Source: a virus
Strand: one strand, 5' to 3'
Virus record (IMG/VR): IMGVR_UViG_3300045740_000123
Location: 1 to 64,000 of that record
DNA length: 64,000 nt
Shown here: positions 1 through 64,000 of the stretch, piece after piece
How the letters are laid out: every line of letters begins with the position of its first letter
How positions within the stretch are numbered: position 1 is the stretch's first letter
Notes under the pieces: model-generated
The model's input: only the letters and a program-made list of their open reading frames with translations
What the model was told of the DNA's origin: nothing
Databases searched by the model: none
Made by a program: the position numbers and the translations under genes

Positions 1-164
1 ACGACAGTTTGCGATGGTGCTGGCACCGTTTGCTTTTGTTGTTCCAGGGTCGTTTGGATGGCGCGTTCTCGCGCAAAAGCCTTGAGCTGCTCAATCTGCT
101 CAGGAGTCAACGACGCAAGGCTAAAGCCACTCGGTGGTGTGGACTGAGGAACCTGTTCTTCCAT
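1..164 (-). CDS. hypothetical protein, 5' part (runs off window)
   Basis: ATG at 164, open frame MEEQVPQSTPPSGFSLASLTPEQIEQLK... to window edge; not in ORF track. Confidence 0.55.
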   Translation of the reverse strand, partial: MEEQVPQSTPPSGFSLASLTPEQIEQLKAFARERAIQTTLEQQKQTVPAPSQTV

Positions 165-226
165 TTAATGACAAACCGTTTGCCAATACATTAACATTTA
201 AACAAAACTTGTCGAGGAATTTTGCG

Positions 227-655
227 ATGTCTTATGGAATCCGAAAAGGATTAGAGGATATTGCACATGAGCTGAAAGGGATCCGAGCCATTCTTAACAG
301 CTTTTGGGCCGAGCAATATAAGGATGGTAAACACGAGTACACCAATCCACAAGCTTACGCAGACGAGTATATCTCTACAGAAGAATGCGGTCGGCGCCTT
401 GGTGTTCGTGATCAAACAATCCGTAACTGGATTGCGGCTGGCAAAAAATCTCCCGATAAGGGGTGGCAGGAAGGTATTCATTACGTCAATATCCAACCCG
501 GTCAGAAAGAACGTCCAACCATCCGGATCGCCTGGAATCAACTGGTGCGCTCCTTTGCAAAAAACAAAGAAATCGAAGTCAAGGATTTCCGGGATGCAAA
601 GGGTAATCCGGCTTACACCAAGTCGACGCCAACCTTGGAAGATTTATACGAATAA
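227..655 (+). CDS. helix-turn-helix (excisionase/MerR-like) DNA-binding protein
   Basis: YISTEECGRRLGVRDQTIRNWI HTH pattern; GAGG upstream of ATG 227 favours this start over 134. Confidence 0.65.
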   Translation: MSYGIRKGLEDIAHELKGIRAILNSFWAEQYKDGKHEYTNPQAYADEYISTEECGRRLGVRDQTIRNWIAAGKKSPDKGWQEGIHYVNIQPGQKERPTIRIAWNQLVRSFAKNKEIEVKDFRDAKGNPAYTKSTPTLEDLYE

Positions 656-1158
656 TGGCTCATCGTTTCCAGGGAATCTGTATTGATCAGGTCACAATCA
701 CAAACTACGTGGAGCTTCTGCCGACATCGTTGGCGCTTCAAGTGGAAATGTTTCTACCGCCTGAGGGGTCATTCGATGATGAATGCTTGCAGCGGTACCT
801 TCTTAACCTAAAAAATTACGAAGAGGAGGACGCAAACTCTGGCATGACACTCGCCAATCGATTGCGGATGGCGTTTAAGGACATGAAACCAGACACCATC
901 TGTGGTAAATTTCCGCTTGCTGAATTGCCATTAAAACGCCGACTGCGTTGTGTTGCCGAGTATTTAATTCGATCTGGTGAGTTTGACAAGCTTCGTGACG
1001 AACAAGGAAGACTCATCAAAAAACGCGGAGTTCTTGGCAAGTTAGTTGTTATTTACAAACCTCTTCCAAAACTTGTAGAATCCCTTCTAAGACAAGGATT
1101 GATTACAGATGAATCGGCGCGAGAAGCTATTGGCATCAGTGATTGGACCAGAGCTTGA
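655..1158 (+). CDS. hypothetical phage protein
   Basis: 167-aa ORF coupled to previous stop (TAATG). Confidence 0.7.
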   Translation: MAHRFQGICIDQVTITNYVELLPTSLALQVEMFLPPEGSFDDECLQRYLLNLKNYEEEDANSGMTLANRLRMAFKDMKPDTICGKFPLAELPLKRRLRCVAEYLIRSGEFDKLRDEQGRLIKKRGVLGKLVVIYKPLPKLVESLLRQGLITDESAREAIGISDWTRA

Positions 1159-1495
1159 TCAGACGAAAGCTCGGATGCTTGATTCCACAATCAAGTTGAT
1201 CCTTGGTGACATGGGCCAAACTTACTGCCAGATGTGGGAACTGGAAGGCCCTGGTGTCATGGTGTTCCAGCCGACGAACAAAGAACGTTCGATGTTCTTC
1301 TGGACGTTGAAAGAAATCCATTCGGCTCAAGAGGATTGCGAACGCAGCAACGATGGTGATCTGGCCGAAAGCTTCCGCCGTATCCTGGGCGCTGCACAAA
1401 AGATCGATCCAAAAGAAAAAGCTGGTTACGTCATTAATGACGAAGATGGCATCCGTTATTTTGAGGTTGATTACAACCAGGCAACCGATCAATAA
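1109..1495 (+). CDS. hypothetical phage protein
   Basis: 128-aa ORF in same operon. Confidence 0.7.
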   Translation: MNRREKLLASVIGPELDQTKARMLDSTIKLILGDMGQTYCQMWELEGPGVMVFQPTNKERSMFFWTLKEIHSAQEDCERSNDGDLAESFRRILGAAQKIDPKEKAGYVINDEDGIRYFEVDYNQATDQ

Positions 1496-2082
1496 TGGCG
1501 ATTCCTAAATCTGGTTTCCGCAGGGAAGACTTAGAGCTCATTACAAATAAAGATTTGTCAATGTCCGCTCATGCTCTGATGGGCGGCATTGATCTTGATG
1601 TGGCAAGTTCCAGCCTGGCAAACGAGTATGTCGGCGCTGAACATTACTTCACCCCGACTGATGACGGTTTAAATAACCAGGATTGGTTTGGGAAAGTTTA
1701 TCTGTTTCCTCCCAGTGGTACCTATTTCTGGGATAAGAAAAATGATCGGTGGAAGATGACCAGGGGATCAGCTCGATCCATGGTTTCATCTCATGCCGTT
1801 TGGTTTCGGAGACTGTTTAAAGCATGGTATGACAACGAGATAGAACAAGGACTGTTCTTCTCCAATTGCCCTGACATGTTTAGGTACGAACAAAAGCTGT
1901 TTGATTTCCCGGTGTGCATTTTAAGAACTGCCCCAACCTTGATCAAAAATAGCAGCGAAGGAATAGCAAAACACAAAACCTGTACATCCTTTTTGGTTTA
2001 CCTGCAGCCCAAGGATTCCTGTGGGGAAGCCACTCAAAATTTCATTGATATCTACAGCGAAAAAGGCCGCGTTCTTTGTTAA
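1495..2082 (+). CDS. phage DNA N6-adenine methyltransferase-like protein (catalytic motif degenerate)
   Basis: IDLDVASS..AN....A..YFT..DDGL..DW.G.VY pattern; expected NPPY reads FPPS. Confidence 0.6.
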   Translation: MAIPKSGFRREDLELITNKDLSMSAHALMGGIDLDVASSSLANEYVGAEHYFTPTDDGLNNQDWFGKVYLFPPSGTYFWDKKNDRWKMTRGSARSMVSSHAVWFRRLFKAWYDNEIEQGLFFSNCPDMFRYEQKLFDFPVCILRTAPTLIKNSSEGIAKHKTCTSFLVYLQPKDSCGEATQNFIDIYSEKGRVLC

Positions 2083-2114
2083 ATCGCTTATATTTGAAAA
2101 GCTTTGGATGAACT

Positions 2115-2702
2115 ATGAGCGTTCTGTGTGATCGGGAGATTCGGCGTTTAGCGGAAGAAGAGGAGATGATTTCTCCTTTTCAAGATCGGCTGATCAGCGA
2201 AGAAGATGGACGACGTATCTTGAGCTATGGCCTTAGCTCTTATGGATACGACATCCGTTTATCACCGGAACAGTGCTTAGTTTTCGGGCGTATTTCAGAA
2301 GGTGAATGCGACCCCAAGGAATTCAAAGAAAACATCCTGGTTCCAGCCGAATTGCTGGAGGACGAAAAGGGCCGCTATTTCCTGCTGCCGCCCTATGGCT
2401 ATTGCTTGGGTGTTGCCAGGGAGCGCCTGAAGCTGCCACGTGATGTGACTGTGGTGGCAGTCGGCAAGTCCACCTACGCACGCTCTGGGATTCTGGTGAA
2501 CATCACCCCGGCAGAAGCTATGTGGGAGGGTTATCTCACCTTGGAGATCAGCAACTGCACTGGGCTCTTCAATCGGATCTATGCCGATGAAGGAGTGACC
2601 CAACTACTCTTCTATCGCGGTAATCCTTGCGAAGTAAGCTACCAAGACAGGAAGGGCAAGTATCAAAACCAAGCCCCAGAAGTGGTCTTTAGTAAAGTCT
2701 AA
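2115..2702 (+). CDS. dcd: dCTP deaminase
   Basis: SYGLSSYGYDIRL, GKSTYARSG, TPAEAMWEGYLTLE, YQDRKGKYQNQ motifs. Confidence 0.93.
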   Translation: MSVLCDREIRRLAEEEEMISPFQDRLISEEDGRRILSYGLSSYGYDIRLSPEQCLVFGRISEGECDPKEFKENILVPAELLEDEKGRYFLLPPYGYCLGVARERLKLPRDVTVVAVGKSTYARSGILVNITPAEAMWEGYLTLEISNCTGLFNRIYADEGVTQLLFYRGNPCEVSYQDRKGKYQNQAPEVVFSKV

Positions 2703-2715
2703 AAATTACAGTTGA

Positions 2716-3177
2716 TTAACCAAAGTAATCACTGTAGTTATAAGGCTTACCTGAATTGAACTGAGGTTTCGTGGGGTAGTTTACACTGCCCCTGGCACCC
2801 TGTGAATCTCCCAGGCTTGGTAGTTCCGTGCCCTTGTAGCTCATGGCGCCTTGTGGGACACGTGTACCAAAGATAGGGGATTGTACGTCAGCAGACTGCT
2901 GGTATTTGCTGGCAAGATTTGCAGCCTTAAGGAATCGTCTTACGCGATTTTGTTGAACAACATTTGCTGTATCTGCTGCTGCAGCTGTATTTTTTTCTTC
3001 TGCATCAAGACGCCGCGTATCAACGTCATAGTTTCTTTCCGGCGTTAGATCAGTTACGTCTCCACCGGAAGAACCCGCATCCAAGCGAGGGTCATAATCA
3101 AGACGACCTTTATAACCAATCTTTGTATCGACGGGTTGATTAGGACGTTCTTTAAGTGGGTCGTAGAATCTTGCCAT
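2716..3177 (-). CDS. hypothetical protein
   Basis: 153-aa ORF. Confidence 0.6.
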   Translation of the reverse strand: MARFYDPLKERPNQPVDTKIGYKGRLDYDPRLDAGSSGGDVTDLTPERNYDVDTRRLDAEEKNTAAAADTANVVQQNRVRRFLKAANLASKYQQSADVQSPIFGTRVPQGAMSYKGTELPSLGDSQGARGSVNYPTKPQFNSGKPYNYSDYFG

Positions 3178-3217
3178 GATAATATTGTAAACGAAGCAAC
3201 TTGCGCCAAGATATACA

Positions 3218-3574
3218 ATGCATAACCAAGCGGACTACTTTGACGGTCTTGGTCAGAGCATTATTGATGAAGTGATCTGCCGTTGTTTGAATCAAGCAAC
3301 GTTTGGAGAACCACTCGATAATGAAGAAAATGATGTACCATTGTACGATCAATATAATCGTGGCTTGGCATTATGCGAGCAAGGGATGGAGCGTCAGGAC
3401 TTGCAGCTAGAGGGGCGACGGCCCGGAATGACGGGTTACATTCCGTCGATGGAGGAAGCAACGGAGCGGTTCCCAGCTTCATCGCCACGACCGAAGACTC
3501 TGATTCTGGACTTGGGCGAACCAACGGAGGAGGAAAAGCTCCTGTCAGCGAAAAGACTTGGTTTGCTCCGGTAG
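3218..3574 (+). CDS. hypothetical protein
   Basis: 118-aa ORF with ATG start. Confidence 0.6.
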   Translation: MHNQADYFDGLGQSIIDEVICRCLNQATFGEPLDNEENDVPLYDQYNRGLALCEQGMERQDLQLEGRRPGMTGYIPSMEEATERFPASSPRPKTLILDLGEPTEEEKLLSAKRLGLLR

Positions 3575-3888
3575 ATCTAACTGATACCGAAGATTTTATT
3601 AGTGATTGCCCAGGGGGTGTTTGCCCTGTTCCCTGGGCTGTCAAAGAAGAGCCCCCTGTCGTCCAAATCGATAACGTCAATCATCCGTCTCATTACACAG
3701 ATGGTGGCATTGAATGCATCGAAGCAATTGAAGCTGCTTTAACCAACGAAGAATTCCGTGGTTATTGCAAAGGCAATTGTCTGAAATATATCTGGCGTGA
3801 AAAACTTAAAGGCGGTACCGAGTCACTGAAAAAAGCGCAGTGGTACTTGGATCGCCTCATTCAACTTGACGAAGCTCAGAAGGGCTGA
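3373..3888 (+). CDS. DUF3310-like protein (start uncertain)
   Basis: DNVNHPSHYT.GGIECIEAI...GYCKGN..KYIWR...KGG.ESL.KA.WYL signature. Confidence 0.85.
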   Translation: MRARDGASGLAARGATARNDGLHSVDGGSNGAVPSFIATTEDSDSGLGRTNGGGKAPVSEKTWFAPVDLTDTEDFISDCPGGVCPVPWAVKEEPPVVQIDNVNHPSHYTDGGIECIEAIEAALTNEEFRGYCKGNCLKYIWREKLKGGTESLKKAQWYLDRLIQLDEAQKG

Positions 3889-4175
3889 AGATCGTCGTCG
3901 TCTTCATCATCATCCATGATGCAGGCGGCGGCTAGCTCCACCAATTCAAGGTCAGTGGGTACATCGAAGGAAATGTCGATGTTCTCACTGGCCAAAATAT
4001 CTTTAATGGCAAACCACTCCATCAGGCGTTGATGGTAAAGGTTTAGAAGAGCTGCATATAACTGCTCCCATGTCATCTCCTGCGCTTGCAGCTCTGCACG
4101 ACGCATGGAGAATTGAAGCTCTAAAGGAAGTTCAAACTCTCTTGGTTCAACAGATCGCTCCATTCCAGATTGCAT
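3876..4175 (-). CDS. hypothetical protein, acidic C-terminus
   Basis: 99-aa ORF. Confidence 0.6.
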   Translation of the reverse strand: MQSGMERSVEPREFELPLELQFSMRRAELQAQEMTWEQLYAALLNLYHQRLMEWFAIKDILASENIDISFDVPTDLELVELAAACIMDDDEDDDDLQPF

Positions 4176-4199
4176 GGCTTCAATAAAACTATTTTAAAG

Positions 4200-4898
4200 C
4201 TAAATGTCGCAGATGCCTTGAAGTTCATCTGCCTCTACGGAGAAGAACTCATCCCATGGGGAGTCGTCAACCCTAAATTCGTTGGCAAATTCAGAGAGCA
4301 CGTAAGGGTTGATCTTCTCTTCCAGCTTACGAATTGCGTTGACCTGCCGCGAGGATGCCTCATAGTTGCGGAAGGCTGCCAGGAGAATTCCAAGGGATGC
4401 TCTGGGTGCAGAATCTAATTCCTGAACGAACAATTGAACCTCCTCTTTGCGTCTGTCAATGAGATTACCCACAACCTTATGGTCTTCATCAAAAACCCAT
4501 TGGCTCATCTCAGTTGTGACACCATGCCAATCTTCTTGTTCAATGCAATCAATCACGGCACTGTACAAGAAGGAATGCCATCCCACTGAATGAGCAAAGG
4601 AAATCAACGCCTGAGACATTGAACCATCAAGTCCCAAGTTAAGTTTGGTCAATTCGTTTTCCAGGACTTGCACTTCGTGGAAAAGGTACTCCAATGCCTT
4701 CTCCTTGGTGCACATTTGACCTGCTTTGACGGGCAAGCCGTCAGGATAATGCTGAGTCCCATACCCAATGGTATAGGGCTCAGCACCTGTCGATGGGTCC
4801 GGATACGCTTTCTCGTTAAACCCCTCGTATTTGCGGATTAAATTAATCGCGCAGCTAAGGTCGGACATGGGAATAACACTATTCCCACAATCATACAC
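4200..4898 (-). CDS. GH24 lysozyme (endolysin) with C-terminal extension
   Basis: LIRKYEGF..AYPD.....YTIGYG, ALISF..SVG, L..RR..E motifs. Confidence 0.85.
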   Translation of the reverse strand: MYDCGNSVIPMSDLSCAINLIRKYEGFNEKAYPDPSTGAEPYTIGYGTQHYPDGLPVKAGQMCTKEKALEYLFHEVQVLENELTKLNLGLDGSMSQALISFAHSVGWHSFLYSAVIDCIEQEDWHGVTTEMSQWVFDEDHKVVGNLIDRRKEEVQLFVQELDSAPRASLGILLAAFRNYEASSRQVNAIRKLEEKINPYVLSEFANEFRVDDSPWDEFFSVEADELQGICDI

Positions 4899-5030
4899 AA
4901 ATTATTTACCTTGGCCGCGAGTTTTTTTACGGCCATGATTAGGCAAAGAATGTAATCCCTGGCCTTGTCTTGTCTTTTTCGGCTTGGACTCAATCTTGAG
5001 AGATGCAGTCGACTTGGGTTTTGCCATGAT

Positions 5031-5318
5031 TTACCAGTTGTAGTTGCACGCCCACCATCCTGGAGTCAGTTTGTCCTTCTTCTCAGAACAGTTGTGACGC
5101 GCTTTGAAGTTAGCACGTCTTCCCTCGTCTTTATGCTGAAGAAAATCTTGATATCCACGGGCTCCAAAACGAACGATGGCCTCCTTACCGTTCTGGCAAG
5201 CCTTCACGACATACTTATGCTTATCACCTTTAGGAGCACGCTGCGGCTTGTTGCATGCCATCTTCTCCTTCTGATATCGCTTTGAAGCTGCAACAGCCTT
5301 CTTTGCCTTGTCCGACAT
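5031..5318 (-). CDS. small basic phage protein
   Basis: IVRFGARGYQDF..HKD..RRANFKARHNC...GWWAC..W, Lys/Arg-rich. Confidence 0.65.
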   Translation of the reverse strand: MSDKAKKAVAASKRYQKEKMACNKPQRAPKGDKHKYVVKACQNGKEAIVRFGARGYQDFLQHKDEGRRANFKARHNCSEKKDKLTPGWWACNYNW

Positions 5319-5688
5319 AATTAAGGTGCACTAAAGAATGTTCAGACTCTTTTTCCCAGGGCAGGATCTGAAATGGATCTTGGTCAATCCATCTTTCAAT
5401 TCTATTTAACCTAGCTTTAGAAAAGAAATCCTGCTCTAAGTACCACTCATGTAACTTATATGAAGCCTTAGATGCATTGCAACGACGGCAGGCTGGCACA
5501 AGATTTTTGCGTGTTGTTTCTCCTGATTTGTGTCGTGGTACAACGTGATCTAAGCTCGTTGCATCTTCACCGCAATATGCACATTTGTGGTTCCAGGACT
5601 TATAGATTTCGTCTCTAAATCTTTTCTTTGCTAATTTAGGAGTGACTTCAACGAGTAAGGCGATCGGCTCATGCTCGCTGTAATACAT
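5230..5688 (-). CDS. HNH endonuclease
   Basis: CAYCG...SLDHVVP...G.....NLVPACRRCNASK. Confidence 0.9.
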   Translation of the reverse strand: MYYSEHEPIALLVEVTPKLAKKRFRDEIYKSWNHKCAYCGEDATSLDHVVPRHKSGETTRKNLVPACRRCNASKASYKLHEWYLEQDFFSKARLNRIERWIDQDPFQILPWEKESEHSLVHLNYVGQGKEGCCSFKAISEGEDGMQQAAACS

Positions 5689-5827
5689 ACTCTTTAGCTG
5701 TCGTTAATTTATTCTAATTTCCTTTAGCTTTACAGAACTTTACCCGTAGGTTAAAAAAAGATGAATTCGCTTGACCGGGTCTATCCCTGCGTTACCGTAC
5801 AGGAGTTGTTCACCCTGACTTTAAGTC

Positions 5828-6055
5828 ATGGCTCAATCTAACGGCTGGGTTTCAGTCGCTCGTGCAGAAGAGCTCCTTGGCATCAACCGCAAGGAACTCT
5901 TCCGCATGCGTGATGATGGAACGCTGAAGCTGGGACCGCATTTCGCGGCTTTCCCTGAGACGCGTTCTCGTGATGGTTATCGCTGGAACGTAGAAGCCGT
6001 CAGGAAATCCCTGCGCAAACAAGAGCAGGAAAAGCAGATGGCATCTGTTGCTTAA
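5828..6055 (+). CDS. small HTH DNA-binding protein
   Basis: WVSVARAEELLGINRKELFRMRDDG excisionase-like pattern. Confidence 0.6.
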   Translation: MAQSNGWVSVARAEELLGINRKELFRMRDDGTLKLGPHFAAFPETRSRDGYRWNVEAVRKSLRKQEQEKQMASVA

Positions 6056-6485
6056 CCGGCTTGTAATACTGTTTGCGAATACTGTATGCCAATGTCAAAT
6101 CGGTTATGTTAACGCTTATCTCTTGATGAGCAATTAACCGATACAGGTGTGAAGAAAGGGGACTTATCCGACTCCACATTTTGTGGGGTCTTTTTTTGTC
6201 CAGAGAAAATAAAAGCACCCACTGTGGATGCAGTGGACGGATCGGACGTTTTTTGTTTTCCAAGATCAACGTCCCATCTGGACCCCAGTCGAAGTTTTCC
6301 AGTGCTTCAGGTTGGATGCCATATGTGGCGACCATCCCCAAAAGCCATCCAACATCTCTGGTGGACCTGCGGGAGGCCAGATTGAAATACTCGTCTACGA
6401 TCCGCTGGTCAATCGGTGGAGATTGAGACATGGTTGAGATGAGCAGGATTCCCGAACCATACAAGTCAGGGTGTCCTGCTGACAA
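6000..6485 (-). CDS. hypothetical protein (start probably near 6431)
   Basis: ORF track. Confidence 0.5.
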   Translation of the reverse strand: MSAGHPDLYGSGILLISTMSQSPPIDQRIVDEYFNLASRRSTRDVGWLLGMVATYGIQPEALENFDWGPDGTLILENKKRPIRPLHPQWVLLFSLDKKRPHKMWSRISPLSSHLYRLIAHQEISVNITDLTLAYSIRKQYYKPVKQQMPSAFPALVCAGIS

Positions 6486-6542
6486 TGGGTAAAGGAAGTC
6501 TTAATAAGTCTCGTGAGACTTAACATAAGTATACCTTAATTA

Positions 6543-8084
6543 TTAAGGAGTATAAGGTTTTCCGTCTTTATCAAACATTGTGAAGCCTTGCATGCGGATA
6601 TATTCAGCCGGAACATTGAACAGTTTCTGCATCATTGGCATCATCATTGGACCTTGACAGTTATATGGGGGCACATCCATGACTGATAACGATTGTCGTG
6701 TCATTAAGAATGCTTTTGCTTCTTTCTGTTCATTCTCTGTATCTTCTACCAATTTTTGCTCCCATGCAGCTATGCTTCCTTCTTCTACCGGAAAATCAGA
6801 AGGCTCTGGTGGGAAGGTATTATCTTTAAATTTAAGTGCGTAGATATGCTTGCAATAACGCATCTCATCTAGTAGAGGCGTCCAGTTATCTGTAATCGAA
6901 GTAATTGTTGATTGCGTTGAAGTGTAATCCTCATACCGAGGCATCCCTTCTGCAGTAGATCCAGGGATCGAAGGATCTGTTGTGCTTCTTAAGAAGGTGG
7001 CACCAAACTCTCTGTAAACACCGGGATTGTCTCGTGGGGCATTGTTATCAATTGTCGTCGTTGTAGATAATGAGAAAGGAACTGAGTATCCCGATGGCGC
7101 ATAAACATCCATCTTTCGGTTGACCGATGCAGATGTCATTGCGCTGTTATCAACCACACCACTTAAAGTTGTGACCTCAAATCGACCCGGCTTAACAGAA
7201 GCAATACTGCTACGCGGATAAATCTTTAAAGTCCCATCTGTCAAACGACGAGTAAAGGCATAATCACGGTGTGTAAAATCTTGGCAAGAACAGCAGAAAC
7301 GTGCTCCTGTAATTAAGTATCTCCCGACCTTAAAAGGTGCAGGCGATGGTGTGAAGTATTCTTGGTCGGGGCTTACCTCAACTGACCCAGCCTTGCGGAA
7401 CGTAAGGATTCCTGTTGTTGGATTCGTTGCAACCAAAACAGCCTGCACGTAGCCGTACCGTTTTTGGGTGGTCGGATCAATCGTATCTTTATCAATGATC
7501 TGTCCGCCAACTGTAATGACCCGATCCTCCAGGATCTCACTGTTCAGTGGAGTCAAACCTCCTGGAACACCTGGAACTGCCACGTAAAACGGAGGCGGAA
7601 GGGGGTTAGCAACACTCCAGCTTCCTGCAAGTTTTACATACCAATACGTTGAATCTTCCGTAATGCTTTCAACGTAAAGGTTCTGGTTCGTAATTGGATC
7701 TTTTAATTTATCCGATCGCATCGAGCCTGCGTAACGCCAACCGGCCCAGTGCATTCCTAGATCTTTATTGGTTGTTGGGAATCCAACGAAAGCACCTGAA
7801 ATGATCGGGTTTGGATTGACAACCGAGCTTGGTGTTCCAGACGGAACAGGAATTTGATACTGAAAGTTATAGGTGTAATCGTTGTCGTATGTACTTGCTG
7901 TGGCTAATTCATAGCCACGGCGCCAACGGGACCAAGCCGATTCACGGTTGATTGTACTCAAAGAATCAGGAATTGATCCCTTGGAAAATTCTGTTGTGAT
8001 TGGTTTTAAGCGAAAAGGATCCTTATCTTTCGCTCGTTGAAAGTTATTAAAGGATCCTATTTTACCGACCCCGTTGGAAGCCAT
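6543..8084 (-). CDS. putative virion-module protein with split SWIM-like Zn motif
   Basis: CSCQDF ... YCKHIYA separated by ~140 aa; lies in late operon. Confidence 0.6.
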   Translation of the reverse strand: MASNGVGKIGSFNNFQRAKDKDPFRLKPITTEFSKGSIPDSLSTINRESAWSRWRRGYELATASTYDNDYTYNFQYQIPVPSGTPSSVVNPNPIISGAFVGFPTTNKDLGMHWAGWRYAGSMRSDKLKDPITNQNLYVESITEDSTYWYVKLAGSWSVANPLPPPFYVAVPGVPGGLTPLNSEILEDRVITVGGQIIDKDTIDPTTQKRYGYVQAVLVATNPTTGILTFRKAGSVEVSPDQEYFTPSPAPFKVGRYLITGARFCCSCQDFTHRDYAFTRRLTDGTLKIYPRSSIASVKPGRFEVTTLSGVVDNSAMTSASVNRKMDVYAPSGYSVPFSLSTTTTIDNNAPRDNPGVYREFGATFLRSTTDPSIPGSTAEGMPRYEDYTSTQSTITSITDNWTPLLDEMRYCKHIYALKFKDNTFPPEPSDFPVEEGSIAAWEQKLVEDTENEQKEAKAFLMTRQSLSVMDVPPYNCQGPMMMPMMQKLFNVPAEYIRMQGFTMFDKDGKPYTP

Positions 8085-8087
8085 TCT

Positions 8088-8867
8088 TTAGAAGAAACCG
8101 CCCTGTGCGTAAATATGTGCACCTGGGGTGTAGCCAGAGATATTGGGACCTTCTGCAAATACACCCACATAAATACGATCGCCGCGCTCCAGGTAGATCC
8201 CTTTGTTACGCAAGGGGGCACTGGGACCAAGACCGTTTGTATTGCCTGCACTGGGCATTGGAACAGCTAGTTGTGGCATTACGTCCGAACAGTCCACAAC
8301 ACCACTACCTGCGGGGACAGTTTTACTGAAGAGAAGGCGGAAGTCGCCGCTTGCAGGAATTGGAGTGGTTGTATTACGCGTGTGATAAAACACAAACGTC
8401 ACTGCTGGTTGATTGGCATAAGCAGCAGTCTGATACGTAAAACCACTCACCGTTGCTCCAGAGTAGTTAATTGCTGTATTGACGCCCGTCAAAGTAGCTG
8501 CGCCGGTATAGGTGTAGTAACCAATTCCGCTCGCAGTTCCGTTCGTGAGAACAGTTGCAGACTGGACGTAAACAATCTGACCGCTAGCTAGTGCAATAAC
8601 AGTACCAGAAGTCGATGCGTTTACCGTATAATCTGGGGCGCGATAAGCGTCGTTGCGGGTAATCGTGATGGAATCAACCATTCCACCATTATTGTTATCC
8701 TCCGCAAGAGCTGCGTCCATGTCAACAAGAATGGAAGGAGCCTGCCCACCTTGCACAAATAAGGTGTTGCCTGCTTGGCTACCAACAGTCTGAGTGGTGA
8801 CTCGGACAGAATCAAACAGCGGACGATCAATAAAGAGTGGCTGTTTATTCGAACTTGTTGACGACAA
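8088..8867 (-). CDS. putative virion structural protein
   Basis: Thr/Gly/Ala-rich beta-type composition; late operon. Confidence 0.5.
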   Translation of the reverse strand: MSSTSSNKQPLFIDRPLFDSVRVTTQTVGSQAGNTLFVQGGQAPSILVDMDAALAEDNNNGGMVDSITITRNDAYRAPDYTVNASTSGTVIALASGQIVYVQSATVLTNGTASGIGYYTYTGAATLTGVNTAINYSGATVSGFTYQTAAYANQPAVTFVFYHTRNTTTPIPASGDFRLLFSKTVPAGSGVVDCSDVMPQLAVPMPSAGNTNGLGPSAPLRNKGIYLERGDRIYVGVFAEGPNISGYTPGAHIYAQGGFF

Positions 8868-8974
8868 TTCCTTTCTCCTTGTAAGTGCTACAACGGTTTT
8901 GTTACAACTATTTTAATAGGTGCAGCTCAATATCAGGCAAATAAAAAGACTCCACCGAAGTGAAGTCTATATCA

Positions 8975-9589
8975 TTAAAACTGTGTCAGAGCTTCCAGGA
9001 ACGGCGATCTGGGTGTAAACAGAGAAGCCGTCGAGACATCTGTTTCAACTTCAGTCAGTGGGCGCTGGAATGCAGTTTTTAAAATCTGCTCTCCCATCGA
9101 GGGTGTTTCTGACTGTTGATTGAATAACAGAGTCTTCAAAAGGAAACCTTTCAAGAAATCTTGAACGTTTGTTTTCTGTTCTTCTTGAGGCTGGGGCCTG
9201 GCTTGTGGGTTGGTACCACCAAGGATTGTTCGCACGTAATTTTGCGTTTCCTTGAAGGGTGGAATACCACCGTACCGTTCAACATTTCCTGGACCTGCGT
9301 TGTAAGCAGCCAGTGCTTTGTCGTAAGAACCAAACCGTTTCAGTTGTTGGCTCAGATAACGAGCGCCGCCAGTAAGACTTTGAACAGGATCGTATGGATT
9401 AGATACACCAAGCCCTTGCGCTGTGCCTGGCATCAACTGAACCAAGCCCATGGCACCCGCACCGCTTTTAGCTTGTGGGTTCCAGCCAGATTCCTTTTGT
9501 ACAAGGCGCAGAAAGATGTCTTCATTTACACCGAAGTCACGAGCTTTTTGTCTCGCAATTTCTTTAAGTTGTTCGCTGGTGTAAGACAT
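8975..9589 (-). CDS. lytic transglycosylase (SLT domain)
   Basis: [37 protein letters not shown]. Confidence 0.92.
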
Positions 9590-9801
9590 TGGTTTCTGCT
9601 TAACCTCCTACCCAATTTGAACTTGCCCTGAGACCAGGAATAAACACTGTTTGAAGAGTAAGTGCGACTGCCAGATGAGTCAGGGAACGTTTAACAAAAT
9701 TGGGGCAGAGAATCATGGTTTTAAAGCAACAACGCTGGCCCCCTTGAATCAGAGATTCGTGTCCAGCAGGCTGGGCTTACATGCAAAGCAATGCCAGAAA
9801 A

Positions 9802-10638
9802 TCAACGAGAATTGGCGCGAGCTAAAAGAGTTTCAAACAATTCGGCGCGTCGCTTGGCTGCAGGAGTCTCAAAATAATCTCCAGCTAACGATAATCCATC
9901 AATCGGTTGGAGCGCACCAGCCTGAGCATAAGATGCCTCCAGGGGATTGGTTGGAGGAGGCGCAACTGCAGGCTGAGCTTGGCCACTCAAGAACCGATTA
10001 AACATTTGTGCCTGAACCTGATTCTGAGGCGTACCAAAATCAGAGGCATCTAATGGGGTTCCTACAGGCTGTAAATCAGAAGCACCTGCGTAAGTTGGAA
10101 TGGACTGGCCAGCTCCTTCGCTTAGAAGAGAGTCAGGTGCAAAAGGTAAATCAGTCACAGGACCCATGGTTCCAGCACCAAGCTGACGTTGGATTGCATC
10201 GTATCCAGATTGACCTGGCTTAACTTTCGCAGCAAGTCCACCATGCTTGGCGGCCCACATTTGCATCCCAATATCTTCTGCGGATTGCACTTGCTCTGGG
10301 GTCGCTCCTTGTGCAGCAGCAATCTTACGAGCTGCTTCGTAGCGCTGTAGGTCTGGATTCTGTGCAGCCATCTGAGCAACACGAGATTTCTCTGCTGCGT
10401 ATGCACGTTCAGCAGGAGAAGCCAGTACAGCTGAAGTAGTTGTTTCAGAACCAGCTGGAATAGTCCTGGTAACAGGCTGAGTATATGGTTCTTTCTGACC
10501 AGGCCACTGATAAACGGATGCCGCCGGAGCACCTGCAGCTAGCATTTCAATAACACTTTTATCAGCAGGTTTCTGCCGTTGAAACACAGAAGAAACGGGC
10601 TGAGCAGCTTTAATAGCTTTAAAGATATCAATGGCCAT
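9802..10638 (-). CDS. hypothetical virion-associated protein
   Basis: 278-aa Ala/Gln/Pro-rich ORF. Confidence 0.55.
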   Translation of the reverse strand: MAIDIFKAIKAAQPVSSVFQRQKPADKSVIEMLAAGAPAASVYQWPGQKEPYTQPVTRTIPAGSETTTSAVLASPAERAYAAEKSRVAQMAAQNPDLQRYEAARKIAAAQGATPEQVQSAEDIGMQMWAAKHGGLAAKVKPGQSGYDAIQRQLGAGTMGPVTDLPFAPDSLLSEGAGQSIPTYAGASDLQPVGTPLDASDFGTPQNQVQAQMFNRFLSGQAQPAVAPPPTNPLEASYAQAGALQPIDGLSLAGDYFETPAAKRRAELFETLLARANSR

Positions 10639-10640
10639 GA

Positions 10641-11102
10641 TTAACGCCAGGTGTTGTGAAGATAAATACGAGAACCCACTGCAGTGTCAGCAGGGCCAGG
10701 TAAAGCTTGAATGAATTCCGCACCTGAGCGTTCATAACGGTATCGGGCTTGGAATGGATCCTTGTAGTTAGGTACGTATAAGATGCCAGCGAGACGATTG
10801 GTTTCGTAGAGATAAATCTCATCCCAAACCTTCAATGCCTCTTTGGCATTACTTGACCTAATTGTACGGTCAACATCACCAGCGATGTTTTCCAGTCGTG
10901 TTGCCGGAGCAGTCGCGACTTCTGTACGTTTCTCTGCCGTGTCACAACGACCGAGCTGAATAACAACTTTATCGTAAAAGTAAGAGTCAGGAACTGTATT
11001 CATCGCCTCTTCCAGGCGAGCGTAATCACCCGCAGGGACAGAGACAGTGAAATAACCCAGGTGATACCTGACGCGACTTTTATCGAAATCGCTTAGCTTC
11101 AC
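10641..11102 (-). CDS. putative head completion/adaptor protein
   Basis: 153-aa helical ORF downstream of capsid genes; function inferred from position only. Confidence 0.4.
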   Translation of the reverse strand: MKLSDFDKSRVRYHLGYFTVSVPAGDYARLEEAMNTVPDSYFYDKVVIQLGRCDTAEKRTEVATAPATRLENIAGDVDRTIRSSNAKEALKVWDEIYLYETNRLAGILYVPNYKDPFQARYRYERSGAEFIQALPGPADTAVGSRIYLHNTWR

Positions 11103-11141
11103 TTCTACTTGTCGTTATTGTTTAATTATAAAGTAAGGAAC

Positions 11142-11810
11142 CTATGCTTCAAAAGGCAGTGGACTTGAGATATAAGACTGCAAGAACATTTTGGCCGGAC
11201 TCTCAGCTGGAGAAAGTAATTCACCAAGCATGTTTTCCGTCATGCTTTCTTCAAAAGTTTTTGGTTTCTTGATGCTGGACTGTAATAAGCTCAACAAACC
11301 GAGGGTCAATAAATCTTCTTCACCTTCTTCTTTAGTTACCGGAAGTTGTGTAGAGGGAAGATCAGAAGACTCACCAAGCGTCTTCATATGACCCAAGCCA
11401 ATTTCATATTTATTGTCACCGGTCATAAACGTGGCCAGGTTTCCATAACCACCTTGATTAGGTTTAGGAATATATTTGCCACCACCTTCATAATAAATTG
11501 GAGTACCTTCTGGAAGAGCCCAATCTTCCCCCCGGTGGAAAGTACTAGCCCCTGCCGTTGGAGCAGAACGAGGACCAAATTTAGAAGTTAAGGTGATACC
11601 GGCAGCAGGGTTTAAAACGAATTTCCCTTGCGCATCTTTAATAAGGGCGGGAATTCTTTTTTCACCTATACGCAAACCGGATAAAGGAGTACGGATGGTT
11701 GCTGGGTCTAAATACTTACCCGTGGCAAGTTCCTTGACATAGACATGCTTATGTGGCCCGGTAGACGTACCAGTGGAACCAACCTGCCCTAAGTATTGAA
11801 TACCCGCCAT
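11142..11810 (-). CDS. M23 peptidase-like protein, apparently circularly permuted
   Basis: LGQVGSTGTSTGPHKH at N-terminus, followed by SKFGPR..HRGED, GGYGN and GHM motifs. Confidence 0.7.
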   Translation of the reverse strand: MAGIQYLGQVGSTGTSTGPHKHVYVKELATGKYLDPATIRTPLSGLRIGEKRIPALIKDAQGKFVLNPAAGITLTSKFGPRSAPTAGASTFHRGEDWALPEGTPIYYEGGGKYIPKPNQGGYGNLATFMTGDNKYEIGLGHMKTLGESSDLPSTQLPVTKEEGEEDLLTLGLLSLLQSSIKKPKTFEESMTENMLGELLSPAESPAKMFLQSYISSPLPFEA

Positions 11811-11837
11811 TATTCTTTTATTTTTAATTTTAAGACT

Positions 11838-11864
11838 AAAAAACCCCTGGTTTCCCAGGGGAAA
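11838..11864 (-). terminator. rho-independent terminator
   Basis: CCCCTGG-GAAA-CCAGGGG followed by T-run on minus strand. Confidence 0.75.
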
Positions 11865-11876
11865 TAAAGGTGCTTA

Positions 11877-12302
11877 TCAGACTCTGATTAAATCAGCAGA
11901 CAAGACGGCTTCCCAATCGACACGTTTAATTTGTCTGAGCTGTTCCAGGCTATTAAACTTTTCACCCGATAAAGACATCTGCAAATCTTTGATTTCACGA
12001 GCTGTCTTTAAGCCAATACCCTTAATATGATCAGCGATCATCTGAGGGGTTGCTGTATTGATGTTTAAACGCGTTTCTGGAGGAAAAGAACGAGGCTCTT
12101 CCTGTGCCGCCTTATCTTTGATTTGAAGCGTTTTAACCTTTTTGGTTGCCGCTTCATCTGGGAGTAATTCAGTCTTGTAAGCGGTGTAAAGGCGACCGTC
12201 CTGGTCTTCGACCATGAACCAATCGCCGTTATCCCATTCACTTACAACCTTGACACGGGCACCCGTTTTTTTGTGCTGGTAAAGCATAAAGACCAGAAAC
12301 AA
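11877..12302 (-). CDS. helix-hairpin-helix (ComEA-like) protein; start probably ~12287
   Basis: LNINTAT......IKGIG.KTAREI.......KFNSLEQL.QI. Confidence 0.75.
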   Translation of the reverse strand: MFLVFMLYQHKKTGARVKVVSEWDNGDWFMVEDQDGRLYTAYKTELLPDEAATKKVKTLQIKDKAAQEEPRSFPPETRLNINTATPQMIADHIKGIGLKTAREIKDLQMSLSGEKFNSLEQLRQIKRVDWEAVLSADLIRV

Positions 12303-12325
12303 TTTCTGGTCTTAGTTTAACTTAC

Positions 12326-13132
12326 TCAGCTGACGACGCGGTTGTTCAGATATGCATCGATATCTTCGTAACCAGGTGCGTCATCAGGTTGGATGTAGCA
12401 CACTTCAACCACGATGTAACCCTTGAGGCCTGCGCTCTGATCAGCGCTGGCGAGGTACACACCACCAGACACGCCGGTAGCGGTGTTGGTACCACGGGCG
12501 AACACCTTGAAGGTGGTAGCGCCGGTGATCTCCTTATACAGACCGGAAGGACCAACGCCGGTGGCGCCAGTGGCGGTCAGGAAAGGAGTGGTGCTCAGGG
12601 CCTGGGAACCAGCAGCGAAGAAGATCTTCGTAGCAGCGTCACCAGAGACGGTGGAGGTGAGGTTGGCCTGTGCGATAGGCTCGCCCACACCGGTCACGGC
12701 CACAGGGCCACTGTCGTTGCGGCAGAAGGTCACCACGTTGCCGGTAGCAGCGTAGATACCAGTAGCAGCACGGTTGTCACCCCAGCCAGAAGCCACAGAC
12801 ATCGCAGCGCGATAGATGTAAGCAGGCTGAGTGGCGCTACCAGAGATCACCATGCCGGTGATGTCGGGGCGGGTGTCGTCCTGGCGGTAAGGCGAAGGAA
12901 CGATCACGTCCATGGTTTGGCCATAGGTGGCGGCATCACCGGAAGCCCAGGTGATGGGCACATAACCACGCTGCTGGAAATAACGCCAGCCAGGAACGGC
13001 CAACACAGAAGTGGGGCCAGCCTTGGAAGCATTGTTGGTACCGTCATCGTTGGTATCGATGTTCTTGTACCAGCCGTTCAGAGCATTAGTCCAGTTACCT
13101 GGATAGATCTTTTTAGACGAAAGATAGGACAT
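12326..13132 (-). CDS. abundant virion protein (decoration or tail-tube-like)
   Basis: Directly after MCP, same high-expression codon bias, GGAG RBS. Confidence 0.55.
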   Translation of the reverse strand: MSYLSSKKIYPGNWTNALNGWYKNIDTNDDGTNNASKAGPTSVLAVPGWRYFQQRGYVPITWASGDAATYGQTMDVIVPSPYRQDDTRPDITGMVISGSATQPAYIYRAAMSVASGWGDNRAATGIYAATGNVVTFCRNDSGPVAVTGVGEPIAQANLTSTVSGDAATKIFFAAGSQALSTTPFLTATGATGVGPSGLYKEITGATTFKVFARGTNTATGVSGGVYLASADQSAGLKGYIVVEVCYIQPDDAPGYEDIDAYLNNRVVS

Positions 13133-13167
13133 TTATTTCTCCGTTTTATTTACAGATGATTTAATTA

Positions 13168-14325
13168 TCAGATGCTGCCGTCATCAGACACGAAGCTGTA
13201 AGCAGTGGTCACGAAGTCCTTGTTCAGGATCTCGAAGCCGGCGTACAGTTGCCAGATCAGGATGATGAAGCGGCTGAAGTCGTCGTTGTTGTTGATGAGC
13301 ACCTGGGCGTTAGGACCACCGATACCCACACCGATCGACTGAGGACCGAAGAAGTAACCTTGGGCAACTTCTTGGTTGGAGAAGGTGTTTGCACCGTCGC
13401 TGGCGAAGGTAGCAGACACAGTCTTGCTTGGGAAGTTGGTCGACTCGAAGAACTTCACGCCTTCGAACTGAACACCAGTCGGCATCACAGGCTCACCAGC
13501 CAGGAAGTAGCCCTGACCAGCTTGGGGACCCATGTAGAAGCTGGAGTTGTTAGGCATCATGGGGTTACCCATGTACATGCCTTGACCAGGATTGCCGCTG
13601 TAACGAGCGATCTCACGGAAGTCAGGATCACGACGCAGGTGCATCATGAAGGTGGGATCGCAGATGCAACGATACAGACCATCAGCGAAGGTAGGAACGT
13701 TGCGCTTACGCAGGTCCTTAACAACGGTCAGCAGGTCGGTACGCACCTGGAACTGCTGCACATCAGCGGTGTACTCAGCAGCGGTGTAGGAGATGGAGCC
13801 GTTAGCAGCTTTGTTCTTACCACCGGGGAAGTAGTAACCACCCTGGGTGCTGGAGGCTTCACCATTGGCTTCGGCTTTGGCGAGTTCATCAATGAACACG
13901 CGGTCACGCCAACGGCGGTAGTCGTCCAGCAGGGTCAGGCTACCGATGGACTGGTGGAACATGTTGAGGTTCCCGGTGTCCAGCAGCAGACGCTGAGCAG
14001 TGATCAGAGTCTCGCGAGCAATCTTGAAGGTGCTGGGCTGGGTCGGATCACCCGGGTCTGCAGGACCGGTGTATTCCTTAAGCACCACCAGGACTTTCTC
14101 CTTGGTGATGTTACGGCTGTTAGCGGTACCGATGGTCTGATCGGCAATACGCTCACGGCTGTCCTTCGTACCAGGGGTACCCCAGAACTTGTAGCGGTCT
14201 AACTGAACAGTCTGACCAGGCTGGCGAGTGAAGTCATGAACGACCACAGGCTCGACGGCCATTTCTGCGATATACGCAGGGTGGGGACGGTAAAGTTCCG
14301 CACCCAAGATTTTTGGAAAATCGTT
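13168..14325 (-). CDS. major capsid protein, exon 2
   Basis: Strongest codon bias, follows portal and scaffold; DFTRQPGQTVQL and DDFSRF..LIW..YAGF resemble phage MCP termini; begins NDFPKILGAEL with no ATG, in-frame stop just upstream. Confidence 0.8.
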   Translation of the reverse strand, partial: NDFPKILGAELYRPHPAYIAEMAVEPVVVHDFTRQPGQTVQLDRYKFWGTPGTKDSRERIADQTIGTANSRNITKEKVLVVLKEYTGPADPGDPTQPSTFKIARETLITAQRLLLDTGNLNMFHQSIGSLTLLDDYRRWRDRVFIDELAKAEANGEASSTQGGYYFPGGKNKAANGSISYTAAEYTADVQQFQVRTDLLTVVKDLRKRNVPTFADGLYRCICDPTFMMHLRRDPDFREIARYSGNPGQGMYMGNPMMPNNSSFYMGPQAGQGYFLAGEPVMPTGVQFEGVKFFESTNFPSKTVSATFASDGANTFSNQEVAQGYFFGPQSIGVGIGGPNAQVLINNNDDFSRFIILIWQLYAGFEILNKDFVTTAYSFVSDDGSI

Positions 14326-15149
14326 CTCCTGGTCTCTAGTTTCTTAGAGGGGTGGACTATCTCTTCATCCCTGAGGGATGCCGGACGCTAAATCTGGTAT
14401 TACGTAACAAGAACGTGTTACCCCCAGTAGTCTCTGCACCTTCCAATCACGCTTGATTGGCTTGGCTCAGGATTACCCTCGTCTTTACGTTAGGGCTTCC
14501 CTGAATTCATCCGGTTTGCACTCATCGATTGCTCGGTGAGGTGACAACGTTGAGCGTTCAGTTGAGGCATGTTAAGCTTTGGAAACTTGTTTATAAACAA
14601 TATGAATCCAAAACTTGTTCCTGGATTTGGTAATCTTTACTTAACGGAAGAAGGAAAGGCTTTCGAAAAACAGCTTGATCCCGACAATCAAGAATATTTT
14701 CGAGAGATTCCCATCAGATCAACCAGTGTTTATGACCGTATTTCAGTTCTTGTAGATGGAAAACGAAAAAGATTTCATCTTCACGTCTTGATGGCGGTTG
14801 CCTTTTTAGGATTAGATCTGCGTTCTCATGGAACCAGTAACTTTTCCTTACAGGTTGATCACAAAGATAACAACAAGAAAAACAATCGAGTTGAAAATCT
14901 AGAGATCGTTACCAAACAAGAGAATTTAACAAGAGCTTGGAAAAACGGTTGTTACGAAAACAATGGTTTTGCCAGTAAAGGGAAACCGAAAAAATCTTTG
15001 AGAAAGTTTTCTTCGGTCGATGTGGAGCAGATTAAGGCTTTAAAAGAAGCTGGTCTCTCTTATAGAAAGATTGCTGAAAAGTTTAACTGCAACCACGGAG
15101 CTATTTACCAAATCCTAAAAGGATATACCTACCAGGATCTGAACTAGCT
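14326..15149 (-). mobile_element. group I intron in major capsid gene
   Basis: P GAATTCAGGGAA, Q GGTAATCCTGAGCC, R GGTGCAGAGACTA, S GAAGAGATAGTCC in order; 5' splice after U, terminal G; IGS CGTTGTCA (14542-14549) pairs the junction TGAT|AACG with G.U at the splice site. Confidence 0.92.
14602..15147 (+). CDS. intron-encoded HNH homing endonuclease, antisense to intron (alternative start 14569)
   Basis: LHVLMAVAFLG...QVDHKDNNKKNNRVENLEIVT..EN plus C-terminal HTH. Confidence 0.9.
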   Translation: MNPKLVPGFGNLYLTEEGKAFEKQLDPDNQEYFREIPIRSTSVYDRISVLVDGKRKRFHLHVLMAVAFLGLDLRSHGTSNFSLQVDHKDNNKKNNRVENLEIVTKQENLTRAWKNGCYENNGFASKGKPKKSLRKFSSVDVEQIKALKEAGLSYRKIAEKFNCNHGAIYQILKGYTYQDLN

Positions 15150-15161
15150 ATCAATGAACAC
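15150..15161 (-). CDS. major capsid protein, exon 1 (MFID)
   Basis: GGAGG RBS then GTG TTC ATT GAT; joins exon 2 in frame. Confidence 0.85.
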
Positions 15162-15259
15162 TTTGGTTTATCCTCCAGTGTCAGTGTTTTTATCGGGTGA
15201 AAGATAAAGACACACGTGTCTTATCTAACAAAAATTTTAGCAGGTAGTTAACTTAAAAG

Positions 15260-15778
15260 TCACATGTACTGCATAGTTGGCACGCCCATACGAGCCATCT
15301 CGGTATTATTCGAGCTGTAGCTCTCAGGATCGATACCAGCCTGGAACCCTGGGATACCGATGGCACCAGCCAGACTTCCGGCGGCTAAACCACCGAGACC
15401 AGCGGCGCCTGCTGCAAGGGGAACACCAGCGATGGCTGCAGTCTCCCTGCTGACACCACGGTTGATTACATCAGCAATCGGACCCATGGCACCACGTACT
15501 GCAGCAGCGCGTTTGCTACCAGCAGGAACGTTTTGGCCAATGGCACCAAGACCTTCGATGGCCTGAGAAGCAAGTGCAGCACGGGCTGCGCCTGCATGTT
15601 TACCAGCAAGGCGTGCGGCACCAAGAGCACCACGAGCACCAAGGCCTGCAGCGACACCACCAAGCAGAGCACTACCTGGATCTTCGCCCTGTGCGGCAAG
15701 AGCCCCGCCAGCTACCAGACCGGCAGCGGCGGGGACTCCATATGCGAGCAGAGGACGGGTTTGTCCTAACGGTCGCAT
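15260..15778 (-). CDS. Gly/Ala-rich putative virion/membrane protein
   Basis: ORF 15260..15847; internal ATG (MRPLGQ) just after scaffold stop is the likelier start. Confidence 0.55.
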   Translation of the reverse strand: MRPLGQTRPLLAYGVPAAAGLVAGGALAAQGEDPGSALLGGVAAGLGARGALGAARLAGKHAGAARAALASQAIEGLGAIGQNVPAGSKRAAAVRGAMGPIADVINRGVSRETAAIAGVPLAAGAAGLGGLAAGSLAGAIGIPGFQAGIDPESYSSNNTEMARMGVPTMQYM

Positions 15779-15783
15779 GTGCC

Positions 15784-16707
15784 TCACTCCATCACGAAGA
15801 GTTTGTTGGACACAACGTTGGGCTGAGCCTGGTTCAGAACGCGCCATGCATTCTGGGGATCACGCGCCATGATGTCGTTGAAGGTGCCCCAGAAGTTTTG
15901 AGGCTGCTGAGGAGCTGCGGCAGCAGGGGGAGCGGGGAACTCACCATAAGCATATGGATCCACTTCTTCAGTGGGATAACCATACTGCTCAAGATCTGCT
16001 TCGCCTTCGTGAACAGGGTATGGACCTTCGGGACCAAAGAACCGAAGGGTGTAATCGCTGAGAACATCAGGGTTGGTCAGAATCTCGTTATAAGCAAGAT
16101 TCTCGGTATGAGACTGAACAGCAAATTCAGCGTAACCCTGAAGGGTTTCGGTCATCTCGGTACCCCAAGCCACGGCACTGTCAAGCAGTGCTTCGAGCTG
16201 GAGGGCGTAATTATTTAGAATTGCGGGAGCTTCGCTTCCGAACGCTTCGAGTACTTGCAGGCTTTCCTGACTGATCCCCTCCGAGGAGGTTGGGGAAGAG
16301 CTGGGCGAGTAGGCCTGGTTGGTTGACCAGGTCTGCGGAACCGATTGTTGCGTAGCTTGGCTGCTGCTCAGTCCGTAATTGGCCGGGGTATAGCTCGTCG
16401 GAGCTGACGGTTGAGCCTGGAACGGGGATTGAACTGGAGCGCTCAGCAGGTTCACTACTTTGTTGAACGCCGATTCCCATGGGTTGCTGCTCGGTGCTTC
16501 CGGTTGGGATTGGGGGGCGTACTGAGTAGGGGCTGAGGGTTGGTAAACCGGGGCCGCCTGAGGTGCTGCCACCTGGTAATTCGCCGGGGCTGCTTGGTAC
16601 GAGACCGGGGCTTGGCTCGGCTGGTAAGACGGAGTCACGTAGCTGCTCGGCGCTACTGCCGGAGTCGGGCTCGTCTGTGGGATCGATTGGACGGTAGCGT
16701 CCTGCAT
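15784..16707 (-). CDS. putative capsid scaffolding protein
   Basis: AGGAG RBS; P/Q/S/A-rich N-terminus, helical C-terminus; between portal and MCP. Confidence 0.6.
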   Translation of the reverse strand: MQDATVQSIPQTSPTPAVAPSSYVTPSYQPSQAPVSYQAAPANYQVAAPQAAPVYQPSAPTQYAPQSQPEAPSSNPWESAFNKVVNLLSAPVQSPFQAQPSAPTSYTPANYGLSSSQATQQSVPQTWSTNQAYSPSSSPTSSEGISQESLQVLEAFGSEAPAILNNYALQLEALLDSAVAWGTEMTETLQGYAEFAVQSHTENLAYNEILTNPDVLSDYTLRFFGPEGPYPVHEGEADLEQYGYPTEEVDPYAYGEFPAPPAAAAPQQPQNFWGTFNDIMARDPQNAWRVLNQAQPNVVSNKLFVME

Positions 16708-18457
16708 AACTCATCTCCTTTTGTAATGCTTCTAAGGTTCGATACAGATATGGAGTTAAATCCAACCTGGGATCTGCAGCCATCGGTAAATTCGGCGACT
16801 GCGGGTGAGGGGTCTGCATCAAACCCGCCACCAGGCGAGAGAACTGGGAGAAAGCACCCTGTAGTTCATTCACCATCCTGAACGGGAACCCAGATAGCAT
16901 CTCGGCCCGCTCCTCATCCGTCTTAGACGGGAAGAGGTATTTCAGTGCTTCAATGCTATCAACCCCTAATTCCTGAAGGTTTCTAACAACAATAGAGTTG
17001 TTCAAAACATCTTGCGTGGAATCTTCATAGACGGGACCCGTCCATCTCCACAGCATAGTCAAATCGCCATCAGGAATTAAACCCGTTACGCCAGGCGGCA
17101 CCTGGCGAGCATCAATACATGCGGCCAGGGCGGATTCAACTTGGCTTTCGAATTGAGCTAAGGCTTGTTGATAACCAGTCTTTTCCTCATTCGATGCCGT
17201 TGGAGCTGGTTCCACGGGTTGTTCAATACCCGTTGCAGCAGCAAGGGTTTTACGGAACAGCTGCTCTTCTTGATAAATAATTAACTCAAGACAACGACAG
17301 ATACCGTAGGTATAAACAGCCGTTGCTTTCTTCTTCGATGTTGCAGAAACACGTCCAAACAGGGATTTGTATTCTGTAGCAGTTACACCAGCAGAAATAG
17401 AAAGTTCGTCAACACCGCCAAGTGCAGTACGAATTTCTTCCCTAAAAGAACGTGCAAAATTATTTTGGTCCCCAGTGATTGCATCTGGGACGATATAACC
17501 AACACGATCGTTTGGCTCCAGGTTTGCGATCACACGAGGAACGCGGATCTGACCATCAACACCACGACTGATTGGATCTGCTTTAAACGCTGAGCGACTC
17601 AATGCACCCATCCCTGTAAAGCCAGAGTTGGCCGCAATGGAAGGACGCTGAACGACAGAGTCAGTCCCAGACTCCATCAAGTCTGTCTTGGGACGTGACG
17701 ACAGAAGTGTTGGGTTACCAAAGAACTGAACGTTCTTGCGCATGGTGCGCACCAACTCATCATGAATGATGATGTGATTGGCCAAAGCATCAAATTCGCC
17801 AAAACCTTCCTTGGCAAATCCCTTCGGATTATTGAAGATCTCAACGCAGGGAATAAAACCTAAAGTATTTTTAACTTTCTTGCTCTTGCCTGGGGTCACA
17901 TAAGCAGGAGCGTCAAAAGACATCTCACCTTCTGAGTGAGTTTCCTCGATCTCATCTGCCTTGATCGAAAGCCTGATGTAACGCTTGGCCCCTTGGTCTC
18001 CGGTGTTTGCAGCGCCTGTCAACGAAGCTGCATTAAGACCATCAACCATGCCGGAGCTACGCCGCACCCTGTAGCTGTAGATGATGACGACTTCTTCTAG
18101 TTCACCGTCAACGTTGTAGTAGCTGCGGTACTCATGCTCACGGAAGTAGTAAATTCTGTAATTATCTTTTGTAGGCCTGATGTAAAAGATGCCCTTACCA
18201 TCACACAGAAAATAATCCCAGATGGAATCCAGGCGAATATCAATTTGATTATATTTAACAACACGCTCAACAAAATCTTTGCGTTGAGCACCAAAATTGT
18301 CCTGACCAGGAAAAAACTCAACCCCTTGGCGAATGCCAAAAAGTTTCATCTGAGCAAGGTGGGACGCAACGATACCGGTGTCGACAGTTGTCGAACCGTC
18401 TTTATCCAGGTAGGAATTAATGATTTCCTGGAGCCTTACCTTTGCATCCGTGGCCAT
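16211..18457 (-). CDS. putative portal protein
   Basis: Size and position between terminase and scaffold/MCP; LGFIPCVEIFNNP...GFGEF resembles portal motifs. Confidence 0.7.
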   Translation of the reverse strand: MATDAKVRLQEIINSYLDKDGSTTVDTGIVASHLAQMKLFGIRQGVEFFPGQDNFGAQRKDFVERVVKYNQIDIRLDSIWDYFLCDGKGIFYIRPTKDNYRIYYFREHEYRSYYNVDGELEEVVIIYSYRVRRSSGMVDGLNAASLTGAANTGDQGAKRYIRLSIKADEIEETHSEGEMSFDAPAYVTPGKSKKVKNTLGFIPCVEIFNNPKGFAKEGFGEFDALANHIIIHDELVRTMRKNVQFFGNPTLLSSRPKTDLMESGTDSVVQRPSIAANSGFTGMGALSRSAFKADPISRGVDGQIRVPRVIANLEPNDRVGYIVPDAITGDQNNFARSFREEIRTALGGVDELSISAGVTATEYKSLFGRVSATSKKKATAVYTYGICRCLELIIYQEEQLFRKTLAAATGIEQPVEPAPTASNEEKTGYQQALAQFESQVESALAACIDARQVPPGVTGLIPDGDLTMLWRWTGPVYEDSTQDVLNNSIVVRNLQELGVDSIEALKYLFPSKTDEERAEMLSGFPFRMVNELQGAFSQFSRLVAGLMQTPHPQSPNLPMAADPRLDLTPYLYRTLEALQKEMSYAGRYRPIDPTDEPDSGSSAEQLRDSVLPAEPSPGLVPSSPGELPGGSTSGGPGLPTLSPYSVRPPIPTGSTEQQPMGIGVQQSSEPAERSSSIPVPGSTVSSDELYPGQLRTEQQPSYATIGSADLVNQPGLLAQLFPNLLGGDQSGKPASTRSVRKRSSRNSK

Positions 18458-18605
18458 TAACTATTTTCCTTTTTATTTACTTCAATCTTAGCAGCTTTCT
18501 TCTGTTGTTTCTTGTGCCAAAGCCAACGATCAAAATAAGCAAGCTCAGCAGGCGTAAAAAGCTCTGGATGCTTTAACGCCTCTTTTGCAAGCTTAGTTTT
18601 TTTCA

Positions 18606-19040
18606 TTAGACACCACGGATAACAAGAGGACTGGAGCCGGGGAGTAAAGGATTATTTTGAACGGGTACAGGGCGCCGACGACCATATACGCCTTCAATAG
18701 ACTGCTTGTTTTCACCAGGCAAAACAGGTTGCCCACCAGGGCCTGCACCTGGGATTACAAACTCAGCACCAAAAGGATTACCCGCCACACCGGAGCGCGG
18801 ATCGTGAAGGATAAAACGATCTCTATCTTGTTCTAATTGAAAAGGAGTATAACCAGGCAGCTGTTGATAATCAGATCTTGGCTGTACATTCAACTGGCTT
18901 GGATCAAAGCGAGCAGGTTGTACATTCATGCCACCACCGTAATACGGCATGGGAGCAAGCTCATAAGGTTCGCCACGATAAACCAGATCGTTAAACGCAC
19001 CAGCGTTGCCGAGATATCCGCCGTAAAAACCTTGTGCCAT
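18606..19040 (-). CDS. hypothetical protein
   Basis: 144-aa ORF. Confidence 0.55.
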   Translation of the reverse strand: MAQGFYGGYLGNAGAFNDLVYRGEPYELAPMPYYGGGMNVQPARFDPSQLNVQPRSDYQQLPGYTPFQLEQDRDRFILHDPRSGVAGNPFGAEFVIPGAGPGGQPVLPGENKQSIEGVYGRRRPVPVQNNPLLPGSSPLVIRGV

Positions 19041-19064
19041 GTATCTTTATTAGTTGCTTCTATT

Positions 19065-19247
19065 CTAATCTTCTAAAACTTCATATCCTTCCGGATCATT
19101 AACTTTGGTAAGAACAACGCCTTCACCACGGAGATCCCAATTGAGCAGATCACCTTCTTGCCAGCCCATCTCTTCCATCAGCTCATCGGGAAACGTGATA
19201 ATACAATCACCCGATTCGTCTTCTTCCACCTCGATGATGTAGGTCAT
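19065..19247 (-). CDS. AbrB/MazE-like small DNA-binding protein
   Basis: IITFPDELMEEMGWQEGDLL pattern. Confidence 0.7.
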   Translation of the reverse strand: MTYIIEVEEDESGDCIITFPDELMEEMGWQEGDLLNWDLRGEGVVLTKVNDPEGYEVLED

Positions 19248-19537
19248 TTTGTCAAAAGCTTTTCCATAAGCTTATCAAGCTTATTATTGATTTCGCGAAA
19301 ATTATCATGCATTTCTTGGATTTCCCTTAAAAAATCAACCTTCAAGACATAGTCCAGAGGCATGCGATTAATTTGATCTTCCAAGATATCAATCCTTCTT
19401 TTTTGAGAATTTGTGTAGTTAAAGGCCTGTTGAATATCTTGAGCATGTCTGCCAAGAATCTTATTGGCGACCCATGTTCCTGCGCTAACGGCCGAAACAA
19501 TCGCTGTCAACCCTAACGCAAGGTACTCCGGACCCAC
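19244..19537 (-). CDS. small membrane-anchored coiled-coil protein (holin-like?)
   Basis: N-terminal hydrophobic helix, coiled coil, YVLKVDF motif. Confidence 0.5.
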   Translation of the reverse strand: MGPEYLALGLTAIVSAVSAGTWVANKILGRHAQDIQQAFNYTNSQKRRIDILEDQINRMPLDYVLKVDFLREIQEMHDNFREINNKLDKLMEKLLTK

Positions 19538-19569
19538 TTGCTTTTAAAATCTTTTTTACTATTTTAGGG

Positions 19570-21096
19570 TTAGTAATCAAGATGAAGTTTTCCTTTTCGA
19601 GCAAGACCGGTTACCAGCCAAACCAATGCATCAACACAGTCGTCGTGACCACTAACACCAAAGTTTGTTAGCTCATCAAACACGTGCGTGAAGTTTCGGA
19701 AACGATTGAAAATAATCTTGCGTTCTTCAAAGAGGCCTACAATACCCCGGAAGCGGGCCAGCTTATCTGCACGGAAACCTTTAACCGGATGCCAGATTAA
19801 ATTGTCCAGTCCTTCACCGTTAATACAAACACGTTTAAAGTCTGCCTCCAGGGATGCCTGGTACTGGACAGCTTCTGACCAAATATCACATGTTGAATAC
19901 GTTGGAAAATAATTATCATTGGCATCTCTGCCAATAATTGACCAATCGTTTAGAAGTTCTTTTAACGCATCTAGTTTCTCCAGATTACCCATGACGCGTA
20001 AGCGGCGGTAATCAATGATATGAATACGATCGTCAATACGGCCACCAAGAATCATGACTGTGTAGTCATTTTTTTCTTTGGTACCTGCAGAAAGATCCAC
20101 CCCGATACCGAGCGTATCAAACTCTGTTGCGATTTCAGCCTTAACAATTAACTCTGGTGCCAGAGACAGTTCGTTCTGTCTGACAACCTGATTCATGTAC
20201 TGGAAAGAAAAAGCAATCGGTGCTTGCCGTTTCTTTTCTTTCAGGTAATCCAGTGACCACATCTCTGGCCAATATGATTCTTCGTCGCCTGTTTTAATAT
20301 CTGTTTGAATGGCTGATAGAACAATCTGCGTCCAGTTATTTTGCTCGTTGAATGTTGTCGCATGAATGTCATCATGTCGGAAGCGGGTTCCAAGACAAAT
20401 GGCCCTGCCTCCTTCAAACATGGTGGGAGCAATCACCGCGTTCCAGTTATCCTGCATGGTTTTACGGATATCTGGGTTTGAGATGTCCGCAGCAGATTTG
20501 ATGGCGTCATCAATCATCACAAGATGAGAACGCTTGGAGGTCACGGAACCCTTGAGACCTGCAGCGCAGAGGGTGAATTGTTCGTCACCTGTTACGTCAA
20601 TGCCAGCAAATTTATGGTCAATGGACCAGTACTCATTACTGGTTACGTTTTTAAGAAGGCGTACTGTGGGGAAAACTTCTTGATAACGTTTGCTTTCAAT
20701 AATACGTTTAATGGTTGCCGACTTGGATCGTGCAATATCAACCGTATATGAAAGATAAAGAATCTGCAGAGGTAATTTGGCTTGTGTATGAATGCCAATT
20801 GCCCAGGCAGTCAATAAACCAAGAACAGTAGATTTAGCTGATCCCCGTGGTGCCAGCAGATCAATATTGGGGCCAGCAATTTTAATTAGACAGCTGCTAT
20901 CTTCGTCCGTAACAAAGTGACGATGCCAATCTTGATGATGTTTTGCAGGGGGTTTATCAGCTACATACTCACAGAAAAATCCAAAATCTTGACGAGCGCG
21001 TTCGATCTCGTCATTGTTTTTGGCGGGCTTAACTTGATAATTTTTAGAGGCGGCACGTGCATTCCGCCTGTAAGCAAGGTGTAGGTAAGAAGGCAC
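19570..21096 (-). CDS. terL: terminase large subunit
   Basis: APRGSAKST Walker A, VMIDD Walker B, GTRF..DD, GVDLS, HDDCVDA nuclease motif. Confidence 0.92.
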   Translation of the reverse strand: MPSYLHLAYRRNARAASKNYQVKPAKNNDEIERARQDFGFFCEYVADKPPAKHHQDWHRHFVTDEDSSCLIKIAGPNIDLLAPRGSAKSTVLGLLTAWAIGIHTQAKLPLQILYLSYTVDIARSKSATIKRIIESKRYQEVFPTVRLLKNVTSNEYWSIDHKFAGIDVTGDEQFTLCAAGLKGSVTSKRSHLVMIDDAIKSAADISNPDIRKTMQDNWNAVIAPTMFEGGRAICLGTRFRHDDIHATTFNEQNNWTQIVLSAIQTDIKTGDEESYWPEMWSLDYLKEKKRQAPIAFSFQYMNQVVRQNELSLAPELIVKAEIATEFDTLGIGVDLSAGTKEKNDYTVMILGGRIDDRIHIIDYRRLRVMGNLEKLDALKELLNDWSIIGRDANDNYFPTYSTCDIWSEAVQYQASLEADFKRVCINGEGLDNLIWHPVKGFRADKLARFRGIVGLFEERKIIFNRFRNFTHVFDELTNFGVSGHDDCVDALVWLVTGLARKGKLHLDY

Positions 21097-21323
21097 AGGC
21101 CGAAGTAATCAGTAACTGAATACTAGCCTATTCTTCTGTCTCTTCTGTTTTTTTAGTTGATTTGTACTTACGTGCTTTATCTAAAGCAGCCTTACGCTTT
21201 TCTTTATCACTCATCTCAGAACCATCTGCGTTCTTGGCTTCCTTTTTGCGGAAGTGTTCAAGAAGCTGAGGAGGCATTTTGCCTTTTGCCATGACAGTTG
21301 TTTTTCTTTATTTTAACTTATTT

Positions 21324-21860
21324 TTATTCTTCTAATTGCATACGAGCCCAGACACTCATTGTTGCTTCATGTAGTGGGGCTTCGATGGGATCATCTTTGA
21401 AGATGAACATCAACTCACGAATGGCGCGATCTGCTCCAGCCATTAGAAGGCCCTTACGATCTTTGCCGGATGTATATTGTTCAACTTGATTGATGGTTCC
21501 ACGTAATTCTTTTTGCATGGCAGCAATACGCGCCACGCCAGAATCACGTTTCACGGCAAGGTTCTCAATGTCATCCCTAAGACGACGAATATCCTCTCGC
21601 ATCTGCTCAATCTCATCTAAGAGCATTTTGCGGTGGTCTGGCTTTGGATACCGTTCTTCTATCCAGGTTTCACAGGAAGGGATGCTTCCTACATAACCAA
21701 GGAATCTGGCATAAAGGAACGTCTCAATGACAGAGTAATTTTCTTTAGCAAAAGAATGGAAGGATTCCTGGACGCTTTTATCCAGGGAATCCAACCACTC
21801 TTGAAAACATTCAGAAGAAGTCAAAGCAGAGCTTTGCCTTTTAGTTGAAAATTTTAGCAT
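21324..21860 (-). CDS. coiled-coil protein, candidate terminase small subunit
   Basis: Helical 178-aa ORF upstream of terL; position only. Confidence 0.4.
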   Translation of the reverse strand: MLKFSTKRQSSALTSSECFQEWLDSLDKSVQESFHSFAKENYSVIETFLYARFLGYVGSIPSCETWIEERYPKPDHRKMLLDEIEQMREDIRRLRDDIENLAVKRDSGVARIAAMQKELRGTINQVEQYTSGKDRKGLLMAGADRAIRELMFIFKDDPIEAPLHEATMSVWARMQLEE

Positions 21861-22720
21861 CAGAAACGATATGCACCTGCTGCTTTCAAATAATCTCGGC
21901 TGCGATCACGCTCAGAGAATTCCTGAAGCTGCTGCTTTTGTTCTTCTTGAGAAGTCTGGAGTTTCTGCAGAAGGTCGGTAAACAGTTTCGGATCAAAAGC
22001 AGTTGATGCGTTTTGTTGTTGCAGATAACCTGCCAAATCAAACGAAGGTTCTGGAGGAGCCGGAGGCTCCTGACCACCTTGTTCCTTAAGTGCCTTCATT
22101 TCTTCTGTCAAACTCTCAAAGAGTGTCTTGAGTTCGTCCAGCTGTGTCGGCTCTGTTGCCACCTCTGTTGTTGTGGTAGTTTTAGGAGGGGCAGCTTCAG
22201 GCGTTTCAATGGCAGGAGTCTTGGTTTTGTTTTTGCGAACAAAGTCACGAACGCGCTGCAATTCTTTCTTGCTGTCGATTTTTCCAAAACCTAAAGTCTT
22301 GGCTGCATCTAAGTAAGCAGGATTTTTATTTGCATCTCTTAAATTTTTATTTAAACCGTCTTTACCTGCTTTGCCTATTGGGAGGCCAATACCCGGTAAA
22401 GTTTTTGGTGTTTTGTTTTGTTTTGATTGAGTTGAAGCCGCTTGCTTAGCCTTGCCTGGTTTTGTTCCTTGCAGAACATTCAGGATGGATTTATAAGTTT
22501 TAGGGTTTGTTACGGAAGCTTTGGCCGGGGCAGCTCCAGGGATGGTGTTCCTGGCAGTTCCCGTCGCAGCCGGAGAGCTTGCTTTTGCTGCTGGAGCACT
22601 TGCACGTGCTGCGGGGGCTGAAGCCTTGGCACCACCTCCTGCCTTAGCGCCACCTCCTCCCTTGGCACCGCCGCCTCCCTTGGCACCACCACCGCCTTTT
22701 CCGCCGCCGCCTTTAGCCAT
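21860..22720 (-). CDS. low-complexity Lys/Gly/Ala-rich protein
   Basis: N-terminal AKGGGG repeats. Confidence 0.65.
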   Translation of the reverse strand: MAKGGGGKGGGGAKGGGGAKGGGGAKAGGGAKASAPAARASAPAAKASSPAATGTARNTIPGAAPAKASVTNPKTYKSILNVLQGTKPGKAKQAASTQSKQNKTPKTLPGIGLPIGKAGKDGLNKNLRDANKNPAYLDAAKTLGFGKIDSKKELQRVRDFVRKNKTKTPAIETPEAAPPKTTTTTEVATEPTQLDELKTLFESLTEEMKALKEQGGQEPPAPPEPSFDLAGYLQQQNASTAFDPKLFTDLLQKLQTSQEEQKQQLQEFSERDRSRDYLKAAGAYRF

Positions 22721-22920
22721 GTCTCTTAGGGATTATGGGTCAATAAGAAGATTGGGTATCGGGTACGTTTTTAAGTTGTTCCCGAGATTTTTTTAGTTGC
22801 TCCAGGAGAACTTTAAAGTTCTGCGGATCAAAGGGTGCATTGATGGGAGACCCTGGTTTAACAAAAGAAGAAACGGTTTCTTCCATCTTTAGCAATGGTT
22901 TAATTATAACAGTTTAGATA

Positions 22921-23640
22921 TCAAGTAAATGCGTAGCCGATCAAGCCATATAACGCATTTGCTTGCTGCGTTTGTGCAAGATCTTTTGATGTTTTAGCAG
23001 AGATTAAAGCTTGCTCACGCGCAGACTTGGCTTGGATCTTATAAGGATCAATCTGAGTGGCGTACTCCATCTCAGCAATTGTAGAACCCTGTGCGCTATC
23101 TGGGCTTAACCCTGATAAGAAATCTTTGATGGAGGAAACAGGGTAACCGAAAGGTGACGTAGAAGATTGTTCGCCAGTCTGAGTAACTGTAGGAGTGGTC
23201 TTAACGTATTTACCGGTGGCTGGATCAGCTTTGTAGCGACCAGATTCGCCAAGAAAACGAGAGACTTGGCCAGATAGCTGCTTACCTAAAAATGTTTGAG
23301 CAAGGTAATCTTGTACGTCTTCTTTTGAATAACCTTGACTGGCGGCTTTTTTAACAGCTTCTGAACTGATGGGGCGACCATAATACCCATCAAACTCAGC
23401 AAAACCTGCTTTTTCAAACGCAGATTTTACTTTGCCTGTTAAAGCAGAAACAGGAACTGCGCCAGAAACTCGGTTTAAGTATTTTTCAAAGCTTTCCCCT
23501 TTTTTACCTTTTGTTGCTTTACGAAATTCTTTGTTGCTTATTACATCGTTGGGGCCACGATAACCAACGGATTTACCAATCTTGGCTTGTTTTGCAGAAG
23601 AAGGTTTTGCACCTGTTCTAAAAAGTTGTTCTAAACTCAT
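22921..23640 (-). CDS. hypothetical virion-module protein
   Basis: 239-aa ORF. Confidence 0.6.
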   Translation of the reverse strand: MSLEQLFRTGAKPSSAKQAKIGKSVGYRGPNDVISNKEFRKATKGKKGESFEKYLNRVSGAVPVSALTGKVKSAFEKAGFAEFDGYYGRPISSEAVKKAASQGYSKEDVQDYLAQTFLGKQLSGQVSRFLGESGRYKADPATGKYVKTTPTVTQTGEQSSTSPFGYPVSSIKDFLSGLSPDSAQGSTIAEMEYATQIDPYKIQAKSAREQALISAKTSKDLAQTQQANALYGLIGYAFT

Positions 23641-23686
23641 TGCTGTCTACCGTGCTACTTATAAGTATAAGATTAGAAAACAAAGA

Positions 23687-24454
23687 TCAGTAATTTAAAG
23701 CCGAGGATGGGGTGCTCCGGTTAAAGCGGAATGTACCGGTCATTGCACCATCAGCTGTGCGATAAGGCATCCCGTACTTGCCGCCATAAGGAAGATTGGC
23801 CATGAATGCAAGAGGATTAGAACGAATATATTCTGGGGAACTCATCAAAGCAGTGCCAAGGAATTCAGAGAATGCTTCAGGCGTTGCTGCTTTACCAACA
23901 GCTTGAGCTGCTTTTTCGTATCCTTGTAATTGACTTTCGCTTAATTGGCCCAGGCCAAGTTGTTGCGCAGCAAATTGAGTGAAAGGACGATAGCTTTGTA
24001 CGGTGCTGGTCGGAGTAATGCCACGGGTTGTTGAAGCAATCTGCCCTGCCACCTTAAATGTCTCAGGCAGTTTGTAAGCAAGTCCAAAATCTTCAAAACG
24101 AGAAGATGCTTCTTGAGGACTTAAGCGACCAGCCCCGACTTGATCCGTCAGATATTGAGCGTAATCTCCTGCCTGGCTAAAAATATTTTCTTCCCCTTTG
24201 CGTATATCAAATAAAGCACTTAAACCAGTCTCGCTAAGACGCTTAATCTGTTCCTGGGAAGATGTGCCACCAGATTTAATTTCCCCGGTAGGGAAACCAA
24301 ACTGATCTAAACGTGGCCTTCCATAAAATTCGGAAGTGCCGCCAGATTTATCTTTAGCGTCTTTTTCTTGAAAGTAGGAAGAAAGTCCAGGTGCCGCTGG
24401 CATTTGGGACTTACTGCCGGAAGTGGGAAAATATGACTTAACAGGTGCTGGCAT
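23687..24454 (-). CDS. hypothetical virion-module protein
   Basis: 255-aa ORF. Confidence 0.6.
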   Translation of the reverse strand: MPAPVKSYFPTSGSKSQMPAAPGLSSYFQEKDAKDKSGGTSEFYGRPRLDQFGFPTGEIKSGGTSSQEQIKRLSETGLSALFDIRKGEENIFSQAGDYAQYLTDQVGAGRLSPQEASSRFEDFGLAYKLPETFKVAGQIASTTRGITPTSTVQSYRPFTQFAAQQLGLGQLSESQLQGYEKAAQAVGKAATPEAFSEFLGTALMSSPEYIRSNPLAFMANLPYGGKYGMPYRTADGAMTGTFRFNRSTPSSALNY

Positions 24455-24491
24455 TTTTTTTACTCAATAATTATTATTTTAACTGAGTAAA

Positions 24492-25001
24492 TTAAAAAAG
24501 ATTTAACGGCGACACATAACCAGGCATTGCTGAAGATAGTTGTGCAGCATAATCTTGGACACGATCAAAGCGAGAAAGACCTCGATTGATTGCCATGGCT
24601 GGGTTATAGGCCTGGAATTCAGCTTCTTGCTGTGCTTGCTTGAACGCATTCAAACGATTTGCGGCGCCACCGGCACCAGTGTTATAACGCTGCGTAAGGT
24701 AATCAAAACCAAAGCCAGCCCATTCTTTGGCAAGCTCGCGACGGGTCGCTTCTTTTGAAGCTTGTTTGGTTGCTTCTGCAGCTTTTTCAGCAGCTTGTTC
24801 AGTCGCACTGGCAGCTTTTGACGCACCAAAGATAGAACCAGCTGCAGAAATACCGGCTGCCGCAAGTGGAATAAGTGGGAAAGCCATGGAAGAACTAGAA
24901 GCTGATGTAGTGGTAAAAGGGTTTTTTGATAAAGAATCAGCTACACCAGAAAACTGACCTGCTGTATCTATACCAAAACCGCCATCAAAGGGACCTGCCA
25001 T
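24492..25001 (-). CDS. putative internal virion/ejection protein
   Basis: LAAAGISAAGSIFGASKAA...QAA pattern resembles pilot/ejection proteins. Confidence 0.5.
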   Translation of the reverse strand: MAGPFDGGFGIDTAGQFSGVADSLSKNPFTTTSASSSSMAFPLIPLAAAGISAAGSIFGASKAASATEQAAEKAAEATKQASKEATRRELAKEWAGFGFDYLTQRYNTGAGGAANRLNAFKQAQQEAEFQAYNPAMAINRGLSRFDRVQDYAAQLSSAMPGYVSPLNLF

Positions 25002-25024
25002 GACTCAATTATAAAGGTAAAGAA

Positions 25025-25462
25025 TCAACCAAACGTCACACTACGACGCACAGGGTTGAACGGAGTGGCACGATAAATATCGGCAATCTGTCCAGGAATG
25101 GAGGCCAGAATTTGTTGACGTTGTGGGTTGTAGATCATGGTTGCAACTGATTCGGCGGTCTTGGGAATCAGGTTGACCAGATCACGCTTCATTTGCATAT
25201 CAAAAGCTTGCTTGGCTTCTTCGCCACGAAACTCTTTATATACATTCATGAGTTCACGTAAACGATCGGGGTCGTTATACATGTCCTCTTTGCGTTGCAT
25301 TTCAGTAACAAGCCAAGGAAGAATCTGTTTATCCGGATCGTAGGGGTTATCAGAACGTTCCTGTTGCTGCTGAAGCATTGAACCAAACACGCTTCCGTCC
25401 ATACCGGAAGAACCTGGTTCATTACCAGCAAGATTGGTAAACGGTAAGGAGAAAGGTGCCAT
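25025..25462 (-). CDS. hypothetical protein
   Basis: 145-aa ORF. Confidence 0.6.
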   Translation of the reverse strand: MAPFSLPFTNLAGNEPGSSGMDGSVFGSMLQQQQERSDNPYDPDKQILPWLVTEMQRKEDMYNDPDRLRELMNVYKEFRGEEAKQAFDMQMKRDLVNLIPKTAESVATMIYNPQRQQILASIPGQIADIYRATPFNPVRRSVTFG

Positions 25463-25473
25463 TGTTATTTATT

Positions 25474-26397
25474 TCAACCGATAGAGATGTTTGGTGAACC
25501 TAATGCAACAACATAAGGATTGGTTGCAAGCGCTTGACGCATGGTAGCGCCACGCTCACGTTGTGCACCAAGAGCAAGGTTGGATTGAGCGCCGACCATC
25601 ATCTGTTGCAGATAAGCATTGTTCTGGGTATTGATCAATGCTTGTGCACGAGTCAGCTGATCGTTTGCAAGTTTGGTGGTGATGGGAATCATCGCCCGCT
25701 GCATGTCGATCTCTTGCTGATTCTGGAACTGCGTCAAATCTTTAATGTTTGACGTAGTCATGCCCATCATGGTGCCGTAATACTCAAGCTGACGCTTTTG
25801 GTTACGGTTATCAAAATCTTGTTGGGCAGCAGCATCATTAAGATTGATGCGTCCCAGGGGAGTTTCAATGAAACGAGGAGGCTGTGCAACTTCCGTACCG
25901 GCTTTACCAGTAGGAGGTTTACCGGTGTAGGCAGAGACTGCAGCTTCTGCTGCACCGCCGCCAAGCATGCCGCCCAGAGCAGAGCCGGCAAGACCGCCGA
26001 TTACCGTACCAACGCCAGGAAGCAGGGCAGTACCTAATGCAGCACCAGCAGCACCACCTGCTGCGGAACCAACCAGGCCACCTGCTGCTTCAGCTGGACG
26101 ACCTTCCATCAGGGAAGGGATTGCCATCAGCGCACCACCAGCCAAGCCACCGCGCAGGCCAGCACGCATTGGTTTATTACGGATATACTCTCCAGCGCCT
26201 TTAGCTTTTTCCTGCACAGACTCAAGAGCAGTGCCGGTACCAGCCTGAAGATTTGCCATGAAATCTTGCAAACCTTGTTGAGCCCGTGCACGGCGGCTCT
26301 GAGATGGAGCAGTGCCACCAACCTCCATTACTTCACCGGAGACTGGATCCCCCATGTAAGTCTTACCGGTGGATGGATCCGTAAAAATGCGAGCCAT
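25474..26397 (-). CDS. glycine-zipper protein, putative ejection/core protein
   Basis: GGAAGAALGTALLPGVGTVIGGLAGSALGG and Gln-rich helix. Confidence 0.6.
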   Translation of the reverse strand: MARIFTDPSTGKTYMGDPVSGEVMEVGGTAPSQSRRARAQQGLQDFMANLQAGTGTALESVQEKAKGAGEYIRNKPMRAGLRGGLAGGALMAIPSLMEGRPAEAAGGLVGSAAGGAAGAALGTALLPGVGTVIGGLAGSALGGMLGGGAAEAAVSAYTGKPPTGKAGTEVAQPPRFIETPLGRINLNDAAAQQDFDNRNQKRQLEYYGTMMGMTTSNIKDLTQFQNQQEIDMQRAMIPITTKLANDQLTRAQALINTQNNAYLQQMMVGAQSNLALGAQRERGATMRQALATNPYVVALGSPNISIG

Positions 26398-26419
26398 CTA
26401 TTTGATTATTTCTTATATC

Positions 26420-27334
26420 TTAAATTTTATCAGTACTCATTTCGTATTCAGCAACTGTTGGTAATTTAGGACGATTACCAGCAGCAATTGCTTCGTTAAC
26501 AACGTTGCCGGTGGTTACGCCAAGCACAGATCCAACTGCGCCACCAATTGCCCCACGAATCGCACGTGTTTTAGGAGTACCTCCACCGGCAGCGGCAATC
26601 TTCGCGCCAGCTGTACCAGCAGCAAAACCTCCGACCATCGGAAGACTTACAGGGAAACCAAGCATTCGAACTTCTGGATGACCCTGAAGATTCTCCATAG
26701 TTCCTTTGACGATACCAAGACCAAGAAGGCCTTTTTCGTTATATAAGAAATTAAGGTAGTTACCATAGCGCTCAGGCGTTAAATCGGGAATCTCTTCTTT
26801 TGCAGTGGCATACTTTAAGGGGTCGCCAGTACGGCCAAGGAAGAAGCGTTCAAATAATTCCTGCACTGGTTGCGCAGTTTGTCGACGATCCTCTGCACCT
26901 TTTGGAGAATAGGTCTGAGCGTAACCTTCGGGACGAAACTGCTCTTCTGGATTAGTAATGTCATAGGTACCAGCGGCAGCAACGGCTGGTATGGCAATGG
27001 CAAGACCAGCTGCAGCACGGCCGGTAGGTGTGTCGATTTCTTTGACGCCTACTTCAGCGGCACGTTGAGCGATAGCAAGAGGATGGTTCCAACGCCACCA
27101 GTAGGTTCGCGTGCCGTCGTTACCAACGTCAATCAACATACGTGAGGTATAAGCACCAAGAAACTGACCAGGGGTTTCACGCGCTGAAATACCTTTTGCT
27201 TTGATAGCTTCTTTAAAACGCGGATCTAAAACACTTTCACCATATCCAAGTCCCTCACGGACCATACGGATCTGGGCGATGTCTGCTTTTTTAAAACCAC
27301 GTTTATATTCTTTTAAAAAATTAAGAGGATTCAT
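26420..27334 (-). CDS. glycine-zipper protein
   Basis: 304-aa ORF with GGFAAG..GAIGGAVGSVLG. Confidence 0.6.
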   Translation of the reverse strand: MNPLNFLKEYKRGFKKADIAQIRMVREGLGYGESVLDPRFKEAIKAKGISARETPGQFLGAYTSRMLIDVGNDGTRTYWWRWNHPLAIAQRAAEVGVKEIDTPTGRAAAGLAIAIPAVAAAGTYDITNPEEQFRPEGYAQTYSPKGAEDRRQTAQPVQELFERFFLGRTGDPLKYATAKEEIPDLTPERYGNYLNFLYNEKGLLGLGIVKGTMENLQGHPEVRMLGFPVSLPMVGGFAAGTAGAKIAAAGGGTPKTRAIRGAIGGAVGSVLGVTTGNVVNEAIAAGNRPKLPTVAEYEMSTDKI

Positions 27335-27906
27335 TAGCTTGCTCCTCCAGCCATAACAAGCTGATCAATGTAACCAGGGGGCAGATTGGGAAGCATCTTG
27401 GTTACTTGCTGACGGTAGTCATCAAGGAATGTTTGCTCAATACCTTGTGCCTGGAATTGTGTGCCAGGGGCAACAGCTTGTGGTACCTGCAGATTATTGA
27501 TGCCCTGACGTTGCATCATCTGTTGCATGATCTGTTGTTCCTGCGAAACCTGCGTGGGTTCCACCATCGAAGGAGCAATCAACCTACCTGCAACAGCTTC
27601 CGTTACAAAAGGAGAGACTAAGGAACCGCCAAGATTGGCCGCAGTCTCCAGGCGGGAAGGGACAAGTTCTTCTTCAAACTTGCCTGGTGCCACCTCAACG
27701 CGACGTGACTTGGGTGGGCGTAGTTTACGTGCTGCTGCAGTCAGTGGTAATGCTGTCGCAATATCCCCGAGACCATAAGCCAGGCCCATGCCAGGGCCGC
27801 CGGCCATTGCTCCAAACCCTGCAGATAACGCACTGCCCGCTGCAACGTTGCCTACAAGATCTTTATTGCGTTTAGCAAAGCTAAGGGCGCGAGCAAACGG
27901 GTTCAT
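27334..27906 (-). CDS. hypothetical Gly/Ala-rich protein
   Basis: 190-aa ORF coupled to next gene. Confidence 0.6.
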   Translation of the reverse strand: MNPFARALSFAKRNKDLVGNVAAGSALSAGFGAMAGGPGMGLAYGLGDIATALPLTAAARKLRPPKSRRVEVAPGKFEEELVPSRLETAANLGGSLVSPFVTEAVAGRLIAPSMVEPTQVSQEQQIMQQMMQRQGINNLQVPQAVAPGTQFQAQGIEQTFLDDYRQQVTKMLPNLPPGYIDQLVMAGGAS

Positions 27907-27941
27907 ATCAATACTCTTTTCTTTATTTTAATTTGAGTAAC

Positions 27942-28475
27942 TCAAGAAATTTGCGTTCCGCTCTGCACTGTTTCATCTACAGCTGCAGGCAGTTCAGGAA
28001 TCACCGGAGTGCCACCTTGCTGAACCATGGAACGTAAATAACCAAATGGATCCATATTGTCCTGACGAGGGAATGGATTTTTAGTTTTATCTTTAGGATC
28101 AATGATTGGACTTAAATTATAAAGTTCGTTCCAGGATGGATTGAAGTCTGGTTGCTGCTCTGGGAAGTTAGGTGTTTTGGGGCGTCCAATGAAAGGATCG
28201 TATTCAAAATCTGGAGAGAACCGTCCGAGATCAGGGAACTGAACGTAAGGTTCAGCGTTAGGGTCTTCGGAAACAAAGTTGAGTTTATTGCGTGTTAAGC
28301 GTTTGTTTGCTACAGCACGCAGCAATTCCGCCTGACCCATGCGAGATGGTATCCAGGGTGTCTCGGCGGATTGTGGTTTGACTGCATACTGATCGACTAA
28401 TTTACTTTTACTTTGGGAGTTGTCCGCAAAGTTAATGTAAATATTAGGTGTAGTCTTGGGGCGATCTAGTTTCAT
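27942..28475 (-). CDS. hypothetical Pro-rich protein
   Basis: 177-aa ORF. Confidence 0.6.
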   Translation of the reverse strand: MKLDRPKTTPNIYINFADNSQSKSKLVDQYAVKPQSAETPWIPSRMGQAELLRAVANKRLTRNKLNFVSEDPNAEPYVQFPDLGRFSPDFEYDPFIGRPKTPNFPEQQPDFNPSWNELYNLSPIIDPKDKTKNPFPRQDNMDPFGYLRSMVQQGGTPVIPELPAAVDETVQSGTQIS

Positions 28476-28690
28476 TCAGCTTTTTTCTTCTTATGTAAAC
28501 CTACAAGAGTTTTACGAAGATTAGCTTGCTTCACAGTTTTTTCATCGTATTTATCTGGATTTGATAAAACGTTTTCTTGAAGCTGGGCTGGCGTGATGCC
28601 ACGGGATTTAGCTTTAGCTGTGAAGGCACCTTCCTTCATCTCCATCCCTTGGATCCATTTTTTATCTTTCTTCTTTTCAGCCATGATCAA
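28472..28690 (-). CDS. small basic protein
   Basis: KKWIQ....KEGAFTAKAK...KQANL.KTL. Confidence 0.6.
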   Translation of the reverse strand: MIMAEKKKDKKWIQGMEMKEGAFTAKAKSRGITPAQLQENVLSNPDKYDEKTVKQANLRKTLVGLHKKKKAE

Positions 28691-30558
28691 ATACCAATGC
28701 CAAACTGTTTAAGAACTGATTGGGGATCGCGTCCCTCAATTGTAGCTCGACGTAATGCTTCGCTTACTTCCAGGGAGCGGCGTTTTTGTTCTGGTGTCGA
28801 TTTTATTGCCGTTTCAAATTCTGGGTAGCTACCACGGCGTAATGTCATCTTAGTTTCTTCGCGTTGTAAAGCAGTTGGACGAAGTTCAACATCAGCAATT
28901 GGAAAATCACGTGGCTCTACGCCATAAATACCAATGGAAGAACCAGTTTGAGATTCAGGGTCATACATTGCATAAGTACGGCCGCCACCCGTTTTTTGTT
29001 CTTCTAATTGAACGGCGGGACGACCGGTACGAATCTCAAGAGTTTCAGCAATGGGCTCGCCTGTAGCAGGGTTTATTTCAAAGAAGGGACGAATACCTTC
29101 TTGTTTTTGTAGTGGTTTGTACTGTGTGCCAAGTGCTTCCAGGGAACTCATCCGATCGCGAACATAAGCGCGTTCTGCAAGCGCATCACCTAAATCAACA
29201 TCAATAGATTCTGGGTTAAGCGATTGCTTTTCATATAACATCTTATTGAGCAACTTGGTATAATAACCACCTTGCTCAGGTTCATCCGCTGCAGCAAACC
29301 TTAACTGTGGTTCAAGCTGGTCAATTTCTTCCAGGCGGTTAGCAATTGCTTGTTTTTGTTCTCCAAGCGCGGAGATGCGGTTGGTTAAATTAATATCTTC
29401 TTCAATTAAATCGCCAACAAACTCACCTTGGCCAGTAGGTTGATAGAACTTACGGGTTGGAATAGTTTCTTCCAAGAGTTCTGTTTGAACGCGTGGTTGA
29501 ACAACCAATGGGGATGACGGTGTTGCAGATAGGCGACTTAATACGGCTGGATCACCTGTGGATGCATACAGCTCAACAGCTTCTGCAATGGATGGATCCA
29601 TGCCCATGACACGTTCCCGGCGGTAACGCCCTGGGATAGTGGCACCTAATTCTTCAAACTTCGTCTGAAGGAAAGATTGTGCCTGCTCACGAGGGCTAAC
29701 AGCAGCAGCAGGAAGGAGGGGAATAGTTTGCTGCTGGTTAACTGCATCGGGAGGAACGGTTGCTTCGCCCCAGGGGTCAGCAATGTTGAGCTTTTTGATA
29801 ACACGACCGGTCAGTTGATCTTCTCCAGATTCAACTGCGTTAATGAATTGATCCGCTGCAGCGGGTGCCTGGATTTTTTGCAGATCAGTCAATGATGTTG
29901 ATGTTGTCCCAAGGCGTTCAGCTGCACTAAGAAGATCTTGTTGAGCAGCGATGCGACGTGCAGCCTGCACTTCAGGAGATGGTGGATATTTCTTTTCGAA
30001 TGCAGCAAGTGCGGCAGAGCGATAACCAGGCTCTGGTTGACGTTCCCGATAACCAACCCCATACACGCGAGAGGCGGCAGCAGGGAAATTTAACTCCTCT
30101 GCAGTGGGTTCAGGCAGTTTAGAAACTAACTGACGCTTATATTGCTCAAATGCTTCCTCCTCTGTCGGCATTACACTGCGACCAGCAACCTTCGATGGCG
30201 CAGGTGGTGGTGTAGAAGGTGCAGGTTCTGCAGCCACACGGCGAACAGCCTGCTCCATGTCCGCAAGATTGGCTTGGCGTACACCAGCGGTTGCAGATTT
30301 GGCTGGACCTTTCGGGATTTGTTGCCGCCGACTCAGTAATGCCTTCGCACCAAACCCCGCACCAGCCAATGCACCTAAGCCAAGTGCTGCTGCACCCAGG
30401 GCTGCAAGAGGATTTGAGCTTTCTTGCTGTGGTTTAAGTTGATTACGGCGAAATTCAAGCACTTCAGGCGCCATTTCCGCCCGTTCTTCCGGACTTTCGG
30501 GCACCGGAGCCCCTGTTGCACGGCTATAGGCGTAAAAATCAGCAGGAGACAGCGCCAT
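28687..30558 (-). CDS. large hypothetical virion-module protein
   Basis: 623-aa ORF, first gene of leftward block. Confidence 0.7.
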   Translation of the reverse strand: MALSPADFYAYSRATGAPVPESPEERAEMAPEVLEFRRNQLKPQQESSNPLAALGAAALGLGALAGAGFGAKALLSRRQQIPKGPAKSATAGVRQANLADMEQAVRRVAAEPAPSTPPPAPSKVAGRSVMPTEEEAFEQYKRQLVSKLPEPTAEELNFPAAASRVYGVGYRERQPEPGYRSAALAAFEKKYPPSPEVQAARRIAAQQDLLSAAERLGTTSTSLTDLQKIQAPAAADQFINAVESGEDQLTGRVIKKLNIADPWGEATVPPDAVNQQQTIPLLPAAAVSPREQAQSFLQTKFEELGATIPGRYRRERVMGMDPSIAEAVELYASTGDPAVLSRLSATPSSPLVVQPRVQTELLEETIPTRKFYQPTGQGEFVGDLIEEDINLTNRISALGEQKQAIANRLEEIDQLEPQLRFAAADEPEQGGYYTKLLNKMLYEKQSLNPESIDVDLGDALAERAYVRDRMSSLEALGTQYKPLQKQEGIRPFFEINPATGEPIAETLEIRTGRPAVQLEEQKTGGGRTYAMYDPESQTGSSIGIYGVEPRDFPIADVELRPTALQREETKMTLRRGSYPEFETAIKSTPEQKRRSLEVSEALRRATIEGRDPQSVLKQFGIGI

Positions 30559-30678
30559 ATCCTTTAATTACTGAAAAATATTCCTTTTATTCTTTGTATT
30601 CTACCTTTTGTCGTTTAAAAAGAGTAAATGTCTTGTAAACTAAAGAGATATAAAACGTCAATGCGTTTATCAAGGTAA

Positions 30679-30891
30679 ATGGACGCCGAACTCCGAGGAA
30701 ACCGCGACGCAGTAGAAGGTGCAATTGAGGAAAGCGCACGTAAAATGCTGGCGAACGGTTCGAATCCTTTCGAAGTACAAAACTATCGGACGGAAAAGCG
30801 CCAGGAATTAGCTCGTGCTATACCTGATACACAGAAATATGCGCAGGCAACCAACCTTGCTGCACAATTTATTCAAAAGAAAGCAGCATAG
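30679..30891 (+). CDS. hypothetical protein
   Basis: 70-aa ORF with AAGG upstream, followed by terminator. Confidence 0.6.
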   Translation: MDAELRGNRDAVEGAIEESARKMLANGSNPFEVQNYRTEKRQELARAIPDTQKYAQATNLAAQFIQKKAA

Positions 30892-30919
30892 TACATAACA
30901 AAACACATAAAACGTAAGC

Positions 30920-30946
30920 GCCGAGGGTAATACCTCGGCTTTTTTG
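30920..30946 (+). terminator. rho-independent terminator
   Basis: GCCGAGG-GTAATA-CCTCGGC then T-run. Confidence 0.8.
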
Positions 30947-31364
30947 TCTGAATTTTTGGGCTAACTAGGGAAAATCGGTACAAAATTAGGGTTTTAGCAT
31001 TTTATTGGCTTTTTTGTTTAAAAGAATGGCCCCATAGCATCCAAATAGGGTATAAAATTACCTGACGCTTCTCCCACCGCCCAACCGGCAGAGTTGCTGG
31101 AGAGAAAAAAGAAAGCGTGGGGTAGATTACCAAGGGTAAGCGAGAGTAACCTAATGAGTTTTTAATAGTGTGAATATAGAAGACGACGAATGTGGGCTGT
31201 AATCACACGAAACACCCACGAAACGTCGCTTAGTATACTATTAACTACGGTAATTAGGTAGGAAATCCACGCGTTCTTAGTCTGCATATAAGACAGTGTG
31301 TATCTAACTGGATGATCGGGGGCTGCGCATCCGAACCACGCAGACGTTCCACAGCAACTCAGCC

Positions 31365-31553
31365 ATGCTTTTCTACGTCACAACGTCAGATGTTTACTGC
31401 GACGACTTCGCACCTGAATACACCACCAAATTCTTCAGAACACGTGAGGCTCTTGAGGCTTACGTTGTGACTCTTGAAGATGATGAGGTGCATTCAATGG
31501 GCGAATTAACTGAGCAGCAGCAGGAGCATTACTCCCAGCTGATTCCATTCTGA
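31365..31553 (+). CDS. small early protein
   Basis: 62-aa ORF after C/A-rich leader. Confidence 0.55.
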   Translation: MLFYVTTSDVYCDDFAPEYTTKFFRTREALEAYVVTLEDDEVHSMGELTEQQQEHYSQLIPF

Positions 31554-31793
31554 GTACCAGGCGTGATGCCGGGGGATCGAATCCCCCACTCAGCATTGCC
31601 ACACTCACGTGGCATCCACTCAACGCAACATGATTCGCCAGCGATTGTCCCAGCTCCTTGCTGTCGCCGCAGTCAAGGTAGCTCAAGACCAAACTCCTGA
31701 GAAGATCAAAGCTCAGCTCAATGTGCGTCGTGAAGCATTGGCCGTCGAGGTCAATGGTTACCGCAACGCACTGGCCAACCTCATCGCAGCTAA

Positions 31794-32060
31794 ATGACCA
31801 TGCAAGAAGCTATTAAGTCTCCAGTGATGATTTACGAGCCAGAACGTCCACGGGGCTATCGAGTCACGTGGTATGGCGGTGAATCAACCTATCTGCATTT
31901 CGAACGTTACCGTTATCCTCAAGATGATTGGTATGAAGAGAGTGTACAGTCTCTGTGCATGAACTTCCCAACAGGCGTCAAGGAACTGTATCAAGCCATG
32001 CTTGAGTTTTATGACGCCTCAATCCTTGAGGAGATGGAGAAGTTCGCACGCAGAACATAA
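31794..32060 (+). CDS. hypothetical early protein
   Basis: 88-aa ORF. Confidence 0.55.
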   Translation: MTMQEAIKSPVMIYEPERPRGYRVTWYGGESTYLHFERYRYPQDDWYEESVQSLCMNFPTGVKELYQAMLEFYDASILEEMEKFARRT

Positions 32061-32135
32061 GATTCTTGCTCTAAGGGGCTACGGCCCTTTACTGCAGGAC
32101 TCAACTCCTGCTTCGTTCAACTCAACTCAAGTCAA

Positions 32136-32531
32136 ATGTCTGACTACAAGAAGCTGCCTGACTTCCAGCAAACCGTACTGCACGGACGTATTGCTCACAT
32201 GGAGGTGGCTGAGTACCAGGATCGCAAGTTCCTTGCTGTATCCCTGGTGCACACCATCTCCGAAACAGCAGATCTCCGTATCAAGTTCACCAACAGCAAC
32301 GGGTTGCTTACGGCATACAACAATGGCACTCTTGTCGTAGGGCAAGAGCTGACCATCAGCGGTACCATCAGAGGCATTCGTGCCTTCTACATGAAGGAAG
32401 ATGTCCTGACTCCGCTCAAGATGCCGGAAGTGCAATTCCGTTGCATGAGTTATGCCTTTGGTTCCAAGCCTCAGCCCAAGGCAGAGGTCACACCAATGGC
32501 AGAACCTACGCTGGAAGAGATTCCCTTCTGA
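32136..32531 (+). CDS. SSB-like OB-fold protein
   Basis: TVLHGRI...VGQELTISG.I and acidic EEIPF C-terminus. Confidence 0.6.
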   Translation: MSDYKKLPDFQQTVLHGRIAHMEVAEYQDRKFLAVSLVHTISETADLRIKFTNSNGLLTAYNNGTLVVGQELTISGTIRGIRAFYMKEDVLTPLKMPEVQFRCMSYAFGSKPQPKAEVTPMAEPTLEEIPF

Positions 32532-33161
32532 CTGATCCCTGCACTTAACCCTTCCTTCCTGATACGAATTCGTATCGGACGGTGGGTTTTCTGCAGGCAT
32601 CTCGCCTGCTAGTCCACATTCCAACTCACATGACTCAACATGAAACACACAACACGTCTTGGACCCAACCGTTACATCAGACTTGATTCTTACGGTGAGT
32701 CCCGTCAAAATCGCCGTACCAACTTCCTTTGCACACTCTTCATCATTGCCATCGTGGCAATCACAGGTGGCGCAATGGTCGGCGTTGACATCACTGATCC
32801 AAACCTCTATCTCAACCAACAGAACAATGGGAATACACGTAGCCCTGGTCGCTGATCAAAGCGGTCGTTACGCCCATGTCTGGGGCACTGCACGGACCTT
32901 CAATCAATTCCACGAGCAACTCGAAGACATTGGCTGCGAGGTGATCGAGGATCAATCGAATGAATGGGACGGCTGCACCAGAGATGAAATTGCTGAGGAC
33001 TGCCTGTCAGTGCATCAGCTGCTCAACGACTCGGACTTCATCCCGCACGACTGACTACATCTGGTGTCCCGCAGACAGACCACGCTACGGCTGGTACTTG
33101 CATCCATGTATGTACCAGCTATTCTCTACCTGCATCCACTGCACTCATCTCAACCAAAGAC

Positions 33162-33668
33162 ATGGAAGCTCTTAGCCAACTCGATGTCACTGCACCAGAT
33201 CATGTCTCTGTCATTACCAGGGACGGCAAGGTGACGATCTCGGTGCTGAAGGATGGAACCTCAGTCACTCTGGGATTTCCTATCCGAACACCGTGGAATG
33301 AGTCAACTCCCCGTCCCCCTCTGCAGCAGACATCACCACAGGCTCAAGGCCGTGGGATGACCAAGGAAGAAGGCCTTGCTTATCTGCAGAAGCTCGCAGA
33401 TCAAGATCGTGCAAAGGCTACGACAACCACACGGATCAAACCTGTGGGTGCTCCTGGTACTACACATACGCGTTATCGCGGTCCTGTACCAAAGCTCACA
33501 CCCATTCATGTACGTGAGATCAAACAACTCATCAACGATGAGAAGTACATGGGTGGATGGACAAGCAAAACTCAGGCGTACCAAGCCATTGGTCGCCGTT
33601 ACAACGTGACAGGCTGCGCGATCAGTAATATCGCACGCGGTATTGCCTGGAGCGATATCAAAGTCTGA
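33162..33668 (+). CDS. hypothetical protein with C-terminal HTH
   Basis: KLT...VREIK...AIGRRYNVT..AISNIARG.AW. Confidence 0.6.
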   Translation: MEALSQLDVTAPDHVSVITRDGKVTISVLKDGTSVTLGFPIRTPWNESTPRPPLQQTSPQAQGRGMTKEEGLAYLQKLADQDRAKATTTTRIKPVGAPGTTHTRYRGPVPKLTPIHVREIKQLINDEKYMGGWTSKTQAYQAIGRRYNVTGCAISNIARGIAWSDIKV

Positions 33669-34022
33669 CACGCACAACCTGGGCCTCCACTCTTGAGAAC
33701 TCTTCTCAATAAGTGGTATAAGTCCCAGGACAAACACTCACTTCACTCAATTCAAACCATCACAAACATTGACATGCTCCAAGAAGATGCCATGTTCCCT
33801 TGGCTTGCCGATGGATCAATGGCAGATCTTGACAACAACTACAACGCAGACTTGCTCGATGCCATGGCTGATCAGTTCGAAGAACAAGAAGAAGCCATGC
33901 GTGAATCAGATCCACAAGAATGGGAGGGCTACGATGACGAATCGTAAGCACGAGGATGACATCTTCATCCACATTCTTGTCATCATTTCAATCCTCATTG
34001 AAACATTCATCGACGCAATCAA

Positions 34023-34391
34023 ATGTCTTACATCTCTGAACTCCAAAAGTTCTACCCCAAAACCTACAAAGCTCGTCTCGCCATCCAGCGATACGACACC
34101 CACATCGAATGGGAACATGAAGTCCCAACGACTGTCACCGTCCACGAAACCACGCTCAACTACGGCGGTCCAGAAGAAGGTGGTTGGTACTACCAAGCAG
34201 GACTCCCAGTCCTCACCCACTGCATCTTCTCCAAGAAGCAAGCGGTCCAAACCTTCATCCAATACTTCGACGAGTACGAGATCGCAGACCAGCCAAGCCT
34301 CGGGCTCTCGACGACGTACCACAACTACGAAGTCAACTTCGCCAACGGATACGCTACTGTCTATCCCGAATCTAGACCTCACTACTGCTAA
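34023..34391 (+). CDS. hypothetical protein
   Basis: 122-aa ORF with YGGPEEGGWYY. Confidence 0.6.
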   Translation: MSYISELQKFYPKTYKARLAIQRYDTHIEWEHEVPTTVTVHETTLNYGGPEEGGWYYQAGLPVLTHCIFSKKQAVQTFIQYFDEYEIADQPSLGLSTTYHNYEVNFANGYATVYPESRPHYC

Positions 34392-34705
34392 TGGAAACAG
34401 CCGAAGGCTGCAATCAAATCATGGAAGCAGCATCGAAAGAAGACGTGTTGACGATGCAGACAACACAATCATTGCCTCAGGTTCGAGGACTAACCATCAA
34501 TCAACGCAACATTTATCTTTACTTCTTGGCACACAAGAAGAAGCATAAGAACACTCCGTGTTATGTACCACGGTGTTCAACACAAGTATCTCGGCTTGAT
34601 CAATATCTCAACGCATTGGTCAAGCTGGAACAATACGGTTTGATGCGTGTAGACAGAACCAGTGATAACTACACTGGCTGGATCATGCTCGAACCAAAGA
34701 ACTAA
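34391..34705 (+). CDS. hypothetical protein, possible winged helix
   Basis: LTINQRNIYLY...YLNALVKLEQYGLMRV. Confidence 0.5.
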   Translation: METAEGCNQIMEAASKEDVLTMQTTQSLPQVRGLTINQRNIYLYFLAHKKKHKNTPCYVPRCSTQVSRLDQYLNALVKLEQYGLMRVDRTSDNYTGWIMLEPKN

Positions 34706-35593
34706 TCCTCTACGTCATATAACACTTCCGTTATACAAGCAATAATCAAACCTGGGCATCACCGACGTAAGTACTGTGTGTAAGTCCCAGGGTTTAATCC
34801 AACCTCCACTCAATTCATCATGGATCAAAACGAGTATTACTACCTTGCAGAAGTTCACTCCATCTTGAAGAATGTGCTGGCTCGCGAGAGCAAGCGCCAT
34901 GAGATGGACGAACATCTTGCACCACACGCCAAAGGTGTAGTCGAAGAGATCATCACCATGCTGGAGGAAGAACTCGACTATGACCCAACTCCAAATGAAC
35001 CAGGTGAACCACCCATCACTGCTGCAGAAATGCACGCAGCTGCATGGAAGGAGCACCAGGCTATGCACTCATAAATCAACTGATATCTAGGTCAGCCCCC
35101 TGGACCCCCGGAGGGGAGTACCAGGGGGATACCTTTAGTTCTATAAGAAACTATTATCTATCAACCCTAAATCAATCCTTGACAACCCTGGTAGACTTCC
35201 ATCACTAATCACCTACTCAACTCATGTCTAACAACAAACCAATCATCCCCAACTCCGTAGATCCTCAAAAGCTTCAGTTCATGCAACTGACTGCAAAGAT
35301 GAAAGAATCTGCAGACAAATATGGCATGGGATTCATCGGGGGCTTTGTTGCCCCCGATGGAGAAGTCTTCTACATGTCAAATATGAATGATGAAGACACC
35401 CAGGCATTACTCCCTGATCAACTCAAATGAAACAAGTTATTTACAAGGAGATCATTAGTATTGATGGCAGGGAATATACAGTTAGCAACTGTGATTATTC
35501 CGAATCAATTTATGAACTAATCCATGACAATATCTTGGAAGATGATAACCAAGAAATTGTCAATCACATTGTTGATGACATTGTTAATTCACA

Positions 35594-35791
35594 ATGACTA
35601 AACGATCCATCATCAGTTTTGATCGCACTATCCATGGTGTGAACATCACCGAACACGGTGTTAAATCACTGACTAAAGCAATCAAGCTTGGGCCATTCCA
35701 ACTGACACTCAATGCCAATCCCAATGGCATCAAAGGATCAGTCAGTATCCCTGGCACTGGACTAAGTATTCCAAACATTAAATTAATCTAA
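35594..35791 (+). CDS. DUF4236-like small protein
   Basis: KAIKLGPFQLTLN...GIKGSVSIPGTGLS. Confidence 0.55.
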   Translation: MTKRSIISFDRTIHGVNITEHGVKSLTKAIKLGPFQLTLNANPNGIKGSVSIPGTGLSIPNIKLI

Positions 35792-36395
35792 AGAACTGGG
35801 CGTCTGTACTTGTTGTGCAAACAGCACAGAAGGAGGCAGTATAAGTCCCAGCTTCTGTCCACCTACTCAACTCAAACCATGTCACTTTATCTCGACGAAC
35901 TCACTCTGTTTGATCGCATCAACCTCGCTGCCTGCGCCATGCGCAGAGCATCGGAGAACACACTTGACGGCGATCGATTTCATGGAGAGTACAACAGTGC
36001 TCGTGCATGGAACAAGTACAAGTGTGTCATCACCAAAACGTATTCCTACGTGGATGAAGACTAATGACTAATCACTGTTCAGTACTTGCCATCGAAGATG
36101 CTCAATTCACTGACACTCATGTCACAGTTACAGCTCTTGTTGACGAAATGCGCCTACTCTATCGGGCGACTCGCTTCGATCCTGAAGAGTGGGCTCCTGC
36201 ATTGTGTACAGCAACTGTCGAACTGGATCCAGAGGAACCAATCCCTCTTGATGAAGATGGCTTCTGTACCTATCTTGATCACCTCGATCCTCAATGGCAA
36301 CTCGTTGACATGAGTGACGACTAATCAACTCACTCTAAATTAAACCTACGTCCTGGACATGACGTTAAACTGTCCATTTACTTTAGCTATCAATC

Positions 36396-36665
36396 ATGAA
36401 ACACCTGCTTTCATTGCTTGCACTCAACTTCCTTGTTGTACTGCCAGCTAATGCACAATGGGCCATGACATGTACCAGGGACCCAAACTCATCTGTCAAC
36501 CTACGCAACGGTCCATCCAAGAACAACACCATCATCGCCTCCATTCCAAACAGTCAATACCTCCGCGCATTGGACTGGGTATGGGGCGGTGATCAAGTCC
36601 GTTGGTACCGTGTCGAATACAACGGTCTTGTTGGTTGGATGCGTTCTGATTACCTCTGCCGATGA
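36396..36665 (+). CDS. secreted SH3b-domain protein
   Basis: Signal peptide (..PANA), VNLRNGPS...IIASIPN, WYRVEYNGLVGWMRSDYL. Confidence 0.85.
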   Translation: MKHLLSLLALNFLVVLPANAQWAMTCTRDPNSSVNLRNGPSKNNTIIASIPNSQYLRALDWVWGGDQVRWYRVEYNGLVGWMRSDYLCR

Positions 36666-37063
36666 CAAAGAAGATCATTCTTGGTATCGCTGTCTTCATT
36701 GGTTTCATCATTGCTTGCGCTGGTGTAGCAACTATGCAAATGGTCATGGGTTCTTTGATACCCAATAACCAGCCTGATCCAGACGGCAAGCTTGAACCTG
36801 ATCCTCAGGAGAAATCCAAACAGGAATGGGAAACCAAGCTCAAAGAAGACGGACAATCAGAGTCATCCACTAAACAGGAGCCAACACCACAACCAACGGA
36901 ATCCACACCGCAACAAACACCACTTGTTGTTGAGCAGCCTGTTGCACCGCAACCAGTTCCTGCTCCGCCACCACCACGTGCCCTGACAACAGGTCCTGGT
37001 AACTTTGATGCACCTCCTGCATACTACGCACCGTCTGGCGCCACTGGCCCAGGCAATATGTAA
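36662..37063 (+). CDS. membrane-anchored Pro-rich protein
   Basis: N-terminal TM helix, P/Q/T-rich tail. Confidence 0.65.
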   Translation: MTKKIILGIAVFIGFIIACAGVATMQMVMGSLIPNNQPDPDGKLEPDPQEKSKQEWETKLKEDGQSESSTKQEPTPQPTESTPQQTPLVVEQPVAPQPVPAPPPPRALTTGPGNFDAPPAYYAPSGATGPGNM

Positions 37064-37066
37064 CTC

Positions 37067-37807
37067 ATGAAACTCAGAATGATTGCACTCATCTCAGCCA
37101 TTGTTGGCAGCAGTTCTGCTGTTGCAGTACATACTGTCAACAACATGATTGCTCATCACAATGAACAGCAAGATCACCTGCGTTCATTGATGTATGCACA
37201 ACCACTGGAGCAAGGGCCTGGTGACATGGCTCTCGCCGTACCAGATGGGATGCTTCCCCTGGATGCAACACCCACTCCTGGTGCGCCTCCTGAGCCAGGC
37301 TCCGAGCGACCTGTCATTCAATTCAAGAACAACATCATCCTGCCAACGCCAAGCAAGCGGCCATCCGCAAAGCTGCTGCTGATTCGCACCAATGAAACCG
37401 TTAAGCAAACCAAGGATCCAATCTGGAAACTACAGTTGGTTGCCAACGGTCAAGTCCTGGACAGCATGCCTGCATTAACAGGACGTGCCTCGAAGCAAAC
37501 AGCGAATCGCAACATTGCTGGCAACAAATCACCATTGCCTAAAGGCACATACTCCATCGATCGGTACGGCATTGCCCGTGCACCATTCGATGATCCAGAA
37601 CTTGGTAAAGGATTCTGGGTACCAGTGATTCCTTTGTTCAACACCAATCGTTCAGCCCTTGGCTTCCACCAAGATCCAAGCTGGGGCAAACTCAATGGTG
37701 AGTCCGGTACCAGTGGATGCATTGGTCTGGAATCACCTGAGGCCACAGCAAAGCTGGTTGAATGGATCAAACATTACAACATTCAATTGTTAACAGTTGA
37801 ATCGTAA
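37067..37807 (+). CDS. L,D-transpeptidase-like (YkuD-type) exported protein
   Basis: PLPKGTY, GFH....SGTSGCIGL catalytic-type motif; hydrophobic N-terminus. Confidence 0.7.
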   Translation: MKLRMIALISAIVGSSSAVAVHTVNNMIAHHNEQQDHLRSLMYAQPLEQGPGDMALAVPDGMLPLDATPTPGAPPEPGSERPVIQFKNNIILPTPSKRPSAKLLLIRTNETVKQTKDPIWKLQLVANGQVLDSMPALTGRASKQTANRNIAGNKSPLPKGTYSIDRYGIARAPFDDPELGKGFWVPVIPLFNTNRSALGFHQDPSWGKLNGESGTSGCIGLESPEATAKLVEWIKHYNIQLLTVES

Positions 37808-37872
37808 TGTCATCACGTCCTGAGCACGACGTTAAACTGCTCACCACTACGAACCAACTACGAACTCAACTC

Positions 37873-39600
37873 ATGCATTTCCAACTTCCCTCTCATCTTC
37901 AACAAGAACTCCTGGCTTATGACCCAAAGCTCAAGGCTTTGGTGCGTGAGCAATCACCTAACAAGCCAACCAAGAAAGCAAAGTATCCACTCGGCAACAT
38001 CCCGCATCTCATCCCACATAACGTGGTGCGTGAATCAGATCAGCAAGCTGCGATTGATCACATCAACCAGCAGCTAGCACCAAATCGTTACCGGATATTT
38101 ACCACGCCTGTGGACGTAGCAACTCCTCAGGCCAGACTTAAAGTTATTGCCATCTTGTATCACTATGAACAAGTATGGTACGCAGCATGGCTGCCTCCGA
38201 AGAAAGAAGCTGATCAGTATGTGTATGGCCATGCCTACGCATTCAAGAACACATCAGCTGCTGCTAAAACTGCACCCCATCACATCTGGACCAGCAAAGA
38301 CAAGTGCATCGAGCACGAAGGTGCTCGTGGTGTCCAGACCTTTATTTACTCAATGAACATCACCAAAGGTGATATTGAATCAAGTGAAGGCAGTGGCTGG
38401 CGTGCCTATCAGTGGCAAGCAGCTAACCTTCACTGCCAAAAGGGACGCGAGATCCTTGAGCATTGCGTCCGTCCATATGAAGCAAGCCTACGGGAAGACA
38501 TGCCCACATGGTCTGACTCTCGTGGATTATTTGATCGTATTCGCTGCAAGAACATCTTTGATGCAGCTGATATGCCTCCGATGATGACTAAATGCCTGGA
38601 TATAGAGCAAGGCTTAACTGTTGATAACTTACTTAATGCAGCAATTGAATTCAACAAGAACCCTAACTTTCCATCATCAACGTTTTGTGTACTGGAAAGA
38701 ATCAGTCATATCATTTCCAAGCCAGCAATCAAGAAGCTGTTGCAAGCAGAGCTTGATCGTTGCACCCTTGCATACAATGACCCAAGTAATACTGAGCGCA
38801 AGCCAATTACTCAAGGCTTTAGAACATTTATTCATGTCATTGATTCCATTGATTGGATCAACAAAGTATGGCTTGACTGCCCACTTGATTACTACCAAAC
38901 CTATTACAAAGAACTTCGTTATATCAGACTGAGTCAAGTACGTACAAGCAGCATCAGCACCAACTCAAATGCATTTGTTGGTTGGCTACGTCAGCACATG
39001 CCTGTTGCATCGTTGTTCACAATGCTGCGTAAATATCTTGAAACTTATACACTCAAAGGTATTGATTCAGAAGTTGGTTATCCACGCGTTGGATTCTATG
39101 AACTGAATGACACATTCTCCATGGCAATCCGCATCCTTGACCATGGCAATGAACTCACGCCACCCAAACGGTGGCGCATCAATGAGTTCCATGACTATGT
39201 GCAAGCCGAGTCCTGGAAGATTCAGAATCCCAACGAATCATTGCGTCAAGATCTATTCCCTGAACCCATCAGGGTTACACGCAATGGTGAGACCTGGTCA
39301 TTCTTCCAGCCTGTTGATACACATCAGTTGGCTATGTGGGGTCAGGCCGTACGCAACTGCGTCGGCTCTGCATCACACTATGCCGATGACATCAAGAAGC
39401 GTAAACACTTCATCGTGCTATGCATGATTGATGGCAAGCCCACATTCACCATCCAGCTGGTGGTTGATATGGGTCTGATGTCAGTCAAGCAAATTGCTGG
39501 CGTTGCTAACCAGCGATTGACTGACGAGCAACGTGAAGCTTACACAGAAGCTTTCCGTGAGGTCTTGCAACAACGGGAGAAGCAGCTACAATCTGCCTGA
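37873..39600 (+). CDS. PcfJ-domain protein
   Basis: QLAMWGQAVRNCVG..Y, TIQL...VKQIAG.AN; ATG 37873 after leader pseudoknot preferred over 37807. Confidence 0.75.
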   Translation: MHFQLPSHLQQELLAYDPKLKALVREQSPNKPTKKAKYPLGNIPHLIPHNVVRESDQQAAIDHINQQLAPNRYRIFTTPVDVATPQARLKVIAILYHYEQVWYAAWLPPKKEADQYVYGHAYAFKNTSAAAKTAPHHIWTSKDKCIEHEGARGVQTFIYSMNITKGDIESSEGSGWRAYQWQAANLHCQKGREILEHCVRPYEASLREDMPTWSDSRGLFDRIRCKNIFDAADMPPMMTKCLDIEQGLTVDNLLNAAIEFNKNPNFPSSTFCVLERISHIISKPAIKKLLQAELDRCTLAYNDPSNTERKPITQGFRTFIHVIDSIDWINKVWLDCPLDYYQTYYKELRYIRLSQVRTSSISTNSNAFVGWLRQHMPVASLFTMLRKYLETYTLKGIDSEVGYPRVGFYELNDTFSMAIRILDHGNELTPPKRWRINEFHDYVQAESWKIQNPNESLRQDLFPEPIRVTRNGETWSFFQPVDTHQLAMWGQAVRNCVGSASHYADDIKKRKHFIVLCMIDGKPTFTIQLVVDMGLMSVKQIAGVANQRLTDEQREAYTEAFREVLQQREKQLQSA

Positions 39601-39859
39601 GCCCGCACGGTTTACCAGCCTTAGCCTCGATACTAGGGCTGGTTTCAACTATGACCGACTACACCGATGATCAGCTACTCGCCATGGCTATGGCCAACAT
39701 TGGCGAGTACATCACCGACAACTCACCTCAGTACATCTTGATTGAAGACGATCCTCGCAATGAGGATGACTACGACACATGGGAGTACGGCACTGAGCCG
39801 TTACCTCAAGACCACACTTGGCACTCCACATCGATTGATGTAGAGGTAAGTCCAAGTGA

Positions 39860-39888
39860 GGCCGACTAGCCCAACGGCAGAGGCAAGC
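39860..39888 (+). pseudogene. orphan 5' half of tRNA-Leu
   Basis: GGCCGACTAGCCCAACGGCAGAGGCAAGC duplicates 5' part of the tRNA at 40258. Confidence 0.8.
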
Positions 39889-40275
39889 ATGAAACTCTAT
39901 GGCCCATACACTCGCAAAGATGGCAGACAACATGTCATTCTTTACGAAAATGGCAAACGCAAAACAGTAAGCTATCCCAAGTATTTACTTGAGACAAAGC
40001 TTGGTCGATCCCTTTTGCCTCATGAAACCTGTGATCACATTGATGGCAATCCTTTAAACAATTCTTTAGATAACTTGCAACTGCTATCCAGAGCGGATAA
40101 CATACGCAAGCACGCAGCTCTTTTACCTGCAGAGCTGGGAACTTTCACTTGTCCTATTTGTTTGTGTTCATTTACAAAACGAATGCATAACACTAGGCAC
40201 AATCGAAAGCAAGGAAAACGTGGACCTTATTGTTCACGTTCATGTGCAGGTAAAGCTGGCCGACTAGCCCAATAG
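39889..40275 (+). CDS. HNH homing endonuclease
   Basis: LGRSL..HETCDHIDGNPLNNSLDNLQLLSR..N; CPIC...YCSRSC; stop lies in tRNA D-loop. Confidence 0.88.
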   Translation: MKLYGPYTRKDGRQHVILYENGKRKTVSYPKYLLETKLGRSLLPHETCDHIDGNPLNNSLDNLQLLSRADNIRKHAALLPAELGTFTCPICLCSFTKRMHNTRHNRKQGKRGPYCSRSCAGKAGRLAQ

Positions 40276-40335
40276 GAAGCAGGCAAGCGACTTAAAATCG
40301 CTCAAGTCCCGGTTCGAATCCGGGGTCGGCTACCA
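40258..40335 (+). tRNA. trnL: tRNA-Leu(UAA), short variable loop, encoded CCA
   Basis: GGCCGAC/GTCGGCT acceptor, AGCGA-CTTAAAA-TCGCT anticodon arm, CCCGG-TTCGAAT-CCGGG T arm, ACCA end. Confidence 0.9.
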
Positions 40336-40356
40336 ACCCAAACTCAATTCAAACCC

Positions 40357-40719
40357 ATGCAATTCTTTGCTGCTTTCAAGTCCCTCATCCCTGAGTTCCA
40401 TGCCTACTCAGATGAGGACAATCGCTACAATCTTGGTGCCACCTGGACTGCAGCCGATGGCCTGAAGGACTATCACAACCTGGAGCTACGGTACATCCGT
40501 AACTCAGAGCGTCTTGCTCTCCAGGGTGAGCCCTGTCCTGATGGCAGCTGGCGCTACGTCGAGCCCAATGGTGCTGTCCATACCATCAGTCCTGAACGTG
40601 CCAAGCACTTCATGGAGCAAACCCAAGCTCATGCCACACTCATGGTTGGCATGCTTGATAAGTTACGGGATGCTGGCATCCTGGATCAGATGGTGGACAC
40701 CACGGCAGAACCTGCCTAA
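40357..40719 (+). CDS. hypothetical protein
   Basis: 120-aa ORF after C/A leader. Confidence 0.6.
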   Translation: MQFFAAFKSLIPEFHAYSDEDNRYNLGATWTAADGLKDYHNLELRYIRNSERLALQGEPCPDGSWRYVEPNGAVHTISPERAKHFMEQTQAHATLMVGMLDKLRDAGILDQMVDTTAEPA

Positions 40720-41068
40720 GATCACTGCGGAATGTTCGGCCCCTGCATGTGCGGGGGTCTTTTCTTCATGATCACTCCAGCTCAGTCAGAGATAGTTACA
40801 GATGTAACTGAACTCATTGCAGATTGCATCCCTGATTCCGAATGGGATCGGGTGCGTCAAGCAATTGTCGAACGCATTGTTGACAACATGCCATCACAAG
40901 TCATGATGCAACTAACTAACAGCGTTGACAACTTTGATTTTGCTGAGCTGGTACTCAACACTCACTACAAAGAAGCACCAAACCTTGAGTTGATTGTCGA
41001 TGCATTCAAACTCATTGGTGCTGAACAAACTGCTGACCTGCTTGATTCACTAAACATTCAACAAGAGA

Positions 41069-41473
41069 ATGGCATTCCAGAAGCCAATCCTTCCTGACTG
41101 TCCTCAATGCAATCAACCTGAACTCAAAGTTATTGAATCCAGGAAGACTGGTCTATCAACAAGACGCCGTAAGAAATGCGGTTGCTGTGGCTACAAGGTT
41201 ACAACCCATGAAGTTACAGCAGACTTCTTTGAAGAAGCCAAGCGCAATCTTTATCTTGTTGAGCAGCTCCACAAACTCATGGCAAATCAACCACTCACAT
41301 CCGGGGTGGTTCCACCCCCATCTGGGGTGAGTCCATCTGAGTTCAAAGCACTCAACAAATGCAGTGACTGCCAGCACAACAAAGATGGTTGTTACTGCGC
41401 TTTTGATTTCCCTGAGTACGACACTGCTGAGTCGTACGATTGCAATCACTTTCAACTCTGGAAATCCAAATGA
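41069..41473 (+). CDS. NrdR-like zinc-ribbon protein
   Basis: CPQC....KVIESR.....RRRKKC..CGYK.TTHE. Confidence 0.7.
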   Translation: MAFQKPILPDCPQCNQPELKVIESRKTGLSTRRRKKCGCCGYKVTTHEVTADFFEEAKRNLYLVEQLHKLMANQPLTSGVVPPPSGVSPSEFKALNKCSDCQHNKDGCYCAFDFPEYDTAESYDCNHFQLWKSK

Positions 41474-41817
41474 CACAACAACATCCCATCACCCCATCTC
41501 CCGAGCTAATACAGCAGTGGATTGATCAATCTTTACTTGCTATCAATTATGACCATTGTATTGCTATCCGGGCCGCCCAATGGGGCGCAGACCAAGAGCT
41601 GGAGGCTTGCTGTGAATGGATTGCTGATTGGTACGGACATGGATGCAATGAGGTAATTGACAATCTCCGCACCTCACGCCGCCCCAAGCAGCCGAGCTTG
41701 AAGGAGCAGGCGCTGAAAGAACTGGCATGGGTTGACGAGCATCTCGACATGCCGCTGCACAACCACTGCAACGCTATTCACGCAATCCGCCGCGCACTGG
41801 AGCAGCTCGATGACTAA
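41470..41817 (+). CDS. MTQQHPITP-family small protein, copy 1
   Basis: Shares blocks with 44250 and 45702 ORFs. Confidence 0.7.
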   Translation: MTQQHPITPSPELIQQWIDQSLLAINYDHCIAIRAAQWGADQELEACCEWIADWYGHGCNEVIDNLRTSRRPKQPSLKEQALKELAWVDEHLDMPLHNHCNAIHAIRRALEQLDD

Positions 41818-42052
41818 CTTCCAAGCACTTTGCGCTGAACTGGTGAAACAACTGGAAGGATGGCAGTGCTATGCGAGCCCGGATGGCCCCAACGCTAAGG
41901 TGCTGGACCGCGCCCGAGCCGCCCTATCCCAGCCCAAGCCGCCGAGTTTGAAGGAGCAGGCGCTAGAGGCGTTAGCTCACATTCTCAATAACAGCTCTAC
42001 TCAACTTGGTGCAGACACCATCCGCCGCGCACTTGAACAACTCCCTGATTAA
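41810..42052 (+). CDS. mosaic small protein sharing SLKEQAL/IRRALEQL blocks
   Basis: PKPPSLKEQAL...IRRALEQLPD. Confidence 0.65.
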   Translation: MTNFQALCAELVKQLEGWQCYASPDGPNAKVLDRARAALSQPKPPSLKEQALEALAHILNNSSTQLGADTIRRALEQLPD

Positions 42053-42355
42053 TTCAATGACAACCAAACGCCAGTACGACTACACCATTGGTGATCGCGT
42101 AGCAGAGCGTCCCAAATCCCATGGTATCTTTGCTGTACGCAATGAAACCAAAGATCGTATTCAGCAGTACAGGTCCCAGCGCTATGGCACTGTTGTTGGT
42201 ATTAATCTGAAACCAAACAAGTCAGGTGCTAAGCAGAAGTTCTTGCTGATCAGGTGGGATCATTTGCAGACTCCCACGGAACATGCACAGATGAGGATCT
42301 GTCCTGCTGATCAACTCCAGCGTTTACAATCTGAGGGTTATGGATTCGAAGTCGA

Positions 42356-42712
42356 ATGAAAGTCGACAAGCCATGGGGTTGGTACAACACACTGACCCCA
42401 GAACAAACCTCATTGTTCCGTGGCTACCTCGTTAAAGAACTACACATCAACAAAGGCCATCGCCTTAGCCTTCAGCGCCATCAACACCGGTGTGAACACT
42501 GGATTGTTGTCAATGGCGAAGGATTGTTTGAGTGTGATGGCCGCACACAAATTGTTAATGAAGGTACTCACTTGTACATTCCAAAGCAATCAGTCCATCG
42601 CCTCACTGCAACAAACCAAGACATTCGCATTGTCGAAGTTCAATGCGGTGAAGTAATCTCTGAAGACGACATCGAACGTTTAGAAGATGATTATGAACGA
42701 TCACAGAACTAG
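42356..42712 (+). CDS. mannose-6-phosphate isomerase type II-like cupin
   Basis: KPWG.Y, RLSLQRH.HR.EHWIVV.G, IVEVQ.G....EDDIERLEDDY. Confidence 0.88.
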   Translation: MKVDKPWGWYNTLTPEQTSLFRGYLVKELHINKGHRLSLQRHQHRCEHWIVVNGEGLFECDGRTQIVNEGTHLYIPKQSVHRLTATNQDIRIVEVQCGEVISEDDIERLEDDYERSQN

Positions 42713-42898
42713 CATGATTCTTCAGTCTATTGTCTGGGGTTTAATCTTTGGAACATTCATTGTACTTTTCATCGCAATGATCTTTGATACGCCAGAAACA
42801 ACTAGAGAGAAATTCAAAGTTGTTGACAACTACAAAGGTTGCGATGTTGTTCAGTACAATGATCCATCACAACGCTATCAGTACTTCTTGCACTGCTC

Positions 42899-43537
42899 AT
42901 GAACGTTGACTTAACTTGGGTAACGCCCAATGCTGAAGAACTCATCGTTAAGATGGCACGGGTCTCAGCACCTAAGAACCAAGACAACATGGAGACAGCT
43001 CCAAAGTTGTTGCGTTACTTGATCAAGCACAAGCACTGGTCGCCATTTGAAATGGCAAACATGTGCGTAGAAATCGAGACGACGCGTGCAATCTCACCAC
43101 AGATTCTTCGTCATCGTTCGTTTAGCTTCCAGGAATTTAGTCAGCGTTATGCAGACACAAATGAACTGGGCTCAGCTGTTATTCCGCATCTACGTAGACA
43201 AGATCAGAAGAACAGGCAAAACAGTATTGATGACTTATCTTCTGATCTTGTTGGTACTTATTATCGACGCATCAGTGAACTGTATGAGAACGCAGAACAT
43301 CTGTATCGCGAGATGGTAAGCAATGGTATTGCCAAGGAATGTGCCCGTTCCATTCTGCCGCTATCGACACAGACCCGTCTCTTCATGAACGGTACACTTA
43401 GGTCTTATATACATTATTTACAAGTGCGAACTGACCCAAGTACTCAGCTTGAGCATCGACAAATTGCCTTGGAAATCAAAAAGATTTTTTGCCAACAGTT
43501 TCCAATTATTGGTGAGGCTGTATTTAGTGATCAATGA
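42899..43537 (+). CDS. thyX: flavin-dependent thymidylate synthase
   Basis: HWSPFEM, QILRHRSFSFQEFSQRY, AKECAR, TQLEHR. Confidence 0.95.
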   Translation: MNVDLTWVTPNAEELIVKMARVSAPKNQDNMETAPKLLRYLIKHKHWSPFEMANMCVEIETTRAISPQILRHRSFSFQEFSQRYADTNELGSAVIPHLRRQDQKNRQNSIDDLSSDLVGTYYRRISELYENAEHLYREMVSNGIAKECARSILPLSTQTRLFMNGTLRSYIHYLQVRTDPSTQLEHRQIALEIKKIFCQQFPIIGEAVFSDQ

Positions 43538-43995
43538 TTAAGCATTGTCGTTATTGTGAGCAGGATAAACCTTCTGCTCACTTTTCTCCACACCCACATA
43601 CAACTGATCGTTTAAGTAACAAATGCAAAGACTGTGTCAGTGTTTACAACAAACTTCGACATTCAAAAAGAACCAGAAAAGAACTGGATTTAATCAATGC
43701 AAAACGAAGAGCAAACAGAAACACATGGAAAACCGATAGGAAAAAACATTTCAAAAGAGCATATGGAATTACTGTTGAAGACTATGAGGTAATGCTGGTT
43801 AACCAAAATAGTGTTTGCAAGATTTGCAATAAACCATGCAAGTCAGGTAAAAGTTTAGCTGTTGATCATTGCCATGAAACCGGAAAGGTCCGAGGTTTAC
43901 TGTGTGCAAAATGCAACACAAATCTTGGACGTATCGAAGCATACCTTCGTGATCCTAAACCATGGGATGATTATCTTAAATCCTACGAACCTTAA
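43534..43995 (+). CDS. endonuclease VII-type homing endonuclease
   Basis: YGIT..DY..M...Q...CKIC....LAVDHCHETGKVRGLLC..CN..LG. Confidence 0.9.
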   Translation: MIKHCRYCEQDKPSAHFSPHPHTTDRLSNKCKDCVSVYNKLRHSKRTRKELDLINAKRRANRNTWKTDRKKHFKRAYGITVEDYEVMLVNQNSVCKICNKPCKSGKSLAVDHCHETGKVRGLLCAKCNTNLGRIEAYLRDPKPWDDYLKSYEP

Positions 43996-44014
43996 CCATT
44001 ACCACTAATCACCC

Positions 44015-44230
44015 ATGCCCGTAACAACAATCAAACGCTGTCAATATGAATCCGAGTGGTGGTGGACAGTTGAAGACTGCGTTGCCGAGTACGACGTAGA
44101 GCCTGGCTCTGGCCTCACCATCAAGTATCACGACGACAATGATCAAGTGGGTGAGATAAAGCTAAGCCTTAGCAAGGAAGACGCTCTTCTCATTCGTGAT
44201 GCAATCAATCAGCTTTATCCGCCCTCTTAG
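44015..44230 (+). CDS. small hypothetical protein (cassette)
   Basis: 71 aa, flanked by conserved junctions. Confidence 0.65.
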   Translation: MPVTTIKRCQYESEWWWTVEDCVAEYDVEPGSGLTIKYHDDNDQVGEIKLSLSKEDALLIRDAINQLYPPS

Positions 44231-44249
44231 CCGCTTCTACTAATCACCT

Positions 44250-44486
44250 ATGACACAACAACATCCCATCACCCCGTCTAACCTTTCACCACAAGCCTGG
44301 GTTGTATTAGAAGCAGCCTATCAAGCACCTGACGGTAGGAACGCCACTCGCCAATGCGTTGCCGCCGCCCTGCGAGCTGCTGCGAATGAATTGGGCTATC
44401 GCATCATCTACGACGACGGTGACACCGAGTACAGGATTGATGTCACTGATCTGCTAGCCATTGCCGCCGAGCTTGAAGCCCAGTAG
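44250..44486 (+). CDS. MTQQHPITP-family small protein, copy 2
   Basis: Same N-terminus as copy 1; C-terminus shared with 46212 ORF. Confidence 0.7.
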   Translation: MTQQHPITPSNLSPQAWVVLEAAYQAPDGRNATRQCVAAALRAAANELGYRIIYDDGDTEYRIDVTDLLAIAAELEAQ

Positions 44487-44500
44487 TCACCTTCACTTCT

Positions 44501-44734
44501 ATGTCTGACAAGAAATCAACCAAGAAAATCGAGCGTTACAAGCTCGAAGCAGCATTCGTCTCCCTGGCGGACTACGACGTAACCACCAAAGGCGACGACT
44601 TCATGGAAGTGTCCATGTGGCACAACGGTGAGGGCTTCGATGTCATCGTCAACAGCAATGGCGAACAACGCTTTTGCCTGACATGGGGGCAGTACAAGGC
44701 GCTCAAGACGCTCGTAAAAGAGCTGGACGGCTAA
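44501..44734 (+). CDS. small hypothetical protein (cassette)
   Basis: 77 aa, DFMEVSMWHNGEGFDV. Confidence 0.65.
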   Translation: MSDKKSTKKIERYKLEAAFVSLADYDVTTKGDDFMEVSMWHNGEGFDVIVNSNGEQRFCLTWGQYKALKTLVKELDG

Positions 44735-44760
44735 GCCCAGTAGTCACCTTCCCTAAATGA

Positions 44761-44889
44761 ATCCACTACCTTGATCTCCGCTGCTCCAATGGAACTCAAC
44801 TCGAGCACCAACAAATTGCCAGAGCAATCAGAAAAATCTTCTGTGAACAATTCCCAATCATTGGAGAAGCTGTGTTCTCAGCAGATTAA
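44761..44889 (+). pseudogene. thyX: displaced second copy of thyX 3' end
   Basis: Translates IHYLDLRCSNGTQLEHQQIARAIRKIFCEQFPIIGEAVFSAD*, paralleling thyX C-terminus. Confidence 0.9.
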
Positions 44890-45144
44890 TGACTTGATTG
44901 AAAAGTACGAGGAGCCCGAGCAAGCCCGTCAGTTTTTAATGAAGGCTGGCGTCATTGATGAAGACGGTAATCTAATGCCTCCATGCCAAAAGACCCCAGA
45001 GAAAACTCAGGGGCCATTGGATGAATGGAGATCAGAAGGTCGCGGCGCTTTGTTTTTTTAATTCAGTAACAGCATGCTTGGACTCCACATCCTTGCGCGT
45101 CTGCTTCTTCCGTTTGTCTACCAGGTAGACGATCAGTGCTTTGT

Positions 45145-45297
45145 TCATTTGATTTGACCTCCGGTGACAAAGGGAAAGTAGCAAACGTTACGGTAGGTCA
45201 GACAGAGCCAGGGACGGTGGGCTAAGTTCCACCAGGCTTTGTCTGCCTTGGCCTGATCCTCTTGGTTGTATTTGCAACCACGATACGTTAACGTCAT
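45145..45297 (-). CDS. DUF4278-like small protein
   Basis: MTLTYRGCKY...LTYRNVCY duplicated motif. Confidence 0.75.
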   Translation of the reverse strand: MTLTYRGCKYNQEDQAKADKAWWNLAHRPWLCLTYRNVCYFPFVTGGQIK

Positions 45298-45304
45298 GGG
45301 TTTT

Positions 45305-45318
45305 GTATCTATTGATAC
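45305..45318. promoter_or_regulatory. putative NtcA box
   Basis: GTA-TCTATTGA-TAC (GTA-N8-TAC), 7 nt upstream of DUF4278-like ATG. Confidence 0.6.
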
Positions 45319-45701
45319 GGAAACTATATGACGATTGATGTATATGATGTCGTTCACCTGGTAACACAACTCAAAAGTTTAATGAAAGGTTTTGGTTCAA
45401 CTCAACAACCAACAAAGTCAGCAGCGTATTGGATAGCTGCTTATGCCAAAGACAACGAAGATGAACCACTTGGTGTGGTTAAGAAAGTCTTGACCTATAA
45501 ACCAGGACAGGACAAAGAACTCTTGATGATTCGTTACTGCAATTCAGTAATGAAAATCAACCGAAACATATGGGAGATGTTGGTCCACCAAGGACCAACT
45601 GAGATTCCAGACTCTGGTGACCAAATTGTTTTACGATTATCCAGGGAAAAGTTCAAGGGTTCTGCTCAAGTAAACTGACTAGCCATTACCACTAATCACC
45701 C

Positions 45702-46052
45702 ATGACACAACAACATCCCATCACCCCACCGCAGGAGCTGATTGAACAATGGGTGGACGAGTACATACATACCAAGCCAGACTGCACTGCTCCGCAGCTT
45801 GTTGCCGCCCGCTCCGCCCAATGGGGCGCAGACCAAGAGCTGGAGGCGTGCTGTGAGTGGCTGGAGCAGCAGACTCTGTGTGGCCACCAAGACTTGCTTC
45901 CTTCATTCCGCGCCGCCCGCCGCCCCAAGCCGCCGAACTTGAAGGAACAGGCGCTTGAAATCGTGAGGAAAACTCCAGTCAACAGCGCCGCACTTTATTC
46001 CTATGAGCACGTAGAAATCATCCGCCGTGCACTGGAGCAACTCAATGACTGA
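45702..46052 (+). CDS. MTQQHPITP-family small protein, copy 3
   Basis: AQWGADQELEACCEW, RRPKPP.LKEQAL, IRRALEQLND. Confidence 0.7.
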   Translation: MTQQHPITPPQELIEQWVDEYIHTKPDCTAPQLVAARSAQWGADQELEACCEWLEQQTLCGHQDLLPSFRAARRPKPPNLKEQALEIVRKTPVNSAALYSYEHVEIIRRALEQLND

Positions 46053-46211
46053 ACTACAGCACACTGACGAGGATCTTGATGAGTTTGCCACCTTCTGGTG
46101 GCGACCGGAAACAGATGACCTCACCGTTGCCACAGCAATCGAAAACGGCCAAATGACGGCGTTTGTTAGGGCTGTAGCTACATGGCTTACCGAATAGTCG
46201 CTTCCACTTCT

Positions 46212-46457
46212 ATGTCTGATCTTTCACCCGCTGCAGAAGCAGTTCTAAATGCCTACATGGATAACTGTGGCTGGCTAGATGGCCCTCTGCAAAGGGATTA
46301 TCAATGCGTTGCCACCACCCTGCGAGCTGCTGCGGATCAGGTGGTGCCGGAGGAGCCGCTTTACGGGGGTGATCAGCGCTGGATGTTTGAGCGCGATGCC
46401 CGCCAGGATTGTCGTAAGAAACTCCTCGCAATCGCTGATGAGCTTGAAACCCAGTAG
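46212..46457 (+). CDS. mosaic small protein (LSP.A..VL.A / LRAAA / LLAIA.ELE)
   Basis: Paralog of C-terminal part of 44250 ORF. Confidence 0.65.
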   Translation: MSDLSPAAEAVLNAYMDNCGWLDGPLQRDYQCVATTLRAAADQVVPEEPLYGGDQRWMFERDARQDCRKKLLAIADELETQ

Positions 46458-46826
46458 TCACCTTTATTAAAAGCTAAGCCGTGTGTGGAACCACGGCTCT
46501 ATGCTCTCCAGCTCAGACCAAGCTTCACGAGGCAAGGCCCTGACCGTTGCTGGTTACGGGTAACGCCCATGAAGTACAAAGGGCTTCCAAATCCTACATA
46601 AATGTTTTATATTTGCACTGGTTCTGCAGACCACTCGTGGCCACGAGTTAACCAGGAGGTGCAGAGTGGAAGCTGCACCTTTGACAAAAACGATGAAGCA
46701 AGCTGGGGAGTAAGGGCCGACCCTTACTTAAAATCCGTGAACGGGATCCCTAGCCCTTCATCACTGGACCTGAGCAAGTCCATAAACTACTCATAAGCTC
46801 AGCTTATCAATCAACTCAACTCAACC

Positions 46827-47597
46827 ATGAAACTTCTCAAGTTCTCCAAAGGCAATGGGAAGCTCAGCAACCGTCTGATCTTTAGCTTGCCTGCTGGCTA
46901 CTCATGCCCACACGCTGGTGTGTGCAAGACCTTTGCTGATCGCACCACTGGTGCCATCACTGACCTGCCTCAGTACACAGGTGTGACAGCTGAACGGGAC
47001 TTCCGTTGCTTTGCTGCCATGGCAGAGGTACGGCCTAACGTACGGGAAGCACGTTGGCACAATTGGGATCTGCTGCGTGAAACCATTCACATGAATGGGA
47101 ATCAAGCCATGTTGATCCGTGATCTGATCGACCTCTCACTCTTGATGCAGCCGCCGAAAGATCTGATCCGCATCCATGAGTCTGGTGACTTCTGGACTGA
47201 GAACTACATGAAGGCTTGGATGATGGTTGCTCAAGGCAGACCCGAGCAGAGGTTCTATGCCTACACCAAATCCCTTGGGATGTGGTACAACCTGCGTGAC
47301 ATGATCCCATCCAACTTCTATCTCACTGCATCGCACGGTGGTACGCTCGACTACTTGATGGACAAGTATCCTGAGGTATTCACCAGGGTTGCTCACGTTG
47401 TGTACACAGAAGAACAAGCCGCAGAGCTTGGTCTTGAGATTGACCATGACGACAGCCACTGCCTTGGCGACAAGCCCTTCGCACTGCTGGTCCATGGCTC
47501 CCAGAGGGCTGGCTCTGAGGCAAGCAAGGCCCTTGCTCAACGTAAGAAGGATGGTGGATTTGTGGGATACAACAAAGCAAAACAGAAGACAACTTGA
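46827..47597 (+). CDS. phage Gp88-like protein
   Basis: FSLPAG.SCP, C.A, IRIHESGDF, FYAYTK. Confidence 0.75.
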   Translation: MKLLKFSKGNGKLSNRLIFSLPAGYSCPHAGVCKTFADRTTGAITDLPQYTGVTAERDFRCFAAMAEVRPNVREARWHNWDLLRETIHMNGNQAMLIRDLIDLSLLMQPPKDLIRIHESGDFWTENYMKAWMMVAQGRPEQRFYAYTKSLGMWYNLRDMIPSNFYLTASHGGTLDYLMDKYPEVFTRVAHVVYTEEQAAELGLEIDHDDSHCLGDKPFALLVHGSQRAGSEASKALAQRKKDGGFVGYNKAKQKTT

Positions 47598-47818
47598 AGA
47601 ACCTTGACGGGAATGAAAGATCGGATAGCATCTGTCCGTCTTTCATTCTTTTATGTCTTACATCATTGCCACTTGGAAAAATGGCAGGCCATTTGCCATT
47701 ACTGCGGCAACCACTCAATTCGAATTAATTCCGTTAGATTCAGATGTAGCACTTAACAAGATCTTCTCTCATCCCTACAGGGCTGGAGCACAACAGATCT
47801 TGTCTTGGATTAATAAAA

Positions 47819-49684
47819 ATGACACGGACCTTGCCACTGAACAACTCGAAGTTCGAGATGAAGCCCAGTTCCGTAAATGACAAGTGGTATGTCTTTGACA
47901 TTGAGACGGATGGACTTTATGACAAAGCTTCCAAAGTTCACTGCATTGTCCTCTATGAGGTCAACAGTAACAGCGTTTTGTCTTTTGGTCCTGACGGCAT
48001 TGACAATGCTCTTGAGTATCTGCGTAACGCTGATGTTCTTATTGGGCATAACATCTGCTTTTACGACATCCCAGTCTTAAAGAAATTATTCCCAGACTTT
48101 GAAACTAAAGCACGCATCATCGACACTCTCATTTGTTCACGTTTGATCTGGCCCAAGGAGGTTCTCTATGAGCTTGACATCGAACAATATCCGGAAGTTC
48201 CAAAGGCAAACCGTGGATCCCCATCACTTAAGGCATGGGGATGGCGATTGGCCAGTCATAAAATCGACTTCAAGGACTTCACGGAATACTCCCAGGAGAT
48301 GCTCGACTACTGCATCCAGGACGTGGCAGTTACCTTTAACCTATGGCAACTCATTGCTTCTCAAAACTATGCAGACTCCGCCCTTCTCTTGGAGCATGAC
48401 TTTGCTCTGGCGATTAACCGACAAATTAGATCAGGTGTTCCTTTCGATTTGGATGCTGCTCTTGATTTGGTGGATGGCCTCCGAGCAAAAGAAGCAGAAC
48501 TTGAAGCACACCTAAAACAAATCTTCCCACCAATCAAACATGAAACAACATTCATTCCAAAAGTAAATAATAAAAATCGTGGTTATGTCAAAGGAGAACC
48601 TTTCACTAAGGTCAGCTATGAAGAGTTCAATCCTGGATCTCGTCAGCAGATTGCTGATCGACTGCGCAAAAAGTACGGATGGACTCCAGAGAAAACAACT
48701 GAGAAAGGAAATCCAAGTATTGATGATGAAGTATTAGAACGGCTTCCGTATCCAGAAGCTAAGCCATTGGCAGAATATATGTTGATTAAGAAACGTCTTG
48801 GTCAAATTGCTGATGGTAACAATGCTTGGATCAAACTATTCAACAACGACACTGGTCGTGTACACGGCGACCTTATTACTAACGGTTGCATTACTGGGCG
48901 CTGTGCACACCGCAATCCAAACATGGGTCAGGTCCCAGCAGGTTACTCCCCTTATGGAAAAGAGTGCCGAAGTTTGTTCGTTCCTCCTGACGGGTGGGAT
49001 CTCATTGGCATTGACGCTAAAGCACTTGAGCTACGTTGCCTTGCTGGATATCTCGCCTACTGGGATGATGGTGAATACGCAAAGCTGGTAACAGATGAAT
49101 CAATTGATATCCATACCTACAACCAAAAACAATTTGGTGTAGAGACCAGGGACATCAGCAAGCGTTTGCTCTATGGCATGCTCTATGGATGCGGCTCTGT
49201 AAAAGCTGGATCAATCATTGATCCCAATCTTAAAGATGAAGATGAACTGCGCATTCTTGGTCGTGATGCCATCGATGGTTTTATGCGTGGGGTGCCTGCA
49301 CTAAAAGCACTCAAGATGGAAATCGATAAAACCATTGGCCTACGTGGTTATCTCATTGGTCTTGATCGTCGTCAGTTGTATTGTCGTTCTGCATTTAAAG
49401 GACTAAATGTATTACTGCAATCAGCGGGCGCTATCTTAATGAAGCAAGTTGTTATTAACATCCAGAACAACATCAAAACAAACCTTGGTTTGGAATACGA
49501 TCACGACTGGCAACAACTGTTGATGGTGCATGATGAAGTGCAGCTAGCTTGCAAACCTGAATACACCGAAGCCATCCGGGAGCAGGCCATGCTTGCTTTC
49601 CCGCAAGCACAGGAATTCTTTGGATTCCGTTGCAGTATTGAGGGGGATTCCAGGGTAGGATCCGACTGGTCGCAGACCCACTGA
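47819..49684 (+). CDS. polA: T7-like family A DNA polymerase (start probably 47858)
   Basis: Exo FDIETDG, GHNI..YD, YCIQDV; polymerase DAKALELR, KRLLYGMLYG, VHDE. Confidence 0.95.
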   Translation: MTRTLPLNNSKFEMKPSSVNDKWYVFDIETDGLYDKASKVHCIVLYEVNSNSVLSFGPDGIDNALEYLRNADVLIGHNICFYDIPVLKKLFPDFETKARIIDTLICSRLIWPKEVLYELDIEQYPEVPKANRGSPSLKAWGWRLASHKIDFKDFTEYSQEMLDYCIQDVAVTFNLWQLIASQNYADSALLLEHDFALAINRQIRSGVPFDLDAALDLVDGLRAKEAELEAHLKQIFPPIKHETTFIPKVNNKNRGYVKGEPFTKVSYEEFNPGSRQQIADRLRKKYGWTPEKTTEKGNPSIDDEVLERLPYPEAKPLAEYMLIKKRLGQIADGNNAWIKLFNNDTGRVHGDLITNGCITGRCAHRNPNMGQVPAGYSPYGKECRSLFVPPDGWDLIGIDAKALELRCLAGYLAYWDDGEYAKLVTDESIDIHTYNQKQFGVETRDISKRLLYGMLYGCGSVKAGSIIDPNLKDEDELRILGRDAIDGFMRGVPALKALKMEIDKTIGLRGYLIGLDRRQLYCRSAFKGLNVLLQSAGAILMKQVVINIQNNIKTNLGLEYDHDWQQLLMVHDEVQLACKPEYTEAIREQAMLAFPQAQEFFGFRCSIEGDSRVGSDWSQTH

Positions 49685-49947
49685 TGGATTACCTTGACAT
49701 CACCAAAGTAGAGCAGTGTCCGGCCTGTGAAGTCAGCTGGATTCATTCCTATATTCCTCAAGAATCAATCGATAAAGGTTATTATTCACCTGATTCGAAA
49801 TTCTTTAGCCGTGTTATTGGTGTGGAGTATTTGGGCACTGACCGTGTTAATCATTATCAGTGTCCTGATTGTGGTAAATGTTGGAATCGAAAAGGTGAGA
49901 TGATTGAAGTTAAACATAAACCAGTTGATCTCTCGTCCTTGAGGTAA
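49684..49947 (+). CDS. small Zn-ribbon protein
   Basis: CPAC ... CPDC. Confidence 0.6.
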   Translation: MDYLDITKVEQCPACEVSWIHSYIPQESIDKGYYSPDSKFFSRVIGVEYLGTDRVNHYQCPDCGKCWNRKGEMIEVKHKPVDLSSLR

Positions 49948-49984
49948 GACGTTAAACTGCCTCTCACACAAACTGTTTGAATCC

Positions 49985-50797
49985 ATGAACCAAGTCTTTG
50001 TTTGCGCTGAAACTACTGAACAGCCCCGCGAGGTTTACACCTCAGCAACCTCAACTGCAATTCGATGCAATGTAATGTTGCCTCCTGTTGGCAACAAAGC
50101 AGCAACACCAATCGAACTTAACGTCTACGGCAAAAACTCTGAGCGTTTTGCACGTACACCTAAGGGTTCTCAGATTTACATCCATGGTGCAAAGCTTCGT
50201 TTTGATCTAGAGACCAGGACTTATTCGTTGCATGGTGGCATCATTGCTCCTGTTAACGAATCTTTCCCCATCTTTAATACAGTCATCCTCTCTGGACGCT
50301 GCGTTAAAGACATCAGTCAAGATGATTCGCGTGCCTTTAAGGCAACGGCTGATGGCCTGATGATCTGCAATCAAACCCTCTCCGTTAACACCGGACGTAA
50401 TCAAGCAGATCTCTTTAACTTCTACGCCATCAACTCAACAGATGACAAGTTAAACAATGCAGAACTGCTTGTTAACTTCACCCGTAAGGGCACTGGTCTG
50501 ACGATCCAAGGTCGTCTGGTTACAGATTCCTGGACGGATAAAGAAACCAAGGAACGTCGTATTGCAACCAAGATTCAATTGGTTTCGATGACGCTTGCTC
50601 CCAAGGTGGGAGATGGTGCTGCCAAAACGGTAACCAATCAGACAACCGTGACCTCTGATGACAAAGTAACCTCCCTCTGGGGTGGTCGCCGTGCAGAAGA
50701 AGCTGGTGACCCATGGACCCAGGCATCTGGTGGTGGTCTGCCTGATCTGCCAGGTCACTACGGTGCAGCACCAGATATGGAAGAGGTTCCATTCTGA
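49985..50797 (+). CDS. ssb: single-stranded DNA-binding protein with two OB-like halves
   Basis: MNQVF../NTVILSGR, KGTGLTIQGRL..DSWTDKET, EEVPF tail. Confidence 0.75.
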   Translation: MNQVFVCAETTEQPREVYTSATSTAIRCNVMLPPVGNKAATPIELNVYGKNSERFARTPKGSQIYIHGAKLRFDLETRTYSLHGGIIAPVNESFPIFNTVILSGRCVKDISQDDSRAFKATADGLMICNQTLSVNTGRNQADLFNFYAINSTDDKLNNAELLVNFTRKGTGLTIQGRLVTDSWTDKETKERRIATKIQLVSMTLAPKVGDGAAKTVTNQTTVTSDDKVTSLWGGRRAEEAGDPWTQASGGGLPDLPGHYGAAPDMEEVPF

Positions 50798-51092
50798 TGA
50801 CAACTCCAACTCACGATCAATTCACTCTGCTCTACGAAGATGAAGACACCAAGGTTCTTCATGAATTCAAAGGGGTCGTCGCTGACGATGTGATTCAACA
50901 CATGATTGATTTCCTCAAAGGGTGTGGGTACATGGAAGGCAGCATCTTTGAAACCATGAAGGAGCTGTCTGAGATGTACTTCGATTCATTAAGTACTCAG
51001 CAGTACGTGATGAAATGGGACAAGACTGAGGCAGAATGAGGCCACGTCCTGGGATGACGTTAAACTCATCCACCTCTGACTACGAAACAACC

Positions 51093-52109
51093 ATGACTTC
51101 TTCCATGACCACCAAGAAAACTGCTGCGCTTGCAACCCGTGGACTCGACTCCTTCCGGATGTTTCAGTCCAAAGAATTTGTATCTGGTTACCAGAACCTC
51201 GTCACCATTCAACCCCTAAACAAATCAAAAGTACGCGGATGGTTCATCCGTAAATCTGATCTTGATACCTGCGGTTGGACTGCAACTGAAGATCAGTTTG
51301 CTAAAGGTTCTGTCATTTGGGATTACAAGCAAACCTTTGGCATGGCTCCCAATACTTCCGTTGAAGAAGGCCTTAACTTCACTGAGCCACGCATTCAAAT
51401 CCTGCTGCGTTCTCCTCTGATGGTTGAAGAAACCACAGGGATGCGTCAAACGATTGGTACCTTTGAACACCCAGAGGTCAAGGAATTATTTGATGCTGAC
51501 AAGATTGCAGCCGACCTTGCCAACAGCAAGGGCGAGATGTACAAGCGTAAGTACAGCGTGCGCACTAAGTACCTCATCTACATCGTGACTGAGGACAACA
51601 AGCGTGCCCATAAGATCCCGATGGTCCTTACCCTCAAAGGTCTGAACGGCACTGATGTGTCCGATAAAGTCAAGATGTACGAGAAGGAAATGTCCAAGTG
51701 CCTGAGCAAGGCTCTGGATTCCGAAGTGCCCCTTGCCTTCAATGAAAAGTTCTACGCCACTACCGTATTTGCTCCGGTACTTGCCAATGAAATGCGTGGA
51801 GCCAACAACGTTGAGATCTGCGCAATTGAATCTTTTGACATCCCTGATTACAGCGACCAAGATGCCGCCATCGAATCGCTGAGCCGCATGTCGATTCCTG
51901 ATGAAGATCGCGAATCAACCTGGAAGTTTCAGGAAATGTTTGGTGATTACATCAACCAGCATGCACGGCAGGATGCAGAGAAACTTGGCGGTGCTTATGG
52001 CATCAAGCAAGGCGTGGAGATCCTGCCCGTCTCCCGCACCACCGATGCAGTCGATGTGAAAGCACTGCCTGCTCGTGATCCCCTCACCGGAGAGGACGAT
52101 TCACTTTGA
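51093..52109 (+). CDS. conserved cyanobacterial/cyanophage protein (DUF5895-like)
   Basis: RTKYLIY.V..DNK..H.IP.VLTLKG motif; ATG after leader pseudoknot. Confidence 0.5.
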   Translation: MTSSMTTKKTAALATRGLDSFRMFQSKEFVSGYQNLVTIQPLNKSKVRGWFIRKSDLDTCGWTATEDQFAKGSVIWDYKQTFGMAPNTSVEEGLNFTEPRIQILLRSPLMVEETTGMRQTIGTFEHPEVKELFDADKIAADLANSKGEMYKRKYSVRTKYLIYIVTEDNKRAHKIPMVLTLKGLNGTDVSDKVKMYEKEMSKCLSKALDSEVPLAFNEKFYATTVFAPVLANEMRGANNVEICAIESFDIPDYSDQDAAIESLSRMSIPDEDRESTWKFQEMFGDYINQHARQDAEKLGGAYGIKQGVEILPVSRTTDAVDVKALPARDPLTGEDDSL

Positions 52110-52361
52110 TGTAATGTCGGGGTTTCCCAAGTCGTTTTGTTCAACAGCTACGTTGTTGAAGATAAACATATCTTGGACTAAACCCCGTATTACGCCTTGA
52201 CGTTGAGTGGCAATCCTCGCCAAGAGGGTTGCCATTTCTCGTAACGTACTAACCGAATCACATTCTTGAATGGAACGTTTGATTTTTTCTTCCCAAAACT
52301 TATCATCAAGACTCGGTTCTATTTGAAATCTAGTTAAAGGTACGTATTTAATTTCGTCCAT
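52101..52361 (-). CDS. small helical protein
   Basis: 86-aa ORF. Confidence 0.5.
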   Translation of the reverse strand: MDEIKYVPLTRFQIEPSLDDKFWEEKIKRSIQECDSVSTLREMATLLARIATQRQGVIRGLVQDMFIFNNVAVEQNDLGNPDITSK

Positions 52362-52685
52362 TTTGTATTAAATTGTTACGCTTATTCTAATGCCTCAGTA
52401 AAAACCATTTCCAAACTTTACAAAGTATCAAGATTTACAGTCATGGACAACCCTGAAAAAGCTGCAGTTAAAGAAGGACTAACTACAGCTGTTATCGGCA
52501 GTGTTGCTGCCACACTCCTTGCTAATCCTGTTTGCTGGGCTGCTGTTATCTATGGAACGTATCGGATGGGTAAGGCAGCTTACCGGCGGGCCAAGATCAA
52601 TGCTAAGATCAAGGCGAACAAAGCGCTGGAGGACACGTCCTTCTGGCACGTTTGATTCCCACTCAACTCAATCCAACTCAAACCA

Positions 52686-53630
52686 ATGTCCGTCCAACAT
52701 CAGACTGAACTCAACTCGGCGCAAGCTCTTATTTATTCTCGCTCCAACATCCGGCGGGCGTATCCGGAATTTGATGACACCTCAATCGCTGGCATTTATC
52801 TGCGAGGCGATCATTGTCTTGTGGTGCGTCATGATGGCACTGAGCAAATCTACGACCGGTCACTAATCAAGACCGCGTTTCAGTCTTACACAAACCGTCT
52901 CAAAGATTTCTTTTCTTACCTTGGTCCCAATTACCGTGGCCCTAGTGTATGGCATAACAATGCTTACATTCTTTTTAAGGGCTGGAACTACTCGCACGCA
53001 CTCGGACACCTGACTTCCAATGCCAAGCTTCAGGCGCACTGGGCAGATAAATTCATACATGTATCAGACCCCGAAAAGATCAAAGTGCTCCTTCAGTCTG
53101 ACCAAACGGACTTGGGCCATTTGGTGGCGCCTGACGGACTTCGGCTTCCGAATCGGCCACTTGATATGGACGGTGAATTGGATGATGTGCAAGAACAACA
53201 GTCCTCGTTTGGTGAACCTAGTTGTTCATGTGGGTCCTTTCAACGCCAGCTTTCAAATCTATCTGCTTTCCAAGAAGAGATCCAAGGCTTTAAACCATGG
53301 TGCATCCACCTGACGTGGTTTAACAAATACAGGGAACTGCTGTGCAAGCGCACAGATGTACGGAATGCGAGTCCCAGCGGCACACCAGATAAGTGTGTTG
53401 CCTGGTGGTATGCACCGCCCGCTGATCACATCAGTGATGGACGCTTTGTTCTGCTCCATACCAAGTCCGGTGCTCAAGCTCCCCTCTCCCACTGGCGTAC
53501 CTACAAACCACAAGAGGTGTTCACACAACACCATGCCTGGGATCTTTTCTTCAATATGATGGAGGCTGGTTACACACCATTCCCTGGTGTCTCATTGCCA
53601 CAACTCAAAGCTGCTGTTAAAAAGCAATGA
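52686..53630 (+). CDS. SWIM-like Zn-finger protein
   Basis: CSCGSF...WCIH. Confidence 0.6.
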   Translation: MSVQHQTELNSAQALIYSRSNIRRAYPEFDDTSIAGIYLRGDHCLVVRHDGTEQIYDRSLIKTAFQSYTNRLKDFFSYLGPNYRGPSVWHNNAYILFKGWNYSHALGHLTSNAKLQAHWADKFIHVSDPEKIKVLLQSDQTDLGHLVAPDGLRLPNRPLDMDGELDDVQEQQSSFGEPSCSCGSFQRQLSNLSAFQEEIQGFKPWCIHLTWFNKYRELLCKRTDVRNASPSGTPDKCVAWWYAPPADHISDGRFVLLHTKSGAQAPLSHWRTYKPQEVFTQHHAWDLFFNMMEAGYTPFPGVSLPQLKAAVKKQ

Positions 53631-54011
53631 CGGACGAAGAGTTGTACGAGCATGCACTATCACTTGCTATGAAAGTATCCGAGCAACCCATGATGTTGTC
53701 CAACGGCAAATACTCTTTGCACCTTGAGGTTGATGAAGACACCTACTGGGGTCTGATTAAACTTGGCGCAGAGATCAGGACTGATTGTGAAACCTATGCA
53801 GAAAACATCCTCATTGGGCATGTCGAATCCGGACTCGATCGACAAGCTACAGATTGAATGCATTGATGAAGAGGATGGTTCCGCAACCATCCGTATTGAT
53901 TGGGATGAAACAGATCCTGATCTCCAATGGTGGACCGACTTGGGTCCAGAAGGACAAGAAACGTTTATGATTGATGCGCTAACAAACGCACTCGATTCTT
54001 ACTCTTAGGTT

Positions 54012-54647
54012 ATGGCCTTCCAAAGCGTCTGGTATGAGACTGAACTTCCTTCTGAAGTCATCAGGCTTGTTGAATCTGTACTCGAAGAAAAGTATGACGA
54101 AGATCTAATCAACTCTGTTGTTGGTGAAGGGGGCGGCGGTGTCATTAATGAAAAGGTTCGCAAAGCAAAAAATGCTTGGCTTCCTGCCAGCCATTGGGTT
54201 GCAGGTTTTGTTATGCATTATGTCAACTTAGCTAACCTCCAAAACTTCCGTTATGACATCATTGGTCTGGATGGTCAATCTGCTCAGTACACCGTCTATG
54301 ACAAAGGTGAGTTCTACAACTGGCATGTAGATCAAGGCATCTCATCTTTCTATAAACCTGAACATAACAATGGTCATGGTTTTAGTGAAGAAGTTATTAA
54401 GGATGACATCATCCCCAAAGGTGAGCTGGTCCGTAAACTTTCGTTCTCTCTTCAGTTATCTGATGAAGATGAGTACAAAGGTGGTGATCTACAAATCATG
54501 GATGAAGGTGAATCAATGTATGACGTTCCCAAAAAGAAGGGACTTCTGGTTTGCTTTGACTCCAGGGCTCGTCACCGCGTTACAAAAGTAACGTCTGGTC
54601 GCCGTAAATCCTTGGTAGGCTGGGTCGTTGGACCTCGTTGGCGTTGA
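54012..54647 (+). CDS. 2OG-Fe(II) oxygenase
   Basis: QYTVY..GEFYNWHVD, RKLSFSLQLS...EY.GG, HRVTKVTSG.RKSLVGW. Confidence 0.92.
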   Translation: MAFQSVWYETELPSEVIRLVESVLEEKYDEDLINSVVGEGGGGVINEKVRKAKNAWLPASHWVAGFVMHYVNLANLQNFRYDIIGLDGQSAQYTVYDKGEFYNWHVDQGISSFYKPEHNNGHGFSEEVIKDDIIPKGELVRKLSFSLQLSDEDEYKGGDLQIMDEGESMYDVPKKKGLLVCFDSRARHRVTKVTSGRRKSLVGWVVGPRWR

Positions 54648-55057
54648 CCTTTCTTCGAATCATGGCATTTGATACCTACGGACTTAGTACTGAACAGTAC
54701 GTAAAGTTCTTCAAAGACAACGTCAGGCTTTCTGCCAGGCTTTATCTGGATACTTGCAACATCCTTTCTGCTGAAGGTGCTGGCAATGTTGATTTCAAAA
54801 CAGTTCTTGATATGTATCAAGAAGCTGTCTATGCCGCTAACGATGACTGTCGCAAGTACCAAAAGATCAACAACCCTGAAGCCATCAAGGACAATGACAT
54901 CTTTGGCTTGACCCCTTCCAGGGAAGAGCTGATGGAGGAAATCAAGTCTGTTAACGCCAAGGTCGAAGCCTTGACTGACTACATTGCTGAGTTGGTCAAG
55001 GTCACAGCCAATGGTCTCAACGGCTTGGCCGAAACCTTTGATGAGGCACTGACTTGA
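54638..55057 (+). CDS. hypothetical protein
   Basis: 139-aa ORF. Confidence 0.55.
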   Translation: MALTFLRIMAFDTYGLSTEQYVKFFKDNVRLSARLYLDTCNILSAEGAGNVDFKTVLDMYQEAVYAANDDCRKYQKINNPEAIKDNDIFGLTPSREELMEEIKSVNAKVEALTDYIAELVKVTANGLNGLAETFDEALT

Positions 55058-55268
55058 CAGGCCTGGTAGACTGACGGTTCCCACCGGGAGTGGGCGTCCT
55101 GGTCATGACGTAAAACTGACCACACCTTCTAATCAAATTCAACTCATGTTTGAAACTTTTCTTGGCGCTCTTATTCCTGTTGTTAAAGATTTACTTTGGG
55201 CAGCGGCAGGCATGCTGCTGACCTACGCAATCAACAAAATTCAATCTCACTTCCAACACATCTGAGTC

Positions 55269-55982
55269 ATGTCTCAAATCACCAAGACTAAGCTTGAGGA
55301 CCTTAACGTCATCAAGCTGTACGAGCACTATGGTGCCCTGGAGCGCTCTCTTCCTCTCCTCACTCCTGAGTCCCAAGAACTGGCAAAAGCTGAGCTGGAA
55401 GCTTGTGCCGACCTGCGTTCAGAAAAGATTGATCGCATTTACTACGCAATGGCAGCGCACGAAGATGCCTTGGAGCGTATTAAAAAAGAATCTGATCTAA
55501 TCACACAGGCTAAGAGGCATCACGAATCACAACTACAGTCTCTTAAAAATCTATTAAGCTGGCTGAGGCGGGTGCTTCCGTTGGACACCAGCCGTATTCA
55601 AGGCAAAAATTATGAGTTTGTCCTCAGCAAGAAAAAGGAACTCACGGTCGAGATCACGTCAGATCCAGAGTTTTGGCACTCTGACGAAAGAAAACTTTAT
55701 TGCATTGAACAAGAAACAACCACAACCAAACGAGTCGTGGTACGTTCAATGTCGGGAACAGTCATCTCAGAAAGAACTGAACCCAAAACTAAACTCGAAG
55801 TACTCCCAAATCTCGATGCAATCCGTAATGCCTATCAAGAAGGACGCCCCATCCCGCACGGTGTCAAAGTGGAACAGCAATATGCAGTCCGAAAAAACAG
55901 AATCTTCACCACTAAGCGGATGGCCGCACAAGCACCCGAATATATCGGAGAACTTCTATCAGAACCTGACGGCGCCGAATGA
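55269..55982 (+). CDS. Gp157/Gam-like coiled-coil protein
   Basis: SEKIDRI...IKKE..L...K, PNLDAIR.A...G..IP.GV. Confidence 0.65.
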   Translation: MSQITKTKLEDLNVIKLYEHYGALERSLPLLTPESQELAKAELEACADLRSEKIDRIYYAMAAHEDALERIKKESDLITQAKRHHESQLQSLKNLLSWLRRVLPLDTSRIQGKNYEFVLSKKKELTVEITSDPEFWHSDERKLYCIEQETTTTKRVVVRSMSGTVISERTEPKTKLEVLPNLDAIRNAYQEGRPIPHGVKVEQQYAVRKNRIFTTKRMAAQAPEYIGELLSEPDGAE

Positions 55983-56258
55983 TCTGGAAGATGCTCACAT
56001 CCTTATGTCCTGCTACCAGCAGGCAGTAGACGACTTCCGTCTACAAATTCAAATGGTTGAGATGGAACTCTCCATGCTTTGCCAAGGAGAAGAGCCACCT
56101 GCTTACCTGGAATCCAAGGTGGATGAGCTTGAATCTAAAAAACTCAAGCTCATGAGCGGTATGCGGTACAACCAGAATGCACGCAATGCTTATTGGTATG
56201 TCACCGCACGGGGCAATAAATAAACTGCAATACAATAAGTAGATGCAAGAGGAGTCCC

Positions 56259-56516
56259 ATGGGCGGCGATCCAGTTCTGAACAAGTTAATTGCTGGGTTT
56301 ACCAACGATGGGACTCCTTTAGCTGCAACCATTGGTTCAAAGATTGAGAATGGTGTCGTCATCTTGACGGCAGCCATGCTTGCTAATGAAAACCTTGCAG
56401 CTTCCATGGATGCAGAAGAAATGGTAGATGCTGCAATCAATTATTACAACATCATTCAAGAACGCATTGGTTACTACGAAAGTACCAAAGTTCAATCTTT
56501 AGAGCGTCTAATCTGA
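56259..56516 (+). CDS. hypothetical protein
   Basis: GAGGAG RBS, 85 aa. Confidence 0.6.
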   Translation: MGGDPVLNKLIAGFTNDGTPLAATIGSKIENGVVILTAAMLANENLAASMDAEEMVDAAINYYNIIQERIGYYESTKVQSLERLI

Positions 56517-56748
56517 TTAAAGTTTGCTGCTAAAGTATTTTGGTCTTCAATGGTTTAGATGGAACCGGTAACTGTGCCTAAGTTGACTGTCTCGTTTGCA
56601 GTTGACGTTGATGTGGAGTACAACTCCTTTGGCGGCAAAACAGCAGATGAGATTGCAGAGGCCTTGCAAGATGGTCTTGATGACCTTTTGTTTGAACTCT
56701 CACCTAACGTCAAAGGTGTCTATACTTCTGTCACAGCGGTGAATTTCA

Positions 56749-57048
56749 ATGACTGACGACCTTGCTAAAAAACTGAAAACTGCTGGTGCTTTTGATACGC
56801 CCTGGCTGAAAGAACAACTTCTCAACTGGGATGTTAAGGCTGAGCAGAAGAAAGCTGATTTCATGGAACACATGTATCAGTGTTCTGCACGTACCAATGG
56901 TCTTTACACTGGTCTGTGGCAAGACTTCTGCCTTAAAGAGGCAGGTCCCTACTGCCGAGATGAATTCTATAATCGCATTGAATTCATTGAAAAACTAAAG
57001 GCTGGAGAGTTTGATGATCAGGAAATGCAAATTCCTTTGACTGTTTAA
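56749..57048 (+). CDS. hypothetical protein
   Basis: FMEHMYQCS.R.NGLYTGLWQ. Confidence 0.6.
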   Translation: MTDDLAKKLKTAGAFDTPWLKEQLLNWDVKAEQKKADFMEHMYQCSARTNGLYTGLWQDFCLKEAGPYCRDEFYNRIEFIEKLKAGEFDDQEMQIPLTV

Positions 57049-57597
57049 ACAACATTCGTTTTTAGAATAGAAGGACGCGATCAAGCGTCTTTTTTATTTT
57101 TATATGGACTCCCGCAGCTCAATCGATTTACTGCGTCAACTTGATATCAACTACATCATTTACGTCGCATTGTCACATGATGACAAATGTAAAGATCCCG
57201 TTTCCGCCGAATGGCTTCAGGGTTATCATCAAGCAGTAAATGATGCCTCTGAATTCCTGCGCAATGGCAAACCTTGAAGACGTTTACGCACAAGCTTCTG
57301 AACTGTTCCCCAGTAAAAGGTTGGCCCAGGAGACGGCAAATAAAATCTTTAACGAGTCCAAGCAGTCGGCAAAGAACAGACTAGAAGAGTACCTGGGTGA
57401 TACCATTTCTGAATTCGTTGATACCAATTGCCTGACTGGTGAGGAGTTCTACGAGGTTCTCGTGGACTGTGTTCGTAAGAACTGGGAGTACTACCAGCGC
57501 AATGCTGACTGCAATAAAAACCTTCTTAATCTATTGAAACCACAATCTTCTGTTGAACTAGAAGAATACACAAAGAAATAAATTTTGTTTTGTGTTG

Positions 57598-57631
57598 CAT
57601 CCGTCTCGATCAGAGGCGGATGTTTTTGTTT
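57598..57631 (+). terminator. rho-independent terminator
   Basis: CATCCGTCTC-GATCA-GAGGCGGATG then T-run. Confidence 0.7.
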
Positions 57632-57670
57632 GTCTATACAAAGTAGAATAATAAAAACGAATTAATAGAC

Positions 57671-58990
57671 ATGCCTGTATATAGAGACCCTACAGATAAA
57701 AACCTGTATCACGTCCATAAGGTACAGACTTGTAGTGGTCGGCCGTTAGAAGTAACGACGGCAAGTGGCAACATTGTTCAGGTAACAACTGCTGGCACAA
57801 CTGCAGGTGATGCTTTTGGTCGTACTCGTGTATCCGAACCATTAACGCTCTTTGATTCCAGCCATCGTTATAGCGATAATGGACTGTGGGCAACTGCGAC
57901 AGGTGTTGGATCTGACGCAACGTTTAATGCTAACGCTGGCCTTGTTGAATTAAATGTACCAACAACATCTGGTGGTTACGTTAAGCGTGAAACCAAAAAG
58001 GTTTTTGCGTATCAGCCAGGGAAATCCTTGTTGGTCCTTTCGACTTTTACATTGAGTCCTGCTAAGACTAACCTGCGTCAGCGGGTTGGTTATTTTAATG
58101 ATGACAATGGACTTTATATTCAATTAAATAATTCGACCCTTGGTTTTGTTGAGCGTAATTCCGTAACTGGAACCCTAGAAGAAACAGTTGTTAATCAAGC
58201 CGATTGGAATATAGACAAGCTGGATGGCACCGGACCATCCGGTATAACACTTGATATCACCAAGGCTCAAATCTTTTGGATGGATATTGAATGGTTAGGA
58301 CTTGGAACAGTGCGTCTTGGTTTTGTGATCAATGGCGTATTTATTCATTGCCACTCTTTCCACCATGCAAACTTAATTACGAGTACCTATATCACCACGG
58401 CATGCCTACCGTTGCGGTATGAGATCGAAAACCTTGATACAACCTCAAGCAACAGCACATTAAAACAAGTATGTTCCACCGTTATTTCAGAGGGTGGATA
58501 CGAGTTGCGGGGTCGGCAAAATGCTATCGGAACCCCAATTAATTCACCACGAACCTTGACTTCTACTGAAGTTGTTTATCCAATTGCTTCCATCCGACTT
58601 AAAACAAGCCCTGACCGTCTTGATGCAATTGTCATTCCGACTGCCGCAAGCATACTTGGTTCTGGTAACAATGCATACTTTGAATGGCGCCTGCAAAGCC
58701 ATGCCACAACATCGGGTGGTACTTGGACCAGTGCAGGGGCCGATTCTTCTGTTGAGTACAACCTCAGCGGAGTTAGTACCAGTGGAGGAACTACCCTTGC
58801 TAAAGGTTACATCTCGTCCACAACACAAAGCAATAACTCCATCAATATCTTGAAAGCTGCTCTGTTTCAATTCCAGCTGCAGCGCAATGGGCTGATTGGT
58901 ACTCCAGAAGAATTCAGTCTTTTGGTTCAAACTGCAGACGCTAATAGTCAAGTATATGCATCAATTGACTGGGAAGAAATTTCTCTTTGA
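57671..58990 (+). CDS. putative virion-associated protein
   Basis: 439 aa, DAFGRTRVSEP.TLFDS, YQPGKS, WLGLG.VR.GF; Thr/Ser-rich. Confidence 0.6.
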   Translation: MPVYRDPTDKNLYHVHKVQTCSGRPLEVTTASGNIVQVTTAGTTAGDAFGRTRVSEPLTLFDSSHRYSDNGLWATATGVGSDATFNANAGLVELNVPTTSGGYVKRETKKVFAYQPGKSLLVLSTFTLSPAKTNLRQRVGYFNDDNGLYIQLNNSTLGFVERNSVTGTLEETVVNQADWNIDKLDGTGPSGITLDITKAQIFWMDIEWLGLGTVRLGFVINGVFIHCHSFHHANLITSTYITTACLPLRYEIENLDTTSSNSTLKQVCSTVISEGGYELRGRQNAIGTPINSPRTLTSTEVVYPIASIRLKTSPDRLDAIVIPTAASILGSGNNAYFEWRLQSHATTSGGTWTSAGADSSVEYNLSGVSTSGGTTLAKGYISSTTQSNNSINILKAALFQFQLQRNGLIGTPEEFSLLVQTADANSQVYASIDWEEISL

Positions 58991-59016
58991 TAGACTGGTA
59001 CCACTGATTAAAAGCT

Positions 59017-59568
59017 ATGTATACTCCTGGTCCTCAAGTGGTTCCTGCGCCTGAAGCAGCGCCAATGCAGCCTGTTCCAGAACCTCAGGCAAAGCCAAAA
59101 GGCCCTGCCCGTTCAAAGAATGGTGATGTCGGGGCCTTTATCCAGCAGTGCATCTCCTTGGCTTCTTACCTCAAGGAACTTCAGACACAAGCCCATCTTA
59201 TTCACCTGAACTACGAGGGGTCGAACTTCCTCGGGGTGCATGCTTTCCTTGGAGATCAGTACGAGGCTCATCAGACTCAATTTGATACGTTGTCGGAATT
59301 CATCAGGTCTATGGATTACCTGATGCCTATGTGTGCCAGGGGTCTAGCCGATGCTGGTCCTGGCATCCAGCACGTTACCAGCTACAAGGGAAGCGATCAG
59401 CTCACCACGTACTACAAAAACCTGGAAGAGCTGGGCATGAAGACCAAGAAGCTGGAGCCTATTGCTGCCAAGGTGGGTGCTATTGATATCCAGAACTACA
59501 TGGCTGAGCTGTGTGGTCAAGCCTTTAAGGCTGCTTGGCAAATCAAAGCTACACTTAGGACTTCTTAA
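59017..59568 (+). CDS. Dps/ferritin-like protein
   Basis: HLIHLNYEGSNFL.VH.FL..QYE.....FD.LSE.IRS, KAAW.IKA. Confidence 0.8.
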   Translation: MYTPGPQVVPAPEAAPMQPVPEPQAKPKGPARSKNGDVGAFIQQCISLASYLKELQTQAHLIHLNYEGSNFLGVHAFLGDQYEAHQTQFDTLSEFIRSMDYLMPMCARGLADAGPGIQHVTSYKGSDQLTTYYKNLEELGMKTKKLEPIAAKVGAIDIQNYMAELCGQAFKAAWQIKATLRTS

Positions 59569-60013
59569 ATTTTTGCCCTGGAATAACTGGTTGCATTACT
59601 GCGTCGTAATGTGACCAACCAAGTTTTAATCGTCGTTCAATAGTCTGACGTTTAAGGCCTATTTCTAGCGCCCATTCTTTAACTGTTTGGCATTTGCCAT
59701 CAATGGTTATATAAATACACATTGAACGATTTCTGTTTTGTTCAATGCGTGTTGCCCATTTGCAATTATCTGGAGAATAACCTTTGCTTAAATTAATGCG
59801 TTCAATAGAGTATTCTTTACCAGGTCGTTCTCCCATGTCCATTAAAAAGTTTTCAAAACTATTCCATCTATCACAAACTTTAATTCCTTTTGCACCATAT
59901 CTTTCGTAGGCTTTTGTATTTGGATTATTACATCTTGAGCGCATATTATGCCAAGTAGAATGAGTCAAAGAACGAATACCGTTTGTCGAATGGCCATGTC
60001 GTTGAGCGCTCAT
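59555..60013 (-). CDS. HNH-like homing endonuclease
   Basis: W.NMRSRC.NP....Y.RYG.KGI.VC.RW..FENF..DMG.RP...SIERI....GYSP.NC.WAT...Q.RN. Confidence 0.8.
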   Translation of the reverse strand: MSAQRHGHSTNGIRSLTHSTWHNMRSRCNNPNTKAYERYGAKGIKVCDRWNSFENFLMDMGERPGKEYSIERINLSKGYSPDNCKWATRIEQNRNRSMCIYITIDGKCQTVKEWALEIGLKRQTIERRLKLGWSHYDAVMQPVIPGQKFKKS

Positions 60014-60043
60014 TGCCAAGGTTGCGGAAGTAACCAGTCTAAC

Positions 60044-60067
60044 AAAGCCACGTTGCGCAATGGCTGA
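60044..60067 (+). pseudogene. displaced 3' end of Dps-like gene
   Basis: AAA GCC ACG TTG CGC AAT GGC TGA = KATLRNG*, versus KATLRTS* in gene; TGA overlaps next ATG. Confidence 0.7.
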
Positions 60068-60927
60068 TGCCAAACATCTTTCAAAACTTTCTTAACCAAG
60101 TAACTTCTGGTTATCGCCAAGCAGATAAACAGTTGGGTGGATGGTTGCCAGGGGGTGGCACTGCTTCTCCTGTGACGCGTATAGTATTCCCTCCTCAAAG
60201 CTTTCCTGCCAGAAGCAAAGAGCTTCAACAAATGACAGGCGTCAAAGGACGTTTTGTAGATATTGATAAAACCCCGACAATTACGCGACAAATTGCACAA
60301 ACAGTGGCTCCACTGTGGGGATCGCAGCCCTATGCAAACCCTTTGATTGGCGAGGTTGGCGCCCCCGGTTATAGGGGAGGAGCAACACCAAGAGAAAGAC
60401 ACTTAGAAATTCATGAGCTTGGTCATTTAAATCCAGCCGATAAAGGCATCTATAGTTATTTAGGCGTAGCTGGAAGATACTTGCAAGGACTTAGCAACAG
60501 CACTGGTAACTTACCTGTTGTTGATCTTTTGGCTGGTAAACTAATGAAACATTTTGATGCACAGGAGGAAGACCGTGCAGAACGTTTTGCAGCTCGTTTT
60601 GCAACCCAAGGAAATTATCCTGCTCCTCAAATAAACCCTGAAGGAACCTCTGCCTATGGAGATCGGCTAAGAAAAGAAGGTAGTGAGATGAGCGAAAATG
60701 CTGTTAGTAGAATGCTTAATCCTTGGGGAATCCCTGAAAAAATAACCGGGCTTGTAAATCAACAACGGGCATCTATTCTACAAAATGAATTATCACGCTC
60801 ACTTCCTATTTATCGGGAACGTTTTGGAGGGGAAACCGAGCTTTCTCCAGAAAATTTAAAAGAAACAGAACGTCTTAACAATTTGGCAAAGCAAATAGAA
60901 GCTTTAGGAATTCAACCAAGGTACTAA
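60067..60927 (+). CDS. hypothetical protein with HExxH motif
   Basis: EIHELGH...EEDRAERFA. Confidence 0.55.
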   Translation: MPNIFQNFLNQVTSGYRQADKQLGGWLPGGGTASPVTRIVFPPQSFPARSKELQQMTGVKGRFVDIDKTPTITRQIAQTVAPLWGSQPYANPLIGEVGAPGYRGGATPRERHLEIHELGHLNPADKGIYSYLGVAGRYLQGLSNSTGNLPVVDLLAGKLMKHFDAQEEDRAERFAARFATQGNYPAPQINPEGTSAYGDRLRKEGSEMSENAVSRMLNPWGIPEKITGLVNQQRASILQNELSRSLPIYRERFGGETELSPENLKETERLNNLAKQIEALGIQPRY

Positions 60928-61181
60928 GTTACTGACCAGTGCTCAAGCCTGTGGCAATTGCAGCATAACGGGATGCACTTGCTGATCTCTTCTTCTACTC
61001 GGCCCCAGCCGTAGCCATGGTTCACCATGTCAGATATGTTGTTATCCTTGTCTCCAATGTGGTGAAACTCTAAGACACGGTGATCATCCAACCCACACTT
61101 CTTGCACTGCAGAGTCTTCTTGTACTCCAGAAGCTTCTGTCGATTCTTGTTGATACGTTCCTTGGATTGACTCCAGGGCAT
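60924..61181 (-). CDS. small HNH-like protein
   Basis: CKKCG.....LEFHH...EEISKCIPLCCNCHR..H. Confidence 0.8.
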   Translation of the reverse strand: MPWSQSKERINKNRQKLLEYKKTLQCKKCGLDDHRVLEFHHIGDKDNNISDMVNHGYGWGRVEEEISKCIPLCCNCHRLEHWSVT

Positions 61182-61233
61182 TCATAGCTTTATTGGTGTA
61201 ATTAATATAACGCTTTTATTGGAATTGTTGATA

Positions 61234-61270
61234 TCGGAGATGCAGGATTCGAACCTGCGACCCTCTGCTC
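61234..61270 (-). pseudogene. 3' half of interrupted tRNA (Pro-type acceptor)
   Basis: GAGCAGA-GGGTC-GCAGG-TTCGAAT-CCTGC-ATCTCCG-A. Confidence 0.88.
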
Positions 61271-61662
61271 TATTTAGCTTTTTGTTTCTTCACCTCTCTT
61301 TGCTTTTTACCCGCCTGGCTTTTTGCTGTTTTGCACAAATCACACCGACATCCATATTTGGAATACGACCAAACTGTCCCATGTGTTTGTCGTTTTTCGT
61401 TGGTCCAGCCTTTACCATAACTTCCTTCTTCTAAAGTCTTAATGTGATGACAGGGTTTGCAAAGTAACTGACACTTTTTAAGTTCTGTTTCTAATGTATC
61501 CCAATGGGTTGACCACTTGCAGCTAATATCAAAACTTTTAGAAGTGTGATCTATGTGGTCAATATGCAACAAATCAGAACAGCCGCATTTAATGCAAACA
61601 CCCCCAAGAAAATCAATCATCTCTTGGCGACGTTTTTTGTAATCAGAAATTTTTGAAACCAT
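61270..61662 (-). CDS. HNH endonuclease inside tRNA
   Basis: LGGVCIKCG....LHIDHID...ELKKCQLLCKPCH..KT; HGT...Y..YGCRC..C; ATG 61662. Confidence 0.88.
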   Translation of the reverse strand: MVSKISDYKKRRQEMIDFLGGVCIKCGCSDLLHIDHIDHTSKSFDISCKWSTHWDTLETELKKCQLLCKPCHHIKTLEEGSYGKGWTNEKRQTHGTVWSYSKYGCRCDLCKTAKSQAGKKQREVKKQKAK

Positions 61663-61667
61663 AAAAA

Positions 61668-61738
61668 TCGGGGTGGAAGGTACTGCCCCTTCTCCTCCGC
61701 CTCCCAAAGACGGCGTGATACTTTTCTACTACACCCCG
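61668..61738 (-). tRNA. trnP: atypical tRNA-Pro(UGG)
   Basis: CGGGGTG/CACCCCG acceptor plus A, CCGTC-TTTGGGA-GGCGG anticodon arm, GAAGG-GGCAGTA-CCTTC non-canonical T arm, weak D arm. Confidence 0.75.
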
Positions 61739-61755
61739 AGGGGTCCGATCAATTT

Positions 61756-61788
61756 AGCAGATGCGCTACCAAACTGCGCTAATCCCCG
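61756..61788 (-). pseudogene. 5' half of interrupted tRNA (Pro-type)
   Basis: CGGGGAT-TA-GCGC-AGTTTGGTA-GCGC-A-TCTGC-T; pairs with 3' half at 61234-61270. Confidence 0.88.
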
Positions 61789-61912
61789 GTGTTAGGGCGA
61801 GAGTGTCTGCCTACGATGATCTACGATGCAGCCGAGGGGACTCTTCGTTTAATACGACGTTCCTTGTCGTACCCTTTGCAGCCCCATCGGAAAGAGAGGG
61901 GGTACTTATTTA

Positions 61913-62461
61913 TTATACAGATTCATTGGGTGTTTTCCAGAAATAATCATCGCATTCTCCAAGCCGACCCCACTTCTCTTCCCGATAATCAATATCTTTA
62001 GTTAAAAAATCAATAGCGTTTTTCAATATTTGGATATTGTCTTTGGCGTGGCCAAGCATTGTATTGCATCTATGGCATAAAAGCCCTCTAACCTTGCCTG
62101 TTTCATGGCAATGATCTACACAAAATGTTTTCTTTGGAGCGGGACTGTTTGTTTTGCATATGGCGCAACAACCTTTTTGAATTTCCAGAATTTGTTTGTA
62201 TCTACCCCTAGGTAAACCATAGGAACGCAAACGATCAAGATCATTAGCGTGTTCTAAATTGTTTTGGCGCCATCGATTGTAATTTTCTTGATGGCGCTTT
62301 TTGTTTTTTCTTGACCATTCCCGGCTGTACTCGTTTGTACAAACACGGCACCAAGTATTTAAACCATCTTTGTTTTTCTTTGCTTTGTTAAAAGCATCCT
62401 TGGATTTAATCTCTAGGCATTTGGTGCATTTTTTCGTTGGGAGTTTGCCAGAAATAGTCAT
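61913..62461 (-). CDS. endonuclease VII-type homing endonuclease fused to displaced C-terminus of upstream gene
   Basis: CTKC..CRVC; YGL....Y...L..Q.GCCAIC....VDHCHETGKVRGLLC.RCN..LG; ends KWGRLGECDDYFWKTPNESV. Confidence 0.9.
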   Translation of the reverse strand: MTISGKLPTKKCTKCLEIKSKDAFNKAKKNKDGLNTWCRVCTNEYSREWSRKNKKRHQENYNRWRQNNLEHANDLDRLRSYGLPRGRYKQILEIQKGCCAICKTNSPAPKKTFCVDHCHETGKVRGLLCHRCNTMLGHAKDNIQILKNAIDFLTKDIDYREEKWGRLGECDDYFWKTPNESV

Positions 62462-63095
62462 CGCACTCGCCTAGGCGCCCCCATTTTAACGCTTTTTCAG
62501 AGTCAAAGTATCGAGTCGATACCTTAAAGTCTGGTGTCTTTAGATCGTGGTTGGTGAGCGATGGATCAACCATTCGACAACGATTGTTGGGATAAGCGCC
62601 AATTTGACCGTTGTCCAAAGCCACAATGTTGTGGGACTTATGCTCGTCAGGAAATTCCGCAAAGTAAAAATCCGGTTCGTTCCTATGAGGATGATAATTG
62701 TCAACCGTAAATAGGTATGTGCCTTTCATTACACCTGCACTACGTGTCATAACTTGAAACTCCATATTGAAGATCAAGTTCTTTTCGACAACCGTAAGAC
62801 CATGATCAAATCCATTCCAGAACTGCAGGTCAGTTAGCTCTAGGTCAGGAGTGGGTGCTTGAGGTTTGTCCGGATAATCTGGATCCCATGCCAGGAATGC
62901 ACTGATGGGAAGCTTGTCGTAAAGGGCTCCGTACTCAGTAAGATAAGTCTCAAACTGAAGTGCTCTACCAGTTAAAGATTTACAACTTACCCAATAACCA
63001 GGCGTATATTCACCATGACCGTCTCTTAGGTCACGTAAGTATTCACGCCTTACCCAAACCTTGACGGGCGGGACATTGGCCACAAGAGTTGTCAC
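62406..63095 (-). CDS. conserved hypothetical phage protein
   Basis: 229 aa; LVANVPP..VWVRREYL.D...GHGE, EHKSHN..ALDNGQ..AYPNNR. Confidence 0.7.
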   Translation of the reverse strand: MTTLVANVPPVKVWVRREYLRDLRDGHGEYTPGYWVSCKSLTGRALQFETYLTEYGALYDKLPISAFLAWDPDYPDKPQAPTPDLELTDLQFWNGFDHGLTVVEKNLIFNMEFQVMTRSAGVMKGTYLFTVDNYHPHRNEPDFYFAEFPDEHKSHNIVALDNGQIGAYPNNRCRMVDPSLTNHDLKTPDFKVSTRYFDSEKALKWGRLGECDDYFWQTPNEKMHQMPRD

Positions 63096-63221
63096 AAAAA
63101 ATCCCGGTGTATCATGCCGGGATCATAGCTTCCTTCCACGCTCTTGTGAGCACCACGTTCGTAACGTGGAGGGGTTTTCGACTATTACCCCTAGAGCGGT
63201 ATTGCTCCGCCTGTCAGCATA

Positions 63222-63428
63222 TCAGGATTTACTTCTTTGATAACGCCTTGCTGCGCGTCCAGCAAGTTTTGCTTTTCTGGTGTTTGGTACAAATTGTTTG
63301 CCTTCGCGGCTAGCCTCGCGTTTCTTTTGGTCAGTCTCTTGCCGTTCTTCTTTAGATAATGAGGCCCAGGCAGACTCAGGTAGATAACGTTTGGTGTATC
63401 CCTTTTGAATTGCTTTATCTGCCATCAT
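63222..63428 (-). CDS. small basic protein
   Basis: TKRYLPESAWASLS.EER.ETDQKKR...GKQFV.NT. Confidence 0.7.
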   Translation of the reverse strand: MMADKAIQKGYTKRYLPESAWASLSKEERQETDQKKREASREGKQFVPNTRKAKLAGRAARRYQRSKS

Positions 63429-63736
63429 TTACTATCCTTGTATTTCTTTGCAGCTTCTTTAGCTTTACCGCGCTTTTCATACTCATCTTTCGTCATCCAT
63501 TTCTCCTTGCCCCACTTCTCCAGGGACTTCTGCTTCTCACCTTTACCTCCTTTGTATCCACCGCCTGCACTCTTGTATTCCTGTGCCACAAGCTGAGCTT
63601 TTCTAGCCGAAATAATTAGTTAGCCTTACGGCTACGACCATTCTCCTGGTTTACCGCCACGGCCTTCACGCATAACTTTGTTTTTGATGCGCTCACGCAG
63701 GTCTGGTTTTGTGTACTTGCTTTTATCTTCAGCCAT
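63425..63736 (-). CDS. small basic protein (DUF5872-like) interrupted by 27-nt stop-containing insert; candidate translational bypass
   Basis: MAEDKSKYTKPDLRERIK...GGKPGEWS | ARKAQLVAQEYKSAGGGYKG...; not in ORF track because of internal stops. Confidence 0.8.
63608..63637 (-). other. putative ribosomal bypass (hop) element
   Basis: TCG TAG CCG TAA GGC TAA CTA ATT ATT TCG: matched codons, stop in TAGCC-GTAA-GGCTA hairpin. Confidence 0.7.
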
Positions 63737-64000
63737 AACTTCCTCGCTCTTTAAGATAAGTGACTGCGTTTGTCAATACATCTATATTATCACCAAATAA
63801 ACCTAAGGCTCTATTGCACTCTTTGCATAATAAACCTCTGAACTCATTGGTTTGATGATTATGGTCCATGGCTAAAGATTGTTTATCCTTGGGAGGCTCT
63901 TGGCAAATTGCGCATAAACCTTCCTGGGACTCAAACACAATGTCGTATTGCTCTTTTGTTATCCCTCTGCGTTCGTATTTTTTGTGATTATGATGCAATA
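63729..64000 (-). CDS. endonuclease VII-type homing endonuclease (5' part outside window)
   Basis: GITKEQY.....Q.GLCAIC.....LAMDHNH.T.EFRGLLCKECNRALG. Confidence 0.85.
   Translation of the reverse strand, partial: LHHNHKKYERRGITKEQYDIVFESQEGLCAICQEPPKDKQSLAMDHNHQTNEFRGLLCKECNRALGLFGDNIDVLTNAVTYLKERGSYG

Follow-up and report, generated by a model that had tools for sequence, protein, structure and literature searches.

A probable mobile group I intron with an opposite-strand HNH gene, four codons into the major capsid gene of freshwater cyanophages

How is a capsid protein made from a gene whose first four codons are separated from the remainder by an 824-nt insert that holds a gene on the other strand? 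The question is raised by one stretch of viral DNA, here called the window (64,000 nt, positions 1 to 64,000 of IMG/VR record IMGVR_UViG_3300045740_000123). The genome is a complete IMG/VR virus record of 85,144 bp with terminal repeats, and its nearest named phage is Synechococcus phage S-EIVl (KJ410740.1). A sequence-only reading of the window had proposed that the insert is a group I intron and that the gene within it, an HNH gene, fills the P1 loop. Both proposals have been followed up through in silico comparison with related phages, structural models of the RNA and public RNA data.

The interrupted gene is a major capsid gene of the HK97 type, and the phage an S-EIV1-like cyanophage. The product of exon 2 falls into phrog_1357 “major head protein” (6.5e-17), and the AlphaFold model of the protein (pLDDT 76) retrieves phage capsid proteins, including those of T7, N4 and HK97, at Foldseek E-values of 4e-13 to 3e-8; the best matches belong to the cyanophages P-SCSP1u (E 4e-13) and Pan3 (3e-12), followed by T7, N4 and HK97. 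Upstream of the capsid gene lie the gene of a 748-aa virion structural protein (phrog_20475, 18457-16211) of portal size, which we read as the portal, and two smaller head-module genes; a place behind portal and scaffold-like genes fits a major capsid gene.

At least 598 relatives of the capsid protein were found in IMG/VR. Among the best 80 of these, which were compared, 59 are intronless, 13 possess a full insert of 824-827 nt, six are cut by a contig end inside the insert, and two carry an ORF-less intron of 276 nt at the same site. S-EIVl and the 59 intronless IMG/VR relatives form a set of 60, and all of them lack exactly the positions 15149-14326 with the reading frame intact, the junction being GTG-TTY-ATT/CTT-GAT-AAC/ACC-GAY-TTY-CC. 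The insertion after codon 4, with the limits proposed earlier, is thereby established, and because these limits are set by intronless relatives they are independent of any folding argument. In the DNA the insert could also be placed one base further along, the first base of the intron and the first base of exon 2 both being A. Group I introns have a U before the 5' splice site and a G at the intron end, and only the placement 15149-14326 provides both. The capsid ORF of S-EIVl is uninterrupted; it starts with GTG, reads MFIDTDFPKILGAELYRPHP and is preceded by the leader GGAGGATAA, as in the window. The coordinates of all features are collected in Table 1.

Table 1. Position, strand and basis of the features of the interrupted capsid gene, its intron and the HNH gene in the window.
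Feature	Position	Strand	Basis
GGAGG Shine-Dalgarno of the capsid gene	15176-15172	-	direct read
Exon 1, coding part, GTG TTC ATT GAT (M F I D)	15161-15150	-	direct read and relatives
Group I intron, 824 nt, terminal G 14326	15149-14326	-	RF00028 and absence from relatives
P1 5' strand, exon UGAU and intron AGC; 5' splice site after U15150	15153-15147	-	
In-frame TAG ending translation of unspliced RNA after MFIDS	15146-15144	-	direct read
P1 extension, 5' strand, GUUCAG	15144-15139	-	also the last HNH codons
HNH homing-endonuclease gene, 181 aa and stop	14602-15147	+	HNH_3, conserved start
Candidate HNH promoter: TTGAGC, 17-nt spacer, TG-n-TAAGCT	14550-14555 and 14570-14578	+	conservation; putative
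P1 extension, 3' strand, CUGAAC	14561-14556	-	pairs with GUUCAG
Internal guide sequence CGUUGUCA	14549-14542	-	P1 3' strand 14548-14542, P10 strand 14549-14546
Ribozyme core, overall	14540-14326	-	RF00028 and covariation
P2	14540-14521	-	hand-drawn on core alignment
P3	14514-14508 with 14387-14381	-	hand-drawn on core alignment
P4	14504-14499 with 14472-14467	-	hand-drawn on core alignment
P5	14495-14476	-	hand-drawn on core alignment
P6/P6a	14465-14439	-	hand-drawn on core alignment
P7	14432-14428 with 14359-14355	-	hand-drawn on core alignment
Extra hairpin, P7 to P3'	14427-14394	-	hand-drawn on core alignment
P8	14379-14367	-	hand-drawn on core alignment
P9	14349-14334	-	hand-drawn on core alignment
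Exon 2 of the major capsid gene, stop codon included	14325-13168	-	phrog_1357, fold, homologues

The elements from which the sequence-only reading had assembled the beginning of the gene, GGAGG, GTG TTC ATT GAT and AAC GAT TTT CCA, were all found where it had placed them; AAC GAT TTT CCA opens exon 2 at 14325, and the frame stays open to 13168. On the minus strand GGAGG precedes GTG by about seven bases, and GGAGGATA stands ahead of the start codon in S-EIVl and all 60 intronless loci. The start codon is GTG in 60/60 intronless relatives and ATG in a second clade. Every intron-bearing locus retains the Shine-Dalgarno sequence, the start codon and all four exon-1 codons.

A program-made list of open reading frames begins the capsid frame at TTG 14307, a start that the earlier reading had thought probably wrong. 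Reading through the junction, the 60 intronless relatives begin with M-F-I/L-D-N/T-D-F-P-K-I-L-G-A-E-L, an N-terminus of the expected MFIDNDFPK type, and in codons 2-10 the variation is almost only synonymous (F, I/L, D, N/T, D, F, P, K and I are kept). Codon 11, the TTG in question, is TTG in only 18 of the 60, and CTT, CTG, CTC, CTA or TTA in the others; it is TTA in the intron-bearing locus L013 and CTT in L075. More distant homologues (30-47% identity) also have some ten N-terminal residues before this leucine, with a D-x-D-F/V-P motif, and in distant full-length homologues residue 11 aligns with residue 1 of the TTG-started ORF. No Shine-Dalgarno sequence is present upstream of TTG 14307 on the minus strand. 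Since codon 11 is mostly not TTG and is preceded by about ten conserved residues, TTG 14307 is an ordinary leucine codon, and its call as a start an artefact of the interruption. The same comparison indicates that the capsid protein needs the four-codon exon, and thus exon joining, for its conserved N-terminus, as had been supposed.

The identity of the insert is given by its RNA. Rfam model RF00028 matches 14574-14333 on the minus strand over its whole length (model positions 1-253 of 253) with 97.2 bits, at a gathering score of 50 and an E-value of 1e-25, which bears out the earlier assignment to group I; no further match to this model was found in the 85-kb genome. Helices P2-P9 were drawn by hand on a core alignment of 17 sequences, in which the 61 core pairs are paired in 99.5% of cells and the terminal G14326 is invariant. 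Compensatory double changes occur at seven of the core pairs, in P2, P6 and the extra hairpin; seven is reached in 0/500 shuffles, and structures slid by 1-3 columns give at most two. Three of the compensatory pairs belong to the extra hairpin between P7 and P3' (14427-14394). In introns of subgroup IA, such as that of the td gene of phage T4, the extra helices P7.1/P7.2 are located between P7 and P3'. The hairpin lies at this place, and the intron may be termed “IA-like”. Among the loci the core is about 96% identical, as against dS values of 0.4-1.2 in the HNH genes of the same loci, and the ribozyme is under selection. The centroid fold of the ORF-less intron recovers P2, P3-P6, the extra hairpin, P8, P9 and the L1 hairpin, while its minimum-free-energy fold has z = -1.6, a method uninformative for a pseudoknotted ribozyme.

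Similar core sequences are found elsewhere. Over 60-200 nt the core is 70-94% identical in DNA to stretches, either unannotated or within genes, of a wide range of unrelated phages, among them Klebsiella and Escherichia jumbo phages, terminase-like genes of Vibrio phages, the terminase of DSS3_VP1, DNA polymerases of Bacillus and Ralstonia phages, and Staphylococcus phages; most of these stretches are without an intron annotation.

The pairing that would define the 5' splice site spans the HNH gene. P1 consists of UGAU|AGC paired with GUUGUCA (14548-14542), with U15150.G14545 at the splice site, and P10 consists of the exon-2 bases AACG (14325-14322) paired with CGUU of the guide (14549-14546); the earlier claim that the guide pairs across the junction with a U.G at the splice site is borne out by both. 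P1 is complete (7/7 pairs) in 40/40 loci scored, from both clades, and exon position -4 forms U-A with the guide in 16 of these loci and C-G in 24. The distance from the 5' splice site to the guide is 600 nt, as the sequence-only reading had noted, with the opposite-strand HNH gene between them and covariation across the gap. Next to P1, a 6-bp extension helix closes a loop of about 575 nt. It is fully paired in four script-scored variants (GUUCAG/CUGAAC, AUUCAG/CUGAAU, ACUCAG/CUGAGU and GCUCAG/CUGAGC); a fifth, GCUCCAC/GUGGAGC in locus L106, was read by eye, the script having mis-assigned the helix and guide of that locus. These covarying strands lie 580 nt apart and one of them also encodes the end of the HNH protein; they are the strongest available support for a giant L1. 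The earlier placement of the HNH gene in the P1 loop holds in so far as the gene lies between the 5' splice site and the guide; the loop itself belongs to the P1 extension and not directly to the 7-bp P1. In the second clade (L083-L106) the intron is found at the same codon, behind ATG TTT ATC GAT, and an opposite-strand HNH gene, 59-66% identical to that of the window, together with an RF00028 core is present in 10/10 loci scanned.

The 5' splice site is 12 nt from the capsid start codon and, with the P1 5' strand, falls within about 15 nt of it (15150-15161, 15144-15153). By our reasoning the 5' splice site would be hidden beneath a ribosome that starts on unspliced RNA, which could hinder formation of P1, and splicing and initiation on one RNA molecule should be mutually exclusive.

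The HNH gene is the only real plus-strand gene within a 30-kb block of minus-strand genes. Its open frame reaches back to ATG 14569 (ORF 14569-15147); ATG 14602 is conserved as a start and ATG 14569 is not, and the latter was rejected. The TAG stop (15145-15147) lies on the opposite strand 2 nt inside the intron, just where the earlier reading had put it. It is part of a CTAG palindrome (15147-15144) that serves as the HNH stop on the plus strand and as the in-frame TAG on the minus strand; TAG or TAA is found at the latter position (15146-15144) in all HNH-bearing loci, and in the ORF-less allele an in-frame stop comes four codons further on. The product contains an HNH_3 domain (PF13392, 7.6e-10, 38.7 bits against a cut-off of 24.8 bits) and a C-terminal helix-turn-helix, and matches phrog_59 at 1.9e-27. 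The only solved structure matched is I-HmuI (PDB 1U3E, 5e-6), in an alignment that spans DHKD-N-N...N. The frame is intact in 13/13 full-length loci with a median dN/dS of 0.10 (dS up to 1.2), which marks it as evidently under purifying selection. The gene is encoded in the group I intron and co-inherited with it, in a patchy distribution among close relatives. One HNH relative from the second clade (P0084) bears the source name “DNA-dependent RNA polymerase auxiliary subunit epsilon”, which looks like a mis-annotation in view of its HNH_3 domain and intron context.

RNA data were available as Logan contigs from four metatranscriptome runs, each covering a small share of the stretch. A contig from one riverine run skips exactly 824 nt. 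In one freshwater run loose ends equal to the joined form occur, the exons are covered much more deeply than the intron, and the ORF-less variant is present. The other two runs gave unspliced contigs. Intronless relatives, whose DNA has the same joined form, are common in such waters, and for this reason joined RNA contigs cannot be credited to splicing and were counted neither way.

On the comparative evidence, it is highly probable that the insert is a mobile IA-like group I intron after capsid codon 4 with an antisense I-HmuI-like HNH gene in L1. We infer splicing, expression of the HNH gene, the target of its product and homing as parts of one sequence of events. The late capsid transcript would be made from the minus strand; in it four bases at the end of exon 1 and three at the beginning of the intron would form P1 with the guide, which lies 600 nt further downstream, U.G marking the splice site, while the 6-bp extension helix would close the loop of roughly 575 nt beside it. 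After the first splicing step the guide would re-pair with AACG of exon 2 as P10, and joining of the exons would yield a capsid protein beginning MFIDNDFPKILGAEL. The HNH gene would presumably be transcribed from its own plus-strand promoter, and its product would presumably nick or cut intronless capsid alleles during co-infection, whereupon repair would copy the intron in (homing). A group I ribozyme can, on this evidence, tolerate a P1 loop of about 575 nt with a short covarying closing helix and a gene on the other strand.

Mobility is reflected in the distribution of the alleles. Three forms coexist, scattered over the capsid tree: intronless, with the 276-nt ORF-less intron, and with the HNH-bearing intron. 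In an exon-2 tree that leaves out the first 30 nt, the distribution of the intron takes 14 changes, of which well-supported branches force at least 11, and near-identical exons occur with different intron states (L004/L005, L071/L077-078). The 276-nt introns belong to two different capsid lineages, which would also suit a history in which splicing takes place but the HNH gene arrived afterwards, as a separable invader that entered L1 of an ancestral 276-nt ORF-less intron backwards; the enzyme would then promote its own spread or phage-phage competition, and not classical intron homing. Such an origin agrees with the low GC content of the HNH region (0.36-0.39, flanks 0.55-0.60), an island in its surroundings, with a hairpin at the end of the ORF-less loop that resembles the palindrome just before the HNH start, and with the intron endonuclease of phage PhiPA3, which according to PMC11620839 acts in phage competition. 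However, the first 20 nt of the ORF-less intron are still readable as the HNH C-terminus (Y-Q-D-L-N) with a mutated stop, which looks like the remnant of a deletion, and both deep clades contain the HNH-bearing form, whereas the ORF-less form was seen only in that of the window. A late invasion is for these reasons rather unlikely, although it deserves to be kept in mind. The retained stretch makes us lean towards the ORF-less intron as a deletion product, which would fit the usual cycle of gain, decay and loss. Hundreds of environmental genomes, among which all three alleles are found side by side, make up a natural homing system and a data set for the gain, decay and loss of homing elements.

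The sequence-only reading had suggested that convergent HNH transcription could modulate splicing, a speculative part of it that has a conserved promoter-like motif ahead of the HNH start in its favour. The backward orientation of the HNH gene could accordingly be understood as a regulatory device, in which early transcription of this gene yields RNA antisense to L1 and the P1 extension and also to exon 1, and this RNA blocks splicing or translation of the capsid message until late transcription outruns it. TGnTAnnnT may represent an extended -10 promoter of the HNH gene: TAnnnT is kept in 19/20 sequences from two clades and has TGn ahead of it in 17, and the adjoining bases vary (counted by eye). 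The TTGAGC-like hexamer upstream sits on the complement of the guide region, so that the candidate promoter overlaps the guide complement. A scan for consensus sigma-70 promoters found none for the HNH gene at its threshold, below which the TGnTAAGCT candidate falls. The HNH stop overlaps the P1 extension, no terminator is present between this stop and exon 1, and the arrangement is shared by two clades at only about 60% identity of their HNH proteins. Nevertheless, inheritance explains the conserved orientation equally well, and intronless and ORF-less phages do well without a backward HNH gene; we regard a regulatory role as improbable. Its fuller form, in which early HNH transcription restrains capsid splicing and translation and the intron acts as a switch that times production of the most abundant virion protein, is a still more doubtful one; there the HNH transcript would be antisense to L1 and the P1 extension as well as to the 5' splice site and the start codon of the capsid gene.

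An unspliced insertion, i.e. a free-standing HNH cassette with a dead ribozyme, the capsid protein starting at TTG 14307 minus ten residues, would account for the open frame of the ORF finder and for RNA contigs that give no direct observation of splicing, but it is hardly credible against a ribozyme about 96% conserved with compensatory changes while HNH synonymous sites are close to saturated, a Shine-Dalgarno sequence, start codon and exon 1 kept in every intron-bearing locus, a codon 11 that is no start codon in most relatives (L013 and L075 included), and the missing Shine-Dalgarno sequence before 14307.

The closest known counterpart of the probable intron described here interrupts the major capsid gene of mycobacteriophage LittleE; it is about 820 nt long, and its bottom strand has an endonuclease frame (Pope et al. 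2013, PMC3706429). RT-PCR and N-terminal sequencing demonstrated that it is spliced. Its type was given as “most likely group I” with the ORF unplaced in the RNA structure, and the frame is given as HNH in a figure legend and as LAGLIDADG-like in the text; an ORF-less relative of this intron sits elsewhere in sister phages (PMC3706429). A capsid-gene intron of lactococcal phage Tuc2009 is cited in the same source (PMC3706429). LittleE and the window share an intron of about 820 nt in a capsid gene, a U before the 5' splice site, a G at the end and a reverse-strand endonuclease. In contrast to LittleE, the ribozyme, P1, P10 and the ORF-holding loop are here defined by covariation and splicing is deduced, while for LittleE the reverse is true; the lineage and host, those of freshwater S-EIV1-like cyanophages, and the position after codon 4 differ as well.

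An antisense homing-endonuclease gene with its own promoter is also known from I-DirII in a group I intron of Didymium iridis rDNA (PMC3073962, citing Johansen et al. 2006). It shares with the window the antisense gene within a group I intron; as far as that source describes it, it differs in its eukaryotic nuclear rDNA location, His-Cys box enzyme, Pol II promoter, spliceosomal intron and polyadenylation. I-HmuI of phage SPO1 and I-PfoP3I resemble the enzyme of the window as HNH proteins with a C-terminal helix-turn-helix encoded in phage group I introns, but their host genes are DNA polymerase genes and not a capsid gene. Both enzymes are encoded on the strand of the host gene, and the loops that contain their genes are peripheral ones but not L1. 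I-PfoP3I, from the DNA polymerase intron of cyanophage Pf-WMP3, nicks one strand near the insertion site (PMC3428280), and the same is stated of I-HmuI (Landthaler et al. 2004, as cited in PMC3706429). The psbA introns of cyanophages S-PM2 and S-CBWM1 are likewise group I introns in cyanophages, and the core of the window shows 72% DNA identity to the S-CBWM1 intron over about 110 nt. These psbA introns are not known to carry an ORF; F-CphI is encoded by a free-standing neighbouring gene downstream (Zeng et al. 2009, as cited in PMC3428280).

No description of this intron, or of an intron in any S-EIV1-like phage, was found in the literature covered, which is incomplete and leaves absence unproven. 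Group I introns with an endonuclease gene on the reverse strand have been published before, one of them from a phage capsid gene, and hence no new category is opened. What is new is the lineage, the position four codons in, the gene mapped inside the P1 extension with overlapping signals on two strands, and the population of three alleles.

There are consequences for annotation. A widespread lineage of freshwater cyanophages has its capsid gene misannotated, in the window genome through truncation at TTG 14307, and gene callers will fail on intron-bearing genomes unless the four-codon exon is recognised. In the GenBank entry of S-EIVl (KJ410740.1 60784-62010 = L001:3011-4237) the capsid gene (L001:3086-4237, plus strand) is unannotated; two frames named “hypothetical protein” are given instead, one on the opposite strand (AHV82227.1) and a short one on the plus strand covering only the 3' end (AHV82228.1). 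In the window, plus-strand ORFs at 12389-13159, 13249-14202 and 15574-16218 lie opposite the capsid gene and its neighbours. These long frames appear to be shadow frames of GC-rich minus-strand genes and not genes, and the S-EIVl annotation seems to have called one such frame.

The 98-nt spacer 5' of the capsid gene contains, on the minus strand, a promoter-like GTGACT-18-TAAAAT with TG (15263-15234), then a hairpin at about 15226-15203, followed by TTTCACCCGAT (spacer region 15263-15196). The hairpin is kept in S-EIVl with compensating changes, and the TTTCACC(C/T)GA tail in nearly all relatives; this leader may combine a late promoter with a signal by which the capsid mRNA is processed or attenuated. 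In locus L106 two group I cores are found in one capsid gene (L106:1877-3037, minus strand of the locus): the first intron lies at codon 4 and carries the backward HNH gene, and the second, ORF-less, is located about 31 codons further on, between HDF and TKQPGQ, leaving an exon of about 93 nt between them.

Follow-up and report, generated by a model that had tools for sequence, protein, structure and literature searches.

In the window, the 64,000-nucleotide stretch of DNA analysed here from an S-EIVl-like cyanophage, a short element recurs between early and replication genes, raising the question of whether its copies form one family of structured RNAs and what such a family might do in the phage message. 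The element is a knotted RNA fold of 28-31 bases present in six copies, all on the + strand and all at the coordinates given by the first-pass annotation. The copies are co-oriented with the genes, lie between ORFs and belong to a long co-directional early/replication message. The six are copies of a compact H-type RNA pseudoknot with a stem 1 (S1) of 4-5 bp, a loop 1 (L1) of one conserved C, a stem 2 (S2) of 6 bp and a junction (L2) of 0-1 nt; loop 3 (L3), a conserved UUAAAC or UAAAAC, crosses stem 1.

Copy 1 (36349-36376, +) reads CGTC C TGGACA T GACG TTAAAC TGTCCA, with S1 at 36349-52/36361-64, L1 C at 36353, S2 at 36354-59/36371-76, L2 T at 36360 and L3 TTAAAC at 36365-70. The TAA stop upstream ends at 36324, leaving a gap of 24 nt. 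Downstream (36377-36398), a 19-nt G-poor spacer with an RNAfold energy of 0.0 kcal/mol leads to the ATG at 36396 of a gene for an 89-aa SH3_3-domain protein (36396-36665, +). Copy 2 (37816-37843, +; CGTC C TGAGCA C GACG TTAAAC TGCTCA) has S1 at 37816-19/37828-31, L1 C at 37820, S2 at 37821-26/37838-43, L2 C and L3 TTAAAC, and begins 8 nt after the stop (37805-07) of a YkuD-like ORF. Its 29-nt C/A-rich spacer, which contains repeated CTACGAAC, runs with the ATG over 37844-37875 (+) to a PcfJ-like gene (37873-39600, +). The true ATG of this gene, 37873, is set by an N-terminus conserved in relatives, M(H/Q/E)F(Q/R)LP. Copy 3 (46765-46793, +; TGGAC C TGAGCA A GTCCA TAAAC TACTCA) bears out the described switch of stem 1, which is wholly swapped to TGGAC (46765-69) and GTCCA (46778-82) with full compensation; L1 C is at 46770, S2 at 46771-76/46788-93 has one C.A mismatch, and L3 is TAAAC. 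The same GGAC/GTCC stem 1 and TGAGCA/TACTCA stem 2 recur in orthologous GP88 leaders (L028, L046 and L099). The downstream segment (46794-46829, +) comprises a 33-nt spacer (-2.4 kcal/mol) before the ATG (46827, +) of the GP88-family gene and opens with a small hairpin, UAAGC-UCA-GCUUA (46794-46806), making copy 3 the only one in the window with a hairpin at the place of coremin hp2.

Copy 4 (49934-49963, +; CGTC CTT GAGGTA A GACG TTAAAC TGCCTC) has S1 at 49934-37/49948-51, a 3-nt L1 (CTT), an S2 of GAGGTA (49941-46) and TGCCTC (49958-63) with one U.G pair, and L3 TTAAAC. The TAA of an upstream 87-aa ORF (49945-47) falls inside the knot, and a 21-nt spacer (49964-49987 with the ATG, +) precedes the SSB gene (49985-50797, +; ATG 49985). 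Copy 5 (51045-51072, +; CGTC C TGGGAT GACG TTAAACTC ATCCA), with S1 at 51045-48/51056-59, L1 C and L3 TTAAACTC, is, like copy 3, imperfect as described: stem 2 consists of five pairs (T50-A72, G51-C71, G52-C70, G53.T69 and T55-A68, numbered by the last two digits of the coordinate) with A54 bulged. It begins 5 nt after a TGA stop (51037-39), and its 20-nt spacer (51073-51095 with the ATG, +) leads to the true ATG, 51093, of a DUF5895 gene (51093-52109, +) whose N-terminus, MTSSMTTKK, is conserved in L014, L033 and L060. Copy 6 (55095-55122, +; CGTC C TGGTCA T GACG TAAAAC TGACCA) has S1 at 55095-98/55107-10, L1 C, S2 at 55100-05/55117-22, L2 T and L3 TAAAAC. A hairpin, CCCAC-CGGGA-GTGGG (55079-55093), lies directly 5' of it, and the upstream stop ends at 55057. 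The segment that follows (55123-55266, +) holds a 23-nt spacer without any G and a 39-aa ORF (55146-55266, +) beginning MFETFLGALIPV, with a Gp157-like gene next, at 55269. This small MFE... ORF accompanies the same knot in 23 related loci, mostly as TGGTCA/TGACCA with a TAAAAC linker.

Knot-to-ATG distances for copies 1-6 are thus 19, 29, 33, 21, 20 and 23 nt, in line with the roughly 20-35 nt first estimated, and the gene labels assigned at that stage (SH3_3, PcfJ, GP88, SSB, DUF5895 and the 39-aa ORF) hold. None of the ATGs has a Shine-Dalgarno (SD) sequence. Of the 143 nt in the six spacers 9 are G, and five of the spacers have a predicted folding energy of 0.0 kcal/mol. ORF-finder starts at 37807 and 51036 would put knots in coding sequence and were rejected, since the conserved N-termini begin 3' of the knots, at 37873 and 51093; copies 2 and 5 therefore lie outside coding sequence. 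No sigma-70-like promoter or terminator was found adjoining the six knots, none has a U-tract or terminator-like tail, and no start codon or SD sequence in the window is occluded by a knot.

Chance does not account for the copies: the pattern CGTCCT-N5-8-GACGTWAAAC has 5 matches in the window, against 0.00 expected from 100 dinucleotide shuffles. A covariance model, which the first-pass annotation had proposed building, was made from other phages with copies 1, 2 and 6 in its seed (50, 49.5 and 43.3 bits, respectively). Beyond these it recovers copy 5 (29.4 bits, E 1.4e-5) and copy 4 (28.7 bits, E 2e-5), and, run over both the window and the other 21 kb of the genome, it finds no further copy at E < 0.2. 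A candidate seventh copy at 56120 was rejected: it lies inside coding sequence, has G in place of the conserved C and is missed by the model. Both stems show compensatory changes across several hundred related copies. In 92 distinct copies picked without constraint on the 3' strand of stem 2, 94.6% of stem 2 cells pair, compared with 18-51% when the partner is slid, and double-sided changes number 93, compared with 32 in shuffles. Fifty copies, chosen on features other than stem 1, have a non-canonical stem 1, and in 44 of them it pairs at all four positions. G.U pairs outnumber A.C by 66 to 7, which identifies the sense strand as the one that folds. The stem covariation, the unpaired C and the AAAC linker described earlier are all borne out, with the single L1 nucleotide and the linker AAA invariant among phage copies.

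The knot is common to the same leaders in cultured S-EIVl and dozens of uncultured relatives of this cyanophage, where it is kept while both stems have changed. The same module recurs beyond this group, both in unrelated phages and in bacterial genomes (Bacillota, Saccharibacteria, Chloroflexota, Alphaproteobacteria and Phytoplasma), and one good copy occurs in a Vibrio phage lineage. RNase J is encoded in all five sampled bacterial genomes with the motif, and the commonest variant has no match in 28 Gb of E. coli genomes. Of the first interpretation, sense-strand H-type knots in the leaders of a conserved set of early/replication genes are supported; a regulon signal specific to this phage is not. 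Across all contexts the tightest positional rule concerns the upstream stop rather than the downstream ATG. In 283 copies from other loci, the stop-to-knot gap has a sharp floor at 5 nt (49 copies at 5 nt, 25 at 6 nt and 21 at 7 nt, with 5 at 0-4 nt), and 42.8% of copies lie at 4-10 nt, compared with 3.6% of random positions. This floor is a new observation and is compatible with a fold that need not be opened by a terminating ribosome. The upstream ORF shows no frame preference, since the gap is commonly 5, 6 or 7 nt. Within the cyanophage group the knot typically precedes an SD-less AUG by 18-30 nt, over a G-poor spacer without predicted structure, and the knot-to-AUG distance is 15-30 nt in 80%; in other hosts the knot directly abuts strong SD sequences or precedes terminators, and in some bacterial copies it is stem 2 that abuts an SD sequence or a U-tract. 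A U-tract lies directly 3' of the knot in 24 copies. At one locus (L195), hammerhead-like cores come after four of the copies; two of these cores score as Rfam type III hammerheads, with cleavage about 6 nt after the knot.

Among known RNAs the closest relative is coremin (xrRNA-C), a motif that occurs in beny-, cucumo- and numerous further RNA viruses of eukaryotes (PMC6546385, PMC10520033) and stalls the exonuclease Xrn1 (PMC6546385, PMC10520033, PMC10321173). The phage knot and the coremin 20-mer of PMC10520033 have CGUCC...GACGUUAAACU in common. They share a (C)GUC/GAC(G) hairpin-1 stem with a pyrimidine-purine closing pair, a pyrimidine (C) as first loop base and an identical linker, UUAAACU, whose tolerated U14A variant equals the UAAAAC of copy 6. 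A15-A17 and C18-U19, which coremin cannot do without, do not vary among the 92 phage copies, and both motifs are found as single or tandem copies in intergenic or untranslated RNA. The differences are that the phage loop is C-U-G-R-G-Y-A-N (7-10 nt) rather than YGAD or YGNNAD, that it pairs with the sequence after UUAAAC in a 6-bp Watson-Crick helix, turning the coremin spacer A20, C21 into paired bases, and that the obligatory second hairpin is absent in five of the six window copies. The phage knot, moreover, is carried by a DNA phage with a host that lacks Xrn1, and any such activity in it is a candidate one. Because the loop consensus and the downstream second hairpin both depart from coremin, we call the phage knot a distinct variant rather than a member. 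The first-pass annotation could not assign it to a named family; Rfam 15 has no match to it, but a named relative exists in coremin, itself absent from Rfam, with partial membership. Coremin of the classical hexaloop type is present on large DNA-virus contigs too, in one case adjoining a phage-type knot (L112).

Besides stalling Xrn1, coremin and its Watson-Crick variant slow ribosomes during scanning (about five-fold for coremin) and stimulate frameshifting (by 22-30% at -1 for coremin). These activities depend on the single L1 nucleotide and the linker AAA, and hp2 is needed for Xrn1 resistance in both forms. The xrRNA-WCC group, comprising selected variants and Sanxia picorna-like virus 5 (PMC10321173), shares with the phage knot an unchangeable single-nucleotide L1 and an A-rich loop predicted in the stem-1 minor groove, and it is an obstacle to ribosomes without hp2, as the phage knot would be. 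It differs in that stem 2 has 3 bp against 6 bp in the phage, where it starts one nucleotide later (after C18), that L1 is G rather than C and that hp2 is still required for Xrn1 resistance. The BWYV frameshifting pseudoknot, of similar size, does not stop Xrn1, so a pseudoknot alone is not enough. Other viral xrRNAs block bacterial RNase J1 in vitro, and such blocks are therefore not enzyme-specific. These flavivirus and dianthovirus RNAs resemble the knot as folded viral RNAs that mechanically block 5'-to-3' exonucleases, but they are larger ring-forming folds without sequence similarity that yield non-coding RNAs from 3' UTRs. Cyanobacteria possess RNase E as well as RNase J (PMC7283877).

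Luteovirus-type -1 frameshifting knots and the T4 gene 32 leader knot are likewise compact and H-type, loop 1 being a single base and loop 3 rich in A, and the T4 knot also lies in the leader of an SSB gene. The phage knot differs in lacking a slippery site and an upstream frame preference, and the gene 32 knot is a single autoregulatory site rather than a multi-gene module. Bacterial mRNA stabilisers, such as the 5' stem-loop of the ompA leader, the SP82 5' stabiliser and intercistronic REP hairpins, are comparable as cis elements, located within or between cistrons, that determine how stable each mRNA segment of an operon is; they are simple hairpins or ribosome-binding sequences, not a pseudoknot family conserved across phyla.

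We tentatively propose, at a probability of about 0.4, that the knot serves as a mechanical roadblock or insulator between cistrons and most likely protects the downstream message, because its core is common to a plant-virus RNA that is a physical barrier to ribosomes and to RNA-degrading enzymes. Of the four functions offered by the first-pass annotation, a 5' exonuclease block is the one with outside support, on account of this same equivalence to coremin. The knot occupies the ribosome-free gap between two cistrons and, as a self-contained structure, would stay folded during translation of both. It would halt enzymes moving 5' to 3', in the cyanobacterial host the RNase J exonuclease and the 5'-end-dependent RNase E, so that after an upstream cut the downstream cistron (SSB, PcfJ-like, GP88, DUF5895, SH3 or the small MFE peptide) would retain an intact, protected 5' end and leader. 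The output of these genes would then be higher or longer-lasting than that of neighbours on the same transcript. The covarying stems and their retention in orthologous leaders, the co-oriented position between ORFs away from promoters and terminators, the 5-nt floor, the unstructured spacers, the invariant L1 and AAA shared with coremin, and the distribution with respect to RNase J and E. coli are all consistent with a roadblock. Against it stand the missing hp2 in five copies, the inability of the BWYV knot to stop Xrn1, the tighter link to the upstream stop across unrelated hosts, and the good copy in a Vibrio phage lineage, Vibrio lacking RNase J to our knowledge.

Some knots, moreover, end as the 3' end of the upstream RNA, and in a possible though not probable reading the knot protects the 3' end of the upstream cistron, much as a terminator hairpin or an intercistronic REP element does. 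After a spacer cut, termination or ribozyme cleavage, it would be the last structure of that RNA and block 3'-to-5' exonucleases. The stop-anchored position, the 24 U-tracts (stem 2 plus a U-run looks like an intrinsic terminator) and the L195 cleavage sites point this way, but no window copy has such a tail, the AUG distance is also tight in cyanophages, and the known activity of coremin is directed against 5'-to-3' movement. The barrier may instead be to ribosomes, a translational insulator that stops post-termination ribosomes sliding into the next cistron and keeps the SD-less leader unpaired with upstream sequence for independent initiation. The effects of coremin on scanning and frameshifting and the G-poor, unstructured leaders agree with this; the 5-nt floor places the knot at the mRNA entrance of a ribosome on the stop codon, and the L195 knot and hammerhead cassettes resemble engineered ribozyme insulators. 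We nevertheless consider it doubtful, as compaction and the need not to be unwound explain the floor equally well, and where the knot abuts a strong SD sequence or precedes a terminator an SD-less leader is not at issue.

An operator for a phage- or host-encoded RNA-binding protein, making the six genes a translational regulon like those of T4 gene 32 and RegA, would suit the constant set of orthologous genes across S-EIVl-like phages, the SSB gene among the targets and the invariant loop and linker positions. It is unlikely: the module is shared by unrelated phages and by the chromosomes of bacteria from at least five phyla, among which no common protein is obvious, and this argues against a phage-specific binding protein behind the protein-binding site suggested earlier; because stem sequences vary freely, such a protein would have to recognise the shape and a small number of bases. 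The small riboswitch suggested alongside it, a ligand-sensing pseudoknot comparable to preQ1-I or SAM-II, is very unlikely. The H-type fold, its size, its conserved unpaired bases and the bacterial copies whose stem 2 abuts an SD sequence or U-tract would be in keeping with one, but six copies per genome before unrelated genes argue against it, no riboswitch in Rfam 15 matches even at E <= 10, nothing in the window is occluded, and with 10 of 28 nt paired in each strand and a 0-1 nt junction no obvious pocket is left. That the element is a DNA signal, a phage promoter or other protein-binding site with incidental complementarity, is scarcely credible. The conserved core of about 23 nt does keep a fixed distance from the genes that follow it, TAAACT is similar to a -10 hexamer and TTGACT lies upstream of a second copy at L112, but a promoter would not be expected to show compensatory changes in two interleaved helices, the G.U excess indicates selection for pairing on one strand, and no -35 partner lies at the proper spacing in the window. 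Whether or not it acts as the roadblock that we favour, this knot fold, present in no RNA catalogue, is widespread in phages and bacteria.

The six H-type RNA pseudoknots (hereafter knots) proposed in the first-pass annotation were all recovered, on the + strand, at 36349, 37816, 46765, 49934, 51045, and 55095. These copies, numbered 1-6, respectively precede genes for SH3_3, PcfJ-like, GP88, SSB, and DUF5895 proteins and a 39-aa small ORF. Their common plan, 5' to 3', comprises stem 1 (S1), one unpaired C (loop 1, L1), the 5' strand of stem 2 (S2), a junction of one base, the 3' strand of S1, a linker (loop 3, L3), and the 3' strand of S2. S1 is the 4-bp helix CGUC/GACG, with a fifth A-U pair possible in some copies, the 5' strand of S2 is 6 nt and mostly U-G-R-R/Y-Y-A, and the linker is UUAAAC or UAAAAC. 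Copies 1, 2, and 6 are perfect knots, and copy 4 has an L1 of 3 nt (CUU) and one U.G pair. Copies 5 and 3 had been described as imperfect and do carry defects, a bulge in copy 5 and one C.A in S2 of copy 3, whose S1 is wholly different yet complementary (UGGAC/GUCCA). The core pattern occurs five times in the window, against 0.00 expected from 100 shuffles. A scan of the window for perfect knots of the same geometry returned two further sites, at 14589 and 56120. The covariance model described below gives no match at 14589, and a seventh copy at 56120-56151 was rejected because it lies within coding sequence, has G as L1, and is missed by the model.

Covariation in both stems supports the fold. 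A search of IMG/VR with a pattern fixing S1, the linker, and, within S2, the first base alone found at least 116 loci, with ~14 chance matches expected by our own estimate. Among the matches listed (141 instances), the unconstrained 3' strand pairs with the loop at 6/6 positions in 98 and at 5/6 in 35. In the 92 distinct copies among the matches listed, 94.6% of S2 cells pair, a share that falls to 18-51% if the partner strand is offset by 1-3 columns; double-sided changes number 93, against 32 in shuffles, and four S2 pairs have AU, GC, UA, and CG alternatives. Since the search pattern had fixed S1, this stem was examined in a separate set of copies picked by L1, S2, and linker alone. Fifty of these have an S1 other than CGUC/GACG, and 44 of the 50 pair at 4/4 positions; the alternatives comprise more than 12 different sequences, such as AGUC/GACU, GGAC/GUCC, UGUG/CACA, ACAC/GUGU, and CUAC/GUAG. 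In the unbiased set G.U outnumbers A.C by 66 to 7, so the sense strand is the strand selected to fold. With two interleaved helices that each covary, the element is therefore an H-type pseudoknot.

The covariance model, a check suggested in the first-pass annotation, was built from the IMG/VR copies and finds copies 4 and 5, both outside its seed. It also finds six sites in Synechococcus phage S-EIVl, the freshwater cyanophage that is the sole named DNA relative of the window: before the annotated SSB gene, before genes positioned like the window's DUF5895-like, GP88-like, PcfJ-like, and small-ORF genes, and before one additional small gene. When copies are grouped according to downstream protein N-terminus, the same gene retains the knot while both stems vary. 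The PcfJ-like leader, for example, has S2 as UGAGCA/UGCUCA, UGGACA/UGUCCA, UGGGCA/UGCCCA, UAGACA/UGUCUA, or UAAGCA/UGCUUG. The S1 at 46765, noted earlier as switched, is a lineage feature rather than an accident, since GGAC/GUCC recurs, as in the window, in the GP88 leaders of three other loci (L028, L046, and L099). Comparison of N-termini also sets gene starts at 37873 (replacing 37807) and 51093 (replacing 51036), so that the knot falls outside coding sequence; during annotation, recognising it corrects such starts. The sequence CTACGAAC occurs twice in the PcfJ-like leader (37846-37868, +), a repeat kept in relatives such as L009, L016, and L017, and once, as CTACGAAA, in the DUF5895 leader.

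The IMG/VR record, of which the window covers the first 64 kb, is 85,144 bp long with direct terminal repeats and a completeness rating of 100%. The region at ~34-56 kb is a single long + strand gene run encoding DNA polymerase A, SSB, and PcfJ-, GP88-, DUF5895-, and Gp157-like proteins. Neither a sigma-70-like promoter nor a + strand terminator was found beside the window knots, which therefore appear to be internal to a long transcript. A query for RNA-sequencing runs covering 46001-56000 returned none. The knot is unlikely to be a promoter, a reading rejected on the lack of a sigma-70-like promoter near any window copy. An intrinsic terminator was likewise rejected for the window, where no U-tract follows any copy and the + strand terminator scan was negative.

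Several other features of the window were recorded. A hairpin, CCCAC-CGGGA-GTGGG (55079-55093, +), abuts copy 6 on its 5' side, and G-rich sequence is also present 5' of the equivalent copy in relatives. Just upstream of copy 3, a gap of 307 nt (46458-46764, +) lacks a convincing ORF and has a folding energy of -106 kcal/mol (z = -3.9 against shuffles), with several strong hairpins; this is possibly a structured leader or a non-coding RNA, and the region 46400-46830 has no Rfam 15 match at E <= 10. The stretch at 41440-46470 (+) holds several paralogous small genes, three of which, at 41470, 44250, and 45702, share their first 26 nt, ATGACACAACAACATCCCATCACCCC, along with internal blocks. Two further recurrent leaders without a Shine-Dalgarno (SD) sequence, CCCAGTAGTCACCTT... 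and TA(A/G)CC..TACCACTAATCACC(C/T)ATG, occur in the same stretch. A tRNA-Leu(UAA) gene lies within the early gene run at 40258-40335 (+), with ARAGORN and Rfam in agreement, and a full-length group I intron (RF00028, 97.2 bits) lies in the other genome arm at 14333-14574 (-). The Gp157-like gene at 55269-56223 (+) is apparently split over two overlapping frames, 55269-55982 and 55612-56223, explicable by a frameshift, by a sequencing error, or by the presence of two genes.

Within the window the knots lie 19-33 nt from the AUG. The spacers after them total 143 nt with 9 G, compared with a regional G content of 22%, and are without predicted structure in five of the six copies (RNAfold 0.0 kcal/mol), copy 3 alone having a 5-bp hairpin. 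No SD sequence was found in the window knot leaders.

Placement relative to the upstream gene was analysed in 283 structure-defined copies gathered from all retrieved loci, for which the reversed-sequence control gave 24. The distance from the upstream stop to the first base of S1 has a hard floor at 5 nt: 49 copies lie at 5 nt, 25 at 6, and 21 at 7, with only five in total at 0-4 nt. Gaps of 4-10 nt account for 42.8% of copies, compared with 3.6% of random positions in the same loci. In a smaller class, which includes copy 4, the upstream ORF ends on the knot's own UGA or UAA, with gaps of -8 and -14; the upstream-stop gaps in the window are 24, 8, -14, 5, and 37 nt. Gaps of 5, 6, and 7 nt place the knot in all three frames relative to the upstream gene, which rules out a recoding signal (-1 frameshift or readthrough). 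In the mRNA channel of the ribosome, ~5 nt is the nearest a structure may sit to a stop codon in the A site without being unwound, and the knot therefore lies as close to the terminating ribosome as it can. Of the copies in the cyanophage class, 80% have an ORF start 15-30 nt from the knot, which is thus also just clear of the initiating ribosome. A U-tract follows 24 of the 283 copies, none of them in the window.

The Rfam search suggested earlier leaves the knot without a family: at the gathering score, Rfam 15 matches only the group I intron and tRNA in the whole window, and 36300-37900 gives no match at E <= 10. Neither search returned preQ1-I or another small pseudoknot riboswitch, and there was no Rfam match in the window to Pistol or other small self-cleaving ribozymes. 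A literature search gave no report of the knot sequence, or of coremin or a coremin-like RNA, in phages or bacteria, and the S-EIVl papers, judged by title, held nothing relevant.

Coremin is the xrRNA-C of eukaryotic RNA viruses (PMC6546385, PMC10520033); GUCC and GACGUUAAACU follow one another in the same order in its 20-mer, as quoted in PMC10520033, and in the phage consensus. According to Dilweg et al., coremin requires a hairpin 1 whose loop is YGAD or YGNNAD, then a conserved spacer that tolerates changes at U13-U14 but none at A15-A17, C18, U19, and A20, and a second hairpin. This second hairpin, of at least 3-4 bp and directly after the spacer, is needed for Xrn1 resistance. In later work Dilweg et al. 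selected Watson-Crick variants, with pairing between the loop and the spacer end, found a single L1 base to be essential, and reported that scanning ribosomes are slowed by coremin, which also drives -1 frameshifting.

Hairpin 1 of coremin, (C)GUC/GAC(G) with a pyrimidine-purine closing pair, is matched by CGUC/GACG in 5/6 window copies and 213/283 related copies, while the compensated UGGAC/GUCCA of copy 3 keeps the C-G closing pair. A15-A17, C18, and U19 are also present, as UUAAACU or UAAAACU in all canonical copies and UAAACU in copy 3; in the copy alignment of the matches listed, A23-A25, C26, and T27 are invariant, partly fixed by the search pattern. The loop differs, reading C-UGGACA-U, C-UGAGCA-C, and similar in the window: its first base C fits Y, but its second is U rather than G, and its last, where D excludes C, is nonetheless C in copy 2 and in 14/92 copies among the matches listed. 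In place of A20, C21, and the fixed 10-nt spacer, the knot has positions that vary and pair with the loop in S2. The second hairpin is absent from five of the six window copies, copy 3 having its 5-bp hairpin at that place. Lacking the loop consensus and usually also the second hairpin, two defining features of coremin, the phage knot is therefore not a member of the family. The antiparallel, covarying S2 (loop 1 with 3' spacer) of the Watson-Crick-type variant xrRNA-WCC (PMC10321173) does recur here, with four pairs showing double-sided changes, but is longer (6 bp) and shifted in register by one. L1 is G in the described xrRNA-WCC variants, whereas here it is a single invariant C, as in BNYVV-type coremin, with CUU in copy 4. 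The phage knot can be described as a long-S2 Watson-Crick relative of coremin.

Classical hexaloop coremin itself was found by pattern scan at 112 IMG/VR loci, including ~19 large DNA-virus contigs (22-159 kb, some of them giant-virus bins); at L112 it directly follows a phage-type knot. On four large contigs (L254, L266, L269, and L294, two of them giant-virus bins) it reads CGUC-CGNNAU-GACG-UWAAACUA and has tRNA-gene-like sequence directly downstream, the acceptor stem of which could stand in for the second hairpin. Tetraloop coremin was found by pattern scan on small contigs only, which are probably RNA viruses.

Named phages with the knot have Synechococcus, Microcystis, Nostoc, Paracoccus, Mycobacterium, Arthrobacter, Bacillus, Lactobacillus, Streptococcus, Moorella, and Geobacillus-type hosts. 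By our own arithmetic, ~35 chance matches are expected for the pattern used on bacterial genome contigs, so only copies whose unconstrained S2 pairs were counted; at least 5/6 S2 pairs form in 80 of the 106 genome-contig matches. Well-paired copies are mostly from Bacillota, Saccharibacteria, Chloroflexota, Alphaproteobacteria, and Phytoplasma. The commonest knot variant is absent from 28 Gb of E. coli genomes, and two gammaproteobacterial genome matches, with S2 unpaired, look like chance. RNase J is encoded in all five carrier genomes sampled. In this unbalanced sample the correlation of the knot with RNase J in the host is not clean, since a Vibrio phage lineage with a compensated copy is a counter-example to a strict link. 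This copy, in Vibrio phage D456 g1 (L223 4001-4027, equivalent to OZ195695.1 55528-55554), has S1 as UCUC/GAGA (DNA TCTC/GAGA). It lies within a 1.1-kb stretch, flanked on either side by co-oriented gene runs, whose only annotated ORFs are tiny and on the opposite strand; the annotation there is doubtful.

A Firmicutes bacterium CAG:95 contig (L195) carries four knots on the - strand, each directly followed by a hammerhead-like core, in units at 2089-2176, 3071-3158, 5096-5118, and 5647-5669. Two of the four cores score as type III hammerhead ribozymes (RF00008, 50.7 and 49.7 bits), and the predicted cleavage site is ~6 nt 3' of the knot. Tandem arrays were also seen: L092 (4616-4800) has three knot-plus-hairpin/U-tract units of ~75 nt each, and L112, L136, L150, L196, and L206 have back-to-back knot pairs with different S1. 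In Erysipelotrichaceae and Bacilli MAGs (L127, L147, L151, L170, L175, L184, and L212), a helix of TATTACCT (upstream) with AGGTAATA (downstream SD region) encloses the knot, which looks like an SD-sequestering leader built around it; S2 is weak in this group.

The knot is a conserved RNA pseudoknot, kept outside translated sequence in many unrelated hosts and located between the terminating and the initiating ribosome. Taken together, this points to a target common to all bacteria (RNases, the ribosome, or RNA polymerase) and away from a phage-specific protein or metabolite; operation as a protein operator or as a riboswitch is unlikely. The single most likely function, with a probability of roughly 0.4, would be as a barrier to 5'->3' decay that protects the downstream cistron. 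We rate it so by analogy, because the look-alike coremin mechanically blocks 5'->3' enzymes in a direction-dependent manner and because xrRNAs also stop bacterial RNase J1. Protection of the 3' end of the upstream cistron is a minor possibility, and an insulator of ribosomes or translation is similarly doubtful; both are kept alive by the knot's close tie to the upstream stop, by the U-tracts, and by the L195 hammerhead cassettes. All three are variants of a roadblock between cistrons.

More tentatively, phages and bacteria may own an xrRNA, with the knot as a prokaryotic counterpart of coremin, homologous or convergent. Such an element would block RNase J as well as 5'-end-dependent RNase E, and phages would employ it, sometimes together with hammerhead ribozymes or tRNA-like modules, to divide polycistronic messages into segments with programmed stability. 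The window holds one very clear instance of the motif. New here are the 5-nt floor between stop and knot without frame preference, tests of both stems and of the strand on unbiased sets, the hammerhead adjacency, classical hexaloop coremin on large DNA-virus contigs, and the Vibrio phage counter-example.

We know of no solved structure of the coremin fold. The phage version has a long canonical S2 and occurs in hundreds of natural variants; it supports the proposed pseudoknot model of coremin, and its structure would be easier to solve. The knot could, if it acts as proposed, also be built into synthetic operons as a 28-nt stabiliser or insulator of programmable sequence. A roadblock, if real, would give a simple account of differential expression in long phage operons, such as high SSB output. 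To our knowledge, eukaryotic RNA viruses are the only known source of exoribonuclease-resistant RNAs; if confirmed, a coremin relative that is common among DNA phages and in bacterial chromosomes would carry the xrRNA principle into prokaryotes.

Follow-up and report, generated by a model that had tools for sequence, protein, structure and literature searches.

How does a phage gene stay complete when a nuclease gene has inserted within it? The question is raised by five loci in a window of 64,000 nucleotides, which is part of a complete 85-kb viral contig from a freshwater S-EIVl-like phage. All five loci described in the original prediction were found in the sequence: at each, a His-Me-finger nuclease open reading frame lies within a gene, and target sequence flanks it on both sides (Table 1). 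The in-use genes are full length relative to their family profiles. Assigned by Pfam and PHROGs profile matches, the nucleases appear to be free-standing homing endonuclease genes; rather than the three types initially proposed, they represent four sequence families of a single fold superfamily, namely HNH_3 (one nuclease), an Endo VII-motif, F-CphI-like family (two), and two further HNH families (one each). Empty alleles, free of the nuclease, are present in colinear relatives at all five loci, and they also co-occur with filled alleles in single samples, as joints in contigs. The same nuclease units recur in diverged backgrounds, and their presence or absence is polymorphic.

Table 1. Features of the five loci (positions in the window).
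Locus	Feature	Coordinates	Strand	Basis or remark
tRNA-Leu(UAA)	Stranded native tRNA(UAA) 5' part, 29 nt	39860..39888	+	Acceptor strand, D arm, start of anticodon stem
tRNA-Leu(UAA)	Predicted HNH_3 homing endonuclease	39889..40275	+	PF13392 E 3.8e-7; phrog_14913 E 1.9e-23
tRNA-Leu(UAA)	In-use tRNA-Leu(UAA), chimera	40258..40335	+	ARAGORN; Rfam 53 bits
thyX	thyX hybrid gene	42899..43537	+	Native body to ~43404, foreign 3' end 43405-43537
thyX	Predicted Endo VII-motif (F-CphI-like) homing endonuclease	43534..43995	+	PF02945 E 1.2e-21
thyX	Three small ORFs within the insert	44015..44734	+	Between nuclease and stranded tail
thyX	Stranded native thyX 3' end	44757..44889	+	Preceded by a stop codon; matches L082 empty allele
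Dps-like	Dps-like (ferritin-fold) gene	59017..59568	+	PF00210; phrog_3636
Dps-like	Predicted HNH homing endonuclease	59555..60013	- (opposite strand)	phrog_3377 E 1.5e-49; ORF to 60073, likely ATG 60013
Dps-like	Stranded native end KATLRNG-stop	60044..60067	+	Overlaps ATG of next gene
tRNA-Pro(UGG)	Resident canonical tRNA-Pro(UGG) 3' half	61234..61269	-	Aligns with intact tRNA-Pro of relatives
tRNA-Pro(UGG)	Predicted HNH homing endonuclease	61270..61662	-	phrog_4234 E 4.4e-32
tRNA-Pro(UGG)	Candidate substitute tRNA-Pro(UGG), cassette-borne	61668..61738	-	Rfam tRNA 37.5 bits (gathering score 29)
tRNA-Pro(UGG)	Resident canonical tRNA-Pro(UGG) 5' half	61756..61788	-	Acceptor and anticodon stems pair with 3' half
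phrog_3704	Predicted Endo VII-motif homing endonuclease	61913..62461	-	PF02945 E 2.7e-25
phrog_3704	phrog_3704 gene, annotated 'ferredoxin'	62406..63095	-	phrog_3704 E 1.7e-97, full length; copy A 62430-62486 in use

The explanation that we regard as probable is that these homing endonucleases are joined to diverged, functional substitutes for the gene parts that they displace. The original prediction had likewise proposed that a replacement part is brought in and the native part left behind as a fossil, and this interpretation is supported by the comparison with empty alleles that it had itself suggested. At four of the five loci (thyX, tRNA-Leu, Dps-like and tRNA-Pro) the stranded ends, and not the in-use ends, resemble the empty alleles, which shows them to be native.

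At thyX, two copies of the 40 C-terminal codons are present (43409-43528 and 44761-44880), and these tails bound an insert of 1352 bp. The Thy1 domain of the hybrid gene is complete according to Pfam, and its stop codon overlaps the start of the nuclease (ATGA). Relative to the nearest empty allele, that of L082, identity is 80-92% up to 43399 and then 52% (31/60) in 43400-43459, with a sharp junction at approximately 43405. The stranded tail matches this allele at 108 of 120 nucleotides and is colinear with its downstream flank, whereas the in-use tail matches at 74 of 120. These comparisons indicate that the in-use tail was inserted and that the stranded tail is native. Together with the sharp junction, they refute at this locus the reverse polarity, in which the in-use ends would be native and the stranded copies would have arrived with the cassette from a previous host; over all five loci, we consider that arrangement very unlikely. 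The nuclease is missing beside thyX in L082-L086, and its nearest relatives (48%; L188 and L189) likewise lie downstream of thyX. The insert was seen in no related record or run, and a search among relatives for a donor genome with the exact in-use tail found none.

The two thyX tails share 72.5% protein identity (E 2e-16 in a six-frame self-search), with 9 codons identical, 20 differing synonymously and 11 non-synonymously. The predicted match in amino acids between copies is thus only 72% true of thyX. An amino-acid change at 11 of the 40 codons, together with the identity step at the junction, also argues against an in-situ origin, in which insertion duplicated a short target stretch by target-site duplication or slipped repair, with no foreign allele, and the copies later diverged synonymously through drift or through selection against cleavage or recombination. 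Such an origin is unlikely for the set of loci, and the evidence for and against it at the remaining genes is given below.

At tRNA-Leu(UAA), the 29-nt stranded copy ends directly before the HNH_3 ATG, and the HNH_3 reading frame runs 18 nt into the in-use tRNA, where it ends with the stop codon TAG. Relative G003 (L163) has an intact tRNA free of the nuclease, and the stranded 29 nucleotides agree with its 5' part at every base; this shows that they are the native end and refutes the reverse polarity here as well. The 5' part of the in-use tRNA is cassette-borne and has a rewritten D-loop, AATAGGAAGCA; its 3' part is native. This D-loop is common to the nuclease-bearing L174 and missing from the empty alleles. 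The HNH_3 gene is absent from G003 and G004, and the same layout is found in L174 and L175.

Relatives of this nuclease are encoded within a group I intron that interrupts tRNA(UAA) (RF00028: L179, 64.8 bits; L178, 42 bits; L181, 38 bits), and the tRNA-Pro insert is preceded by U and has G as its final base, as in group I introns. Both observations lend some support to the idea that the inserts are introns or inteins, in which case the native genes would be restored at the RNA or protein level and the substitutes would be irrelevant. However, a group I intron search of 38000-64000 returned zero matches at E up to 1, and joining the tRNA-Pro halves leaves a 2-nt anticodon loop that holds no anticodon. 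Furthermore, the Dps-like gene and its nuclease run in opposite directions, the stranded thyX tail follows a stop and is 1.35 kb off, past several ORFs, and the in-use genes are complete already. Restoration by splicing is therefore highly improbable.

The duplication at the Dps-like gene spans only about 5 codons (~15 nt): KATLR is encoded in use at 59545-59559 and again in the stranded piece at 60044-60058, with four of the five codons differing and all six base differences synonymous. So short a repeat has no significance by itself, but comparison with relatives established the duplication. Most of the approximately 50 empty alleles end in KATLRNG-stop, like the stranded piece, and all eight nuclease-bearing alleles end in LR[ST]S-stop. 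The in-use tail of the window (59539-59568, QIKATLRTS-stop) is part of the insert, and the LR[ST]S tail with its HNH unit recurs in Dps genes just 44-77% identical to that of the window, each time with a stranded ATLRNG-stop-like piece beside the HNH start. A tail (RSS or RTS) common to cassettes in such diverged hosts argues against in-situ duplication. On the other side, the shortness of the repeat favours a duplication made in place, as does L272, in which the two copies are 14/15 identical; this near-identity appears compatible with a small insertion-made duplication as well as with an imported end. The stranded RNG-stop and the start codon of the following gene overlap, just as in the empty alleles, which refutes the reverse polarity at this locus and identifies the stranded piece as the native end. 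L002 lacks the HNH gene, L268-L273 and L280 carry it between the same flanks, and a contig from run X6 joins 59538 to 60044 via TTTGTT, which is the empty form.

At tRNA-Pro(UGG), target sequence does lie on both sides of the nuclease, as it does at all five loci, but not as a duplication. Instead, the resident gene is interrupted at its anticodon, where a 486-nt insert containing the HNH gene and a whole tRNA-Pro(UGG)-like gene of its own stands in place of the anticodon bases TTGGG. The two halves correspond to the canonical allele, which is intact in L002, L003, L009 and L010; this refutes the reverse polarity and shows that the split gene is the native allele. The substitute possesses C1-G72, A73 and a UUUGGGA anticodon loop. 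Across 9 distinct sequences, six pairs of its acceptor and anticodon stems covary, with both stems 100% paired, the covariation score was reached by 0 of 500 shuffles, and the fold z-score is -2.6. This conserved structure marks it as a candidate functional tRNA. Its D loop (AAAAGUA) and T loop (GGCAGUA) are non-canonical and do not provide the canonical D/T-loop elbow, and it was not called by ARAGORN, so that its role in translation stays putative. The cassette is found in 15 records, including L172, L173 and 12 metagenome contigs. Outside the cassette, the substitute tRNA is found alone in about 20 other phage contigs, and its existence as a separate natural allele speaks against in-situ duplication. 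The copies described as recoded in the original prediction are, at thyX and tRNA-Pro, diverged natural alleles from another lineage and not purpose-made; across the loci, this holds for the most part.

The gene at 62406-63095 only leans in the same direction as the other four. Here, KWGRLGECDDYFW[Q/K]TPNE is encoded twice, in the in-use copy A (62430-62486) and in the stranded copy B (61919-61975), which share 44 of 57 nucleotides and differ by 9 synonymous changes and 1 replacement; differences nearly confined to third positions are what in-situ duplication could produce. The nuclease ATG lies inside copy A, and its final 20 codons are copy B in frame, a fusion by which copy B could have travelled with the cassette, as the reverse polarity supposes. 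That polarity is also favoured by copy A and the preceding 60 nt being closest to the nearest empty alleles, L004 and L005 (50/57 and 51/60), whereas copy B scores lower against them (44/57) and among all empty alleles reaches at most 48/57. Against this, copy B runs on colinearly into the native downstream flank, and of the two copies only A is shared (56/57) by the two nuclease-bearing genomes, which differ in B. Across 77 empty alleles, copy B also tracks the gene body better than copy A does (rho 0.62 versus 0.28). The nuclease itself is found only in the window and L002/L348, and is missing in 78 other relatives.

Since the contig is metagenomic, and empty and filled alleles occur in the same sample, strain mixtures might have been mis-joined into false duplications. 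In the region that was checked for bridging contigs, 59000-63200, independent runs from other studies cross six junctions at the Dps-like, tRNA-Pro and 62406-63095 loci with 0-12 differences, among them contigs of run X3 (59524-60117, 61371-61785 and 61763-62313) and run X9 (61249-61633 and 61947-62508); assembly artefact is thereby excluded at these three loci. Numerous other IMG/VR and metagenome records, independent of this one, show the same layouts, and mis-assembly is an extremely improbable explanation overall.

A scan for peptide-level duplications beside nucleases, which had also been suggested, was run as a six-frame self-search of the whole genome. It recovered three nuclease-flanking duplications, at thyX, at the 62406-63095 gene and in a sixth case at ~63.6-64.4 kb; the remaining local duplications were paralogue families, repeats and low-complexity matches. 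The sixth cassette lies just past the 39860-63095 interval and may combine a substitute segment with rescue by hopping or a split polypeptide.

In the mechanism that we propose, each nuclease gene is physically linked to a diverged but functional substitute for the part cut off by its insertion: thyX, the Dps-like gene and phrog_3704 each receive a new 3' end, tRNA(UAA) a new 5' part, and tRNA-Pro(UGG) a complete alternative tRNA. What was native remains as an untranslated or unusable fossil. Such a unit may have arisen from a nuclease that initially lay beside a naturally resistant allele of its own target and cleaved the sensitive version present in a co-infecting relative. With one side of the break repaired through homologous recombination and the other by illegitimate joining at the cut, the resistant piece and the nuclease would have been copied into the gene and the remainder stranded. 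Subsequent spread would occur by ordinary homing, homology being supplied on one side by the gene body and on the other by the stranded piece. We infer cleavage of the empty alleles, immunity of the substitutes and this repair pathway.

The mechanism is not new: it is that of the hybrid genes created by mobile endonuclease ORFs in fungal mitochondria, which carry a foreign C-terminus into Glomus atp6, atp9, cox2 and nad3 (Beaudet et al. 2013, PMC3630166) and for which the same source cites the Allomyces macrogynus atp6 hybrid (Paquin et al. 1994). Both settings show a gene body, an in-frame foreign terminus, an endonuclease ORF, sometimes in phase with the gene, and a stranded native terminus. 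In Glomus atp6, the native terminus is 91% and the inserted one 64% identical to relatives, the latter having diverged mostly synonymously (PMC3630166); the corresponding values for thyX are 90% and 62%. Unlike in the fungal cases, the host here is a phage genome and not an organelle, and the nucleases are His-Me-finger proteins (HNH, Endo VII motif) rather than LAGLIDADG or GIY-YIG. In addition, some insertions here replace a 5' end, two affect tRNA genes, and one brings a whole substitute gene.

Phage homing endonucleases that spare the genes they invade are also known. The T4 MobA-gene 60 cassette reportedly couples an endonuclease to a 50-nt ribosomal bypass. In phage Aeh1, nrdA is split by mobE (Friedrich 2007, as cited in PMC8351571). 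Like the present units, both pair a free-standing phage homing endonuclease with a device that spares the invaded gene and destroys the endonuclease's own site; their rescue, however, is translational hopping or two working polypeptides, and not a substitute coding or RNA segment. The 'HEG islands' of phages place small essential-gene fragments beside homing endonucleases (Barth et al. 2023, PMC10055350), and the accessible text of that report neither works out the native copy nor describes a substitute terminus or tRNA. F-CphI of cyanophage S-PM2 represents an established cyanophage family of free-standing Endo VII-motif (DHHRN) homing endonucleases (PMC6083498). The nucleases at 43534-43995 and 61913-62461 similarly have a C-terminal Endonuclease_7 domain behind a Cys-rich N-terminal part, and they too are free-standing, lie next to or inside a conserved gene, and belong to a relative of a Synechococcus phage. 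F-CphI differs in lying between psbA and psbD and targeting an intron insertion site, with no carried replacement end described.

Synthetic Cleave-and-Rescue or home-and-rescue drives, engineered with Cas9 in animals and plants (PMC6442612), likewise link a nuclease that destroys the wild type to an uncleavable version that restores function, immunity being presumed here; the present units are natural and protein-guided, and the likeness is one of working principle alone. The group I intron-HNH elements of L179, L178 and L181 share with the tRNA-Leu unit its HNH family (45-53% identity) and the same short tRNA(UAA) family, and their insertion site (34/35) is only a few bases from that in the window (~29/30). 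The window unit, however, has no ribozyme, and its gene is rescued by a duplicated 5' part and not by splicing. No description of tRNA versions of a carried replacement part was found in the literature. What is new is therefore the phage setting, the number of cases and the rescue by a whole tRNA, together with the finding that one HNH family has three solutions: an intron, half a tRNA or a whole tRNA.

The window belongs, as bases 1-64000, to a complete IMG/VR viral contig of 85,144 bp with direct terminal repeats. In a nucleotide search against isolated phage genomes, its sole match of any length was to Synechococcus phage S-EIVl (879 bp, 79%), and the public runs that contain its sequence, none of them listed as an RNA run, sample freshwater, sediment and drinking water. 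Six nuclease ORFs, each confirmed by Pfam or PHROGs, lie in 39860-63095, and a further HNH-type ORF lies at 14566-15144(+). Domains of known homing endonuclease families are encoded at all five loci of interest, namely tRNA-Leu(UAA) (HNH_3), thyX and the 62406-63095 gene, phrog_3704 (Endonuclease_7 at both), the Dps-like gene (phrog_3377 HNH) and tRNA-Pro(UGG) (phrog_4234 HNH). These amount to four nuclease families, and not to the three types of the original prediction.

Nuclease ORFs of the region 39860-63095 and one neighbor beyond it
Feature	Position	Strand	Support or remark
HNH_3 nuclease	39889-40275	+	Pfam/PHROGs
Endonuclease_7 nuclease beside thyX	43534-43995	+	Pfam/PHROGs
HNH phrog_3377 (Dps locus)	59555-60073	-	Pfam/PHROGs
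Short HNH outside the pattern	60924-61181	-	same place in relatives; no flanking duplication
HNH phrog_4234 (tRNA-Pro locus)	61270-61662	-	Pfam/PHROGs
Endonuclease_7 nuclease at the 62406-63095 gene	61913-62461	-	Pfam/PHROGs
Further Endonuclease_7 ORF	starts 63729	-	beyond the 39860-63095 region

The predicted shared architecture, in which a nuclease ORF sits inside a target gene with target sequence on both sides, is seen at all five loci, and the in-use genes are intact. In the thyX, Dps-like and phrog_3704 genes, the terminus in use, read as an insert, continues the frame of the gene body; the endonuclease ORF comes next, and the stranded terminus, read as native, lies beyond it. Otherwise colinear genomes differ in whether the insert is there, always at one site of a conserved gene, and empty (nuclease-free) alleles exist for all five loci. 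Splicing by a group I intron or intein is not indicated: no Intron_gpI match was found across 38000-64000 at E up to 1, and the nuclease ORFs occupy separate frames or the opposite strand relative to their target genes. Furthermore, it had been anticipated that empty alleles would resemble the copy stranded by the insert rather than the copy in use, and the stranded copy is indeed the native one at four loci: thyX, tRNA(UAA), Dps and tRNA-Pro. The interpretation that these nucleases carry replacement ends is therefore supported.

At thyX, the final 40 codons are present twice, 1352 bp apart (E 2e-16); 9 codons are identical between the copies, 20 differ synonymously and 11 non-synonymously. 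The start of the Endo VII nuclease overlaps the thyX stop codon (ATGA). Compared with L082, the nearest relative, identity per 60 nt is 80-92% up to 43399, then 31/60 in 43400-43459 and 43/60 in the next window; the stranded tail, like the flank downstream of it, aligns colinearly with L082 at 87-92%. Over the 120-nt tail, 108 positions of the stranded copy agree with L082 but only 74 of the in-use copy, such that the native terminus is nearer to relatives than the inserted one. The identity step at the junction and the closer match of the stranded tail to L082 together show that thyX is a hybrid gene whose 3' end is foreign.

A donor for the in-use tail was sought among the best 80 thyX loci, in none of which does this Endo VII adjoin thyX. 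The closest relatives of the nuclease are only 48% identical and are free-standing downstream of an undisturbed thyX, which fits the proposed starting arrangement of a nuclease beside a resistant allele. Small genes of a family starting MTQQHPITP (41470, 44250 and 45702, within 41440-46470) have near-identical start regions and common end motifs; one copy is inside the thyX insert, and their repeated junctions could serve as recombination points. In an unrelated thyX contig (L092:3001-4044), a second partial thyX copy (47% protein identity) lies approximately 220 nt downstream with no nuclease between the two, and the contig stops there.

In the Dps-like gene, the repeat comprises only KATLR, with four of its five codons changed synonymously, and is too short to stand alone. 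Approximately 50 empty Dps alleles are available, however, most of which end in KATLRNG* and often overlap the start of the next gene just as the stranded piece does; the native terminus (RNG*) is thus closer to relatives than the in-use terminus (RTS*). The same HNH adjoins Dps in seven other carriers, all seven with the same spacer after an LRSS* tail, and in six of them (L268-L273) a stranded ATLRNG*-like piece lies beside the HNH start. The Dps genes of these carriers are only 44-77% identical to that of the window, a distribution indicative of mobility. Because the two copies of the repeat in one carrier, L272, are identical at 14 of 15 positions, the 15-nt repeat may instead have originated at insertion. 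One nuclease-free Dps allele (L030) ends in KATLRSS*, like the cassette-borne tails, and is possibly a footprint of nuclease loss in which the imported end was left in place.

The phrog_3704 gene is full length, and a 19-codon block occurs twice at its locus, with 9 synonymous differences and 1 replacement. The in-use copy, A, contains the Endo VII start codon, and the stranded copy, B, is read as the final 20 codons of the Endo VII ORF. Here the comparison with empty alleles points in both directions: copy A is the best match to the nearest empty alleles, L004 and L005 (50/57), whereas across 77 empty alleles identity to copy B tracks gene-body identity more closely than does identity to copy A (rho 0.62 vs 0.28). 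A search for more hosts of this Endo VII found only the window and one relative, L002; between these two bearers copy A is common (56/57) and copy B differs, and their sliding identity across the locus is a mosaic with no clear cassette boundary. Occurrence in diverged backgrounds was accordingly not found for this cassette, present in only two genomes, nor for that of thyX, present in only one. The predicted pattern of copies that agree in amino acids and differ synonymously describes the Dps KATLR repeat and the phrog_3704 block but holds only in part at thyX, where 11 of 40 codons differ non-synonymously.

Arrangements of this kind could conceivably arise in assembly. Contigs assembled from independent public sequencing runs of other studies were therefore compared with 59000-63200, which covers the Dps, tRNA-Pro and 62406-63095 loci, counting as evidence only contig-covered stretches. 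Contigs from run X3 bridge the junctions at 59524-60117, 61371-61785 and 61763-62313 with 0 differences, and those from run X9 bridge 61249-61633 (4 differences) and 61947-62508 (12 differences). The layouts of these three loci are not an assembly artefact. The empty forms also appear as joints in the same samples: 59538 is joined to 60044 with TTTGTT between (...AAW FV KATLRNG*), 61975 is joined to 62503, and canonical anticodon loops run across 61262-61763. Natural populations therefore include both the filled and the empty forms, which is the expectation for a homing element that is active.

At tRNA-Pro, the halves of a canonical gene flank a 486-nt insert that takes the place of the anticodon bases TTGGG and contains the HNH and a complete tRNA-Pro(UGG)-like gene; the canonical tRNA is intact at the same place in four relatives (L002, L003, L009 and L010). 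A pattern search recovered the substitute tRNA in 37 metagenome contigs. The full layout of canonical 5' half, substitute tRNA, HNH and canonical 3' half is found in 12 of these and in the window, L172 and L173, making 15 records with varied flanks, and two contigs (L381 and L397) have the layout without the canonical 5' half. In approximately 20 others the substitute tRNA stands by itself, either within a tRNA cluster or behind another HNH-like ORF; two of these stand-alone hosts, L004 and L005, are close relatives in which it occupies the same position in the genome. The stand-alone copies show that it is a natural allele and not debris. Directly 3' of the stand-alone gene in L004 (3925-4090), L371, L382 and others is a tRNA-like sequence (…GGATAAGACGGTTACTGCCG…GTAGGTTCGAATCCTACC) without an ARAGORN call.

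The substitute tRNA scores 37.5-41.5 bits with the Rfam tRNA model, against a gathering score of 29, and has cloverleaf stems, an anticodon loop and identity elements. The search pattern fixed its D and T arms and left the acceptor and anticodon stems free; these two stems are 100% paired in 9 distinct sequences, six stem pairs change on both sides, and none of 500 shuffles attains the observed covariation score. Its C1-G72, A73, U33 and G37 fit the established proline identity of bacterial tRNA-Pro. The canonical G18G19/T54-Psi55-C56 elbow is absent (D loop AAAAGUA, T loop GGCAGUA), and ARAGORN, run on the genome, found only tRNA-Leu and missed this gene. The substitute tRNA is presumed to work in translation. 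The term 'recoded' needs qualification: a diverged in-use copy is present as predicted, but at thyX and tRNA-Pro its divergence is that of an imported natural allele.

A complete tRNA-Leu(UAA) lies at 40258-40335, and its 5' part is repeated in the 29 nt at 39860-39888, which end directly before the start codon of the HNH; its reading frame closes with a TAG that falls in the D-loop of the in-use tRNA. In the relatives G003 and G004, tRNA(UAA) is intact without an HNH, and the stranded 29 nt are exactly the G003 sequence. Conversely, the rewritten D-loop of the in-use copy recurs in the nuclease-bearing contigs L174 and L175. Phage tRNAs with anticodon UAA (window, L163, L164 and L179) measure only approximately 76 nt and have a short variable loop, features that set them apart from the class II tRNA-Leu of bacteria. 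At this place the closest relative, G001, carries a tRNA-Leu(UAA) of the normal 86 nt.

This HNH belongs to a family tied to tRNA(UAA) across many phages. In L179, the short tRNA is broken between U34 and A35 by an HNH-carrying group I intron (RF00028, 64.8 bits; L178 and L181 score 42 and 38 bits). In L183 (1144-1700), the resident short tRNA is split at 31/32 by a same-family HNH together with a complete class II tRNA-Leu(UAA), and in the window, L174 and L175 a replacement 5' part is carried. One nuclease family thus appears to spare its host gene in three ways: by a group I intron, a replacement tRNA part or a complete tRNA. Stranded 5' fragments sought upstream of the HNH in L176, L177, L182 and L184 were no better than shuffled sequence.

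The proposed genome-wide scan for peptide-level duplications flanking nucleases, performed as a six-frame self-search of the whole genome, returned three: one at thyX, one at the 62406-63095 gene and one at a sixth site. The remaining local duplications are paralogue families, repeats or low-complexity matches. The sixth cassette (window 63601-64000, continuing to approximately 64372 of the genome) is absent in L002, L003, L009 and L010 and consists of an Endo VII-motif ORF that interrupts a conserved gene of small size. Upstream lies the stranded native 5' end (…KYTKPELRERIKDRVMAGSKGGKPGQ*); past the nuclease comes a new 5' end (MAEDKSKYTKPDLRERIKNKVMREGRGGKPGEWS), and after it there is a short stop-containing stretch before the frame returns at ARKAQLV.

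Established homing biology and the fungal precedent suggest how such units might arise. The nuclease would once have stood beside a resistant allele of its target and would have cleaved the sensitive allele of a relative infecting the same cell. Nuclease and adjoining gene piece would then have been copied in together, one side being repaired by homology and the other joined illegitimately where the break lay; during later spread, the gene body and the stranded piece would provide the homology arms. A broader joint reading, held tentatively and with slightly less than even confidence, is that phage homing endonucleases are routinely natural cleave-and-rescue drives, the rescue being anything between a handful of codons and an entire alternative gene, that one tRNA(UAA)-targeting HNH family has been caught in three solutions, and that the substitute tRNA-Pro, whose elbow is non-canonical, is an allele that works and that spreads through its tie to a nuclease destroying the canonical allele.

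If this is true, one family would allow a direct test of how endonucleases pass between free-standing and intron-borne forms, a matter of long argument. Intron-borne and rescue-borne lifestyles are directly comparable within that HNH family. Conserved phage genes, even tRNA genes, can be entered by selfish nucleases without an intron or intein by way of the missing piece brought along; gene segments are thereby moved between phage lineages, yielding hybrid genes such as thyX, and one tRNA allele can displace another across a phage population. Decoy fragments left behind confuse annotation and phylogeny, and phage marker-gene trees are best built with the terminal segments adjoining nucleases masked. 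The tRNA cases provide a compact natural model for a nuclease-plus-rescue drive.

Among known systems, the phage T4 cassette made up of MobA and the gene 60 bypass keeps its host gene working in a different way. Cyanophage homing endonucleases with the Endo VII motif are established (PMC6083498), and Barth et al. describe gene fragments in phage endonuclease islands (PMC10055350). No phage report of a homing endonuclease with a carried replacement terminus or replacement tRNA was found, in a literature coverage that is incomplete and does not prove absence. The principle is already known, and the tRNA cases are the part for which no earlier description was found; what is worth following is the occurrence in a phage, where a single genome has five to six cases with four nuclease families, the rescue by a whole tRNA, and the contrast of intron and rescue within one HNH family. 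In mobile endonuclease ORFs of fungal mitochondria, a foreign C-terminus displaces the native one, which stays downstream (PMC3630166; also PMC6279837), the native piece being near to relatives and the inserted piece diverged mostly synonymously (PMC3630166). Such genes include Glomus atp6, atp9, cox2 and nad3 and Allomyces atp6 (PMC3630166). The protein-gene cases described here share this anatomy (PMC3630166), and the cassettes follow the same logic as synthetic Cleave-and-Rescue drives (PMC6442612).
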